A stretch of DNA of 64,000 nt from Chiloscyllium plagiosum. Its lineage: Eukaryota. The notes under the pieces were generated by a model, which worked only from the letters and a program-made list of their open reading frames with translations, was not told the origin of the DNA and did not search any database. The DNA lies in the NCBI RefSeq assembly GCF_004010195.1, contig NC_057718.1, positions 1,408,346 to 1,472,345 on the forward strand, given 5' to 3'. Below, one piece after another: positions 1 through 64,000 of this stretch (its first letter is position 1; every line of letters begins with the position of its first letter). The position numbers were made by a program, and so were the translations under genes.

Positions 1-760
1 GACAACATGAGCAACCCTCCAGTCCTCCGGCACCTCACCTGTGTTTAAGGATGCCACAAAGTTATCTGTCAGGGCCCCAACTATTTCCTCTCTCGCCTCC
101 CACAGCAACTTGGGATAGATCCCATCCAGTCCTGGGGATTTGTCCACCTTAATAACCTCTAGCCTCCCAACACATCTTCCCTACCTATGTCAACGTGATC
201 GAGACTAATCAAACTTCTATCTCTAATCTCAACATTCATATGTTCCTCTCCTCAGTGAACACTGATGCAAAGTAATCATTCAGAATCTCACCCATTCTCT
301 CAGGCTCAACACACAGCCTTCCTTCAATATCCTTTAGTGGACCAATCCTTTCTATTAGTACCCGCTTACTTCTTATATAAGAATAAAAAGCTTTGGGATT
401 CTCCTTAATTCTGCTCATTAAAGCTATTTCATGACGCCTTTTACCCGCTTGATTCCTTGTTTAAGACCGGTCCTACTCTTCCGATATTCCTCCAGGGCCC
501 ATTCTGTTCTCAGCTGCCTTGACCTTATGTATGCTTCCGTTTTCCTCTTGGCTAGTCGTACGATTGCTCCTTCATCCACGGTTCATGAGTCTTGCCTTTC
601 CTATCCTTTGCCTTCAACGAAACATGCCTATCCTCCACTGTCTTTAACTTATCTTTGAAAGTCTCCCACATATCAATGTGGACTTCCCTTCAAATAGCTG
701 TGTCCAATCCAGATATCCCAGCTCCTGCCTAATTTTGATATAATTGGCCTTGGCTCAGTT
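1..760 (-). mobile_element. CR1 LINE ORF2 fragment
   Basis: ORF 236..418 RIKENPKAFYSYIRSKRV...IGPLKD...MGEILNDYFASVFT is the typical CR1 segment between endonuclease and RT. Confidence 0.85.
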
Positions 761-849
761 AGCTGGCACTTCACCTGTGCCCAGTGAAGTATGGAGTATC
801 TTCACCAAGACCCCAGCAAACTTCTCGCTTGTCTCTCATAAGAGCCCGA

Positions 850-1209
850 AAAGTGTTGCGCTGGAAAAGCACAGCAGGTCAGGCAGCATCGGCGAGCAGG
901 AGAATCGACGTTTTGGGCATAAGCCCTTCATCAGAAACTGATGTATCCTGAGCTGTTATGGGATAAAGTGAGGACTGCAGATGCTGGTGTTCAGAGTCAA
1001 AATGTGTGGCACTGGAAAAGCACAACAAGTCAGGCAGCATCCGAGAAGCAGGGGAATCGACATTTCGGGCACAAGTCCTTCATCAGAAACTGAAGGGCTT
1101 TTGCCCGAAATGTCGATTCTCCTGCTCCTTGGATGCTGCCTGACCTGCTGCATTTTTCCAGTGCCACACTTTTTGACTCTGATCACCAGCATCTTCAGTC
1201 CTCACTTTG
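850..1209. mobile_element. Three Penelope-like terminal (pLTR) arms; 965-1209 is a fold-back palindrome
   Basis: 965-1087 and 1089-1209 are reverse complements; 850-936 is a third arm; degenerate CTGATGA...GAAA motifs. Confidence 0.8.
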
Positions 1210-2013
1210 TCCCATAACAAGCCAGGATACATCACATCAGACTCTGGGATTTATGCACCTTTACACCCATTAAATTATCCAACACCTTCTCCTTATTAAT
1301 CTTAACATGTTCTTGAACTTCATCATCCCAGCTGAAATGTCCAACTACAATACATTTCTCTTATGTGAATAAAGATATGAAATATTCATTTTAGACCTCA
1401 CCCATGACCTCTGGCTCCACAGCCCATGGTACTGCCCCATCTCCAGTAGGACTGTCTACATACTGGCACAACATGTTCTCCAAGATGCACTGTAACTTTG
1501 TGACTCCATCTGCTCCTTTCACACTAAGACAATTCCAGTTAATGTTAGCAAAATTGAAGTCCTCCACAGCTATAACACTGTTTCTCTAACACCTTTCTGT
1601 GATTTGCTTACACACCTGCTCCCCTATCTCTCTCTGACTGTTGGGAGATCTGTAGCGAAATCCCAGCAAAGTGAACACCCCTTTTTAATTTCAAAGATCC
1701 ACCTAGATGGCCTCATTTGAAGAGCCCTCTAGGACATTCTCTCTCATGAATGAAATGATGATATACTGAAATAAGTAACAGTACATTTCAAACAAACTGG
1801 TTTATCACTATCTGACAGTGATCAGTCCATACAATGTGCTTATCTACACCCTGGAAAGTGAGGAGATAGACATAATCTGTTGAGTCTAATAGTGTCTTTC
1901 TGTTTATGATAAAAATACCGTCACAATGATGCTGTAGTTTCTTTACTGATAGTTGAATTAATGTATCGGAACGAATAGGGAGATTTAGTGAACACTGAAC
2001 ATCAATCACTTAC

Positions 2014-2092
2014 CTGAACAGAATACATGATGATCTTGAAACACCGGACTGCAAACAGCTTAGGCTCCCACAGTGAGTGGTTATCTAAGTGC
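2014..2092 (-). CDS. EFR3B: EFR3B coding exon 8 (79 bp); gene continues beyond position 1
   Basis: HLDNHSLWEPKLFAVRCFKIIMYSVQ; CAG acceptor, GTAAGT donor; completes the phase-2 codon AT|G from exon 7. Confidence 0.95.
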
Positions 2093-2479
2093 CTGAGGAA
2101 CAAATGACAAGGATTTACTTATATTTACATTGGCCCATCCTGTCAAATTCTGCCATGATAGAACTTTAACAAATTCAATTTTTGTGTCTAACCTTTCTTG
2201 TTGTTAAGTGTTGGGGAGAGTGCATCATGTTTGTTTTCAAATCTTTCCATGTCCTTGTCCCTCCCCGTTCTTTAAACTCCAATTCTGGTTTCTGGTTCAT
2301 CCTTGATTTCAATCGTTTCATCACTGGCAGCTATGCCTTCAGATGCTTGGCCCTAAAGTCTTCAATTTCCTTTCTAAAACTCTCCACCTGCCTTGCTTTC
2401 ATCCTTTAGGAAAAACCATCCCTTTGATCAGACTTCTAGACATCTGACCATAAAGTCAAATTATACAATCATAGAATCA

Positions 2480-3055
2480 TAGAGTGTGGTGCTGGAAAAG
2501 CACAGCCAGTCAGGCAGAATCCAAGGAGCAGGAGAGTCGACGTTTCGAACATAAGCTCTTTGTCAGGAATGGGGGGCTAGCCCAAGGTGGCTGAGAGATA
2601 AATGGGAGGGGGGATGGGGAGAAGGCAGCTGGGAATGCAATAGGTAGATGAAGATGGGGGTGAAGATGATAGGTTGAAAAGGAGGGTGGATCAGATAGGT
2701 GGGAAGGAAGATGGACAGGTAGGACAGTTCAAGAGGTTGGTGCTGAATTGGAAAGTTGGATCTGGGATAAGTGGGGGTAGGGGAAATGAGGAAACTGGTG
2801 AAATCCACATTGATCCTGTGTGGTTGGAGACTCCCAAGGCTAAAAATGAGGCATTCTTCCTCCAGGTTAGGCACCCAGGTCGGGTGGCTAGAGTTTGGCG
2901 GTGGAGGAGGCCCAGGAACTGCATGTCCTTGGTGGAATGGGAGGGGGAGTTAAAGTGTTCAGCCACAGGGTGGTGGGGTTGCTTCATGTATGTGTCCCAG
3001 AGATGTTCTCTGAAACATTCGGCAGGTTGGCATCCTGTCTCCCCAATGTAGAGGA
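2480..3055 (-). mobile_element. Penelope-like retroelement 3' fragment (GIY-YIG C-terminus plus pLTR)
   Basis: HPVAEHFNSPSHSTKDMQFLGLLH and LEEECLIFSLGSLQPHRINVDF in different frames, followed by the same terminal repeat as the short palindromes. Confidence 0.8.
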
Positions 3056-3232
3056 GAGCGAAACTAACTAGGTTAGTTTGGGAAACTTGGTCAGCATGGG
3101 TGAGTTGGGCTGAGGGTCTGTTAACGTGCTGTATGACTCTATGACCAGGATCCTGAATCTGAACAAAGGAACTATGATGGCATGAGACGAGACCTGGACG
3201 TCCTTATACACGAGTCACGAAGCATAAGTCTG

Positions 3233-3732
3233 NNNNNNNNNNNNNNNNNNNNNNNNNNNNNNNNNNNNNNNNNNNNNNNNNNNNNNNNNNNNNNNNNNNN
3301 NNNNNNNNNNNNNNNNNNNNNNNNNNNNNNNNNNNNNNNNNNNNNNNNNNNNNNNNNNNNNNNNNNNNNNNNNNNNNNNNNNNNNNNNNNNNNNNNNNNN
3401 NNNNNNNNNNNNNNNNNNNNNNNNNNNNNNNNNNNNNNNNNNNNNNNNNNNNNNNNNNNNNNNNNNNNNNNNNNNNNNNNNNNNNNNNNNNNNNNNNNNN
3501 NNNNNNNNNNNNNNNNNNNNNNNNNNNNNNNNNNNNNNNNNNNNNNNNNNNNNNNNNNNNNNNNNNNNNNNNNNNNNNNNNNNNNNNNNNNNNNNNNNNN
3601 NNNNNNNNNNNNNNNNNNNNNNNNNNNNNNNNNNNNNNNNNNNNNNNNNNNNNNNNNNNNNNNNNNNNNNNNNNNNNNNNNNNNNNNNNNNNNNNNNNNN
3701 NNNNNNNNNNNNNNNNNNNNNNNNNNNNNNNN
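3233..3732. other. Assembly gap, exactly 500 N
   Basis: N run counted from the coordinates. Confidence 0.99.
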
Positions 3733-3747
3733 TATTTCACTCGACAT
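3733..3747 (+). CDS. ADCY3: 3' tail of an ADCY3 exon, truncated by the assembly gap
   Basis: The first bases after the gap are TAT TTC ACT CGA CAT|GTAAGT (YFTRH, phase-0 donor); ADCY3 has ...YYFSRH immediately before VEKLART. Confidence 0.75.
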
Positions 3748-4105
3748 GTAAGTGCTATGAACTCTGTGAAGGCATCAGGCTTATGGGTAGAGGTCTGTGT
3801 TGAGCAGCAGAGGTCACTTTGTTCGGGATCACTGGGCTGAGGTCCCTGGCTGGGAGCTGGGGAACAGAATGTCTGAGGGTTCTGAAGTCAGAGAGATTAA
3901 TGCAGCATCCACTCGGAAAGTTTGAGAAATGATGTGTGCTGGGTGTAATGTGCTTGGAAAGAACAGGTGATTCTGGAACTGTTCTTTGTGGAGCTATCCC
4001 CATGATGGGTTTCCTAACACCATGTCATAGATTAATTGGTGGATGTTGAGGTGATTTGGAAAAAGAAGACCTGCACTCAAGGCTACTTGTCCTGCATTCA
4101 TCAGG

Positions 4106-4315
4106 GGAGAAAGTGAGGTCTGCAGATGCTGGAGATCAGAGATGGAAATGTGTTGCTGGAAAAGCGCAGCAGGTCAGGCAGCATCTAGGGAACAGGAGAA
4201 TCGACGTTTCGGGCATGAGCCTTCCTGAAGAAGGGCTAATGCCCGAAACGTCGATTCTCCTGTTCCCTAGATGCTGCCTGACCTGCTGCGCTTTTCCAGC
4301 AACACATTTCCACAT
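4106..4315. mobile_element. Fold-back Penelope pLTR element with hammerhead motif and 14-bp TSD
   Basis: Inverted arms; CTGCATTCATCAGG at 4092-4105 and 4316-4329; CTGAAGA-A-GGGC-TAAT-GCCC-GAAACGTC at 4225-4252. Confidence 0.85.
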
Positions 4316-4591
4316 CTGCATTCATCAGGATATAGAAACGTAAAATCTCAAAAGAAACACAAATAATATAATTGCTATTTGCACAAGGAGACCATTCAGC
4401 TTATCCGGTCTGTGCCAGCATTCTGGATGAGCAATTCACTTCATTCCCTTTCTTTCTCTTGGGAAACCTGGACATTCATTCTTTTGAAATCATAGTTCCA
4501 AAACCCTATTGAAAGCCTTGATTGAATTAATCTCCACCACATTCTCAGGCAGCGTATTCCACATTCTCATTACTCACTGAGTCAGAACATT

Positions 4592-4764
4592 ACCTGGAGC
4601 TGGGAGGGTGTGACCTGGAGCTGGGAGGGTGTGACCTGGGGCTGGGAGGGTGTGACCTGGGGCTGGGAGGGTGTGACCTGGAGCTGGGAGGGTGTGACCT
4701 GGGGCTGGGAGGGTGTGACCTGGAGCTGGGAGGGTGTGACCTGGAGCTGGGCAGGGTGCGACCT
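4592..4764 (+). repeat. 21-bp G-rich minisatellite, about 8 copies
   Basis: Unit ACCTGG(A/G)GCTGGGAGGGTGTG read directly. Confidence 0.95.
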
Positions 4765-6343
4765 AGGGCTCCCACATTCAGCTGTGCACATCCAGCTAGC
4801 TACATGGAACTGGGAACAAAAATAGGAGTGACATCACAGGGCTGTCCCTAAATAGCCGTAAATTAGAGAAATATAGTATTTACTGAGGGATTAACTGTGA
4901 AGCATCAGTGACAAGTAAAGGTCAAGGCAGCATAATAACGTAGGATAAATAACAACAATGAGGAATAATGGGATAGGGGCTTGGTTCTTTCAGTTGCTGG
5001 ACCACATGTATTACCAATATCTTGGGTTCAATTCCCGCTCTGGCTGAAGTTACCATGAAGGACTTTTCTTTTCAACCTTGCCTGTCATCTGAGGCATAAT
5101 GACCATCAGATTCAACCAGCACCAGTCATCTCTGTCTAAAGGGAACGTAGCCCTATGGTCCAGTAGGACTCAGCCTATTTCAGCTTAATGGTAGAATAGT
5201 TAATGATAGAAAGCAGAATAGAAGAATACTAAAGTTAAGGAAAAGGGAGTATCTTCAAGATTAAGTAATAAGAAGAGTTGGGAAGCAAGCCTTAGTGAGT
5301 TTAAGACATTAGCAGGTGACCTGTCTGACCTGTCATAAGTAAGAAGTTCTTTCCTGAACAGAGAGGGTGATAACACAGAGGTTATGATACAAACAACAGA
5401 GATAAAATGAGTTCTTGCATCAAGAGTTTAAGCAGCAAGGCAGCAGACTAAAGAGCAGGACCTCAAAGGTTGTAATCTCTGGCTCATTCCCAGTCCCATG
5501 TGCCAGCAACTACAGAAATCGGAGTAAGGGCAGATGGATGTATGACTTAAGAGCTCGAACAAGAAGGAAGGTTTGAGACTGCTGAATCGCTGGCCATTTC
5601 TGGGGACCTGTATAAGCTGGACCAGAATAGAGTGGGTTTGCTAGTGCATTTGGAATGAAGTTAACACAATGTGTTAGGACAACTGGGACACGCTTCCAAG
5701 TGTGGTCTTGCCATGGCTTTATAGAGTTGTAGCATAACCTCGCGGTTCTTAAACTCAATCCTCCTGCTAATGAAAGCCAACACACCATTTGCCTTATGTG
5801 TGCACGTTTTCACATAATAGCATGACTCAATGGTACTGAGGCCAATTGGCACTCTGCAATTCTCTCACCAGCTTTGGATGCTGAAAAGTCAACTGAAATT
5901 TGACATTTTTGTTATCTTAAAGGGATAAATGTGTGTAAAGCGATATGTGGAATTATCGATTGAACCACTCCAGATTTTAAGAGAGATCATAAAGGCAGAG
6001 GTGCCAAAATGTCTGGGAAAGAGCCGAATTTAACAACGACAGGGGAGTGGATAATTTTCCCAGTTCAGGTTGTTAAAGTTTCTTTTAGTTGTAAAAGTGA
6101 AAAGTGGCTGCAGTCCAGAGAAAGGTTCCAAGCTTCAGCAGATGACTCTTGTTTGGTCTCTCTCTTTGAAATCTCTGCTGCCCGTAAGAACCTGTGTTTG
6201 AATTTACCTTTTTGTTAGAGGGCGTATTTATGAGGTGTTACGGGAATTAGAACAGCTCCTTTCTTAAGTTGTGGCATGGAGTCAGTTGAGATTTTAAATA
6301 GTTAATTTATTCTAAGTTCTGTTTTCATTTGTTCATGTTTTAG

Positions 6344-7552
6344 CTGTAGTGTTTAAATTAATTCTGTTTGCTTAAAGCTGAGTGGTTTGACTAGTTGCAT
6401 CATCCTTGGAATAGCCACTTCACGGAGGAGATAGTGAGGACTGCAGATGCCGGAGATCAGTGTCGAGAGTGTGGTGCTGGAAAAGCACAGCCGGTCAGGC
6501 AGCATCTGAGGAGCAGGAGAATCGATGTTTCAGGCATAAGCCCTTCATCAGGAATTCCTCTGCTCCTTGAATAGCCATTTCACATCTGGCTTTAAAGTAA
6601 GAAAAAGTTAGGGTCTCGCCTATCTTCATAAAATATTCATATGATATTCGAGGGAGTCTGGCCTGCTGAGTTGTTTAATTGGACGTGGCAGGACTGCAGA
6701 GATTGCATCTGATCTCTTGGTTGTGGGATTACTTAGCTCTGTCTATCATTCCTTGCTTATGGTGTTTGGCATGTGGGAGTCCTGTTTTGTAGCTTCATCA
6801 GGTTGACACCTCATTCTCGGTGTGTTTGATGCTGCTCTGGGCGTGCCCTCCTGCACTCTTTGTTGAGCCAGCATTGATCCCATGGCCTGATGGTAATGGT
6901 TGAGTAGGGAATATGTTGGTTGCAGATTATGTTGGAATACAGTTCTGCTGCTGCTGATGGCCCACAGCGCCTCATGGGTGCTCAGTGTTGAGTAGCGGGA
7001 TTAATTCAAAATCTATCCCATTTAGTGTAATGATAATGTCACACAACATAATGGAAGGGACAGTAAGATTCTCTGTCTCTCTTTCCTAAAAATGTGTGAT
7101 GGACTAGGCCAGACCACTCAAACCACTCTTATGCAGGAAGCCCCAGACCATAACTTTGCAGTTTGTTTCGGTAAGTGTACAGTGAAAATTACCCCGATTA
7201 AGTTAGCAAGGTTGACTACCAGGTTTTAAAACGGACAAAAGTTTATTCACAAAATTAGACAATGACAAACCACAGAATAAAGAACTCCTACTGAACACAA
7301 TCTATCCAAACCACACTTAATTATGCTGTTCTGAATATATACAACAGTCCCAATAAACAAACCCTTAAAAAACAGTACAAATGGAACAAATGCTCACAGG
7401 TTGAAGTCAGAAGGGCAGAAAGAGAGAGAGTTTGTTTCCACACAGCTCACTGTTGAACTCCCAACTAGTTGTGGACAGAACTAAACTGCTCAGTTAGAGA
7501 GCTGACCACTCCCCTTTCATTATACAGGTCACTTCTAAAACATGACCACTTT
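6344..7552 (+). repeat. Left arm of a 1209-bp near-identical inverted duplication
   Basis: Reverse complement of 10672-11880; equal length, only a few substitutions seen. Confidence 0.92.
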
Positions 7553-7667
7553 CAAAATCCTTTTCATCTCTGTAACCAGTCTGATCGGAGTCCGGCCTGG
7601 TTTATTACCCCTGTGAAACGCCTCATGAGTGCTCAGTGTTAAGTAGCTGGATTAGTTCAAAATCTAG

Positions 7668-7888
7668 GTAAAAACAATGACTGCAGATGCTGGAAACCAG
7701 ACTCTAGATTAGTGTTGCTGGAAGAGCACAGCAGTTCAGGCAGCATCCGAGGAGCAGTAAAATCGACGTTTCGGGCAAAAGCCGTTCATCAGGATGCTGA
7801 GCACCCATGAAGCGTTTCCTGATGAAGGGCTTTTGCCCGAAACGTTGATTTTACTGCTCCTCGGATGCTGCCTGAACTGCTGTGCTCT
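7668..7888. mobile_element. Fold-back Penelope pLTR element (second subfamily) with hammerhead motif
   Basis: Inverted arms; CTGATGA-A-GGGC-TTTT-GCCC-GAAACGTT at 7819-7846; flanked by TTAGTTCAAAA(T/G)CTA direct repeats. Confidence 0.8.
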
Positions 7889-8449
7889 TAGTTCAAAAGC
7901 TATCCCATTGAGTGTAATGATAATGTCATACAACATAATGGGAGGGACAGTAAGATTCTCTGTCTCTCTTTCCTAATAGCCCAGATTTTGTTAGCACTAA
8001 AGTAGAGGCCATCCTTATGCCCTGAGACATAACATGGCTGAACTCCCTCTGCCTTTATTCCCTTCCTAAAGTAACCGGTGTCCCAGCTGGCGAGTGCAGA
8101 TGGCCTCTACTTTAATGTTAGCAATATTATGAGCAAGACAGTTGAGTTAGGGTGTGGATTGACATTTGGAATTCCGATGTTGCCACAGGGAAATGGTTGA
8201 GGGAGGAGCAGGACTGACAATTCCACATTCTGGGGTATGGGATCTCAGACAGGGCAGGAAGGGCAGCCTGAATTCAAAATGGGCTCACTAAGTGAGAGTG
8301 GTTTTAAAAGGCTATATGTGTGACTGAAGGCTGATGTACATTGGAAACTGGTGTTCCACAGGTATCACTGCTGGGCCTTGAATCGTTTGTGGAACATATA
8401 ACCAATATAGATGAGAATGTTGGGGGTGGGGGAGCATAATAAGTTTGAA

Positions 8450-10030
8450 AATGACTAAAAAAGCAATAACCTCAGAGAAGATCAAATATGAGTGTAAGCT
8501 ATCGAGGAATATAAGGGAAGATTGCAGAGTTTTCTAGATATCTAAAAGGTAAGAGAGTGACAAGAGTGGACATTGGACCACTGGAAAATGAGGATGGAGA
8601 AGTAGTAAATGGGAACAAAGAAATGGCAGAAGAATTGAATAGGTACGTTGCATCAGTTTTCACTGTGGAAGAAACTAGCAGCAAACCAGGACTTCAGGAG
8701 AGTCATGGATTAAAGGTAGGTGTAGTGACCATCAGTAAGGAGAAGGTGTGTGGGTAGCTGAAAGGCATAAAGGAGGATAAATCACCTGGACCATATGGAC
8801 TACACCCTAGAGTTCTGAAAGAGATGCAGTCGGTGTGTCAGTGTAGTCTTGGTGGACCAAACGGTCCATTCCTGTGCTGAACTGTTCTTTGTTCTTTGAT
8901 GTGCTGGCCTTGGAAGGGTGTCCAGAGAAGGTTCACAACAGTGATCCCAGGGATGAAGTGCTTATCACGTGAGGAGTAGTTGAGGACTCTGGGTCTGTAC
9001 TTAATGGAGTTTAGAAGGATGTAGAATTGTAGAATCCCTATAGCGTTAAAGAAGGCCATTCATCCCATTGGGTCCACACCGACCCTCCAAAAGCACATTC
9101 ACCACCATCTGGCTAAAGAACTTCCTCTTCAACTCAGTTCTAAAGGGTCATTGCTTCACTCTGAGGCAGGATTGCTCAGGTCCTAGACTCTCCTACTGGT
9201 GAAACCATCTTCTCCATGTCCACTCGAAACATGCCTTTCAATATTTTATAAGTTTCAATCAGATCTCCACTGTCCAAAACTACTGACAATATTTCAAATG
9301 TGATCGTATATAGCCTTATTCAGTACTATTTCCCCTGTGATTATAATGTCACCAAATTCCTCTCTCCCTTCAATTTCCTGATTTACAGCTATTCCTGGAT
9401 TTTTTGTATGATCTATGATGAAGCCAGAAGCAAAGTATTTGTTTATTTCAGTATTGTATACTGTTGACTTTCCCAGTCTCACTGTTGTGAGGACCAACAC
9501 TCAATTTACTTCTTTCCTTTTTAAATACCTATAGGAACTTTCGCTGTTTGTTTTTCTATCTCCAGCTAGCTTTCTCTTCTACTCCACGTTCTTTCTCCTG
9601 GTCAATATTTTAGTTATTCTCTGTCAATTTTTATATTCTGACCAATTATCTGACCTGTCACTCATCTTTGTGCAGTTATATGCTTTTTTATATGAGGTTT
9701 AAGCTTTTCCTAACTTCTTTAGTTGACCACGAATGAAGGGTCTTCGCGTTTGAATTTTTAAATTAGAGATATACTTAGTTTACGTATTCTCAAATATCCC
9801 TTTAAATGTCATCTGCTGTGTTCAATTGGTCGAACCCCTAACCAAGTTACGTCAGTTCACTTCAGCAAGCCCATCTTTCATGGCTGCATAGTTACCTCTA
9901 TTTAAGTTTAAAACATTAGCTTTAGACCTATTCATCTTTATTTTCAAACTAGACATAAAATTTAACCACATAGTGGTCACTGCTACCTAGGATAATTTTA
10001 ATCCTAAATTATTAATTAATCCTGTCAGAT
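8450..10030. mobile_element. Degraded CR1 fragments (plus strand 8450-9020, minus strand 9060-10030)
   Basis: ORF 8557..8757 IGPLENEDGEVVNGNKEMAEELNRYVASVFTVEE. Confidence 0.75.
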
Positions 10031-10671
10031 TTGTTATGACTGCAATGAGAGGCGTGAGCTGCTGATCAACTTCCACTGCTGCACAAGCTGCATCATCAGT
10101 GTAAATCCTTGATTGAATCACCAAAATGTGATATTGTTTCCTTTATTATTGTTGCCCAGAATAAGAGACTTGAAACAGGTTTCATTTATTGAGAAACCAT
10201 GATAATTCAAGATAATTCTTTTTAAAAAACCAAGACAGCACATCTCTGCAGAGAGGGTCTTTTTCCTAACTAGGAAAGAAAGGAAAAGTGAAAGACGTTG
10301 GGCCCCAGATCAGACCTCACTTCCGATGGAAGGTCAGTTAGACTTAGGTCTTTGAATAGAAGTAACAGCTCAGATGTCAAACTTTATGAAGTGGTCAGAA
10401 TATTGATATTTGGGAACATTCTCATTTTCCAAAAAATCCTTCAGTGAGATAGAGATATGTGCAGCTTGTCCCGCTGGAAGATTTCTTCTTACATTTGTCA
10501 CAAAGCTTGTCGTCTTTTTACTAAAAGCTGTTCCTTGGCTCAAGGAGACTCTGTCCTTGATTTTTTCACAGGGGTAATAAACCAGGCCGGGCTCCGATCA
10601 GACTGGTTACAGAGATTAAAAGGATTTTGAGAGGCCTTTTATTTATATGTAAACAGATAAGACTTCAGGCC

Positions 10672-11880
10672 AAAGTGGTCATGTTTTAGAAGTGACCTGT
10701 ATAATGAAAGGGGAGTGGTCAGCTCTCTAACTGAGCAGTTTAGTTCTGTCCACAACTAGTTGGGAGTTCAACAGTGAGCCGTGTGGAAACAAACTCTCTC
10801 TCTTTCTGCCCTTCTTACTTCAACCTGTGAGCATTTGTTCCATTTGTACTGTTTTCTAAGCGTTTGTTTATTGGGACTGTTGTGTATATTCAGAACAGCA
10901 TAATTAAGTGTGGTTTGGATAGATTGTGTTCAGTAGGAGTTCTTTATTCTGTGGTTTGTCATTGTCTAATTTTGTGAATAAACTTTTGTCCGTTTTAAAA
11001 CCTGGTAGTCAACCTTGCTAACTTAATCGGGGTAATTTTCACTGTACACTTACCGAAACAAACTGCAAAGTTATGGTCTGGGGCTGCCTGCATAAGAGTG
11101 GTTTGAGTGGTCTGGCCTAGTCCATCACACATTTTTAGGAAAGAGAGACAGAGAATCTTACTGTCCCTTCCATTATGTTGTGTGACATTATCATTACACT
11201 AAATGGGATAGATTTTGAATTAATCCCGCTACTCAACACTGAGCACCCATGAGGCGCTGTGGGCCATCAGCAGCAGCAGAACTGTATTCCAACATAATCT
11301 GCAACCAACATATTCCCTACTCAACCATTACCATCAGGCCATGGGATCAATGCTGGCTCAACAAAGAGTGCAGGAGGGCACGCCCAGAGCAGCATCAAAC
11401 ACACCGAGAATGAGGTGTCAACCTGATGAAGCTACAAAACAGGACTCCCACATGCCAAACACCATAAGCAAGGAATGATAGACAGAGCTAAGTAATCCCA
11501 CAACCAAGAGATCAGATGCAATCTCTGCAGTCCTGCCACGTCCAATTAAACAACTCAGCAGGCCAGACTCCCTCGAATATCATATGAATATTTTATGAAG
11601 ATAGGCGAGACCCTAACTTTTTCTTACTTTAAAGCCAGATGTGAAATGGCTATTCAAGGAGCAGAGGAATTCCTGATGAAGGGCTTATGCCTGAAACATC
11701 GATTCTCCTGCTCCTCAGATGCTGCCTGACCGGCTGTGCTTTTCCAGCACCACACTCTCGACACTGATCTCCGGCATCTGCAGTCCTCACTATCTCCTCC
11801 GTGAAGTGGCTATTCCAAGGATGATGCAACTAGTCAAACCACTCAGCTTTAAGCAAACAGAATTAATTTAAACACTACAG
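10672..11880 (-). repeat. Right arm of the 1209-bp inverted duplication
   Basis: Mirror of 6344-7552: a composite of LTR-like, pLTR and LINE pieces with identical junctions. Confidence 0.92.
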
Positions 11881-12867
11881 TTGAAACACAAACAAAAGAA
11901 AACAGAATTTAGAATAGCATAGCTATGGGAAAACTTAACTGACTTGATACAGCAACTTAACTAAGGAGCTGTTCCAATTCCCATAATATCCCATAAACAC
12001 ACTCCTTGGCAAAAGGTAAATTTAAACACCGGTTCTTACAGGCAGGAGAGAATTCAGATGAAACGTCATCCAGGGATCATCTGCTGAAGCATGGAACCTT
12101 TCTCTGGACTGCAGCAGTTTTCTGCTGCAACTGAACCAAACTAGAAAAAAGCTGAACTGGGAGAAATGCCATTCCCCTGCCATTGTTAAACTCAGGTTTT
12201 TACAGACATTTCAGCACCTCTGGCTTTAGGATCTCATATTTAAAAATCCCCAAGGATAAAATAACCTTGTTACAGTGACCATATCATCACAACATTGATC
12301 ATGTAGAAGAAGTCTACGTTACTTTTAATTCCTACTGCCTAACAAAAAGAAGTGAAGTTTGTAATTCTTTGACTCATAAATCTTTTACTAAGTTCTGTCT
12401 TGTGTGATTTACTTTCTGTAATAGGAAAAAAATTTCTAATGACAGCTAATAGCTAGTTCATAAATTGTGCAGCTCTTAATCTGGGATTTAAATATTAATG
12501 ACAGCTATTTTTGGTCTCACCAGATGGCATATTTAATATAAAATTGGCACATTTTTAACAGAACTAAAATTGCAAAATGGGTCTTCTTTCTCTGTCAAGC
12601 CCTCCTGAAGTAATTTACTGCATATATCACCAGTGGGCAAACTTGCGTGCGCTGCCAGGCAAAGATGCAGAGGCTGACATCCATAATGGAGAAAAGATAA
12701 AGATATCATCTGTCAACAAAGCAGATTGCATTCTCTTCATGCTGCTTGTTATTACCTGAATGAGTCATGGGCTTCTCACTCCTCCTCAATCTCCAGCAAT
12801 GTTCTTGTGTTAACCAGCACAGGAAATAAGAGCAGTTCCTAACACGGAACTTCAAAGTGTCTCTTCT

Positions 12868-13075
12868 AAAATGTGTTGCTGGAAAAGCGCAGCAGGTCAG
12901 GCAGCATCCAGGGAACAGGAGAATCGACGTTTCGGGCATAAGCCCTTCTTCAGGAATCAGGCTTATGCCCGAAACGTCGATTCTCCTGTTCCCTGGATGC
13001 TGCCTGACCTGCTGCACTTTTCCAGCAACACATTTTCAGCTCTGATCTCCAGCATCTGCAGACCTCACTTTCTCC
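12868..13075. mobile_element. Fold-back Penelope pLTR element with an intact hammerhead motif on the minus strand
   Basis: Near-perfect inverted arms; the reverse strand of 12926-12953 reads CTGAAGA-A-GGGC-TTAT-GCCC-GAAACGTC. Confidence 0.85.
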
Positions 13076-13552
13076 TCAGTACCATTGAGTTATGCTATTA
13101 TGTGAAACGCGCACACAATGGCCAAGCTTGAAGATTTAACAAGATTTGCACAAAACCATTGTCCTCAAGAGGAAATAATTCAACCCAATCAAATCCTTTA
13201 ATCATTTTAAACACATCAATTAGAATACTATTTCATCCTGTACACTGGGGAGAAGAGAAGTCTAGTCCATAATTTAACTATCAACTGCCATTATCAGTGA
13301 ACCCCCTTACCGGCAGCCTGAACTGTACTCTCCAGAGCAGAATGCAGTTTACTGAAGCTGATATCTGAGCAAGGAATGTTTCAGAGTGAAATGTGTGTGA
13401 CTCAAACAAGACTCCATTGATACTAGAGATGGTGATTGCTTTAACTCAGCAGGTTCAGGAGTGTCAGGGGTAGAGAGAAGGGAGTATAACAGCAGAATAT
13501 GACTCCCTTGTACTTTATCAGTTCTATGAACAATGAGCTTCCTGTTTCTCAG

Positions 13553-13711
13553 GTGGAGAAGTTAGCACGGACACTGTTCCTGTGGAAACTCGATGTCCAC
13601 GAGCAGAAGGAGCGAGTTTACGAGATGCGGCGATGGAACGAAGCGCTTGTCACCAACATGTTACCAGAACATGTTGCTCGGCACTTCCTCGGCTCCAAGA
13701 AGCGAGATGAG
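13553..13711 (+). CDS. ADCY3: Adenylate cyclase 3 exon (159 bp), start of the C2 cytoplasmic region
   Basis: [56 protein letters not shown] acceptor; GT donor (weak, GTTATC). Confidence 0.95.
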
Positions 13712-13859
13712 GTTATCAATAAATCACATTTATTATCCACGTTTCTGCTGCCTCTCTCTCTCTCCCCCCACTCCGCCTTTCTCTCCATCTCTCTCAGTCA
13801 AGCTCTGTCTGTTTCTTGCTCTCCATTTTACCCTTTCTCTCTGTCACCTCTCTTTATAT

Positions 13860-13890
<31 letters not shown>

Positions 13891-14014
13891 AATCACCCTC
13901 TTTTATTTAGTGTCCCTAACATCCTCTCTGTTACTCCTGATGCCTCCCTAACGGTGCTAACTTACACTAGATACTGTTATTAAAATGTTCGCTCAAATGT
14001 TTTCCAACCTGCAG

Positions 14015-14161
14015 GAATTGTATAGTCAGTCGTATGATGAGATTGGGGTCATGTTTGCATCAATCCCCAATTTCTCCGACTTTTACACCGAGGAGAGTAT
14101 TAACAATGGAGGCATTGAGTGTCTGCGATTCCTCAATGAAATTATCTCGGATTTTGATGGT
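14015..14161 (+). CDS. ADCY3: Adenylate cyclase 3 exon (147 bp), C2a catalytic domain
   Basis: [52 protein letters not shown] acceptor, GTAAGT donor. Confidence 0.96.
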
Positions 14162-14199
14162 GTAAGTAGAGGGTCTGAATTTTGTCAATTTATAACTGT

Positions 14200-15060
14200 A
14201 CAAGGTAATGTTCTGAGCACCCAGGTATGATTGCCGCTAGTTCAGATGGGGAGCAAGAATGATTGTCCTGAGCAAAGGTCATCACCAGATACTGACTGAA
14301 CTCCACTAGAGTCATCCAGGAGTGTCCAAAATGAAGATGTTGGCAAGATGTTATGTCTGGTGGCCAGGATTGGATGCCAACATAACCACGTTGGTAAGCA
14401 GTGCCAACATGGACAAAAATTACTGCAGCAGTTCCCCCCCCCATATTCATGGGAATGGCCGAGTAAACACTGGACTATACCAGTTCCTTCATGAGTTCGA
14501 TGCCTTTAGTCATTGTGGACGCCCATTCAAAGTGGTTGGACATGCATAGAGTTCATTCATCAAACATGGGGACAACAATTGAAAAATTGTGAGCATCTTT
14601 TGCATTACACAGACTCCCAGAAATGTTGGTCACAGATAATGGGCCATCATTTAACAGCAGGGAATTTGAGTATTTTCTAAAGTTGAATAGGATTCAATAT
14701 GTAAAGACAGCTCCACCCATTGTCCAATGGTCTGGCAGAAAGAGCCGTGCAAATTTCGAAGGTAGGCTTAAAGAAACAGCCTACAGCTTCACCCAATACC
14801 ACACTCTCCCAGTTCCTGTTTAATTATAGGACCACCCCTCATGCTTCTACAGGGATAGCTCCAACAGAGCTGCTAATGGAGAGAAGAATTTGCAGCAGTT
14901 TAAACCTGATCTTCCCAGACTTGCAGGGGAGGGTGAAATGGCATCAGAACGCCAATAACTTACATAAGACCCTTTAAGCAGAGAAACAGTTTACTTCAGG
15001 GGATGAAGCTAGGTGTGTGGACACGGAAATCACTCTGCAAGAGTAAGATACATGATCGAG
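14200..15060 (+). mobile_element. Degenerate Ty3/Gypsy LTR-retrotransposon integrase fragment
   Basis: Frameshifted segments HPGVSKMKMLARCYVWWPGLD, VDAHSKW, LVTDNGPSFNSREF, SNGLAERAVQ and FLFNYRTTPHASTGIAPTELL (zinc-binding region and DDE core). Confidence 0.88.
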
Positions 15061-15289
15061 CGAGGTCAGGTTTTGTGATGTATAACAGGGACAGGTTGGG
15101 AGCGAGAGGGGTGCGGTGTTGGACGGGGTTGAGGGTGAGAGGAGGGCCGTGTTGGTTGGGGTTGGGGGGCGAGCGTCGGTGAGGTGTTGGGCAGGGTTGG
15201 GGGGTCGGGGGTTCACGTGCGGTGTGCTGCTGCCTCCTGCAGAGACCTGGGATAGGTCCCATCTGGCCCTGGGGACCTACCTACCCTAA

Positions 15290-16230
15290 TGCAATTTAGA
15301 ATACCCGAAATTTCCTCCTTCAATATGTTGACATTCGCTGGATAACACACTCATCCCTAACCTCAACATCAGATATGCCCTAGTCCTTGGTGAATACTAA
15401 TACAAAGTACTCATCAAGGATCTCTCCCACCTCCTGTGGCTTCATGCATAACTTCCCTCTCTGTTTTAATATCTGCATAAAAAGCCCTGGGAATCTCCTT
15501 GATCCTGTTTGCAGAAGATATTTCATGGCTCCTTTTAGCCTTCCTAATTCCATGTTTAAGTTCCTTCCTAATTTCTGTATACCCCTCGAGGGCTTCATCA
15601 GTTTGTAGCTGCCTAAACCTATTATGTGCTTCCTTTTTTGTACAATATTCCTTGTCACCCATAGTTCCTGAATCCTGCCATTCCTATCCTCCAGTTTTGC
15701 AGGTACATGCATATCCTGCATTTGAATGAGCTGGTCTTTAAAAGCCTCCCACATGCCAGACATAGATTTGCCCTCAAGTAACTGTTCCCAATCCATATTC
15801 CCCAGTTTCTGGCTAAGTTGGATGTAATTGGCCCTTCGCCCAGTTAAGCACCCTCACCCAAGGACCACTCTTGTCTTTGTCCATGACTACTCGAAACGTT
15901 GTGGAGTTATGGTCATTAGGCCCAAAATGCTCTCCTACTGAAACATCGATCAACTGTCCTGGCTCATTCCCTAATACCAAGTTCAGTATGGCCTCCTCTC
16001 TGTATGTTGGATTGTCAACACACTGTCTCAAAAAGCTCTCCTGGTCACATCGAACAAATCCATCTGACCTCCTGGCTCTAAGGTTGTCCCAGTGAATAAG
16101 AGGAATATTAAACTCACCCACCAGAGGTACCGTGCTTTTTTCACAACGTCCCAGTATCTGACTTCATATCTGCTCCTCTGTCTCTCCTGGGCTGATAGAA
16201 GGCCTATAGAAAACTCCCAACATTATGATT
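15290..16230 (-). mobile_element. CR1 ORF2 fragment (end of endonuclease)
   Basis: GEFNIPLIHWD...AILNLVLGNEPGQ...EHFGPNDHN in ORF 15813..16121. Confidence 0.85.
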
Positions 16231-16236
16231 TCATGA

Positions 16237-16421
16237 TGTAGTGTTTGGAATGAGGTCAGTCAGGTTAACCTGGTCCAATTAGGGAGCCCTAGCTATCAAA
16301 TATAAACAGGAGTGTCAGGGGTCTGCTCACTCTAAGAGCTGGGTCAGTGTCATGTACTGTGCACATGTCAATAAAGGGTGACTTGGTAACAGGATTCTGG
16401 CAGCCGTGGAGTTATGTCGAC
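16237..16421 (+). mobile_element. Short LTR-like segment, possibly belonging to the Gypsy element
   Basis: TGT...ACA ends, internal TATAAA and AATAAA. Confidence 0.4.
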
Positions 16422-16635
16422 ATCCTCATGTTCAAATATTCCATCACCTTAGTTCTCCCTGTTTCCACAACTTGAGACTTGGAAATTGCGAGTTCTCATT
16501 CAGCTTGTGCCTGCCTTATCTGATCGTCAAGAAGTGACTACTATCACTGAATGCCTGAGGTCTGATTGAAGGGTCTCCTACTGTGGTTTTAAAGTTTAAA
16601 TTCTATTCCCACTGTTGTATTCTTCTCTTTCTCAG

Positions 16636-16755
16636 TTATTGGATGAACCTCAGTTCCGAAACATCACCAAAATCAAGACCATTGGGAGCACCTATATGGC
16701 AGCATCCGGCTTAATCCCAGACACCAATCCCAGCAGTTACAACAGTACTGTCAAA
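16636..16755 (+). CDS. ADCY3: Adenylate cyclase 3 exon (120 bp), C2a catalytic domain
   Basis: [40 protein letters not shown], containing the [14 protein letters not shown] cyclase motif; polypyrimidine-CAG acceptor, GTAAGT donor. Confidence 0.96.
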
Positions 16756-16824
16756 GTAAGTGCTTCTTGAGTGAGTGACTGAGTCAGCGAGAGATTTGGA
16801 CAAAGTTTGCCCATTTGGGCTGCA

Positions 16825-17655
16825 ACTTGTGAAACTTGAAAGAGTTCAGAAAAGATTTACAAGGATGTTGCCAGGGTTGGAGGATTTGAGCTATAGGGAG
16901 AGGCTGAACAGGCTAGGGCTGTTTTCCCTGGAGCGTCAGAGGCTGAGTGGGGACCTTATAGAGTTTTATAAGATCATGAGGGGCATGGATAGGATAAATA
17001 GACAAAGTCTTTTCTCTGGAGTGGGAGAGTACAGAACAAGAGGGCTAGGTTTAGGGTGAGAGGGGAAAGATATAAAAGAGACCTAAGGGACAACTTTTTC
17101 ATGCAAAGGGTGGTACATGTATGGAATGAGCTGCCAGAGGAAATGGTGGAAGCTGGTACAATTACAGCATTTAAAAGGCATTTGGATGGGTATATGAATA
17201 GGAAGGGTTTGGAGGGATGCTGGCAGGTGGGACTACATTGGGTTGGAATTAGTGAGTTTTGAGAAGATTTGTAGATTGGCTCGGGGTATCTGGTCAGCAT
17301 GGATGGGTTGGACCGAAGCGTCTGTTTCCGTGCTGTGTATCTCTATGGTTCTGTGAACACAGGGATTGTACACAAAACACAGGAAACTAGTACGCAGGGA
17401 GTCAGGAAGGCTCATGGACTGTTGGCCCTTATTTCAAAGAGGTTGATGTGTAAGAGTACAGAAGTCTTTATTGCAACTGCACAAGGTGCTAATGAGACCA
17501 CATCCGGAGCTCTGAGAGTGTTTTTGATCCCGTTATTTCAGGAGAGATATCATTTCATTAGAGGCAGGTATATTGGGATGATTCCTGGTACAGAGGAATT
17601 GTATTGTAAGCAAAGGCTAAACACGTTGGGACTCTATATTAGAATTCAGAAAATG
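16825..17655 (+). mobile_element. CR1 3' fragments
   Basis: LERVQKRFTRMLPGLEDLSYRERLNRLGLFSLE; FFMQRVVHVWNELP; CTCTATG-type tail. Confidence 0.88.
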
Positions 17656-17721
17656 TGACCGCCAGTTAATCTTACTCATTGGCACATTTATTAACTTTTT
17701 TATTCTCACTCTTTTTTACAG

Positions 17722-17851
17722 AAGGATCAAGAAAAATCCATGAAGGAACGCTGGCAGCACCTGGCAGACCTGGCAGACTTTGCACTGGCCATGAAAGTCA
17801 CTTTAATGAACATTAATTATCAATCATTTAATAACTTCATGCTACGCATTG
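17722..17851 (+). CDS. ADCY3: Adenylate cyclase 3 exon (130 bp), C2a catalytic domain
   Basis: [43 protein letters not shown](G); CAG-AAG tandem acceptor, GTAAGA donor. Confidence 0.95.
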
Positions 17852-17872
17852 GTAAGAGTGGTTAATGTAATT

Positions 17873-18092
17873 TCACCATGTCTTAGACTAAAGTGATCTC
17901 AACATGAGTCAGATTAAAGTGGTCTCCATGTATCTCAGATTAAATAATATCAGTGTGTCTCAGATTAAAGTGATCTCACTGTGTTTCAGATTAAAGTAAT
18001 TTCTAAAATTAAAGTAATCTCACCATGTCTGAGATTTAAGTGACCTCTTCATCTTAAATTTAAGCAATTTCACTGTGTCTCAGATGAAAGTA
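17873..18092 (+). repeat. Degenerate tandem repeat, unit about 26-32 bp
   Basis: Repeated TCTCAGATTAAAGT(G/A)ATCTCAC(C/T)(A/G)TG units just after the last ADCY3 exon. Confidence 0.8.
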
Positions 18093-18094
18093 GT

Positions 18095-20425
18095 TTTGTA
18101 CAACCCAACAATCCATGTTGACCAAATTTCCTAAACTCAACTAGTTCCATCTTTGCTTCCAGCTTTGACAAAGTGTCAGTTAGATTCGAAACGTCAGCTC
18201 TTTTCTCTCCTTACAGATGCTGCCAGACCTGCTGAGATTTTCCAGCGTTTTTTCTTTTCGTTCCATCTTCCTGTGTTTGGGCAATTATCCATCTAAGCTA
18301 TTCTTATCCATGTACTTGTCCAAATGTCTTTTAAATGTTGTAATTGCACCCATCTCTGCTACTTCCTCTGGCAGCTCATTCCAAATACACACCACCCTCT
18401 GTGTGAAAATGTTGCCCCTCAGGTCCCTTTTAAATCTTTCCCCTCTCACCTTAAAGCCATGCCTCTGGTTTTGGACTCTCCTATCCTGGGGAAAAGACCT
18501 TAGCTATTCACCTTTTCTAAATCCCTTATAAACATCTATATGGTCACCCCTGAGTCTCAGATGCTCCAGGTAAAAAAGTCCCAGCCTATCCGGCCTCTTC
18601 TTGTAACTCAAACTTCCCAGTCTCAGTAATATTCTTTCCAGTTTAATATGATCCATCCGAAACTAAGGCAACCAGAATTGTATGTTGTACTCTAAATGAG
18701 CCTCACAATATCTTGTACAGCCATAGTATGACATTCTAACTCCTGTACTCAATGCTCTGACCAATGAAGGCATGTGTGTCAAACGCCTCCTTCACCACCC
18801 TATCTACCTGTGATGCCACTTTCAAGGAACTATGTACCTGCACTCCAAGCTGTTTGACAACACTCCTCAGGGTGCTAACATTAATTGTGCAAGTTCAGCC
18901 CTGGTTAGTCTTATCAACTTTAGAAAAAAAATACGGGGCACGGACTATTTTCTAAAGGGCGTGAAAATTCATTAAGCCAAAGTACAAAGGGATCTGGGAG
19001 TGTTGGTCTAGGATTCTCTAAAGATGTGGATGCTTTGGAATGGATTCAGAGGAGGTTTACCAGGATGATGCCTGGACTGGAGGTCTTATCTTATGAAGAG
19101 AGGTTGACTGAGCTCGGACTTTTTTCATTGGAGAAAAGGAGGAGGAGAGGGGACCTAATTGAGGTATACAAGGTAATGAGAGGCATAGATAGAGTCGATA
19201 GCCAGAGACTATTTCCCAGGGCAGAAATGACTAACATGAGGGGTCATAGTTTTAAGCTGGTTGGAGGAAAGTATAGAGGGGATGTCAGAGGCGGGTTCTT
19301 TACACAGAGAGTTGTGAGAGCATGGAATGCATTGCCAGCAGCAGTTGTGGAAGCAAGGTCATTGGGGACATTTAAGAGACTGCTGGACATGCATATGGTC
19401 ACAGAAATTTGAGGGTGCATACATGAGGATCAATGATCGGCACAACATCGTGGGCTGAAGGGCCTGTTCTGTGCCGTACTGTTCTATATTCTATGTTCTA
19501 TGACTGGGGGCATTCTGGTGAAGTTTGCCGACAGGCAGGTCGTTCTGAGGAGGTGGGGAGGCTGCAGAAAGATTTAGACAGTTTAGGGGAGTGGTCCAAG
19601 AAATGGCTGAGGAAATTCAACGTGAGCAAATGCGAGGTCTTGCACTTCGGAAAAAAAAATACAGGGACGGACTATTTTCTAAACAGTGAGAAAATTCATT
19701 AAGCCAAAGTACGAAGGGATCTTGGAGTGCTACTCCAGGATTCTTTAAAGGTTAACTTGCAGGTTGAGTCTGTGGTTAAGAAAGCAAAAGTAATGTTGTC
19801 ATTTATCTCAAGAGGGTTGGAATGTAAAAACAGCGATGTGCTACTGAGACTTTGTAAAGCTTTGGTTAGGCCCCATTTAGAATACTGTGTCCGGTTTTGG
19901 GCCCCACACCTCAGGAGGGATATACTGGCACTGGAGCGTGTCCGGTAGAGATTCACACGGATGATCCCTGGAATGGGAGGCCTAACATATGATGAACAGC
20001 TGAGGATCCTGGGATTGTATTCATTAGACTTAGAAGGTTGAGGGCAGATCTAATAGGAACTTACAAGATAAAGCATGGTTTAGAAAGGGTGGATGCTGGG
20101 AAGTTGTTTCCGTCAGGATACTAGGACCCATGGGCACAGCCTTAGAATTAGAGGGGGTCAATTTAAAACGGAAATGAAGAAACACTTCTTCAGCCAAAGA
20201 GCGGTGGGCCTGTGGAATTCATTTCCACGGAGCGCAGTGGAGGCTGGGATGCTGAATGTCTTCAAGGCAGAGATTGATAAAGTCTTAATCTCGCAAGGAA
20301 TTAAGGGATATGGGGAGAGTGTGGGTAAGTGACGTTGAAATGCCCATCAGCCATGATTGAATGGTGGAGTGGACTCCATAGGCTGAATGGCCTTACTTCC
20401 ACTCCTATGTCCCATGGTCTTATCA
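18095..20425. mobile_element. CR1 3' fragments (minus 18095-18920; plus 18920-20425 with a further copy at 19026-19503) and a pLTR insert at 18154-18259
   Basis: ALVRPHLEYCVRFWAPH and FFTQRVVRAWNALP; GTTCCATCTT TSD at 18144-18153 and 18260-18269. Confidence 0.85.
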
Positions 20426-20448
20426 AAATGCCTTGATGTGGAGGAGAC

Positions 20449-20944
20449 GGTGTTGGACTGGGGTGGACAAAGTTAAAAATCACACAACACCAGGTTATAG
20501 TCCTACAGGTTTAATTGGAAGCACACTAGCTTTCGGAGCGCTGCTCCTTCATCAGGTGATTGTGGAGAAAAAGACTGTAAGATACAGAATTTATAGCAAA
20601 AGTTTAGAGTTTGATGCAATTGAAATGATATATTGAATAAACCGAGATTGCTGTTAAGTCTTTCATCCTTTAGAATGAGTTGCAGGTTTCGGTTCATTAA
20701 TATGTAAATCTCAGAACCACTTTTAAATCGCATTCTCAAGATAACTTAAGGTTTGATAAAATAAAGGTGACATCTCAGCTCAGTGCATGAAAGGTGTGAG
20801 ATTAAAGTCTGTCTGTGTCCCAATAATGAGTCAGACTGGTTATCTTTCCAAATTTACAAAATATTACATGTATTGACTGCCTGTCGGTTATGCATTTTTT
20901 GAGCAAAATAGAATGTATCTGCAAATATAATTCTGCAAATACAT
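20449..20944 (-). mobile_element. Penelope-like terminus, family 2, with hammerhead motif
   Basis: The reverse strand of 20524-20558 reads CAC-CTGATGA-A-GGAGC-AGC-GCTCC-GAAAGCTA-GTG; the same family occurs at 24890-25305. Confidence 0.75.
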
Positions 20945-21444
20945 NNNNNNNNNNNNNNNNNNNNNNNNNNNNNNNNNNNNNNNNNNNNNNNNNNNNNNNN
21001 NNNNNNNNNNNNNNNNNNNNNNNNNNNNNNNNNNNNNNNNNNNNNNNNNNNNNNNNNNNNNNNNNNNNNNNNNNNNNNNNNNNNNNNNNNNNNNNNNNNN
21101 NNNNNNNNNNNNNNNNNNNNNNNNNNNNNNNNNNNNNNNNNNNNNNNNNNNNNNNNNNNNNNNNNNNNNNNNNNNNNNNNNNNNNNNNNNNNNNNNNNNN
21201 NNNNNNNNNNNNNNNNNNNNNNNNNNNNNNNNNNNNNNNNNNNNNNNNNNNNNNNNNNNNNNNNNNNNNNNNNNNNNNNNNNNNNNNNNNNNNNNNNNNN
21301 NNNNNNNNNNNNNNNNNNNNNNNNNNNNNNNNNNNNNNNNNNNNNNNNNNNNNNNNNNNNNNNNNNNNNNNNNNNNNNNNNNNNNNNNNNNNNNNNNNNN
21401 NNNNNNNNNNNNNNNNNNNNNNNNNNNNNNNNNNNNNNNNNNNN
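20945..21444. other. Assembly gap, exactly 500 N
   Basis: N run counted from the coordinates. The other gaps (24211-24730, 49799-50716, 52083-52446) are 520, 918 and 364 N. Confidence 0.99.
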
Positions 21445-21687
21445 AGTCTGGTAGTATCTGTGAACAAGAGAAACAGAATGAACGTTTTGAGTCTGGTCAG
21501 ACTCTTCTTTAGAACAGTGGATTGAATGGGTGGATGGAGTCAGTGGTAGGGGAGAATGTGCATGGCATTTCATAATTCCTTCTTTCCTCACATTACATTG
21601 ATCAAATGCAGCTCCACTGTGATGTCATCAAATTTAGCTGCAAATTGGTCAGTCTGTTGGACTCTATTCAACAAACACAGCACGTAC

Positions 21688-21822
21688 ATTAAAACTGGCT
21701 TGATGGCATTTTTGATGTTTCCATACGCTGCACGGCCCAGCAACTCTCGGAGGCAACCTTCAGCTACAGCAGCAGGACTCTCCTTCTCCTTCTCAGTTGC
21801 TTGCAGTGGTGATGGCGAACGA
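21688..21822 (-). CDS. EFR3B: EFR3B coding exon 7 (135 bp)
   Basis: RSPSPLQATEKEKESPAAVAEGCLRELLGRAAYGNIKNAIKPVL(M); TAG acceptor, GTACGT donor. Confidence 0.95.
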
Positions 21823-22121
21823 CTAAAAAGATTTATTAAAGAGAATTAGAACTTTTCAAGAGATGCCAAATTCAGCAGCTAAAAACTAGAGATAGCAAGA
21901 AGAGATACAAAAATGAGTGAAGAATGTAGGAGGGCATCCCAGGCAGAACTAAAAATGAGCTGGTGAAGCTACACCACAGGACTACTAGCATGCCAAACAG
22001 TATGGTAGTAAGTGTTAGAGCTAAGCGATTGCACAAACAATGAATCAAATCTAAGCTCTGCAGTCCACCTACATCCAGGTTTGAATGGTGATGGACATTT
22101 AAACAATTGACAGGAAGTGAA

Positions 22122-22515
22122 GTTCAGGTTGTGAGTTTGTTCGCTGAGCTGGTAGGTTTGTTCTCAAACATTTCATCACCATGCTAGGTACCATAATCAG
22201 TGAGCCTCTGCTAAAGCCTCTGTTCCCCACCACTTCCTATTTATGTGTCTTGGTCTGTTACGGCGGGTGATATTATTTCCAATTTGCAGCAAGCTCCGTT
22301 GGACAACAAATAAAAAGAACTGGAAACGATATCACCCACCGTAACAGACCAAGACACATAAATAGGAAGTGGGCCAGAACATCAGTGCTTTCACAGAGGC
22401 TCACTGATGAGGGTACCTAGCATGGTGATGAAATGTCTGAGAACAAACCTACCAGCTCAGTGAACAAACTCACAACCTGAACCTCAACCCGAGTTACATA
22501 TCTTCTCAAAAACCG
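22122..22515. mobile_element. Fold-back Penelope-like element, further family, inserted in a LINE
   Basis: Long inverted arms (GTTCAGGTTGTGAGTTTGTTC...GAACAAACTCACAACCTGAAC); CTCA-CTGATGA...GAAATGTC-TGAG at 22400-22441; CAGGAAGTG direct repeats at 22111 and 22516. Confidence 0.8.
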
Positions 22516-22984
22516 CAGGAAGTGGAGTCTCTACAAATATTTAAATGGGACAGTTATTAAACAGATCTAGTAACTCAATAATGGGCATCCATCAACAGCA
22601 GCAGAATTGTATTCCAGCATAATCTGAAACGTCATGGCCCAGCATATCCCCCAGTCAACCATTACAATCAGGCCAGGGGATCAATCCTGGTTCAATAGAG
22701 AGTGCAGGAGGGCACGCCAGGACCAGTACCAGGCGTACCTGAAAATGAGGTGTCATATTGGTGAAGCTACCAAACAGAACTAATTCTATGCCAAACGGCA
22801 TAAGCAGCAAGTGACAGACAGAGATAAGCAATTCCACAATGAACAGATCAAATCTAAGCTCTGCAGTCCTGCCACATCCAAACATGAATGGTGGTGGACA
22901 ATTAAACAACTCACTGGAGGATGAGGCTCCACAAATATCCCCATCCTCAATGATGGAGAATCCAACACATCAGTGCAAAAGATA

Positions 22985-24210
22985 AGGAAATAGCTGAAGA
23001 ACTTAATAAATACTTTGTGTCAGTCTTCACAGTGGAAGACATGAGTAATATCCCAATAATTAAGGAGCATCAAGGAGGAGAGTTGAGTATGGTAGCCATT
23101 ACAAAAGAGAAAGTGCGAGAAGAGCTATAAGGTCTAAAAATTGATAAATCTCCTGGCCCCGATGTTCTGAGGGAGGTGGCTGAAAGAAATAGCGGAGGCA
23201 TTTGTTGTAATCTTTCAAAAACCACTGGAGTCAGGGGAAGTCCCAGATGATTGGAAAATTACTGTTGTAACCCCCTTGTTCAAGAAAGGATCAAGACAAA
23301 AGATGAAAAATTATAGGCCAATTAGCCTAACCTTGGTTGGAGGTATAATTCTGGAATCCATCGGAAAGGATGAGATTTCTAAATTCTTGGAAGTGCAGGA
23401 TTGGATTAGAACAAGTCAGCATGGATTTAGTGAGGGGAGGTCGTGCCTGGCAGACCTGTTAGAATTCTTTGAAGAGGCAACAAGTAGGTTAGACTAGGGA
23501 AACCCAGTGGATGTTATCTACCTCAACTTGGAAAAGGCCTTTGATAAGGTGCCTCATGGGAGGTTGCTGAGTCAGGTGAGGGCCTATGGTGCTCGAGGTG
23601 AGCTATTGGCATGGATTGAGGATTGGCTGTCTGACAGAAGGCAGAGAGTTGGGATAAAAGGTTCTTTATTAGAATGGCAGCTAGTGACAAGTGGTGCCTC
23701 GCAGGGTTCGGTGTTGGGGCTGCAGCTGTTCACTTTATGAATTAATTATCTGGATGAAGGGACTTCAGCAAGTCATTTGATAAGGTTCCCCATGGTAGGC
23801 TCATTCAGAAGGTCAGGAGGAATGGGATACAGGGGAACTTAACTGTCTGGATACAGAATTGGCTGGCCAACAGAAAACAGCGAGTGGTAGTAGAAGGAAA
23901 ATATTCTGCCTGGAAGTCAGTGGTGAGTGGTGTTTCACAGGGCTCTATCCTTGGGCCTCTACTGTTTGTAATTTTTATTAATAACTTGGATGAGGGGATT
24001 GAAGGATGGGTCAGCAAGTTTGCAGATGACACAAAGGTTGGAGGTGTCGTTGACAGTATAGAGGGCTGTTGTAGGCTGCAGCGGGACATTGACAGGATGC
24101 AGAGATGGGCTGAGAGGTGGCAGATGGAGTTCAACCTGGATAAATGCGAGGTGATGCATTTTGGAAGGTCGAATTTGAAAGCTGAGTACAGGATTAAAGA
24201 CAGGATTCTT
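22985..24210 (+). mobile_element. CR1 reverse-transcriptase fragments (two copies joined near 23760)
   Basis: NYRPISLT, QHGF, KAFDKVPH, GVSQGSILGPLLF and KFADDTK motifs. Confidence 0.92.
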
Positions 24211-24889
24211 NNNNNNNNNNNNNNNNNNNNNNNNNNNNNNNNNNNNNNNNNNNNNNNNNNNNNNNNNNNNNNNNNNNNNNNNNNNNNNNNNNNNNNNNNN
24301 NNNNNNNNNNNNNNNNNNNNNNNNNNNNNNNNNNNNNNNNNNNNNNNNNNNNNNNNNNNNNNNNNNNNNNNNNNNNNNNNNNNNNNNNNNNNNNNNNNNN
24401 NNNNNNNNNNNNNNNNNNNNNNNNNNNNNNNNNNNNNNNNNNNNNNNNNNNNNNNNNNNNNNNNNNNNNNNNNNNNNNNNNNNNNNNNNNNNNNNNNNNN
24501 NNNNNNNNNNNNNNNNNNNNNNNNNNNNNNNNNNNNNNNNNNNNNNNNNNNNNNNNNNNNNNNNNNNNNNNNNNNNNNNNNNNNNNNNNNNNNNNNNNNN
24601 NNNNNNNNNNNNNNNNNNNNNNNNNNNNNNNNNNNNNNNNNNNNNNNNNNNNNNNNNNNNNNNNNNNNNNNNNNNNNNNNNNNNNNNNNNNNNNNNNNNN
24701 NNNNNNNNNNNNNNNNNNNNNNNNNNNNNNGCAAACCCATTCATTTCAATGGGAAACTTACTTTCCCAGCAGTCCCCTGGTCCCTGGCTCTGGAAGGTTC
24801 CCTATAATATGTTCGGTCTGCAGTAAACCACGGGTAACTGAAACCACGGAAAATGATTCCACAGCTACAGGGGTCACCCCTGTACAGTC

Positions 24890-25305
24890 AGAAGACACTA
24901 GGTTACAGTCCAACAGGTTTATTTGAATCCACAAGCTTTTGGAGCACTGCTCCTTCATCAGGTGAAGTGGAGGGAAGCGCACAGGCAAGTGATGAAGGAG
25001 CAGTGCTCTGAAAGCTTGTGATTTCAAATGAACCTGTTGGGCTCTAATCTGGGAGAAAGTCAGGACTGCAGATGCTGGAGATCAGAGCTTAAAAATGTGT
25101 TGCTGGAAAAGCGCAGCAGGTTAGGCAGCATCCAAGGAGCAGGAGAATCGACGCCTGAAGAAGGGCTTATGCCCGAAACGTCGATTCTCCTTCTCCTTGG
25201 ATGCTGCCTGATCTTCTGCGCTTTTCCAGCAACACATTTTTGGCTCTAATCTGGTGTCATGTGACTTCTGACTTTGTCCACCCCAGTCCAACACCGGCAC
25301 CTCCA
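24890..25305. mobile_element. Family-2 fold-back Penelope terminus with a nested family-1 fold-back (25053-25241)
   Basis: GGCTCTAATCTGG TSD at 25040-25052 and 25242-25254; intact motif CTGAAGA-A-GGGC-TTAT-GCCC-GAAACGTC at 25155-25182. Confidence 0.82.
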
Positions 25306-26199
25306 CCTTCAGTTTATATAGGCAGTGATAGTTACACCTACTGTACTGGTCATACTCATGATGAGAAAACTAAAAGGAGATTTTCTCAAAGTTTTCAAAG
25401 TCACTTAAGGGCTGGACGGAGTAGATTTGGAGAAGTTTGTAAAAGGGCTGAGAACAAAAGGGTGCAATTTTAAAATAATCAGCAAAAGAAGCAATTACAA
25501 GCTGAGAAAAAACATTTGATCAAACAAGTGTTTGGCTTGGGTCTGGAATGAAATACCTGGAAGATAATTGGAGGCATGTTCAGTCAGGCCATTAGATCCT
25601 GATTTGACTAGAAGCAATATGCAGGGTTAAGGGGGAAAAGGCAGGAAAGTGGCAGAGGTTATAATGTTCATTCAGAGAGCTGGCACAGATATAATGGGCC
25701 AAATGGCCTCCTTCTGCATCATCGCAATTCTGTGAAAGTCTCAATGGAAATAATCTAAAGATAGATCTTGAAGAGGCCAAAGTGCAGAGACAGTGACTAT
25801 TTCCTCTTGTTTAAGAAAGAGGGAACTGTTTGAGTGATTGAACATCCTGGCAACACCCCCAGAGTCTGACTTGGAGCAGTACAGATATCTTGGAGCAGTG
25901 GTGGGAGAGGGACTGGATAAATTCTTTAATTTACAAGGAATTAAGGGCTACGGGGAGAATGCGGGTAAGTGGAGTTGAAATGCCCATCAGCCATGATTGA
26001 ATGGTGGAGTGGACTCCATGGGCTGAATGGCCTTACTTCCACTCCTATGTCCCATGGTCTTATAAGGTTAATGCTTTTGCAGCAATCTTCAGCCAGAAGT
26101 GCTGAGTGGATGATCCATCTTGGCCTCCTCCAGTGGTCCCCAGCATTACAGATACCAGTCTTCATGGAGAAAGTGAGGACTGCAGATGCTGGAGATCAG

Positions 26200-29100
26200 A
26201 ACATAGAACAAGACAACACAATACAGGCCCTTCAGCCCTCGATGTCACGCCAACCTGTGAAACCAATCTGAAGCCTATCTAATGTATACTATTCCATTAT
26301 CATCTATATGTTTATCCAATGACCATTTAAATGCCTGTAAAGTTGGCAAGTCTTGCAGGCAGGACATTCTGCGTCCTTACTACTGTCTGAGTAAAGAACC
26401 TACCTCTGACATCTGTCCTATATCTATCACTACTCAATTTAAACCTATGTCCCCTTATACTAGCCATCAGCATGAGGAAAAAGGCTCTCACTGTCTACCC
26501 TATCTAATCTTCTGACCATCTTGTATGTCTCTATTAAGTCACCTATTAACCTTCTTCTCTCAAATGAAAACAGCCTCAAATCCCTCAGCCTTTCCTCATA
26601 AGACCTTCCCTCCATACCAGGCAATATTCTGTTAAATCTCCTCTGAACCCTTTCCAAAGCTTCCACATCCTTCCAAAAATGCGGTGACCAGAACTGCACA
26701 CAATACACCAAGTGCGGCCACACCAGAGTTTTGTTCAGCTGCAACGTGACCACATGGCTCTGAAATTCAATCCCTCTACCAACAAAACCTAACACACCAT
26801 ATGCTTTCTTAACAACCCTACTAACCTGGGTGGCAACCTTCAGGGATCAATGCACATGGATACCGAGATCTCTTTGCTTATCCACACTACCAAGAATCTT
26901 ACATAGCCCAGTACTCTGCATTTCTGTCACTCCTTCCAAAGTGAATCAACTTACACTTTTCCGCATTAAACTCCATTTGCCACCTCTCAGCCCAGCTCTG
27001 CAGCTTACCTATGTCCCTCTGTAATCCTCAGTATCTTCCGGCACTATCCACGACTCCAGCAACTTTAGTGTCATCCACAAATTTACTAACCCACCCTTCT
27101 ATACCCTCATCCAGGTCATTTATAAAAATGACACACAGCAGTGGCCCCAAAGCAGATCCTTGCGGTACCCCACTAGTAACTGAACTCCAGGATGAACATT
27201 TCTCATCAACCACCACCCTCTATCTTCCAGCAGCTAGCCAATTTCTGATCCAAAAGGCTAAGTCACCCTCAATCCATGCCTCTATATTTTCTGCAATAGC
27301 CTACTGTGGGGAACCTTATCAAGTACTTAAATCCATATGCCCCACATCAACCACTTTAACTTGTTCCACCTGTTTGGTCACCTTCTCAAAGAACTCAACA
27401 AGGTTTTTGAGTTACGACCTACTTTTCACAAAACCTAATCAAATTATTCCTTTCTAGATTATTATAAATCTTATCTCTTATAATGCTTTCCACACATTAC
27501 CCACGACCGAAGTAAGTCTCACTGGTGTATAATTTCCAGGGTTGTCTCTACTCCCTTTCTTGAACAGGGGAACAACATTTGCTATCCTCCAGTCTTCTGG
27601 CACTATTCCTATAGACAATGACGACATAAATATCAAAGTCAAAGGCTCTAGAATCTCTTCTCTAGCTTCTCAGAGAATCCCAGGATAAATCCCATCTGGC
27701 CTAGGGGACTTATCTATTTTCATTACCAGAATTGCTAACACCTCTTCCTTACACACCTCAATCCCATCCAGTCAAATAGCCTGAATCTCAGTATTCTCCT
27801 CGACACAATTGTCTTTTTCCTGCATGAATACTGACGAAAATATTTATTTAGCATTCTCCTATCTCTTTGTATTCCACGCACAACTTCCCACTACTGTCCT
27901 TGACTGGCCCTAATCTTATTCTAGTCATCCTTTTATTCCTGTCTTACCTCTAGAAAGCTTTAGGGTTTTCCTTGATCCTACCTGCCAAAGACTTCTTATG
28001 TCCCCTTCTGCCTCTTACTAGCTCTCTGCTTCGGTGCTTCCTGGCTAACTTGTAACTCTCAAGCGCCCTAGCTGAACCTTCATACCTCATCTTAACATAG
28101 GCCTCCTTCTTCCTCTTGACAAGAGATTCAACTTCTTTAGTAAACCACAGGGTTCCCTCACTTGACCACTTCCTCCCTGCCTGACAGGTACATACCTATC
28201 AAGGACATGTAGTAGCTGTTCCTTGAACAAGCTCCATATTTCAGTTGTGCCCATTCCTTGTAGCTTTCTTACCCATTTCTATGCATCATGAATCTTGCCT
28301 AATCACCTCATAATTGCCTTTCCCCCAGCTATAGCCCTTGCCCTGTGGTATATACCTCTCCCTTTTCATCGCTAAAGTAAACATAACCAAATTGTGGTCA
28401 TTATCAACAAAGTGCTCACCTACCTCCAAATCTAACACCTGGCCTGGTTCATTACCAAGTACCAAACCAATGGGGCTTCGCCTCTTGGCCTATCTACGTA
28501 GTGTGAAAAAGTGAGGACTGCAGATGTTGGAGATCAGAGTCGAGAATGTGTGCTGCACACATTGGACAAAAACTGACCCATTGAAAGTACTTGAATTATA
28601 GTGCTTCCAGTCAATATTTGTAAAGTTAAAGACCCCATAACAACTACCCTGTTACTTTCACTCCTATCCAGAATCACCTTTGTAATCCTTTCCTCTACAT
28701 CTCTGGACCTTTTTGGAGGCCTATAGAAAACTTCCAACAGGGTGACTTCTCCTTTCCTATTTCTAACCTAAACCCATACTACCTCAGTGGACGAGTCCTC
28801 ATCAAACGTCCTTTCTGCCACCGTAATACTGGCCTTGACTAAGAATGTCACACCTCGTCTTCTTTTACCACCTTCCCTGATCTTACTGAAACATCTAAAT
28901 CCCGGAACCTGCAATAACCATTCCTGTCCATACTCTATCCATGTCTCAACATCGAAGTCCCAGGTACCAACCCATGCTGCAAGTTCACCCATCTTATTCC
29001 AGGTGCTCCTGGCATTGAAGTAGACACACTTCAAATCACCTTCCTGCCTGCTGGTACACTCCTGTGACCTTGAAACCTTCATCCTGACCTCACTACTCTC

Positions 29101-29395
29101 AACCTCCTGGACACTGGAGCTGCAAATCAGGTTCCCATCCCTCTGCTGAGTTAGTTTAAACCCTCCCGAAGAGCATTATAAAATTTCCCCCCAAGGATAT
29201 TGGTACACTCTAGTTCAGGTGTAGACCATGGCATTTGTAGAGGTCCCACTACCCCAGAATGAGCCCTTATTATTCAGGTATCTGAATCTTTCCCTCCTGC
29301 ACCATTCCTGTAGCCACTTGTTCAACTGCTCTCTCTCTCTCTCTCTACTCCTTGTCTCACTAGTACGTGGCACAAGTAGCAAACCAGAGATAACC
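26200..29395 (-). mobile_element. Long degenerate CR1 (end of ORF1, endonuclease, RT, 3' tail)
   Basis: [35 protein letters not shown] and LERVQRRF on the minus strand, with many stops and frameshifts. Confidence 0.9.
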
Positions 29396-29404
29396 AGAGT
29401 TGAA

Positions 29405-31560
29405 AATACCAGTCTTCAGCCAATTTGATTCACTCCAAATGATATCAACAAATGGTTGGAGACCTTGATTACTGCAAAGGCTACAAACACTGACAACATA
29501 CCAGCAATAGTACTAAGGCTTGTGCTCCAGTACTTGCCACTCCCTTAGCCAAGCTGTTCCAGTATAGTTACAACACTGGCAGCTACCTGACAATATGGAA
29601 AATTGCCCAGGTATGTCCTGTGTAGAAAAGCAGGACAAATTTAACCTAACCAATTGCTTGCTCCATCAGTCTATTCTTGATCATCAGCAAAGTGATAGAA
29701 GGTGTAAACAACAGAACTATCAAGCTCAGCAATAACCTGCTCAGTGACGCCCAGTTTGGGTTCCACCAGGGCCACTCAGCTCCTGACCACGTTAAAGCCT
29801 TGGTTCAGACATGGACAAAAGAGGGGAGGTGAGAGTGACAGCCATTGACATCAAGGCAGCAGTTGACTGAGTGTGGCATCATGAAGCCCTGGCAAAACTG
29901 GAATCATTGGTTATCAGGGGCAAACTCTCCAGTAGCTGGAGTCATATCTGGCACATAGGAAGATGGTTGTGACAGTTGAAGGTCAGTCTTCTCAGCTCCA
30001 GGACATCTCTGCAGGATCTCCTCAGGGTCTTAGGCCCAACCACCTTCAGCTGCTTCATCAATGACCTTCTCTTCATCATAAGGTCAGAAGTGGGTATGTT
30101 TCCTGATGGTTGCAGAATGCTCAGCACCACTTGCGACACCTTAGATACTGAAGCAATCCATGTTCAAGTGCAACAAGATATGGACAATATCCATGCTTGG
30201 GCTGACAAGTGGCAAAAGTTATACTACATAAATGTCAGGTATTGGGCTGACAAGTGGCAAAAGTTATACTACATAAATGTCAGGTATCTCCAATTAAAGA
30301 CAATCTGACTATCATCCTTTGAATCATCATTGAATCCTTGGGGTTATCACTGACCAGAAACTCAACTAGAATCGCCATATAAACACTATAAGTGGCTATA
30401 AGATCAGGTCAGAAGCTAGGAATACTGCAGTGACTAACTCACCTTCTGACTCCCCAAAGCCTGCCCATCATCTACAAAGCACAAGTCAGGAGTATAATAG
30501 AACTTTCCCCATTTGTCTGAATGAGTACAGCTCCAACAACACTCAAGGAGCTTGACACTTTCCAGGACAAAGCAGCCTGATTGGTTGGCACTACATCCAC
30601 AAGCATTGAATCTCTCCACCACTGACACTCAGTAGCAGTCGTGTGTACTATCTATAAGATGCACTGCAGGAATTTACCAGCATCCTCAGACAGCACCTTC
30701 CAAACCCATGACCACTTCCATCTAGAAGGACAAGAGCAGCACATACATGGGAACACCACCACCTTCACGTTCCCCTCCAAGCCACTCACTGTCCTGACTT
30801 GGATTATATGTCACTGTTCCTTCACTGTCGCTGGGTCAAAATCTTGTAATTCTCTCCCTAATGGCATTGTGGGTCAACCTGCAGCAGGTGGACTGCAACA
30901 GTTCAAGAAGGCAGCTTACCACTACCTTCTCAAGAGCAACTAGAGACAGGTAATAAATGCTGGCAACCCACCGGCACCCACATCCCACAAATGACTGAAA
31001 AGAATTCCCCCTCCAATGATTGGGCAGCACGGCACATCCGTGCAAAAGATAAGGTTAAAGCATTTCTAACATTCTTCACACAGAAGCGTCAAGTGAATGA
31101 TCTATCTCGATCTCTACTTGAAGTCTCCAACATCACACATAATACAGTCAAAAACTACTCGTGGCACTGGATGCTATAAAACGTATGGGCCCTGATAACA
31201 TTAGAATCTTCACAGTACTAGAGACTTGTGCACCATAATCCAAACCAAGCTGTTCCAGTAAATCCACAACAATTGCACATGCCCAGCAATGTGGAAACTT
31301 TTACAGGTTTGTCCGATCCACAAATAGCATAACAAATGCAACACATCCATATCAGACTGCTAGCAATTATCAATAAAAGTGGTATCAAGTAACACTTGCT
31401 CAGCAATAACCTGATCTCTTCGTAGTCAGTTTGAGCTTCAGGACCACTCAGCCTCCTGATCTCAATGCAGCTTTGTTCCAATCATGTTCCAAAGGAGCTG
31501 AAGCAAGAGATGAGGTGAGAGTGATTGCATTTGACATTAGGACAGGATTTATCAAGTATT
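29405..31560 (+). mobile_element. Second non-LTR retrotransposon family (RT and 3' tail); related pieces at 6665-7055, 21930-22985, 32050-32880, 42555-42910 and 60210-60570
   Basis: VLGPTTFSCFINDL-type RT motif and a shared 3' end (GGACTGCAGCAGTTCAAGAAGGCAGCT...AATAAATGCTGGC). Confidence 0.75.
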
Positions 31561-31569
31561 AAATGGAGA

Positions 31570-31797
31570 TCAGTTAGCTCAGTTGGCCAAATGTCTGGAT
31601 GGCTGGTTTGTGGTGCAGTGTGACATCAACAGTATGGGTTTAATTCCAGCACTAGCTGAGGTTCCTGTAAAGGATTCTTCTTTTCAACCTCCCCACTCAC
31701 ATGAGGTGACCCTCAGGTTACACCACCACTGGCCATTTCTCTCTAGTGAAAGAACAGCTATGGTCTGATGACGATGGTGACTTTATCTTACTTTAAG
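31570..31797 (+). mobile_element. tRNA-derived SINE; related partial copy at 5020-5170
   Basis: TAGCTCAGTTGG A-box-like and GGGTTTAATTCC B-box-like motifs; shared body sequence with 5020-5170. Confidence 0.55.
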
Positions 31798-33072
31798 GGA
31801 TTCTTGTGTTTCAGTGGTGGTACCATACCCCTGGATCAGGAGCTCAAGCTTCTAGCTATAAGACCATAAGACATAGGAGCAGAAGTAAGGCCATTCGGCC
31901 CATCAAGTCCACTCCGCCATTCAATCATGGCTGATGGGCATTTCAACTCCACTTACCCGCATTCTCCCCGTAGCCCTTAAATCCCCGTAGCCCACCCGCT
32001 CCAGAGTTGCATAATAACAGCTCCAAACAGGTTGATTTGAAAATATCTTTACCAAGTATGGTTTCAAGAAACCCTAGTAAAACTGGAGTCAATGGGAACC
32101 TTGGGAAAACCTCAACAAGCTAGTTGTAGTTGTTTGAGGTCAATCATCTCAGTTTCAAGACACATTTGCAGTAGTTCCTCAGGGTAATTTCATAGTTCAA
32201 ATATTTAAAGCTGTTTCACCAATGACCTTCCCTCCATTACAAGGTCAGAAGTGGGATTGTTCGCATTCAGACCATATAAATGATAAAATAATAATAAATA
32301 AAATAGTAACATGTAAATATGGTGGTTACAGAGCAAGTCAGAAGCTTGGAATCCTGCAGCGAATAACTCACCTCCTAACTCCTCAAAACCTGACCACCAT
32401 ATTAAAGCACAAATCATGAACGCAATACTCTCCACTTGACTGGATGAGCACAGCTCTCACAACACTCAGGATGCTTGAAGTCATCTGTGAGTTTTTGTGG
32501 GTGCTCCAGTCTCCTCCCACAGTCCATAGATGTGCAGGTTAGGTGGATTGACTGTGCTAAAAAAAACTGTTCCATCATGTTCAGTGACACACAGGCCAGG
32601 TGGATTAGCCATGGTAAAAAGCAGGATTACAGGGTTAGGATTTTAGGGGTGGGGGGGGGGGCAGTGCTGAGTCTGGGTGGGATGCGCTTTAGAGGATCAA
32701 TGTGTGAAATGGCCTCTATCTGCACTGCAGGGATTCTATTATTCTATACAAAGTAGCCTGATATATTGGCACTATATTCACAAACAGTCATTCCGTCCAC
32801 CACCGAAATTCAGTAGCATCATCTACAGGTTGTACTGCAGAAATTTAGTAAAGCTCCTTAGACAGCCCCTTCCACATCCACCACCATCGTAGTTGTTAAG
32901 TCCTTCCCCAGGTGTTTGGAGATTAAACTTGTAAAAGTTGAGGAAGGTTCTAGGTTCGATCATAGGGGATATGAAAGATCATAGGAGAAGTGAAAAATCA
33001 TCAGGGAATGAAAGACAAAGAAAGAGAGAGAAAGCAGTTGATATAATGCAAGGAAGGAACTTAATAGCTTAC

Positions 33073-33222
33073 CTCTCAGTTTCCTCTGCTTGTTGCAAAT
33101 TGAAGAGGAGGGAGGGGACAATTTTATCCATGTGCTGGGGTTCCCAAATGTTGGCCTGGAGCTCATCATTAACTGTCTTCCTTACCACACCCTGCAGACC
33201 CTTTATACCAGCCATACGAATC
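33073..33222 (-). CDS. EFR3B: EFR3B coding exon 6 (150 bp)
   Basis: IRMAGIKGLQGVVRKTVNDELQANIWEPQHMDKIVPSLLFNLQQAEETE(S); CAG acceptor, GTAAGC donor. Confidence 0.96.
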
Positions 33223-33319
33223 CTGATGGGCAGAAAACAGCAAAAGATATTGGGATTTCACCTTGTGGGAGGGCTTACTTAAAGTCCAGAAGGAAAAAGG
33301 CTCATAAGAATGATCTCAG

Positions 33320-33776
33320 AGTGATAGGCTTAACATATGAGGAACATTTGAGGATTCTGGGTTTATACTTGATGAAGTTTAGAAGGATGAGAGGAGATCT
33401 AATTGAAACTTGCAGAATATAAATGGCCTGGACAGAGTGGACGTTCGGAAGATGTTTCCATTGGCAGGAGAGACTCAGACCCGAGGGCACAACCTTAGAG
33501 TAAAGGGAAGACCCTTTAGAATGGAGATAAGGAAAAGCTTCTTCAACCAGAGATTGATGAATCTATGGAATTCATTACCACAGAATGCTGTGGAGACCAG
33601 GTCATTGAGTATATTTAAGACAGCGATAGATAGGTTATTGATAGTCAAAGGGATCAAGATTGATGGGGAGAAAGAGGGAGAAGGGGGTTGAGAAACTTAT
33701 CAGCCATGTTTGAATGGTGGAGCAGACTCAATGGACCGAATGGCCTATTTTCTGCTCTTATACTTTATGTTCTTAT
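33320..33776 (+). mobile_element. CR1 3' fragment
   Basis: RRMRGDLIET, FFNQRLMNLWNSLP and tail. Confidence 0.85.
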
Positions 33777-34377
33777 GGAAGAAGGAAAATGAGTCTTCCT
33801 TCCGTCCTCCCTCCCTTAATATCAGAGGGCTTTGTCTGAGGGAGGGTGGAAGATCCCAGACAATTCTAGGAATTCCACCTTGTTCACCATTATAAGGTAT
33901 CAAATGAACTCTTGTCATCAAGAATTGACATGCAATCTATTTCAGTAAATAGAAAATCCCCATTTGGTTTATTGGCGTGAAGCAAGTGAACCTAAAGGTG
34001 ACGGATAGCTTTCATCTCTGACCTTCAGATGGGCTCCTGGTCACCCTAGCAGAGTAGTTGTCGAAGGATCAGAGCAGTAGGTGTTGATGGTCCTTCACAG
34101 GTGTAGGCAACATAAGCTCTAACCAGGGAATGACCTAATTTGACAAATTGTGACAATGTGGTGTCCTTTAACCATGCATTCACAGATCTCTATTACATCA
34201 ATGTAGCAGAGCCAATATAGTTCAGACATATTGTAACTGAACAGTCAATCAAAGCAAGTCAAGATAATTCTTTTCAGTAATGATTCACTACTCTTTAAAA
34301 ACCCAATTCAGTGGGAGGGAGATTGAAAATCTCTCCTTAATGCCTTGTAAGTGGAACTGTGTTGGGTATCTACTCAC

Positions 34378-34499
34378 TTAGTTCTGTCTGTAACATCATC
34401 GTGTCCTGAATGGCACATCTCACTAAACCTGGAGACGAAGAAATCATAACTTCGGTGATATGAAGGTGTGTCCTCTTCGATGTTTGCAAACTTTATGAA
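34378..34499 (-). CDS. EFR3B: EFR3B coding exon 5 (122 bp)
   Basis: FIKFANIEEDTPSYHRSYDFFVSRFSEMCHSGHDDVTDRT(K); CAG acceptor, GTGAGT donor. Confidence 0.96.
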
Positions 34500-35373
34500 C
34501 TGTTGGAGAAAATTATCTTTTTTACTAAAATAGATTCTGGTTCGGAGCAATTAAAACAGCTCTTGCTCCTCACTCTTCTGTTATTGCTTCCTTATTGCAC
34601 GATTCCCTTTAGTGATACACATGCTGTTTGATATTGTGTCAAATAAGTTTAATGAACTGGTTTTATTTATTTTAAAGCAGCTCAGATTTCAAAGAGACCT
34701 GACAGAGGTATAATCAAAGGACTAGTGACAGATTGTTTTAGTTTGATAAAATGGGGAGGACCACAGTTTGTAATTAAACTGTGCAAAAGTAGATTGGGTG
34801 AAATGTTGAGCAATTATTCAATTCTGAAAGCCAGGAGAAATCACAGCCTCTTCCTGTCACCTCCTTGCTCTTTAGAGTCATCTCATTCTTGTGAGAGTCA
34901 TAGTACTGCACTTACAGAAAAGAAAGAGACCATTCAACTTCCTCCACATAGAAACATTATACCCTTTTCTTATAATCTTCCTTTCAAAACCCCTACAAAA
35001 TAATAGCTCTGTCACTATGTGTCTTGTGCAGCACAATTCTATGTTCCATACAGCCTTTTACAAGAAATTGTTGCTTCTCCCATAATTTTTCATTGACAAT
35101 CCTCAATACCTATCATTAAGGCTGGGACAGGTTATAGTTGGTACAGTACAGGGAGACGAAGAATGAAAGCATGACCTCTGAAATAAGCTCTCTCTTTACC
35201 ACTGAGCAAAGACAGATGAAAGTAATTACCTAACATTTACCCAGCAATAATTTGGAAAGTTAAAAGATGCCATGGGAGTTATTACATTTGTATCAGTTCT
35301 CAATAACTAGAAGCCTTCTTCCTCTACAGTGCATGAGTTAATTCCAAACTGTGAATGTGGAAAACTGACTTAC

Positions 35374-35524
35374 CGAATTTGTACCCAGGATCTGCAATGC
35401 TGCTTTGTCAGACTCAAGGAGCTTGGCCACCATCTTAAGAAAGCTCTCTACGAATAAGTTGATGCTCTGGCAGTGACAGGCCATCAGGAGCTGGTCTAAA
35501 GCCTCCATTGCAATGCACACGTAA
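35374..35524 (-). CDS. EFR3B: EFR3B coding exon 4 (151 bp)
   Basis: YVCIAMEALDQLLMACHCQSINLFVESFLKMVAKLLESDKAALQILGTNS (also in ORF 35338..35541); CHCQSINLF is EFR3B-type, not EFR3A-type; GTAAGT donor. Confidence 0.96.
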
Positions 35525-37150
35525 CTGGCAAGCAAGTACACAGCACCATGAGAAAATTGCTACACTGGCTTACTTTATCTTTATCCTGTCTACAGGAGGG
35601 GTTTGCCAGTGCTGTTAGGGATGGTTTAAAGTAATTTGGCACAGGGAGTGGGAGTGAAGGTTTAGCAGCCCCCCCCCCAAGCAGTTCAAGAGAAATAGAA
35701 GAACAGATACATACGTAAATTTCAGAGAAGTACAAAAGTAAGTGTAGTGATAGTGGGGGATTTCATTTTAAATGAATGTCGTGTTTCGGTGAGAGGGAAT
35801 GATGTGGGTATAGAAATCAGAGAGAAGGATTGTGGTATAATTTTAAAAATTAACAGAGACAGAGAGAAGATTCTAAGTGATCAGGCAGGTAAAAGTAGAT
35901 AAATTTCCAAACTGGATGAAATGCATCCTGGGCTGCTGAGTGAGACTGAGGACGAAATTGCAGGGGCAGTGGCAATAATTGTTAATTTGTCTCTGGCTAC
36001 AGGAAAGATGCCAAATGACTGGCAGGCACCCAATTTGGTACAGTTGTTCAAGAAGGGAGCAAGGGGTCAATTAGGAAACTACAGCCCAGTCAGTCTAGCC
36101 TCAGTAGTGAGGAAATTGTTGGAAGTAACTCTGAGGGATAAAATTAATCTGCACTTGGAGAAGCAGGGATTAATCAAGTATAGACAGTGTAGTTTTGTTA
36201 AGGAGTGGTCATGTCTGAGCAACTTGACTGAATTTTTTGAGAAGGGGACAAAGTGCTTTTGATGTAGTCTACTTGGACTTCAGCAAGGTTTTTGAGAAGG
36301 TCCCACATGGGAGGCTGATAGTGAGGACAAGGACCCTTCAGCATCCAAGGAAATTTACCAAATTGGATCCACAAATGGCTGAGTGGGAGGAAGCTGAGGG
36401 TGATTGTCAAGATGTGATTTTGTGATTGGCAGCCTGCATCCAGTGCAATTACACAGGCATCAGTGTTGAGGACGTTGTTGCTTGTGGTACATATAAATGA
36501 TTTTGACTTGAATGTGTGAAGATCATTTAAGAGACTTTTCAATAAGCACATAAATATGCAAGGAATGGAATAGGATATAGACTAAGCGCATGCAGAAGGG
36601 ATTAGTTTAATTTGGTGTCATGTTCCGCACAAAGTTGTGAGCCAAGGGGTGCATTCCTGTGCTATACAGTTCTGTAGTCTATGATTGGTCAGTAAGTTCA
36701 GGATGATATGAAATTGATCAATAGTGAAGAGGTTAAATCTGTTAGATTACAGAAGGATATAGTTGTACCGGTCAGATAGCATCAATGGCAAATGGAATTC
36801 GATCCAGAGAAATGTGAGATGATATACTTGGGCATGACAAAAAGCAAGAGAATACATGATGAACATTAGGACACTGGGAAGCACCTGGGATCAGAGTGAC
36901 CTCACTGCACATATACTGGTCCCTTGAGGGAGCGGGACATAAAGTGGTTCAGAAGGCATATGGGACACTTGCCTTTATCAGTGTCCAACTCCTTTATCAG
37001 GAGTTCAAGAGCAGGGAGGTTAAACTGGAACTGGATAAAATGTTGGTTAGCCACAACTACAGTACTGTTGTGCAGGTCTGGAATCCGCCTTCACATCCAA
37101 GAGGGACATGATTGCACTCAAGTGGGTGCAAAGGGCATTAACAGGATATT

Positions 37151-37318
37151 CTCAGCAGGTCTGGCAGCATCTGTAAGGAGAGGAAAGAGCTGACAAAGGG
37201 TCAGTTAGACTCGAAGCGTCAGCTCTGTTCTCTCCTTACAGATGTTGCCAGATTTGCTGAGATTTTCCAGCATTTTCTTTTTTGGTTTCAGATTCCAGCA
37301 TCCGCAGTAATTTGCTTT
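37151..37318. mobile_element. Penelope-like terminus, family 3, partly fold-back
   Basis: TAACAGGATATT direct repeats; decayed motif CTGACAA-A-GGGTC-AGTTA-GACTC-GAAGCGTC at 37190-37220. Confidence 0.72.
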
Positions 37319-37455
37319 TAACAGGATATTGCCTGGGCTGGAGAGTTTTAATTATGAAAAAAGATTGGATAGATGAGTTGTTTTTCTTGGAGCAGAGGAG
37401 ATGGGGTGGGGGGGGGGGGGGGCGGGGGGAGCATGATTGAGTTGTACAAAATTAT

Positions 37456-37583
37456 TCCTGAAGAAGGGCTCATGCCCGAAACGTCGATTCTCCTGCTCCT
37501 TGGATGCTGCCTGACCTGCTGCGCTTTTCCAACAACACATTTTCAGCTCTAATCTCCAGCATCTGCAGTCCTCACTTTCTCCA
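37456..37583 (+). mobile_element. Solo family-1 pLTR with intact hammerhead motif and 13-bp TSD
   Basis: TGTACAAAATTAT at 37443-37455 and 37584-37596; CTGAAGA-A-GGGC-TCAT-GCCC-GAAACGTC at 37458-37485. Confidence 0.85.
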
Positions 37584-40351
37584 TGTACAAAATTATGAAG
37601 GGCATACAGACAGTAGACAGGAAAGAATTTTTCCCCATGGATCAATGACTAGGAGTATCGATTTAAGGTGAGGGACAGGAGATTTGCAGAAAGAAAAAAT
37701 TCAGTCAGTGGATGGTGGAAATCTGGAACCCATTGCATGAAACCGTCATAGCATTGAGGAAGTATTTAGAAATGCTTCTGCAATGCCATGGTATTTTAAG
37801 GCTATGGCTGAAAAAAGGGTTCAGAATGGTTGGTGGTTGTTTTTTAATAGCGTAGTCATGATGGCCAAAGGACCTTTTTTGGTGCTGTAGACCTCTGTGA
37901 CTATATGACATATGATGTCACAGAAATTCAGAGGTAAATTCTGTCTGCACACTGCTACCTTTCAAACCACCATTTCTGCACAAAAAATGCAAATTTTGTC
38001 TGATTTTCTTTCAAAGTCTGCAGTATTGTACCTCTACTTTTGAATATATAATCTAGCTTTGTGGGGCAAAGTGGCTGGCAAGTTATTCTTCACTCATAAT
38101 TCATTTAAAATAGGGAAGGGAAATCAAGCAGAATTTCCACCCTTTGGCATGATCCAGGACAGAGTGAACTCCACAGCCATGTTCACTGCAATACTCACTG
38201 CGTAACTCTGTATAGGACGGCCCATTCAAGTGGAGCTCAGAATTCAGGACTCCAAATGATGGAGGAAGAAAATCATTGGCAAAAAAAAATGTGAGACTAA
38301 ATCTGAAATTAACTGTATCAAAGTAAGGAGAGTTATGCAATTTACTCGCTGTGAAATTCATATCACATGATTACCACCAAATCACTGAACGTGACAGAAG
38401 GCAGCTCATCATCAATTCCTCAAGGGCAAGTAGGGATAGGAAATAATCCTGGCAATGCTCATATCCCATGAATGAACAAAAAAAGATTTCAGTGCATGTG
38501 TGTTTAATGGTTTCACCAACAGCTTTATATAAGTATATAAAAAGTAAAAGAATAGTGAAGTAAATGCTGGCCCTTTAGAGGATGGATATGGCAACGTAAT
38601 ACTGGGAAACTCAGAAATGGGAAGATACTAACTCAAATTTTGACTCTGTTTTCACAGTGGAAGATAATTTCTTTCCAGAAACTGCAGTGATTACAGAGGA
38701 ACTTGATGAAATTACTATAAACTAGGGAGAAGATATTAAGTAAACTGATAGGACGAAAGGCAGATAAGTCCCTGGAGCATGATAACCTGCACCCCATGGT
38801 ATTAAGAGAAGTTGCAGCAGAGCAAGTGGATGCAGTAGTTATGGTTTTCCAAAATTCTCTAGATTCCGGAAAGGTACTAGTGGATTGGAAACATTGACCA
38901 GTGTCAGCACGGTTTCATGAAGGGCAAGTTGTGCTTGACAAACTTGCTGGAGTTTCTTAAGGATGTAACAGCAAGGAGGATAATGGGGATCCAGTTGATG
39001 TGCTATATCAAGACTTCCAGATGGCATTAGACAAAGGTGCCACATAAAAGACTGATCCAGAAGGTTAGATCCCAGGAGGGTAGACTATTGGCTTGGATAG
39101 AGAGTTGGCTGACTGACAGAAAATAGATAAATGGGTCCTTCTCTGGATGGCAAACTGTAAGTAGTGGCCTACTGCAGGACCTCAACTAATTACAATCTAC
39201 ATATATATATGTTCTGCAAGCAGGGACAGAATGTAAACATAGCAAAGTTTTTGGATAAGACTAAAACATGAGGATGAGGAAGTAAAGAGTTTACAGTTGG
39301 ATATTGATAAGATTGGAGAGTGGGCCTGAATTTGGCAGATAGAGTTTAATCTGGATAAGTGTGAGGTCATCCACTTTGGCCGGAACAATAAAAGGACAAA
39401 TTAGTATTTAAATGGGAAGCAAATTCCAAATGTTTCAGTGCAGAGGGATTGGGGCATTTTTGTGCATGAAAATAATAAGAAAGACAAATGGAATTCTGGC
39501 ATTAATTGCAAAAGGACTGGATTATAAAAGTGAAGAAAAGTTGTTACAATGATATAAGGTATTGTGAGACCACAGTTGGACTATTGTGTCCACTTCTGGT
39601 CTCCCCACTTGAGGAAGGATGTGGTGGCACAGGAAGCAGTTCAGAGGAGCTTCACCAGATTGATTCTAGGGATGAAAGAGCCGTCATATGAGGAGCAGTT
39701 GCATAGCCTGGGGTTGTACCCATGGAGTTCAGAAGAATGAAGGGAGATCTGATTGAAGTATATAGAATGCTAAACGGGTTTGATAAGGTGGACATTGATC
39801 AGATGCTCCCCGCTGTGGCTCAGTCTTGAGCAAGAGGTCACAGATATAACAGTGAGAGGAGGTAAGTTCAAACCTGAGCTGAGGAGAAACTACTTCTCCC
39901 AGAGGGTTGTGAATCTGTGGAACTCACTGCCCCAGAGCACAGTAGGGACAGAATCAATCAACAAAATCAAGAAAGGAATAGATGTGTTTCTGATGAAAAG
40001 TGGGCTATGGGGAGCAGGCAGGAAAGTGGAGTTGAGACTGGAATAAGTTCATCCATGATCATGTTAAATTGCAGAGTGGGCTCGAAGGGGTGAATTACCC
40101 ATTCCCAGTCTTGATTCTGATGTTCATATATCAGCATATAATGCATCAGTCTCTGAAATTAATGCCTATCCCTACACAGATCCCCAACAGGGTATGTCAA
40201 TGTTTACTGAACAGCACTGCCAGAGCCCTAGACAGGATAGATCGGTGCTTAGTAAATTGCACTACCGGGATCGCAGACAGGATAGATCAGTATTTAGCAG
40301 ACAGCACTGGTCAGATGTAAAACTGATTTGCAGGTCCTTCATCTCCCATAC

Positions 40352-40479
40352 CCATAACGGTGCCTGGCCACATCTCTGCTGAGCCTCTCTGCGAGATATG
40401 CACCAATGCGGTCCAGTTTCTCCGGAGCAGACAGTGCATAAAATGTCAACTTCTCCATGTTGGCTTTCACCAACCCATC
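40352..40479 (-). CDS. EFR3B: EFR3B coding exon 3 (128 bp)
   Basis: DGLVKANMEKLTFYALSAPEKLDRIGAYLAERLSRDVARHRY(G); AG/GT boundaries; phase continuous with neighbouring exons. Confidence 0.96.
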
Positions 40480-40704
40480 CTGTAAAAGAATAAACAGGGT
40501 GAATCAGGACTAAATATAGTTAATTTCTCCAAAATCAAACACACAGCAAACCTGTGCTAGACTCTCAATGTAGATGAAGCTGGGCCTAGACATGTTTAGC
40601 CTGGACTCTGACAGTCTCTCAATTCCATTCTAATTTCTAGTTTATTTCTTTGGATGATCACATACTATATCAAAGTGTCTCATTAAAAATGCATGAGCTA
40701 CAGA

Positions 40705-40925
40705 CAGATGGTATGCAGAATAAAGCTCTCTCAATATTGTCCCTGGGTTAGATACAGACTAAAGTTCCCTTTACACTGTCCCTATCAAACATTCCCAGGT
40801 AAGGAACAGCACAAGACTAGATATAGAGTAAAGTTCCTTCGACACTGTCCCAATCAAACACTCCCAATATAGCCTGGGTTTAGAGACAGGGAAAACTTCC
40901 TCTATACTGTCTCCCTCAAGCATTC
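40705..40925 (+). repeat. Degenerate ~70-bp tandem repeat; related copies at 42335-42460
   Basis: Repeated TAGATACAGAGTAAAG(C/T)TCCCT..ACACTGTCCC..TCAAACA.TCCCA units. Confidence 0.7.
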
Positions 40926-41053
40926 TCGGGGTGATTACAATAAGGGTAAGGTGCGAAGGTACAGGTAAAGATTAGGGAGTCATGGAAAAATGAATGAGGG
41001 AGAATAATGTTTAGTGAACTCTCTTGACCACAAGGTTCCATGATTGCATTGAG

Positions 41054-41173
41054 GAGAAAGTGAGGACAGCAGATACTGGAGATCAGAGTGGAGAGTGTGG
41101 TGCTGGAAGAGCACAGCTGGTCAGGCAGCATCTGCGGAGCAGGAAAATTGACATTTCAGGCATTACTCCTTCA
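41054..41173 (-). mobile_element. Solo family-1 pLTR with 17-bp TSD
   Basis: TCCATGA(T/C)TGCATTGAG at 41037-41053 and 41174-41190. Confidence 0.8.
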
Positions 41174-41673
41174 TCCATGACTGCATTGAGTAAAATTATC
41201 TGATTTCAGAGCAACAGTTTGGGCCTTACATAATTGATATCTAAACTCTGGATAGAAGCAGATTAAAAGATCAAAATTGATAGAAGATAATAACCTAAAC
41301 AGATTCTCTCCTCATTGGACATCTTTGGGAATCAGTGCCTAATCCTGACATCTGAATCCATTTGGACAATGTATGGTGGTTGATGGGCGCTGATTTCAGG
41401 AGTTTATGGTTCTTCCATAAAGAGTGGAAGGGGACAGTAGCCAATTTGAAATGGGGAGAAAGCTTGTGGAATAAACTTGGAGATCATTGTAAACAGAAAT
41501 CTTTGCCCTGACTTTCTGGGCATACGACCTGCCCTGGACATTCTGAACCATGCACAACAAAAATCACAGTTAAATGCTTTAGCAAGCGCTCTGCTCTGTA
41601 GCATCAAAGTAAGTGTACAATTGATCATTCAATCTTACAAATCAGTACTCTAAATAAAGGGGCAGAAGGTTAC

Positions 41674-41750
41674 CTCAGCATCTTCAGGGAAGATGTTGTC
41701 CACTAGTCTCTTATACCGTGGGCGAAGAGCTCCACAACAGCCACAGACAC
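41674..41750 (-). CDS. EFR3B: EFR3B coding exon 2 (77 bp), N-terminal palmitoylated Cys cluster
   Basis: Reverse strand reads (G)VCGCCGALRPRYKRLVDNIFPEDAE; AG acceptor at 41752-41751, GT donor at 41673-41672; matches the recalled EFR3B N-terminus MYGVCGCCGALRPRYKRLVDNIFPED. Confidence 0.96.
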
Positions 41751-42282
41751 CTGACAGGAAGTACAAGCATTGGTGACCCAGTTAACAAAGCACTGTGCAA
41801 TGTCCTCAGGCAAAAATACTGCAGTAAAAGTACAACAGGTGGTTTAAGGATTGTCTCTGGTCATAACATAATGTGACTTTTACAACAGAATATAAACAAT
41901 GTGAACATTGGCTACACAGTGGCTCACAAACAATGCAGTATCAGAATGATTGTAACAGCATTAGAAATAATTGAAAACATTTCCCCAATACAGCAGATTG
42001 ACACACGTAAACATTGATCCAACAGAAAGCCATTGAGGCTAAAACACTGAATGTTTTCAAGGAAAAGGTAGATATAGTTCTTCGGGCGAAAGGGATCAAA
42101 GAGTAGTGAGTTAGAAGCTCAGCCATGATCATATTGAAGAGTAGAGCAGGGTCAAAGGGTTCCTACTCTTATTTTCTATGTTGTTATGTTTAATAGATTT
42201 GTCACTCAATAATAATGCCCTTTCCCATACATAGTCACCAACCTCTGGGAAATTCATTATCATCCTCCCTTCAAACCCACTT

Positions 42283-42313
42283 CCAGCACCAGCACCAGCA
42301 CCAGCACCAGCAC
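42283..42313 (+). repeat. (CCAGCA)n microsatellite
   Basis: Five tandem copies. Confidence 0.9.
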
Positions 42314-43769
42314 AACTCAAAGCAACGGAAAACTACAGCACAGGACCAGATATAGAGTATAGCTCTTTCGACACTGTTCCATCAAACTCTCCAAGGATAG
42401 GGACATCATGAGGTTCGATACAGAGTAAGGGACTTCTACACTGTCTTTCAAACACCTTCAAAAGTTTGTAAATCATTACAAACTTTATAACAGCTAATTT
42501 GTTGATTAGACATATCAATTCCCCCATTAAAAAAAACAGTAGCTCATTTAAAAGACTTTTTATATTAATCTGTGGGATGTGGGTATTGCTGGTTTGTCAG
42601 CATCTATTGCGCGTCCCTAGCTGCCCTTGAGAAAGTGATGATGAGCTGTCTTCTTGAACCCCTGCAGTCCACCCACTGTGGGTTGACCCACAATGCCCTT
42701 CAGGAGGGAACTCCAGAATGTTTACCCAGCGACACTGAAGGAACAGAGATATATTTCCAAGTCAGGATGGTGAGTGGCCTGGAGGGGAACTTGAAGGTGG
42801 TGGATTCCCATGTATCTGCTATCCTTGCCCTTCTAGACAGAACTGGTTATGGGGTTTGGAAGGTGCTATCTGAGGATCTTTGAAGAATTTTCTCAGTGCA
42901 TCTTGTAGATTGTTCCAAATTTTAAAATAAACTTCATTCATTGTATGCAGAGTCAATTACTTGAAATATTTTTGACAAGGGGATTGGATCAGTATTTGTA
43001 AATCAATAGTTTAGATTGGAAAGGATTGATAAAAGATATTTAGACTAACATCAGAACTAGAGTGAAGGCCTAAGTAATATCCTTTGCTGTAATTTGTGAG
43101 ATTTTATGAAATCCAGTTTCTTATTGATTGTATTCTATGAACTGCATTCCACAACTCCGCCTATCTTTCTGTAAAAACTCAACAAAACAATGGGCTCACA
43201 TATAACTTGGATTCCCAATACTTGGAATGTTCACACAGCTGCTCGCCTCTGTACCCTTTCAAGGGCATCCTGTTGTCAGCAATTCTATTTCAAGAAACCG
43301 TATCAGCAGTTTCCAGCTGAACAAAGATGCTGTGTTTGCACTAAGATTGATGCTGCCTTCTCTGAGAAAGTAAAACAATTGTTGGAGGTCGCAATCTTGA
43401 AGTTCAAAGGTGACATTAGATGATCAGGGACGAAGTGTCATTGAAATGCACTTCTGTATTTGATTTGGAATTTTATTTTTAAAATGCAATAAATAGTTTC
43501 TAAATCTGATTGTGTAGTTTTGCTGCATTGTACTGTCCTCCACTGTGGCAGAGAGGTAGAGAATTGAAGAGAGTACCTTGTTAGCTATAATTATAGCTGC
43601 ACCACTCACTGAGCTCTTTACATCGTAGAGTTATAAAGCACAGAGGTAGATCAGTCCAAATCAGATATTAACTGTGAAGAATGAGCTATCCAGTTAGTTC
43701 CACTCCACTGTTCTGTTCCTAGAACTGTAAATTTCTCCTTTTCAAGTAAAGAGTCTTTTGAAAGTTATT

Positions 43770-46700
43770 AACACCACAAGACCATGACATGTATAAGTTG
43801 AAGTAGGCTATTCAGCCCATCGATACTGTTCCACAATTCAAAGAAATCAGGGCTAATCTGATCATCCTAAACCTTCCCCATAACCCTTGATTCCCTTACT
43901 GATTAACAATCTATCTCAGCCTTGAACATACTTAATAACCAATCCACGACACCACTCTGTGGTAAATATATTCCATAGAGTCACATGCCTCCGAGATAAG
44001 AAATTCTGTCTTGTCTTTGTATTAAGACCATAAAAATTAGGAAAAAGAGTAAGCTTGTTGAGCTTACTCCACCACTCAATAGGACCATAGTTGCTCCAGC
44101 ATTCCCCACATCCACTTTCCTGCCCTTTCTCCATTACCCTTGATTCCTTATTGATTGAGAATCCATTTATCTCAGTCTTAAATATACACAAGGACTCTGC
44201 CCCCACAGCTCTCTGTGGCAAGGAGTTTCAAAAACTCACAACCATCTGTGAGAACAAATTCTTCCTCATATCAGTCTTAAATTGGTACCTCAGACTATGC
44301 CCTCAGGTCCTTGACCCTCCCATTAAGGGAAACATCCATAATTAGGAGACCCCGCAGTCTGAGATTATGCCCTCTTGTCCCAGACTCTTCCATAAGTGGA
44401 AACAACACTCAGCATCGACCCTGTCAAATCCTTAAGAATTTGTATGTTTCAATATGGTCACCTCTTATTCTTCTAAACTCCAAAAGATAGAAGACCAAAT
44501 ACTCAATGGCTTAACATGCCCAGGAACAATCTAGTGAACATTCCTAGGACTGCCTCCAATGGCAGTACATCTTTCCTTAGATTAAGGGAACCAAAACTGT
44601 TCACAGTATTCAAGTTCTTTTATTACACTGTAATTTGTACACCACTGTGCCTATTGTCTTCATGTGTCAGGAATTGCTGTGCTGCCTTGCGTGTTTTGCA
44701 CTTCTTATGCACTTTACGTCGCTCTGTCTATGATTGTGTAGTTTGTGCTTTCCATGTAGCACCTTGGTCCTGGAGAAACGCTGTCTCATTTTTACTGCAT
44801 CTGTTGCATATGGTAGAAATGACAAATAAAGCTACCCTTGACTCTTGACTTGCAAAGTTTTAGCAAGAACTCCCTCTTTTTATCATCCATTTCCTTTGAA
44901 ATAGAGACCAACATTCTACTTGCCTTCCTTATTATCTAGTTAACTTGTATGCCAGCATTTTGTGATTCATACACAAAGACTTCAATGAAGATCAAGCTGT
45001 GCTGCTGCTTTCTGCAGTCATTCACTATTTAATTATTCAGCTACTCTGTTCTTCCTGCCAAACTGCATACCTCACATTTCCTGTATTATATTCCATCTGT
45101 TAAGTTTTTACCCACTCAATTAATCTGTCTTTACCTGTCTGTATCATCAACATTTGGTCTCCCACCTATTTATGTACCAGTTGCAAACCTTGCAATAGTA
45201 CATTCACTTTCCTCATCCAAATTATTTCTATATATTCTAAATAATTGTGGCCTCAGCACTGTACCTTGTGGCACCCCATTAGTCACAGGTTCTAATCCTG
45301 AAAATGCCCCTCTAATCCCAATTCTCTGTTTTGTATTAGTTAGTTAATCCTCTGTCCATGCTCATATATTACCCCCAATCTCAAAGGCATTTGGAAATCA
45401 AAACATATTACATCTACAGGTCTCACTTTAACTATCCTGCTTGTTACCTCCTCAAAGAATTCTAATAAATGTCAGATATGATTTCTCCTTTAATAAGATA
45501 TGCTGATCCTGCGTGATTATATTATGGATTTCTAAATATAATGTTATTACATCCTTTATAATACACCCTAATATTCCCCCAATAACTGACACTAAACTGA
45601 CAGGCCTACGGTTACCATTTTTTGTCCCCCTCCTTTTTTGAATGAGGGAGTCTCCAATCTTTTGGAACTTTTCCTGAATCAAAATATTATTGGAAGATTA
45701 CTACTAGTATACAGTCGGTTCTGCTATAATGTACGTTTCTTCAACGCAAATTGGCTTTAACACGATTGAAGAATTTAGACTGTCATTTGTAGAATGTGAA
45801 CTTTCCTTACCTATATTGTCTATAACATGATTCTGGCCGCATTGGTTTGGATGTTGTGGCTATTGCACGATTTTCGTATAATGCGAGATCACACAAGAAC
45901 AGAATTATCATATTATATCATAACCGATTGTATTTACTATCTCTGCAGTATTGCCCTCTAATATCCAAGGATGCAACTTCTCAGATTCATGACAGTTATC
46001 AGCTTTTAGCTCCATTAGTTTCCTTTTTTGCCTCTGGTGATAGCTATTACATTTATTTTCCAATCCTCATTTTAGCCCCTTCACATTTTAGTCTTTTTGA
46101 ATGCTTTTACTTCTTCTACTGGAGACTGATGAAAAGTACTTATTCAATTCCCCTGCCATTTCCTGGTTCCTGATTATTATTTCCCCATCCTCATTATCTA
46201 AGGACCTATGCTTACATTGGTCTCTTGCTTTCTTTCTTGATATTTAAAGCTCTTAATGTCAGTTTTGATATGACTTGCTCATTTATCCTCAAACTTTACT
46301 TTCTCCCTGCAGTCACATTTACCAGTCCCTGATCATAGATTAAATTTGAATTATGTAATCTGAGGGCATGCTGCCTCCTGGAGCCAAGCGTCCAGGAAAC
46401 TTTCCCCTCCCTAACTTGATGCAATGTTTGCAGTTTGGACTCCAGCTCCTCAATTGAGAACCTATATTCCTCATACTGCAAGCATTTAGTACAGATGTGA
46501 TCATCATTGATTGCTTATATGACCAGCAGCTCCCATATGCTATAGCAACAACACACCATCTATTGCTCCAAACTATCATATTTTATTTAATGTATTTATT
46601 AATTAATTACTCTAGTATCCCTGCTACTTATATTTGAAAAATCCACTGCTCTTTACACTTTGTAGTAATTAACGTTATTACATTAATTTCAATCTTATAT

Positions 46701-48150
46701 TTAACTTACATTATATCAGCTTCCATCACCATTTCAAGCAATAAATTCCCAATCACAATGTTACGAGGTTCTTTGGCCAATTATTTTCAATACATGTCTT
46801 CTGATAATTAAACAACCTGCCAATGCAAACAGCTTCCCCTCTTTACTCTATCAAATGATTTTGAAAGCTACTATTAAATGTTGCATCATCTCTTTGATCT
46901 ACAGTAAACAATTGTTGCTTCTCCACAAAGCTGGATTCTTTCATCCCTAGTAGCATTACGGCAAGATATATGAAAAAGAAACCATGTTTGATAAATCGAC
47001 TGGAATTTTTCAAGGATGTAACGGGTAAAATTGATCGGAGGGGAGTCCACAGTGAATGTGGTTTACTTGGCTTTTGATAATAATTTGCAAAGTAAAATTA
47101 AAGCGATGGGGGTTGTGGATTGATATTCATTGGGAACTGGCTGGCAGACAGAATAAATGGGTCTTTTTCCGAATCACAGCCAGTGATCAGTGGGGTGCCA
47201 TCAGTGGACTTCACCTATTCACAATATATATTACTTGTTTGAATGAGGGAACGGAATGTAATATCTCCATTTGTAGATGACACAAAGCTGGATGGAGGAA
47301 AAAGTGAGGGGAATGCATAGATTCTTTAATGGAATTGGACAAGTTGAGTGAGTGAGCAAATGCTTGGCAGATGCAGTACAATGTGGACAAATGTGAGGTT
47401 ATCCACTTTGGCCATAAAAACAGGAAGGTGAATTATTATCTGAATTGTGATAGATTGAGAAAGCAGGAGGTGCAACAGGTCCTGGATGCAATTATACACC
47501 ATTCGCTAAAAGTAAGCATGTAGCTACAGCAGGCGCTGAAGAGGCAAATGGTATGTTGGACTTTATAGTGAGAGGATTTGAGTACAGGAGCGGGAATGTC
47601 TTGCTGCAATCATAACTCCTGAGATGGCAGGATTGATGAAGAGAATTTGGATCAGTTCGGACAATATTCACTGGAGTTTAGAAGAATGAGGGTTGATCTA
47701 ATAGAATCATATAAAATTCTAACAGGGAATCTCTTAGAAATTTGTAAAATTCTAACAAGACTAGACAGGGTAAATGCAGGAAGGATGTTTCCGATGACTG
47801 GGAAGCCCAGAACCAGGAGTCATAGAGTCACCGAGCACGGAAACAGACACTTCAGTCCAACTCATCCATGCTGAGTAACAGTCAAAGAATATGGGGTAGG
47901 CCATTTAGGACCAAGATGAGGAAAAATCTCTTCACCCATACAATGAGAAGCTTGTGGAATTCTTTGCCACTGAAACCAAGGGGATAAATTTAGTTCTTTG
48001 GGCTAGGGGGATCAAAGAGAAAGGGAAGAAAGCGCATTGATTAAAGGGTATTGTAAGATACTGAAAGTGTACTAAGTTGTTATCAGCCATGATCACACTG
48101 AGTTACAGAGCAGGCTCGAAAGGCAAAATGGCTTATTCCTGCTCATATTC
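43770..48150. mobile_element. Degraded CR1 copies (minus 43770-46590, plus 46980-48150) with nested inserts
   Basis: CR1 tails, RRMRVDLIESYKILTG, and an ORF1-like LESKLQTL segment. Confidence 0.7.
45712..45930. mobile_element. Tc1/mariner (Tigger/pogo-like) MITE, 219 bp
   Basis: TA|CAGTCGGTTCTGCTATAA ... TTATATCATAACCGATTG|TA: imperfect TIRs (15/18) with TA target duplication. Confidence 0.8.
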
Positions 48151-48161
48151 CTGCACATCTT

Positions 48162-48487
48162 GGGTGGCATGGTGGCTCAGTGTTCAGCACTGCTGCCTCA
48201 CATCACCAGGGTCCCAGGCTTGATTCCCACCTTGGGTGACAGTCTGTGTGAAGTTTGCACATTCTCCCTGTGTCTGTGGGTTTCCTCCAGATGCTCTGGT
48301 TTCCTCCCACAATCCAAAGTTGTGCAGGTCAAGTGAATTGGTCATGCTAAATTGCCCACAGTGTTAGGTGCATTAGTCAGGGATAATATAGGGTAGGAGA
48401 CTGGGTCTGGGTGGGTTACTCTTCAGAGGGTCAGTGTGGATTTGTTGGGTCAAATTGCCTGTTTCCATACTGTAAGGAATCTAATCT
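48162..48487 (+). mobile_element. HE1-like V-SINE (tRNA-derived); partial copy at 32490-32745
   Basis: GGTGGCTCAGTG A-box, TTGATTCC B-box-like motif, and V-domain-like GTTTGCACATTCTCC...GGGTTTCCTCC...GGTTTCCTCCCACAATCCAAAG. Confidence 0.82.
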
Positions 48488-49467
48488 ATATTTTTTCTGA
48501 GTTTCCTCTGCATCACCTCTCTGATCTTAATATCACTATTACCATGCCTTTCCTGATCAGAATGTAAAACTCCAACTGGGCTCTCACCAATTATTATAAT
48601 TTTTTTTACTTACATTCTCTATAGCTCTATTTAAAACGTACAGGAACTTGTAGACAGCGTTCTCAACCTATTGTGTCACCTCCAAAGATTTCTGTTCATG
48701 CACTTTTAGGCTTCTCTGTTCCTACACTTCTTCTAACTGCACCTTTTAGTTCAAGTTGCTTCCCCACATTCTTTCTACCAAAATACATAATCACATCTCC
48801 TATTGTCTTCCCATATCACCCATCTATACATTTTCTTCTAAAATCTGCTACAATCCTTTACACTGTTTACCATATTTTTGAGTTTTCTGTCACCTGCAAA
48901 GCTAATGCCGAGGTCAGTAACATAAGAATGTAAGAAATCAGAACAATTGTCCACACAGCTCCTCAAGGATGCTTCACTATTCAGAAAATTATGGTTAACC
49001 CTTGACCTAACCTTCATTTTCCTTCCCTATCCCCTCATAAATTATAAGAAATAGGAACAGAACTCGGTTGTTTAGCCCATTAAGCCTGCATTCGATAAGA
49101 TCATGACTGACAGATTGCAGCCTTATCTCGACTTAATTGCTTCTCCCCCTTAACCCTCAACTCCCGTGTTGATCAAAAACTCATCGAACTCGGATGAAAT
49201 ATATTCAACAATCGAGCTTCCACTGCTTGATGGGGAAGTTAATTCTGAAACTAAAGGCCCTCTGAAAGAATTCCTCCTCATCTCCAGTTTAAATGGGAGA
49301 TGATTTTGTTTCTAAAATGGCGACATCAGGTTCTAAATTCTTCAGAGGAAATATCATCCCAGCATTCATCCTGTCGAGTTCTCTGAGAATCTTATATGTT
49401 TCAATAAGGTCATCTCTTTTTTTTTCTAAACTCAAATGAATATAGGCCCAGCCTCTTCCCAGGAATG

Positions 49468-52400
49468 AGACAATAGACAATAGGTGCAGGAGTAGGCCAT
49501 TCTGCCCTTTGAGCCTGCACTACCATTCAATATGATCATGGCTGATCATTCTTAATGAGTATCCCGTTCCTGCCTTATCTCCATAACCCTTGATTCCACT
49601 ATCCTTGAGAGCTCTATCCAACTCTTTTTTAAATTAATCCAGAGACTGGGCCTCTACTGCCCTCTGGGGCAGAGCATTCCACACAGCCACCACTCTCTGG
49701 GTGAAGAAGTTTCCCCTCATCTCTGTCCTAAATGGTCTACCCTGTATTTGTAAGCTGTGTCGTCTGGTTCGGCACTCACCCATCAGCGGAAACATGTTNN
49801 NNNNNNNNNNNNNNNNNNNNNNNNNNNNNNNNNNNNNNNNNNNNNNNNNNNNNNNNNNNNNNNNNNNNNNNNNNNNNNNNNNNNNNNNNNNNNNNNNNNN
49901 NNNNNNNNNNNNNNNNNNNNNNNNNNNNNNNNNNNNNNNNNNNNNNNNNNNNNNNNNNNNNNNNNNNNNNNNNNNNNNNNNNNNNNNNNNNNNNNNNNNN
50001 NNNNNNNNNNNNNNNNNNNNNNNNNNNNNNNNNNNNNNNNNNNNNNNNNNNNNNNNNNNNNNNNNNNNNNNNNNNNNNNNNNNNNNNNNNNNNNNNNNNN
50101 NNNNNNNNNNNNNNNNNNNNNNNNNNNNNNNNNNNNNNNNNNNNNNNNNNNNNNNNNNNNNNNNNNNNNNNNNNNNNNNNNNNNNNNNNNNNNNNNNNNN
50201 NNNNNNNNNNNNNNNNNNNNNNNNNNNNNNNNNNNNNNNNNNNNNNNNNNNNNNNNNNNNNNNNNNNNNNNNNNNNNNNNNNNNNNNNNNNNNNNNNNNN
50301 NNNNNNNNNNNNNNNNNNNNNNNNNNNNNNNNNNNNNNNNNNNNNNNNNNNNNNNNNNNNNNNNNNNNNNNNNNNNNNNNNNNNNNNNNNNNNNNNNNNN
50401 NNNNNNNNNNNNNNNNNNNNNNNNNNNNNNNNNNNNNNNNNNNNNNNNNNNNNNNNNNNNNNNNNNNNNNNNNNNNNNNNNNNNNNNNNNNNNNNNNNNN
50501 NNNNNNNNNNNNNNNNNNNNNNNNNNNNNNNNNNNNNNNNNNNNNNNNNNNNNNNNNNNNNNNNNNNNNNNNNNNNNNNNNNNNNNNNNNNNNNNNNNNN
50601 NNNNNNNNNNNNNNNNNNNNNNNNNNNNNNNNNNNNNNNNNNNNNNNNNNNNNNNNNNNNNNNNNNNNNNNNNNNNNNNNNNNNNNNNNNNNNNNNNNNN
50701 NNNNNNNNNNNNNNNNCTCCTTCAGTGCCCTGGGATGTAGACCATCAGGCCCCGGGGACTTATCAACCTTCAGACCTAAGTCTCTCTAACACCAATTCCT
50801 GGCAAATATAAATTCCCTTCAGTTCAGGTCCTTCAGCCACTGTTACCTCAGGGAGATTGCTTGTGTCTTCCCCAGTGAACCAGATCTGAAGTACCCATTC
50901 AATTCTTCTGCCATTTCTTTGTTCCCCTGTTTCTGTCTTCAAGGGCCCAATTTTAGTCTTAACCATTTTTTTGCCTTTCACATACCTGAAAAAGCTTTTA
51001 CTATCCTCCTTTATATTTTTGGCCAGTTTACCTACGTACCTCATTTTTTCTCTGCGTATTTCCTTCTTAGTAATCCTCTGTTGTTCTTTAAAAGCTTCCC
51101 AGTCATCCGTTTTCCCACTTATCTTTGCTATGTTTTACTTTTTCTCGTTTAACTTTACATGTTTCTTAACTTCCCTCGTCAGCCACGGCCACCCATGCCT
51201 CCTCCTAGGATCTTTCTTCCTTTTTGGAAAGAACTGATCCTGCATCTTCTGCATTATACACAGAAATATCTGCCATTGTTCCTCCACTGCCATCCCTGCT
51301 AAGGTATTGCACCATTGAACATTGGCCAGCTCCTCCCCCATAGTTCCATAGTTCCCTTTATTCAACTGAAATATTGTCACTTCTGATTGTACCCGCTCCT
51401 TCTCAAATTGCAGATTGAAGCTTATTGTATTATAGTCACTACTTCCCAATGGCTCCTTCACTTCGAGGTCCCTGATCAATTCTGGTTTGTGGCACAATAC
51501 CAGATCCAGAATTGCCTTCTCCCTGGTAGGCTCCAGCACCAGCTGTTCTAAGAATCCATCTCGGAGGAACTCCACAAAGTCTCTTTCTTGAGGTCCAATA
51601 CCGTCCTGATTCTCCCAGTCTACCTGTATGTTGAAATCCCCCATAACAACTGTAGTAACATCTTTGCGACAGGCCAATTTCAGCTCCTGATTTAACTTAC
51701 ATCCGACATTCAGACTACTGTTTGGGGGCCTGTAGATAACTCCCAAGAGGGACATTTTACCCTTAGTATTTCTCAGCTCTAACCATACTGACTCTACATC
51801 CCCTGATTCTAGATCCCCCCGCGCAAGGGACTGAATATCATCCCTTACCAACATGGCCACCCCACCCCCTCTGCCCGTCAGTCTGTCCTTACGATAGCAC
51901 ATGTAGCCTTGAATATTCATTTCCCAGGCCCTGTTCACTTGAAGCCACGTCTCAGTTATCCCCACAATATCGTACCTGCCAATTTCCAAAAGAGCCTCAA
52001 GCTAATCTATCTTATTTCTAATGCTTCGTGCATTCATGTATAGTATTTTTAATTTGTTACTGCCCTCACCCTTCCCATCAACNNNNNNNNNNNNNNNNNN
52101 NNNNNNNNNNNNNNNNNNNNNNNNNNNNNNNNNNNNNNNNNNNNNNNNNNNNNNNNNNNNNNNNNNNNNNNNNNNNNNNNNNNNNNNNNNNNNNNNNNNN
52201 NNNNNNNNNNNNNNNNNNNNNNNNNNNNNNNNNNNNNNNNNNNNNNNNNNNNNNNNNNNNNNNNNNNNNNNNNNNNNNNNNNNNNNNNNNNNNNNNNNNN
52301 NNNNNNNNNNNNNNNNNNNNNNNNNNNNNNNNNNNNNNNNNNNNNNNNNNNNNNNNNNNNNNNNNNNNNNNNNNNNNNNNNNNNNNNNNNNNNNNNNNNN

Positions 52401-53020
52401 NNNNNNNNNNNNNNNNNNNNNNNNNNNNNNNNNNNNNNNNNNNNNNCCACCTCTGGCCCTTCATCCTTGAGGATTTCCTGCACTCTGTCTGTGATGTCTT
52501 TAACCCTGGCACCAGGAAGGCAACACACCATCCTTAAGTCCCACCTGCTGCCACAAAAAACCCAGTCAGTTCCTCTCACTATGGAGTCCCCTATTACCAC
52601 GGCTCTGTGCGATGTCTGACTCCTCCGCTCTGTCTTCATGCCAACTTTTGATTTACAGGTCTGGCTGCCTCGCGGACTGGCAGTGTCATCTGTCTCTACT
52701 GTTTCCAAAAGATTCAACTTGTTCCTGACAGGTACTTCCCCCGGGGTCTTTTGCACCTGTCTCCTCTCTGCCTTCCTCATCGTCTGCTCTCTTCTGGTAT
52801 GGTCGGTGTAATAACCTCACTGAAGGTCCTGTCTAGAAAGATCTCGTTCTCTCGGATGAGCCTAAGGTCCTCGAGTTCTTTCATCAGTACTGCAATATGC
52901 TCTGTCAGTAGCTGAACATGCACACACTTTGCACACTTATACAAGCCAGACACACCAGAGTCGTTGACCTCCCACATCAAGCATGTAGCACACTGAACCA
53001 GCTTGGCAGTCATGTCTTCA
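49468..53020 (-). mobile_element. Near full-length CR1 LINE: ORF1 (Cys zinc finger plus SGNH esterase), ORF2 endonuclease, 3' tail; spans two gaps
   Basis: MTAKLVQCATCLMWE...CAKC; VVIGDSIVRGTD...VCCLPGARVKD; DIVGITETW, VIYRPP, MGDFN, LDLVL, GSSDYN; (CTATTGT)n tail near 49470. Confidence 0.92.
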
Positions 53021-53099
53021 CCCTCTTCAACTGTGGCGTAATCACTTCACTCAACCTCCTTGAGCCTGGTGAATCTTCTCTGAATTGCATCCAATGCAA

Positions 53100-53780
53100 G
53101 TACATCCTTGTGCACAACACTTTATACCACAGAATTCTGCAATCTCTCTTCCTCCCCCCTCACCACTGTCCAAGGCCTCAAAGGTGCCTTCCACATCCAT
53201 CAGTTTTACCTGCACTTCCACACATATCACTTACTGCATCCAATTCAGAGAACTCTTTGGGACACCCACACCAACCAACCCCACCGTCCCGTGGCCAAAC
53301 ACTTCAACTCACCCTCCAAAGCCGCCAAGGACATGCAGGTCCTGAGCCTCGTCTATTGCCACACCTTAACCACCCGAGGACACCTGGAGGAAGAATGCCT
53401 CATCTTACGCCTTGAGACCCTCCAACCCCATGATATTGATGTGGATTTCACCAGTTTCTTCATTCCCCTCTCCCCACCTTATCCCAGATCCAATCTTGGA
53501 ACTCAGCACAGCCCTCATGACCTGTCCTACCTGTCCATCTTCCTTCCCATCTATCCGCTCCACCCTCCTCTCTGACCTATCACCATTACCCCCACCTTCA
53601 TCTACCTAGCACACTCTCAGCTACCTTCCCTCCAGCTCCATCCCTCCTCCCATTTATTTTTCCACCCCCCCCTTGGCTCACAAGCCTCATTCCTGATGAA
53701 GGGCCTTTGCCCGAAACGTTGATTCTCCCGCTAATTGGGTCTTGCCTGACCTGCTGTGCTTTTCCAGTACCACACTCTTG
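53100..53780 (+). mobile_element. Penelope-like retroelement 3' fragment (GIY-YIG region plus pLTR with hammerhead motif)
   Basis: FTCTSTHITYCI, PVAKHFNSPS and LEEECLILRLETLQPHDIDVDF; CTGATGA-A-GGGC-CTTT-GCCC-GAAACGTT at 53693-53720. Confidence 0.85.
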
Positions 53781-53844
53781 ACCTGTTTCTCCACAGATAC
53801 TGCCAGACCTGCCAAGTTTTTCAGCAATTTCTGTTCTTGTTTGA

Positions 53845-56100
53845 AGTAATATGTCACTTTTCTATTCTTTTTGTCAAAATGGAAAACCTCATATTTTCCC
53901 ACATTAAACTCCATCTTCCAAATATTTTTTCCACTCATTTACCTTTACACTTAAATGCCTTTTCAGACTCTTTGTATCACCATCCCTGCAACACAACCAT
54001 CACCCCCCACTTGCTTTCCTATCTATCAATGCATCATTAACAAATTTGACTACAGTATAGTCTGTTCCTGCATCCAAGTTATTCGCATAATTTGTCAGTT
54101 GTTCAGGCCACAGTACTATCCCTGGTGGCACTTCACTTGTTAGTTTACCGTGCTGAAAATGATCAATTTATCACAACGCTGTTTTCTATTACTTGGATAA
54201 TCCTTTATCAAGATACTTTATCACTCTCACCAACATGAGCTCTTGCATTGTTCAGTAATCTTTTCTGTGGGATCTTAGCAAATGTCTTTTGGAAATTCAA
54301 ATACGCCACAACTACTAGTTCCTTTTCATTCACCCTACCTGTTAGATTGTCAAAGAACTCTGACAAATTTGTCAGATATGGTTTTACTTTTAGAAAACCA
54401 TATTGACATGGTTTGATTGTATTATGATTTTCATAATATTTGTCTGTAGCTTTTAGAATGGATTCGAGCATTTTCCCAAAGACTGATGTTAGACTAACTG
54501 ATCCACTGTTTCCTGCTTTTGGTTTATTCTTGAATATATTTTCAAATCTGTTTGGCCCTGTCCAGAATATGGGGAATTTTGTCATGTATCCATCATCACT
54601 GCAGCAATTTCTTTAAGAGTTGAGATATCATGTTAAGGTTGTACAGGACTTTAGTGAGGCCTCTTCTGGAGTGCTGTATCTAGTTCTGGCCACCCTGTTA
54701 TAGGAAAGACATCATTAAGCTGGAGAGGGTTCAGAAAAGATTGGCAAGTATGTTGTCAGGAATGGAGGATTTGAATTATAAAAATTGGCTGGTTAGGTGG
54801 GACTTTATTCACTGGCGTGTAGGAGGTTGAGGGGGGACCTTATACAGGTTTATAAAAATCATGATTTGATTTGATTTATTGTAGTCACATGTACCTAAGT
54901 ACAGTGAAAAGCTTTGTTTTGTGAGCAGTACAGGCAGATCATAGCAAACGAGAACATACGGATCAAAGGGTGCTTAGACAGAGTGAGGCATACAGGTTAC
55001 AACAGGATGTACGCAAAGCAAGATCAACATTATTTGAATTTAGACTGTCCATTCAGCAGTCTCATGTCGGCAGGGAATAAGTTATTCTTGAACCTTTTGG
55101 GGTGTGTTCAAGCTTCTGTATTTTCTGCTTAAACAGATGCGGTTGTAGGAGAGTATTACCAGGGTGGGAGGGGTCTTTGAAGATGTTGTCAGCCTTTCCA
55201 CAGCAACAAGAGGTGTAAATGGAGTCCATGGATTGGGTGTTAGTATCCAAGATAGTCTGGGCAGTTGCTGTACCAGGCCATTATGCACCCAGCTAACATG
55301 CTTACTATTGTGAACCTGTAAAGGTTGGTGGGGGTCCTTATAGACACGCCAAATATCTTAAGCTACTTGAGGGAGAAAAGGCATTGTTGTGTCTTCTTGT
55401 GGCCAGGACAGGTTGTCAGTTATCATCACTCCTAGTAACGTGATGCTCTTGACTCTCTTCACCTCAGCTCCATTGATGTAGATAGGGCGCAATCTCGTCC
55501 TTTCTTCCTGAAGTCAATGATCAGTTTTTTTGTTTTGCAGACATTGCGAGAGACGTTGTTATTACTGCACTACAACACCAAGCCCTCTATCTCCTCCTTG
55601 TATTCTGACTCATCGTTATTTGTTATCTGTCCTACCACGGTGGTTTTGTTAGCAAATTTGCAGATGGCAGTTGTTCGGAATTTGGCTACACAGTCTTAGT
55701 GTACAGTGAGTATGGTAGGGTGTTAAGAACACATCCCTGGGGGGGCCTCAGTACTGAGAGTTATCATGGAGGAGGTGCAGTTGCTTATCTTAACTGAGGG
55801 ACATAGATAAGGTGAATATCAAGGGTCTTTTCCCTGGAGTGAGGGATATTTTTAAAGTGAGAGGAGAAAGATTTTAAAAAGACATGAGGGCAACCTTTTT
55901 CCACAGACAGTGGTTCATGCATGGAATGAACAGAGGAAGTAATGGATGCAGGTACACTTACAGCATTTTAAAAACATTTGGCTAAGTACATGAATAGGAA
56001 ATCTTTGGGGGATATAGGCCAGGCGCAGGCAGGTGGGACTCGTTTAGTTTGGGATGATGGTCAGTATGGACTGGTTGTACTCAAGGGTCTTTCTTCAAGT
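53845..56100. mobile_element. CR1 fragments (minus 53845-54600; plus 54620-56100) with a nested minus-strand LINE 3' end at 54862-55795
   Basis: CR1 RT motifs; the nested element ends in AATAAA-(TCAAA)n on the minus strand. Confidence 0.7.
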
Positions 56101-56913
56101 TATTTGATGCTATCAGACCCCGCGGTGGTTTTCTAACAAAAGGTATAATGGGATCACTCAAATCTTTATACATTAGTTGCTGGTTGATTTCTTTTGGCTG
56201 AACCAATGTTTGGTGTTTAACTTGCTTTGTTCAAATTACTGAGTTGATATGGGGTGGAGTGGCAGGTGCCGTAGGACCATGACAGCAAATCTTCTGCGCA
56301 AACTAGTTTCTCTAAATATGCTTAGGATGTAATGAGTGCGGAAGAATGAACAGAAGTTACGCACAGCAGTACAAGACATTAGAAGACAAAACAGGACAAA
56401 TGGAACTCCCAGTAGAATTCCTAAACTGCCTAGCTCTATTTAACCTCAACAACAAATAATAAATGAGTTATACACAAAAATAAAGCAAAGAACTGCAGAT
56501 GTTGAAACAAAAATAGACATTTCTGGAGAAACACAGTAGGTCTGGCAGTATCTGTGGAGAGAAAGCACAGTTAAAGTTCAAGTCCAGTGACCCTGCTTCA
56601 GAACTCAATAAATGAGTCATCTATGTTAGAATGAAGACAGGATCATTATAGGGTCCCGAATAGCATGGAGTAGACGAGAAATGCGACAGAATCATGCAAG
56701 AAGTCCAGTGAGGCTCATTTCAATGTTGGGAACAACTCGCTGCATCTTTTCCAGGTATCAAGTTAAGATTCTTATTATGCTGTGGCAAGTTACCTTTAAA
56801 GGGGCAATTATTGCTTGTTGATGACCTTAATATCTGCAGTTTCAGCTCATTAATGCAGCTTTCTATTTCACCATTTGCCATGGAGAAATCTAGATCCTGA
56901 GAATTCTTAATTA

Positions 56914-57110
56914 GAGACAAAAAGACTGCTGATGCTGGAATCCAAAGCAGACAAGCAGGAAGCTGGAGGAACACAGCAAGCCAGGCAGCATCATGAGGTA
57001 GAGAAGTCAACATTTCAGATATAACCGATCATCAGGGTTATACCCAAAACTTCTCCACTTCCTGATGCTGCTTGGCTTGCTGTGCTCTTCTAGCCTCCTG
57101 CTTGTCTGCC
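56914..57110. mobile_element. Fold-back Penelope-like terminus (diverged subfamily)
   Basis: Inverted arms GCAGACAAGCAGGA...TCCTGCTTGTCTGC; GAGAATTCTT direct repeats at 56899-56908 and 57111-57120; hammerhead core decayed. Confidence 0.7.
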
Positions 57111-57399
57111 GAGAATTCTTGACATGAAGCTCAAAACAAATACCTGGTGACCAGCTCACTGCTGTCTGCCAAGAGCCTTCATGTTGGTCAACACACAACC
57201 CATGCCATAGAAACATTTAAGCAAACAAATTGGGAGGAATAAGTCATTCGGTCCTTTGAACCAGCTCTGCCATTGGATATGATCATGAATGATCATTCAA
57301 CTTGGTATCCTATTCCCAAACCCCCGCAGATACTTTGATCTCATTAGCCCAAGAACTATATCTAAGTCTTTCTTTAAAAGATTCAACATTTTGGCTTCA

Positions 57400-57778
57400 G
57401 GATAGGTTTGCTCGCTGAGCTGGGAAGTTCATTTTCAGATGGATCGTCACCATAACATCTTCAGTGAGCCTCGGGACAAAGCACTGCTAGTGTTTCCTGC
57501 TTTCTATTTATATGTTTTGGTTTTCTTGGGTTTCCTTGGGTTGGTGATGTCATTTCCTGTGGTGACATTATTTCCTTTGACAGTGTCATTTCCTGTTTTT
57601 TTCTCAGGGGGTGGTAAACGGGGTCCAAGTCAATGTGTTTGTTGTTTACAGTTCCAGTTGGAATGCCATGCTTCCAGGAATTCTCTTGTGTGGCTCTGTT
57701 TGGCTTGTCCTAGGATGACCTGGATGTCCTACATCCAGAAGCTCAACCTGAGCTAAAAAACTTCTCAAAACCTGCTAA
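57400..57778 (-). mobile_element. Penelope-like 3' fragment, same family as 22122-22515
   Basis: Minus strand reads ILGQAKQSHTREFLEAWHSNWN (end of a GIY-YIG-type ORF); terminal sequence shared with 22122-22515; ATTTTGGC.TCA direct repeats. Confidence 0.7.
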
Positions 57779-57829
57779 TTTTGGCCTCAAACACATTCTG
57801 GGACAGACAGTTTCACATGCTCACCACTT

Positions 57830-59120
57830 CCTGCACCAACGACATAGGTAGGAAGAGAGGTGGGGAGGTCATTCAAGAGCTCAGGGAGTTAGGCTGGAAG
57901 CTGAAAGCTAGGACAGACAGAGTCGTCATCTCTGGGTTGTTGCCGGTTCCACATGACAGTGATGCAAGGAATAGGGAGAGAGTGTAGTTGAACACGTGGC
58001 TGCAAGGATGGTGTAGGAGGGAGGGCTTCAGGTATTTGGACAATTGGACTGCATTCTGGGGAAGGTGGGACCTGTACAAGCAGGACGGGTTGCACCTGAA
58101 CCAGAAGGGCACCAATATCCTGGGAGGTAGGTTTGCTAGCACTCTTCGGGGGGGTTTAAACTAATTTGGCAGGGGGATGGGATACGGACTTGTAGTCCAG
58201 CAATCCCTTTAGGGAGGGATCCAAAGATTCAGCTCACACTATCACTGGGGTGATGGTGGAATTGTTGCTTTTGGAGTCATATGTATGTACCGGTCAGACA
58301 GGAAAGAAATGGTCGTGTGAGGGAACCTTGGTTGACGAGGGAGGCAGATGGAGTTCAACCCTGCCAAGTGTGAGGTTGTCCATTTTGGAAAGACAAATAA
58401 GAATAGACAAATAAGAATGCGGAATACAGGGTTAACGGTAGGGTTCTTAGTGTGGTGGAGGAGCAGAGGAATCTTGGGGTCTATGTTCATAGGTCTTTGA
58501 AAGTTGCCATTCAGGTGAATAGAGCTTGTAAGAAGGCCTATGGTGTATTAGCGTTCATTAGCAGAGGGATTGAATTCAAGAGTCGTGAAGTGATGTTGCA
58601 ACTGTACAGGACTTTGGTTAGGCCACATTTGGAGTACTGTGTGCAGTTCTGGTCGCCTCACTTCAGGAAAGATGTGGAAGCTTTGGAGAGGGTGCAGAGA
58701 AGATTTACCAGGATGTTGCCTGGAATGGAGAATAGGTCGTACGAGGATAGGTTGAGAGTGCTAGGCCTTTTCTCACTGGAACAGTGAAGGATGAGGGGTG
58801 ACTTGATAGAGGTGTATAAGATGATCAGAGGAATAGATAGAGTAGACAGTCAGAAACGTTTTCCCCGGGTACAAGAGTGTTACAAGGGGACATAAATTTA
58901 AGGTGAAGGGTGGAAGGTATAGGGGAGATGTCAGGGGTGGGTTCTTTACCCAGAGAGTGGCGGGGGCATGGACTGCGCTGCCTGTGGGAGTGGTAGAGTC
59001 AGAATCTTTGGTGACCTTTAAGCGGCAATTGGATAGGTACATGGATGGGTGCTTAAGCTAGGACAAATGTTCGGCACAACATCGTGGGCCGAAGGGCCTG
59101 TTCTGTGCTGTATTGTTCTA
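57830..59120 (+). mobile_element. CR1 ORF1 esterase C-terminus (57830-58200) and a young CR1 ORF2 3' end (58340-59120)
   Basis: RVVISGLLPVP and DGLHLNQKGT; LYRTLVRPHLEYCVQFWSPHFRKDVEALERVQRRF. Confidence 0.9.
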
Positions 59121-62088
59121 TAAAGATGAAACTTCTCCCCAACTAAATGGCCTAACTTGCCAAAATAGCCTTTACTCTTCACAAACATTGTTATCTAACA
59201 TACGCCAGTGTCTAAGAGCCCTCATGGCACATCTCTGATCCACTGGCAGGGCACATTTGTACTTTAATGTTATTATAATGCTGCAGCAAGGACATTTTGC
59301 ACTCAGGGACATGCATCTAGCTCATGGACTGGTCCAAGTTAAACCTTTGGGCACTTTGCTCACTATTTTAATTCTCACTCTCTTTAAGCTTGCCTGGATT
59401 CTCACAGTATCCCTGTCTTGCCTTGCCCTCTGTCACAGATACCAGATTCACAGCATCACTATTGTCTTCCTTCAGACACAAAGCCAGTCCTCAATCATGC
59501 CAAAGGAGACACTCTCTGGTCAAGGGCTCTCTGCACAGTAAATTGAAGTCAGCCTCTGATATCAATCCTGGCTTGGACATGGTCAATCAGCTGCTCAGAT
59601 CTGTCAGAATCAGAATTCTCTCTTCATAAGGGATAAGGAGCCAAATGCTGTGTGGCCCTAGCTTGACTCAATCTGCCTTATTGGGGGCTGCTTTACTCCT
59701 GAAATGTGAGAAAGGGAGTTATTAACAGAGATGAAAATTGTTGGCTCAGCTGCTATGTTTGGTGCAGATGGTAAGGTATGCCAAGTAAGTGAGTAGGCAG
59801 TGCTGACAGCATGCAGGGTTGGGGTTGTAAGTTGTTGTGGTGGGTGAGAATGAATGAGGGAAGATGTTGCAGACAACAGGGATAGAGTATGAGTCTTGGT
59901 GAAGGTGGGTACAGTAGCAGAGACTGAGTGAGTGTGAGGTATCAGAGGGAAGATGGCCATTGACTTTCTTCCAATATTTGCAATTCATCAGCTGGCTGAG
60001 ACTGTATTGATCAAGGTCTGGTGTCATGGCCTCTTTTGCATGTCCTAGTGGAAAAGGACATAAAGCAAGGTACCAACTTTCCTTTCTCTATCATATCTGG
60101 GACGAATGTCAGGAACTGTACAGAACTAACAGTTCTGGTTAAGATGCACAATTTTATTTAGAAGAAGGCACCATTGCCAGGGATAGCTTTTTTTATGTTT
60201 GTCTTTTTTTTTAATTCATCATGACATGTGGGTCTCACTGGCTAGGCCAGCATTTATTGTCTATCATTAGTAGCCCATTGAGAAGGTGGTAGTGAGCTGC
60301 CTTCTTGAACTGCTGCAGTCCATGTTCTGTAGTACACCACAATACCATTATGGAGGGAGTTCCAGGATTTTGAACCAGCGACAGTGAAGAAATGATAAAA
60401 TATTTCCAAGTCGGGTGAGTGGCTTGGAGGGAAATTTGCAGGAATGGTTCCCATCTATTTACTGCCTTTGTCGTTCCAGATGGAAATAGTGGTGGGTTTG
60501 AAAGGTGCTGTTTAAGGAGCGTTGATGAACTTCTGCAGTGCACTTTGTGGTTGGTGCAACTGCTGCTACGGTGACAGTGGCAGGTTGATCTAGGTACTGT
60601 GAGTGTAGAATGAGGCTAGAATCGGCCGTGAGGGCACTTAGCAGTGGGATAGGGAGTTAAGGCTTTGGTAAGGTGGGGTGAAAGGGAGACTTGTCGAAAG
60701 TCTCCTTGAAACTCAACAAAACTGACAGAGCCAAAATAATTCAGCCCATTAACATTGACTCTGCCACCAGTTGGCTACAATAATAACACATTAAACGTTG
60801 GAATTTACAATCAAATTCATAAATGAAACAATGCCAGTTTTCATAAAAATTAATTATCCTTGAGCCAACACCTCACTCAATTGACCATTCTTCAGACATC
60901 AACCTAGAGATGAAGCGGGCTTGTCGAGTGTGTACTGCATCACAGATCAGCCTAAATATAGCCCTCACCTACACACTTTTCATGAGTCTCTGGATAGTGT
61001 TCAGGACCAGTAACCCTCACAGAGGATACCTGAGTAAACCATGATAGCCCTCAAGCCCATGCTGGCTCAAATCAACTAGACATGGCTCATCTCCATGCTG
61101 GGTTTGTGAGGAATCTGTTACTGCAGCTCTGACTTTGAGCACTAACACTGTGCTGCCAACTGTATACATATGATGTAATTCAGCAGACATGAGCCATTGC
61201 AGCTACCATACAAACAGATTGTAAAAATACTTCAAATACAGCATTCATCATAAAACTTAATAGATTGGAGCTCTACAAAACAAGAATAATATTTCATTCA
61301 ACAAACAATATGATTATCAAAAGGCTTTTTAAATATACTGGCTTATTTTTCAGTTTTGTTTTATTAACATCAGGTCTGCAGTCTCAAAAGATTAATAGTT
61401 CAAACCTTACCGTACATCTTACAGCAGATTATACCATCTCTCCCTCATTTCCAGGCATCTGAAAGAATTTAATCTTTCCAAGAAATGATCGATACAGTTT
61501 ATCCTAACTCCTGTATGACGCTAGCAATGGTCTTGATGAATTCTCAATGACAGACATACAGAGACATTTCATTCACTACAGTCAACAAGGGATGAATGAA
61601 GGAGGAATCATTGATCCAGTGGTATTCCTTTCTTCCTCTCTGGGGACGAGTGTATTAAGACTCTCAGTCCTTGATACAATGCTTCGGCTCTGCATGCATT
61701 ACATCAGCAGCTTTTTCTTGGCAGAGACACAGCTTATTAGATTGGGGGGGGGGGGGGGTAGGTGGTGAATTCTCAGTGCAGTTAAAACATATTTCACATC
61801 GGGAATTAACACAGAGAAGAATGCCATTAATCAAATCCGTAGCAGTGGCATTGTTGCCTGTTTTATCCATAAAATATCTTCCACCATTTATCCAAAATCT
61901 GATCTGAATGCCTTGCACTGTGGATGATAGAGACTGTCTAATGCTGTTATTTACAGTAAACGACAGTCCCCTCCACTGTCACGATCATACTCTCTAATGT
62001 ATGAGAGACTATGAGCGAATGAGGAAGTTAAGAGGCAGCTGTCAGCAGGACAGAGATTTCAAAATACTTGTTATGTTTAAATACTTAC

Positions 62089-62128
62089 CATTTCCAACAT
62101 GGTGGTCAGCGATTCCACAGCAGTCCAT
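62089..62128 (-). CDS. Candidate (alternative) first coding exon of EFR3B
   Basis: ATG GAC TGC TGT GGA ATC GCT GAC CAC CAT GTT GGA AAT G|GTAAGT: 40 nt, phase 1, in frame with exon 2, in apparently non-repetitive DNA, with an in-frame upstream TGA. No homology support. Confidence 0.3.
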
Positions 62129-63074
62129 GAGAAATACAACTATGTATGCTCATTGGCATTCCAATAAATCTGAGGGTTGAGTTTCACTTGACAAAGAAGA
62201 AAGCACTTTTAAAAAGGATGAAAAGCAAGAAACCACAGCGCTGATCTTTCTCGATGTCTGCAATGCTGCTATTGTACTGTCTGTCAGAAGGAGATTTCTG
62301 GATTCAACAGAGCAAGGAGCAGAGCTTTATATTTCCAGCCTTCTCCCTCCGCCTTCTTCTTTCTCCCTTCAAGGGCGTTATGATACCAGTGACACACTTA
62401 GACCAATTTCCAATCCTTTCACTCTCATAGATGCACAAATAATAGCTTTCAGTGCTCTATGGAAACGTAAGATGCATCACAATCTTTCAGTGACACAAAC
62501 TCCAATCTGGAACAACAACAATTAGTTTTTAACCATTTAATTTTACATCAGAGATTGTGAAGTATAGACAGTACTGATTCAATTAAATGTAAAATAACTA
62601 AGCAACTCAACATATACACAATAAAACAGTCTCCACTGCTGCACCATTTAAGTGTAAGTTATCAATCAATAACTTTAAAGGAAAAACAACAAAATAAAGC
62701 AATGATTAACCAATTCAGTCCTTCCAATTTCTCACTTCTTGCCAAAACGTTATTTATAAATAATGTATGATCAGAACCATACCTGATCTATGGTTCTACA
62801 GGGGGAGCTATTGATCTAAGAAACTCACTGAATACAACATTAATTTGAAGTCAGCTTCTATACTGTAAAAAGGTAAAGTTCTATGCATGAAATCCCAATG
62901 TCAGCAGGCCAGAATCTGTGATTACAAATGAATTGAAGGAATGATTTTTAACTTGTATGTTTTACTCCTCACAGATATGCAGCAGGCCTAATGCATGCTT
63001 GCAAAAAGAGAATATACAGATGAAAATGGGAGATTTCACAATGGAATGTGCACATAAAGCAAGGGTAACATCCC

Positions 63075-63835
63075 AATTAGATAAATGTGAGGTGCTGCAG
63101 TTTGGAAAGGCAAGTCAGGGCAGGATTTACACACTTAATGGAAAGATGCTGGGGAGTATTGCTGAACAAACAGACCTGGGAGTGCAGGTTCATAGTGCCT
63201 TGAAAGTGGAATCCCAGGTAGACAGGATAGCGAAGAAGGCATTTGGTATGCTTGCCTTTATTGGTCAGTGCATTGAGTATATAAGCTGGGAGGTCATGTT
63301 GCAACCTTACAGGACATTGGTTCAGCCCCTTTTGAAATACAGTGTTCAATTCTGGTCTCTCTGCTATAAAAAGGATGTTATGAAACTTGAAAGGGTTCGG
63401 AAAATATTTACAAGGATGTTGTTAGGATTAGAGGGTTTGAGCTATAGGGAGAGGCTGAATAGGCTGGGGTTATTTTCCCTGGAGTGTCAGAGATTGAAGA
63501 GTGACCTTACAGTGGTTTGTAAAATCACGAAGAGCATGGATAGCGTGAATTGCCATGGCCTTTTCCATGGGTTGGGGGAGTCCAAAACTAGAGGGAACTT
63601 GTTTAAGGTGAGAGGGGAAAGACTTAAAGAGGACCTAAGGGGCAACTTTTTCATGCAGAGGATGGTACAAGTATGGAATGGGCTGCCAGAGGAACTTCCT
63701 ATTCATATAACATTTAGAGGGATATGGGCCACATGCTGGCAAATTCAACTAGATCTACTTAGGATATATGGTAGGCATGGACGAGTTTGACCAAAGAGTT
63801 TGTTTCCACGCTATACAGCTCTATGGCTCTATGAC
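63075..63835 (+). mobile_element. CR1 ORF2 3' fragment
   Basis: ORF 62957..63790 DKCEVLQFG...LERVRKIFTRML...FFMQRMVQVWNGLP; CTCTATG tail. Confidence 0.9.
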
Positions 63836-64000
63836 TCCCAGCTAAAATCAGGCAGGAGCAGAAGGGACATACACTTTCCCTTGCAATGATTGGAAGAAAT
63901 CTGCTGTTTTCATCAAGAAGAAATGGTGGGATGTAGGCAAGGAGGTGAGCAGCTGGAGGATTGGCTAGAAATCATGCGCACTTATCAAAGAGAAGTACAT

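Follow-up and report, generated by a model that had tools for sequence, protein, structure and literature searches.

The window, a 64,000-nt stretch of the Chiloscyllium plagiosum genome, contains a dense population of short elements whose hammerhead motifs, judging by their letters, are rightly taken to be real and to be the minimal type-I hammerhead motifs of Penelope pseudo-LTRs (pLTRs). We think it probable that they do not form a mobile element of their own but are short products of insertion by several Penelope-like element (PLE) families that encode an endonuclease. The same degree of confidence extends to the prediction that most inserted copies in the window would be unable to cleave, their core being mutated, buried in a hairpin or without a dimer partner.

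All seven motifs that an earlier note located in this DNA read CTGANGA-A-stem II-GAAA-NN-TH in the window letters, position for position. Shuffled sequence yields the pattern 0.69 times on average (maximum 3; none of 100 shuffles reaches 14), whereas the window has 14 matches. Of these, 13 lie inside repeat families, the exception being at 19545. With a stricter descriptor, requiring at least 4 pairs in stem II, there are nine matches against a mean of 0.03 in 200 shuffles; eight insertions in 61 kb reach the descriptor level. Each of the seven named motifs has an extra base between A9 and 10.1, a G10.1-C11.1 pair, a palindromic 15.2-16.2 stretch, no helix III loop and a helix I of 1-3 bp. The palindromic stretch is ACGU in families A, C and D and AGCU in family B. 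The note's assignment to the type-I minimal hammerhead of Penelope pLTRs, with an extra base after A9 and a palindromic stretch suited to dimers, was correct (compare PMC4209133). Inspection of four families (A, B, C and D), without statistics, shows that the sequences of helices I, II and III vary by family yet remain paired. The check that the note had suggested, a search with Rfam hammerhead models, gave no match at the gathering score and none among the 18 hits at E up to 10. Sub-threshold Rfam hits to microRNA precursors coincide with the palindromes and were rejected as generic hairpin matches.

In total, 23 loci were found, corresponding to 22 insertions in five families (A-E) once 6427-6570 and 11654-11797, both within a 1573-bp inverted duplication (94%), are merged. 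This is one insertion per 2.8 kb of the 61,198 non-N bases of the window, of which the elements fill about 8%, in good agreement with the earlier estimate of about 20 insertions at roughly one per 3 kb. The five families replace the single shared set of termini that had been described, and the statement that most insertions carry the full motif was too generous: 11 of 22 have all 12 core letters on an arm, eight have the core plus stem II, and seven also retain the 15.2-16.2 pair. Counted by arm, 13 of the 21 tabulated have 12/12 letters, in a table anchored by script since MAFFT misaligned family C.

The family A insertions are as follows. The cluster at 838..1212, on mixed strands, has two minus arms head-to-tail, 838-937 (G12>A) and 961-1089 (core 12/12, one stem II mismatch), and an inverted plus arm, 1092-1212, without the first core letters; its period is 152 bp, including captured flank, and it is the only tandem pair in the window. 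Four head-to-head palindromes, each with a tail reached by one arm only, occupy both strands. At 4106..4312 the plus arm is intact (4225-4252), the minus arm begins in stem II and bears the tail, and a 15-bp target-site duplication is present. The palindrome at 7676..7889 has a 22-nt spacer, an intact plus arm (7819-7846), a minus arm with G10.1>C and a target-site duplication. At 12868..13075 the minus arm is intact (12926-12953), the plus arm begins in stem II and bears the tail, and the arms are 99% complementary. The fourth, 25052..25242, is nested in a family B palindrome and has an intact plus arm (25155-25182), a minus arm that begins at C15.2 and pairs across the cut site, and a target-site duplication. 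The solo 129-bp stub at 37454..37582 (plus strand) consists of an intact motif (37458-37485), a body and a tail of about 37 bp, flanked by a 13-14-bp target-site duplication. An older solo stub, 41053..41175 (minus), begins inside the core, with C3 and U4 absent, and has a 17-bp target-site duplication. The stub at 6427..6570 (minus; core 12/12, G16.2>A) carries the tail and an inverted arm of about 15 nt, and its copy at 11654..11797 (plus) lies in the 1.57-kb inverted duplication. Tail-only pieces without a ribozyme are found at 26166..26200 and 28505..28551, both minus. Two 5'-truncated elements lack the tail: 2481..3059 (minus), with a GIY-YIG C-terminal remnant, a pyrimidine-rich 3' region and a hammerhead with C3 at 2566 and G8>A; and 53150..53782 (plus), with a GIY-YIG remnant, the 3' region, an intact motif (53693-53720) and an initiator-like motif at 53687-53693.

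Family B is represented by an end with tail at 20439..20563 (minus), for which no adjoining target-site duplication was found and whose intact motif (20527-20555) has a 5-bp stem II, a CUA triplet and a 3-bp helix I, and by the palindrome at 24884..25306 (both strands; minus arm G12>A, plus arm C3>G), which is split by the family A insertion. In family C, the long-armed palindrome at 22118..22486 (both strands) has a 12/12 core with a damaged stem II on the plus arm (22404-22437), G8>T on the minus arm, and a 13-bp duplication at 22111 and 22516; the 5'-truncated element at 57396..57778 (minus) has a short endonuclease-like coding end, a decayed hammerhead, a short inverted tail piece at 57731-57770 and a 12-bp target-site duplication. 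The family D solo copy at 18151..18268 (plus) has U3/A8 in place of C3/G8, a 4-bp helix I, one stem II mismatch and a 12-bp target-site duplication, and the family D palindrome at 37150..37318 (both strands) has A8, A15.1>G and a 14-bp target-site duplication. Family D-like pieces are a fragment cut by an N gap (21445..21515, minus), a body fragment without a core (53786..53845, plus) and a decayed solo copy with tail and a 14-bp target-site duplication (56471..56605, minus). The family E palindrome, 56911..57110 (both strands), has a 12/12 core with a broken stem II on its minus arm and a 12-bp target-site duplication.

The link to Penelope proteins comes from the two truncated family A copies, 2481..3059 and 53150..53782, which extend into GIY-YIG coding sequence upstream of the motif. 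Window positions 2880-3056 are 81% identical to Chiloscyllium punctatum protein P0166, which comprises the C-terminal part of a reverse transcriptase (RT) and a GIY-YIG domain; longer relatives of P0166 carry the RT. P0166 has a CxxC just before its GIY-YIG domain, and the window copies end short of that point. Family A is tied to a protein with a cysteine pair before GIY-YIG, which may be Neptune-like. Of the GIY-YIG fragments proposed earlier, those at 2480-3055 and 53100-53780 held up; that at 57400-57778 did not, being the end of a family C copy whose short match (9 of 19 residues, E 4e-5) is to RT proteins of another group. Families B, D and E have no coding link within the window. Pfam did not detect the decayed GIY-YIG fragments, a homolog search with the 53240-53452 fragment returned nothing, and metagenome contigs contained no instance of an exact 33-nt pattern.

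The ends of the copies carry much of the argument. Eleven of the 22 insertions have an inverted arm, a feature absent from the earlier account: nine are long head-to-head palindromes, with arms 1-17% divergent and unequal in length, and two have a short arm. A solo stub accounts for just one of the seven named motifs, 37458; those at 4225, 7819, 12926 and 25155 are palindrome arms, 53693 terminates a long truncated copy, and 20527 lacks an adjoining target-site duplication. When the family A arms are aligned, 10 of 18 end at the tail end (0 or -1) and the rest stop earlier, three of them at -39 to -43 or nearby. The 3' end is common to tail-only pieces of 35-47 bp, 129-bp stubs and pieces of about 580-630 bp with coding sequence, which makes the earlier description of the copies as non-autonomous mini-retroelements a weak one. 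At the 5' side, the direct arm begins between -4 and +2 of C3 in eight of the 12 family A insertions, and of the remainder two are long and two are tail-only; the 5' side of the cut site is therefore retained in those direct arms. Several 5' edges are blurred by microhomology, and the start at 12957 could be -4 or -11. Of the 20 insertions tested (of 22), 12 are flanked by a target-site duplication, 12-17 bp long and allowing no more than one mismatch, and none was found at the other eight. Bases beside the tail ends in the window are 47-80% AT, not clearly AT-rich, so no target preference is evident there. The window has no full-length element, and ARAGORN found no tRNA genes, although decayed tRNA-like heads could escape it. 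PLEs are known to have an optional 30-40-bp tail on one end and an adjacent inverted, 5'-truncated copy (bioRxiv 2021.04.23.441226; PMC3846280), and the shared 3' ends, the optional tail of about 37 bp, the target-site duplications and the two copies that run up into GIY-YIG match such canonical insertions.

We propose that the elements look like short reverse-transcription products of uncut RNA and not like a separate mini-element. The PLE RNA would consist of a minimal type-I hammerhead, a body of about 60 nt and a tail of about 37 nt. The PLE protein would nick DNA and prime reverse transcription inside this RNA, at the tail end or the tail start, producing the fixed 3' ends. The template would be RNA uncut by the ribozyme, and synthesis would usually get no further than the hammerhead's front edge, about 90-130 nt along. 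A fold-back or template switch at that point, presumably frequent, would give palindromes that have a target-site duplication and a tail on one of the arms. Active masters would maintain the ribozyme fold, and inserted copies would decay neutrally. We infer the internal priming, the uncut template and the fold-back from the green anole PLE study and the PLE literature. For the anole element PAc, two internal RT start sites have been reported, unprocessed RNA is the main substrate and ribozyme mutants leave insertion unaffected (PMC11167929).

Reads and contigs from other data were compared with the 37454-37582 stub, and contigs matching one family number more than 90,000 in each run. Among loose 3' ends genome-wide, 37582 ranks first (934 and 1047 contigs, 720 RNA reads). 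The consensus of loose 5' ends at 37454 terminates as the upstream pLTR does, which means that many copies extend beyond this point on the 5' side. Exact head-to-tail joints from 37582 to 37454, 129 nt, occur in 30 and 25 contigs of two organisms, with 20 and six more one base over. The tight 5' edge and the exact 129-nt joints also fit a dedicated 129-nt unit. Two of the five strand-change joints listed (62 more exist) lie at or beside the cut site, at 37486 (five and three contigs) and 37488 (four and three contigs, one read). In RNA, from one polyA single-cell run of which about 2 in 100 reads were read, 96% of 3162 placed reads continue into unlike sequence, in both orientations. The same sample has no pile-up of RNA starts or ends anywhere, the cut site included, which is a weak test, and one RNA read has the head-to-tail joint, in a polyA library unsuited to circles.

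It is tempting to give the front-edge stop a strong-stop reading, although we consider it rather unlikely. The PLE RNA would start at the A of TCATTCC, 4 nt before C3, and reverse transcription from about 129 nt downstream would run off the capped end. The stub, the 129-nt tandems (by template jumps) and the palindromes (by fold-back) would then be fossils of the first transposition step in hundreds of thousands of copies, and the minority of inverted arms starting at G1.1 would record templates cut in vivo. That A coincides with the commonest 5' loose end as well as with the commonest head-to-tail joint, and the sequence around it fits YYANWYY and BBCABW in each of the two long copies, as about one position in 55-80 would by chance. 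Against it, 357 RNA reads extend upstream of the A and RNA starts do not pile up at it; moreover, PLEs favour this ATT as a target, and it offers a patch of microhomology.

The exact joints, together with the clustered 5' edges, raise a further alternative, namely a dedicated non-autonomous unit of about 129 nt, SINE- or retrozyme-like, with its own transcription, perhaps from dimer-cut circularised tandems, and moved in trans by the PLE protein. The window's tandem pair would also fit, and Xenopus retrozymes are reported to derive from pLTRs, with retrozymes present in one chondrichthyan genome (bioRxiv 2026.07.22.740005). We judge such a unit improbable, since the 3' end is identical on 35-bp, 129-bp and 600-bp copies, many copies continue upstream of 37454, ARAGORN detects no tRNA-like head, and one unit of the window's sole tandem carries G12>A. 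Moreover, a circle cut at 17 gives no ground to stop 4 nt before C3, and the joints could be explained if new copies inserted into the ATT at the start of the unit, since the anole enzyme favours this target (PMC11167929).

Hairpins penalise the ribozyme fold by 13.5-43.9 kcal/mol in four palindromic motifs, compared with 2.2-4.7 in four non-palindromic ones. Four of the seven motifs named as intact sit in long hairpins, including both of those noted as sense in ADCY3: for 4225 and 7819 the probability of stem II is 0.000 and the penalties are 33 and 44 kcal/mol. The 2.1-1.1 pair has a probability of at most 0.02 in all seven, and when two copies are co-folded the lowest-energy form is not a dimeric hammerhead. 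Among inserted copies, G12 decays like neighbouring CpG sites: in sequence at least 85% alike, among the best 40 of 71 rows, which contain no other core position, G12>A makes up 8.5% and 13.7% of depth in two DNA runs, and five neighbouring CpG positions 6.5-16.5%.

That a meaningful share of inserted copies are active ribozymes, cutting host pre-mRNA such as that of ADCY3 in cis or as trans dimers and so affecting gene output, is therefore very doubtful. Seven copies do retain core and helices, 37458, 53693 and 20527 lie outside long hairpins with small penalties, and family reads occur in polyA RNA. These points are outweighed by the pairing of 4225 and 7819 with their own inverted arms, the 1-3-bp helix I and scarce 2.1-1.1 pair, the decay of G12 and, as a weak test, the cut site without a pile-up. 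Published assays point the same way: minimal hammerhead monomers do not cleave and dimers do so weakly (PMC4209133), the anole ribozyme requires the PLE protein (PMC11167929), and one of nine Xenopus dimers cleaved (bioRxiv 2026.07.22.740005); dimer cleavage of PLE hammerheads is attributed to Lunse et al. in a review (PMC6765202). As for ADCY3, four exons lie on the plus strand at 13553..17853 (about 13553-13711, 14015-14162, 16642-16755 and 17723-17851), with no catalogued element between them, and tblastn at E up to 5 found neither the upstream nor the last exons. The intronic position of 4225 and 7819, with no exon found upstream of 13553, is presumptive.

It is hardly credible that the palindromes and duplicates arose in part from misassembly of a gapped short-read scaffold. 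Such an origin would fit the five N gaps, the 1573-bp inverted duplicate, whose ends are identical and which bears an identical copy of an insertion, and the known trouble that PLE structures give assemblers (bioRxiv 2021.04.23.441226). Against it, the arms differ by 1-17% and in length, target-site duplications flank whole palindromes, and strand-change joints recur in independent contigs from two organisms.

Published work already describes minimal hammerheads in the ends of Penelope elements, both single and in opposite-strand pairs. Cervera and De la Pena (2014, PMC4209133) described in metazoan PLE pLTRs the same type-I layout, extra 9/10.1 base, G10.1-C11.1 pair, palindromic 15.2-16.2 stretch and short helix I. 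As here, a genome could hold several families, most motifs stood singly and were associated with truncated PLEs, some formed opposite-strand pairs at distances of 100-700 bp, and a U3-A8 variant of the core occurred. About 4,000 motifs were reported for coelacanth and 9,000 for Xenopus; in the portions of that paper drawn on here, no shark is named and 5' edges and inversion points are not mapped. Canonical endonuclease-bearing PLEs (Arkhipova et al. 2013, PMC3846280; Craig et al. 2021, bioRxiv 2021.04.23.441226) show the same 5' truncation, head-to-head inverted pLTR, 30-40-bp tail on one end, target-site duplications of 8-10 bp or longer, solo pLTRs and initiator-like pLTR motif, whereas nearly all window copies are shrunk to the pLTR end alone. 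In PAc, a Poseidon element (Frangieh et al. 2024, PMC11167929), the same hammerhead lies about 100-130 nt upstream of two 3' ends that bound the tail, and inserted copies retain the uncut ribozyme, as here; family A, in contrast, is linked to a putatively Neptune-like protein and is described here from its sequence. Non-LTR retrozymes (Cervera and De la Pena 2020, PMC7229834; Li et al. 2026, bioRxiv 2026.07.22.740005) are likewise short non-coding type-I hammerhead units, kin to PLE pLTRs. They are described as tandem arrays with a complete hammerhead per unit and circular RNA, whereas copies in the window are scattered, either single or palindromic, apart from one tandem pair that is broken. 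Among the families of the latter study there may be a chondrichthyan one similar to those described here. No description of these families was found among the papers located on Penelope elements in sharks or Chiloscyllium, and the whale shark repeat table does not itemise Penelope; the families may already be annotated in Repbase or Dfam.

These elements extend a known kind to a shark-like genome. What sets them apart is how very densely they are packed and how tightly their 5' edges cluster at the ribozyme. They also call for caution, since most motifs here are probably dead or hairpin-locked and the palindromes mimic microRNA precursors in Rfam scans. The role of the PLE ribozyme and the start and stop sites of reverse transcription could be answered by counting junctions in this genome.

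All seven hammerhead motifs that the earlier note had called intact (4225, 7819, 12926, 25155, 37458, 53693 and 20527) are present in the window. It is 64,000 bases long, is interrupted by five N gaps and has 61,198 called bases. It contains 14 matches to CTGANGA-N10-20-GAAANNTH (0.69 in shuffles) and 9 to a descriptor requiring stem II (0.03 in shuffles). BLAST and profile searches of the window located Penelope-like element (PLE) end pieces at 23 loci, which fall into five families (A to E). Two loci represent one insertion within a 1573-bp inverted duplication, leaving 22 insertions, one per 2.8 kb, in agreement with the earlier estimate of about 20 at one per 3 kb. They cover about 8% of called bases (4.9–5.3 kb, according to the end point taken for the 20439 copy). 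All 12 core letters are kept in 13 of 21 tabulated arms; the table covers arms that begin ahead of the core, and neither tail-only pieces nor the most heavily decayed copies. The claim that most insertions carry the full motif is overstated: an arm with a 12/12 core is present in 11 of the 22, accompanied by stem II in 8 and by both stem II and the 15.2–16.2 pair in 7. An Rfam search of the window gave no hammerhead matches. The motifs are thus genuine and numerous, and they belong to a class already in the literature, the minimal type-I hammerheads of PLE ends. PMC4209133 describes the same motif as dispersed singles and opposite-strand pairs, with a U3-A8 variant, numbering about 4,000 in coelacanth and 9,000 in Xenopus; for axolotl the figure in PMC7229834 is up to 120,000, and bioRxiv 2026.07.22.740005 links retrozymes to pseudo-LTRs (pLTRs), one chondrichthyan included. 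A search of openly accessible papers found no description of these shark families.

The link to GIY-YIG sequences proposed for three fragments stands for two. In family A, 2481–3059 and 53150–53782 run upstream of the motif into GIY-YIG coding remnants, while 57396–57778, of family C, has just a 19-residue match to another RT protein group. Among named proteins, the one closest to a PLE fragment belongs to Chiloscyllium punctatum (81% identity), so that the host is a shark-like animal. P0166, the C. punctatum protein matching the family A remnants, comprises the C-terminal part of the RT, a CxxC and the GIY-YIG end; longer relatives of it have the RT. Judged from a linker feature rather than a tree, the family A PLE may be Neptune-like; the feature is named as marking Neptune in the introduction of Craig et al. 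(bioRxiv 2021.04.23.441226). Families B, D and E, with no coding link within the window, are assigned by motif and architecture, supplemented for D and E by their sequence similarity to A. LINE fragments are also numerous in the window, e.g., 23758–24207 (+) and 51138–52001 (−), and encode RT or AP-endonuclease domains (Pfam RVT_1, Exo_endo_phos). One of them seems to harbour the solo stub at 37454. By resemblance, these fragments look CR1-like.

The likeliest reading of the copies is that several PLE families left them behind as short insertion products, most of which have decayed or are locked in hairpins. Relative to the 129-bp family A solo stub, a short PLE end copy at 37454–37582, 10 of 18 other family A arms stop at the end of the tail, an optional 3′ piece of about 37 bp. 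Tail-less 3′ ends lie at −39 and −43, and in four long palindromes just one of the arms extends into the tail. Among 12 family A insertions, 8 start at −4 to +2 of C3, two are long and two tail-only, in an alignment that by construction could not pass −4, with flanks assessed by eye; 12957 may reach −11. Flanking direct repeats of 12–17 bp are present at 12 of the 20 insertions checked for them. Published PLE insertions likewise show an inverted 5′-truncated copy, a one-ended optional tail and a TSD (bioRxiv 2021.04.23.441226 and PMC3846280). Since the stubs retain sequence 5′ of the cleavage position, they were probably copied from uncut templates, in line with in vitro results for the anole element PAc, whose tail is bounded by two internal RT start sites (PMC11167929).

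We consider it probable that a PLE protein would nick target DNA, prime internally from one of the tail sites in the RNA, copy uncut RNA and halt close to the 5′ edge of the hammerhead, the product frequently folding back. Anatomy and decay are seen directly; priming, template state and fold-back would follow by analogy with published work. The stop could reflect the place where the RNA starts, stalling at the folded ribozyme followed by joining through microhomology, or the existence of a dedicated unit. That the stubs are a dedicated non-autonomous unit is rather unlikely. In reads compared with a 209-bp reference at 85% likeness, depth is limited to 37454–37582, and loose ends are most frequent at 37582 (3′) and 37454 (5′). 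The 5′ loose-end consensus, of low agreement, ends like the upstream pLTR, and thus a share of copies extends upstream. Among joints, a head-to-tail one linking 37582 to 37454 has the most support (30 and 25 contigs). Of the joints listed, with 62 more beyond these, five change strand; two of the five, at 37486 and 37488, fall at or beside the cut site, with 3–5 contigs each and positions blurred by microhomology. At 838–1234, an apparent flank of about 23–30 bp was copied with the element into tandem and inverted arm alike, which suggests capture of neighbouring sequence during template switching.

Four of the seven named motifs are arms of long head-to-head inverted pairs, which the note overlooked. 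There are nine such loci (arms 51–144 nt, 83–99% complementarity), and two more have a short inverted arm. In equilibrium predictions, which leave protein help and co-transcriptional folding outside, forcing the hammerhead shape in read-through RNA would cost 33.1 kcal/mol at 4225, 43.9 at 7819, 33.3 at 12926 and 13.5 at 25155, against 2.2–4.7 at 37458, 53693, 20527 and 11673; even in these four the 2.1–1.1 pair has a predicted probability of at most 0.07. Inverted arms at 4222, 12960 and 57035 (two families) all break at the second base of stem II, and an upstream AAGCC in family A, complementary to stem II/loop II, is a possible fold-back guide. At 11654–11720, a short inverted arm ending near 1.1 could lengthen helix I of its copy, itself weakened by G16.2>A and a G-U at 10.1–11.1. 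Palindromes at 12894–13010, 25101–25231, 37162–37250 and 56945–57111 give below-threshold Rfam microRNA-precursor matches (E down to 9e-7); they would make long double-stranded RNA and could be Dicer/ADAR substrates or false microRNA calls.

Stem II is GGGC/GCCC in A, GGAGC/GCTCC in B and GGGTC/GACTC in D; helix I is CAC/GTG in B, CTCA/TGAG in C and AGCT/AGCT in D; the 15.1–16.1 stretch is ACGT or AGCT. Since the helices differ between families yet stay paired, the masters probably keep the fold. In inserted copies (sequence at least 85% alike, best 40 of 71 rows), the essential G12 is A in 8.5% and 13.7% of depth in two DNA runs. Both values lie inside the 6.5–16.5% range seen at five nearby CpG sites, and they are no lower than at 37523, a CpG G that is not part of the ribozyme (about 7% and 3%). 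This pattern fits neutral decay for that single position. The family D core at 18165–18203 has U3...A8 in place of C3...G8 and a 4-bp helix I. In a vertebrate, it thus resembles the variant with a compensated core known from Schistosoma; A8 recurs in the second D copy (37190), and U3 is in one copy only. A polyA single-cell RNA run gave 3162 matching reads in the roughly 2% of it that was sampled, in both orientations, 96% continuing into unlike sequence; they show no pile of starts or ends, the library being a weak test for cut ends. Ribozymes active in the host are a very improbable explanation.

An assembly artefact is very improbable. The contigs matching the family A reference, 104,345 and 92,241 in DNA runs of two organisms, are a measure of very high abundance in both, not of copy number. 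The 1573-bp inverted duplication (5983–7552 and 10672–12235, 94% identity, about 3.1 kb apart), with identical inner ends and family A insertion and differing outer ends, could be real or two haplotypes assembled together. Nearby, four + strand exons of ADCY3 (named from UniRef and NCBI) lie between 13553 and 17853 and span about residues 861–1044. By tblastn no further exons, neither earlier nor conserved last ones, were found in the window; the introns of the gene are therefore very long or exons lie in gaps.

The initiator consensus is YYANWYY. Both long copies have an initiator-like motif whose +1 is the A at −4, matching this and BBCABW, the consensus in PMC5287114. It is conceivable, if doubtful, that this A is the PLE RNA start and the stubs strong-stop products. 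Against this, the two long copies are related by descent and the motif is a degenerate one; in addition, 357 RNA reads run on upstream, and ATT is a preferred cut motif of the anole enzyme (PMC11167929). If the RNA does start at the −4 A, the stubs would map the first step of PLE transposition.
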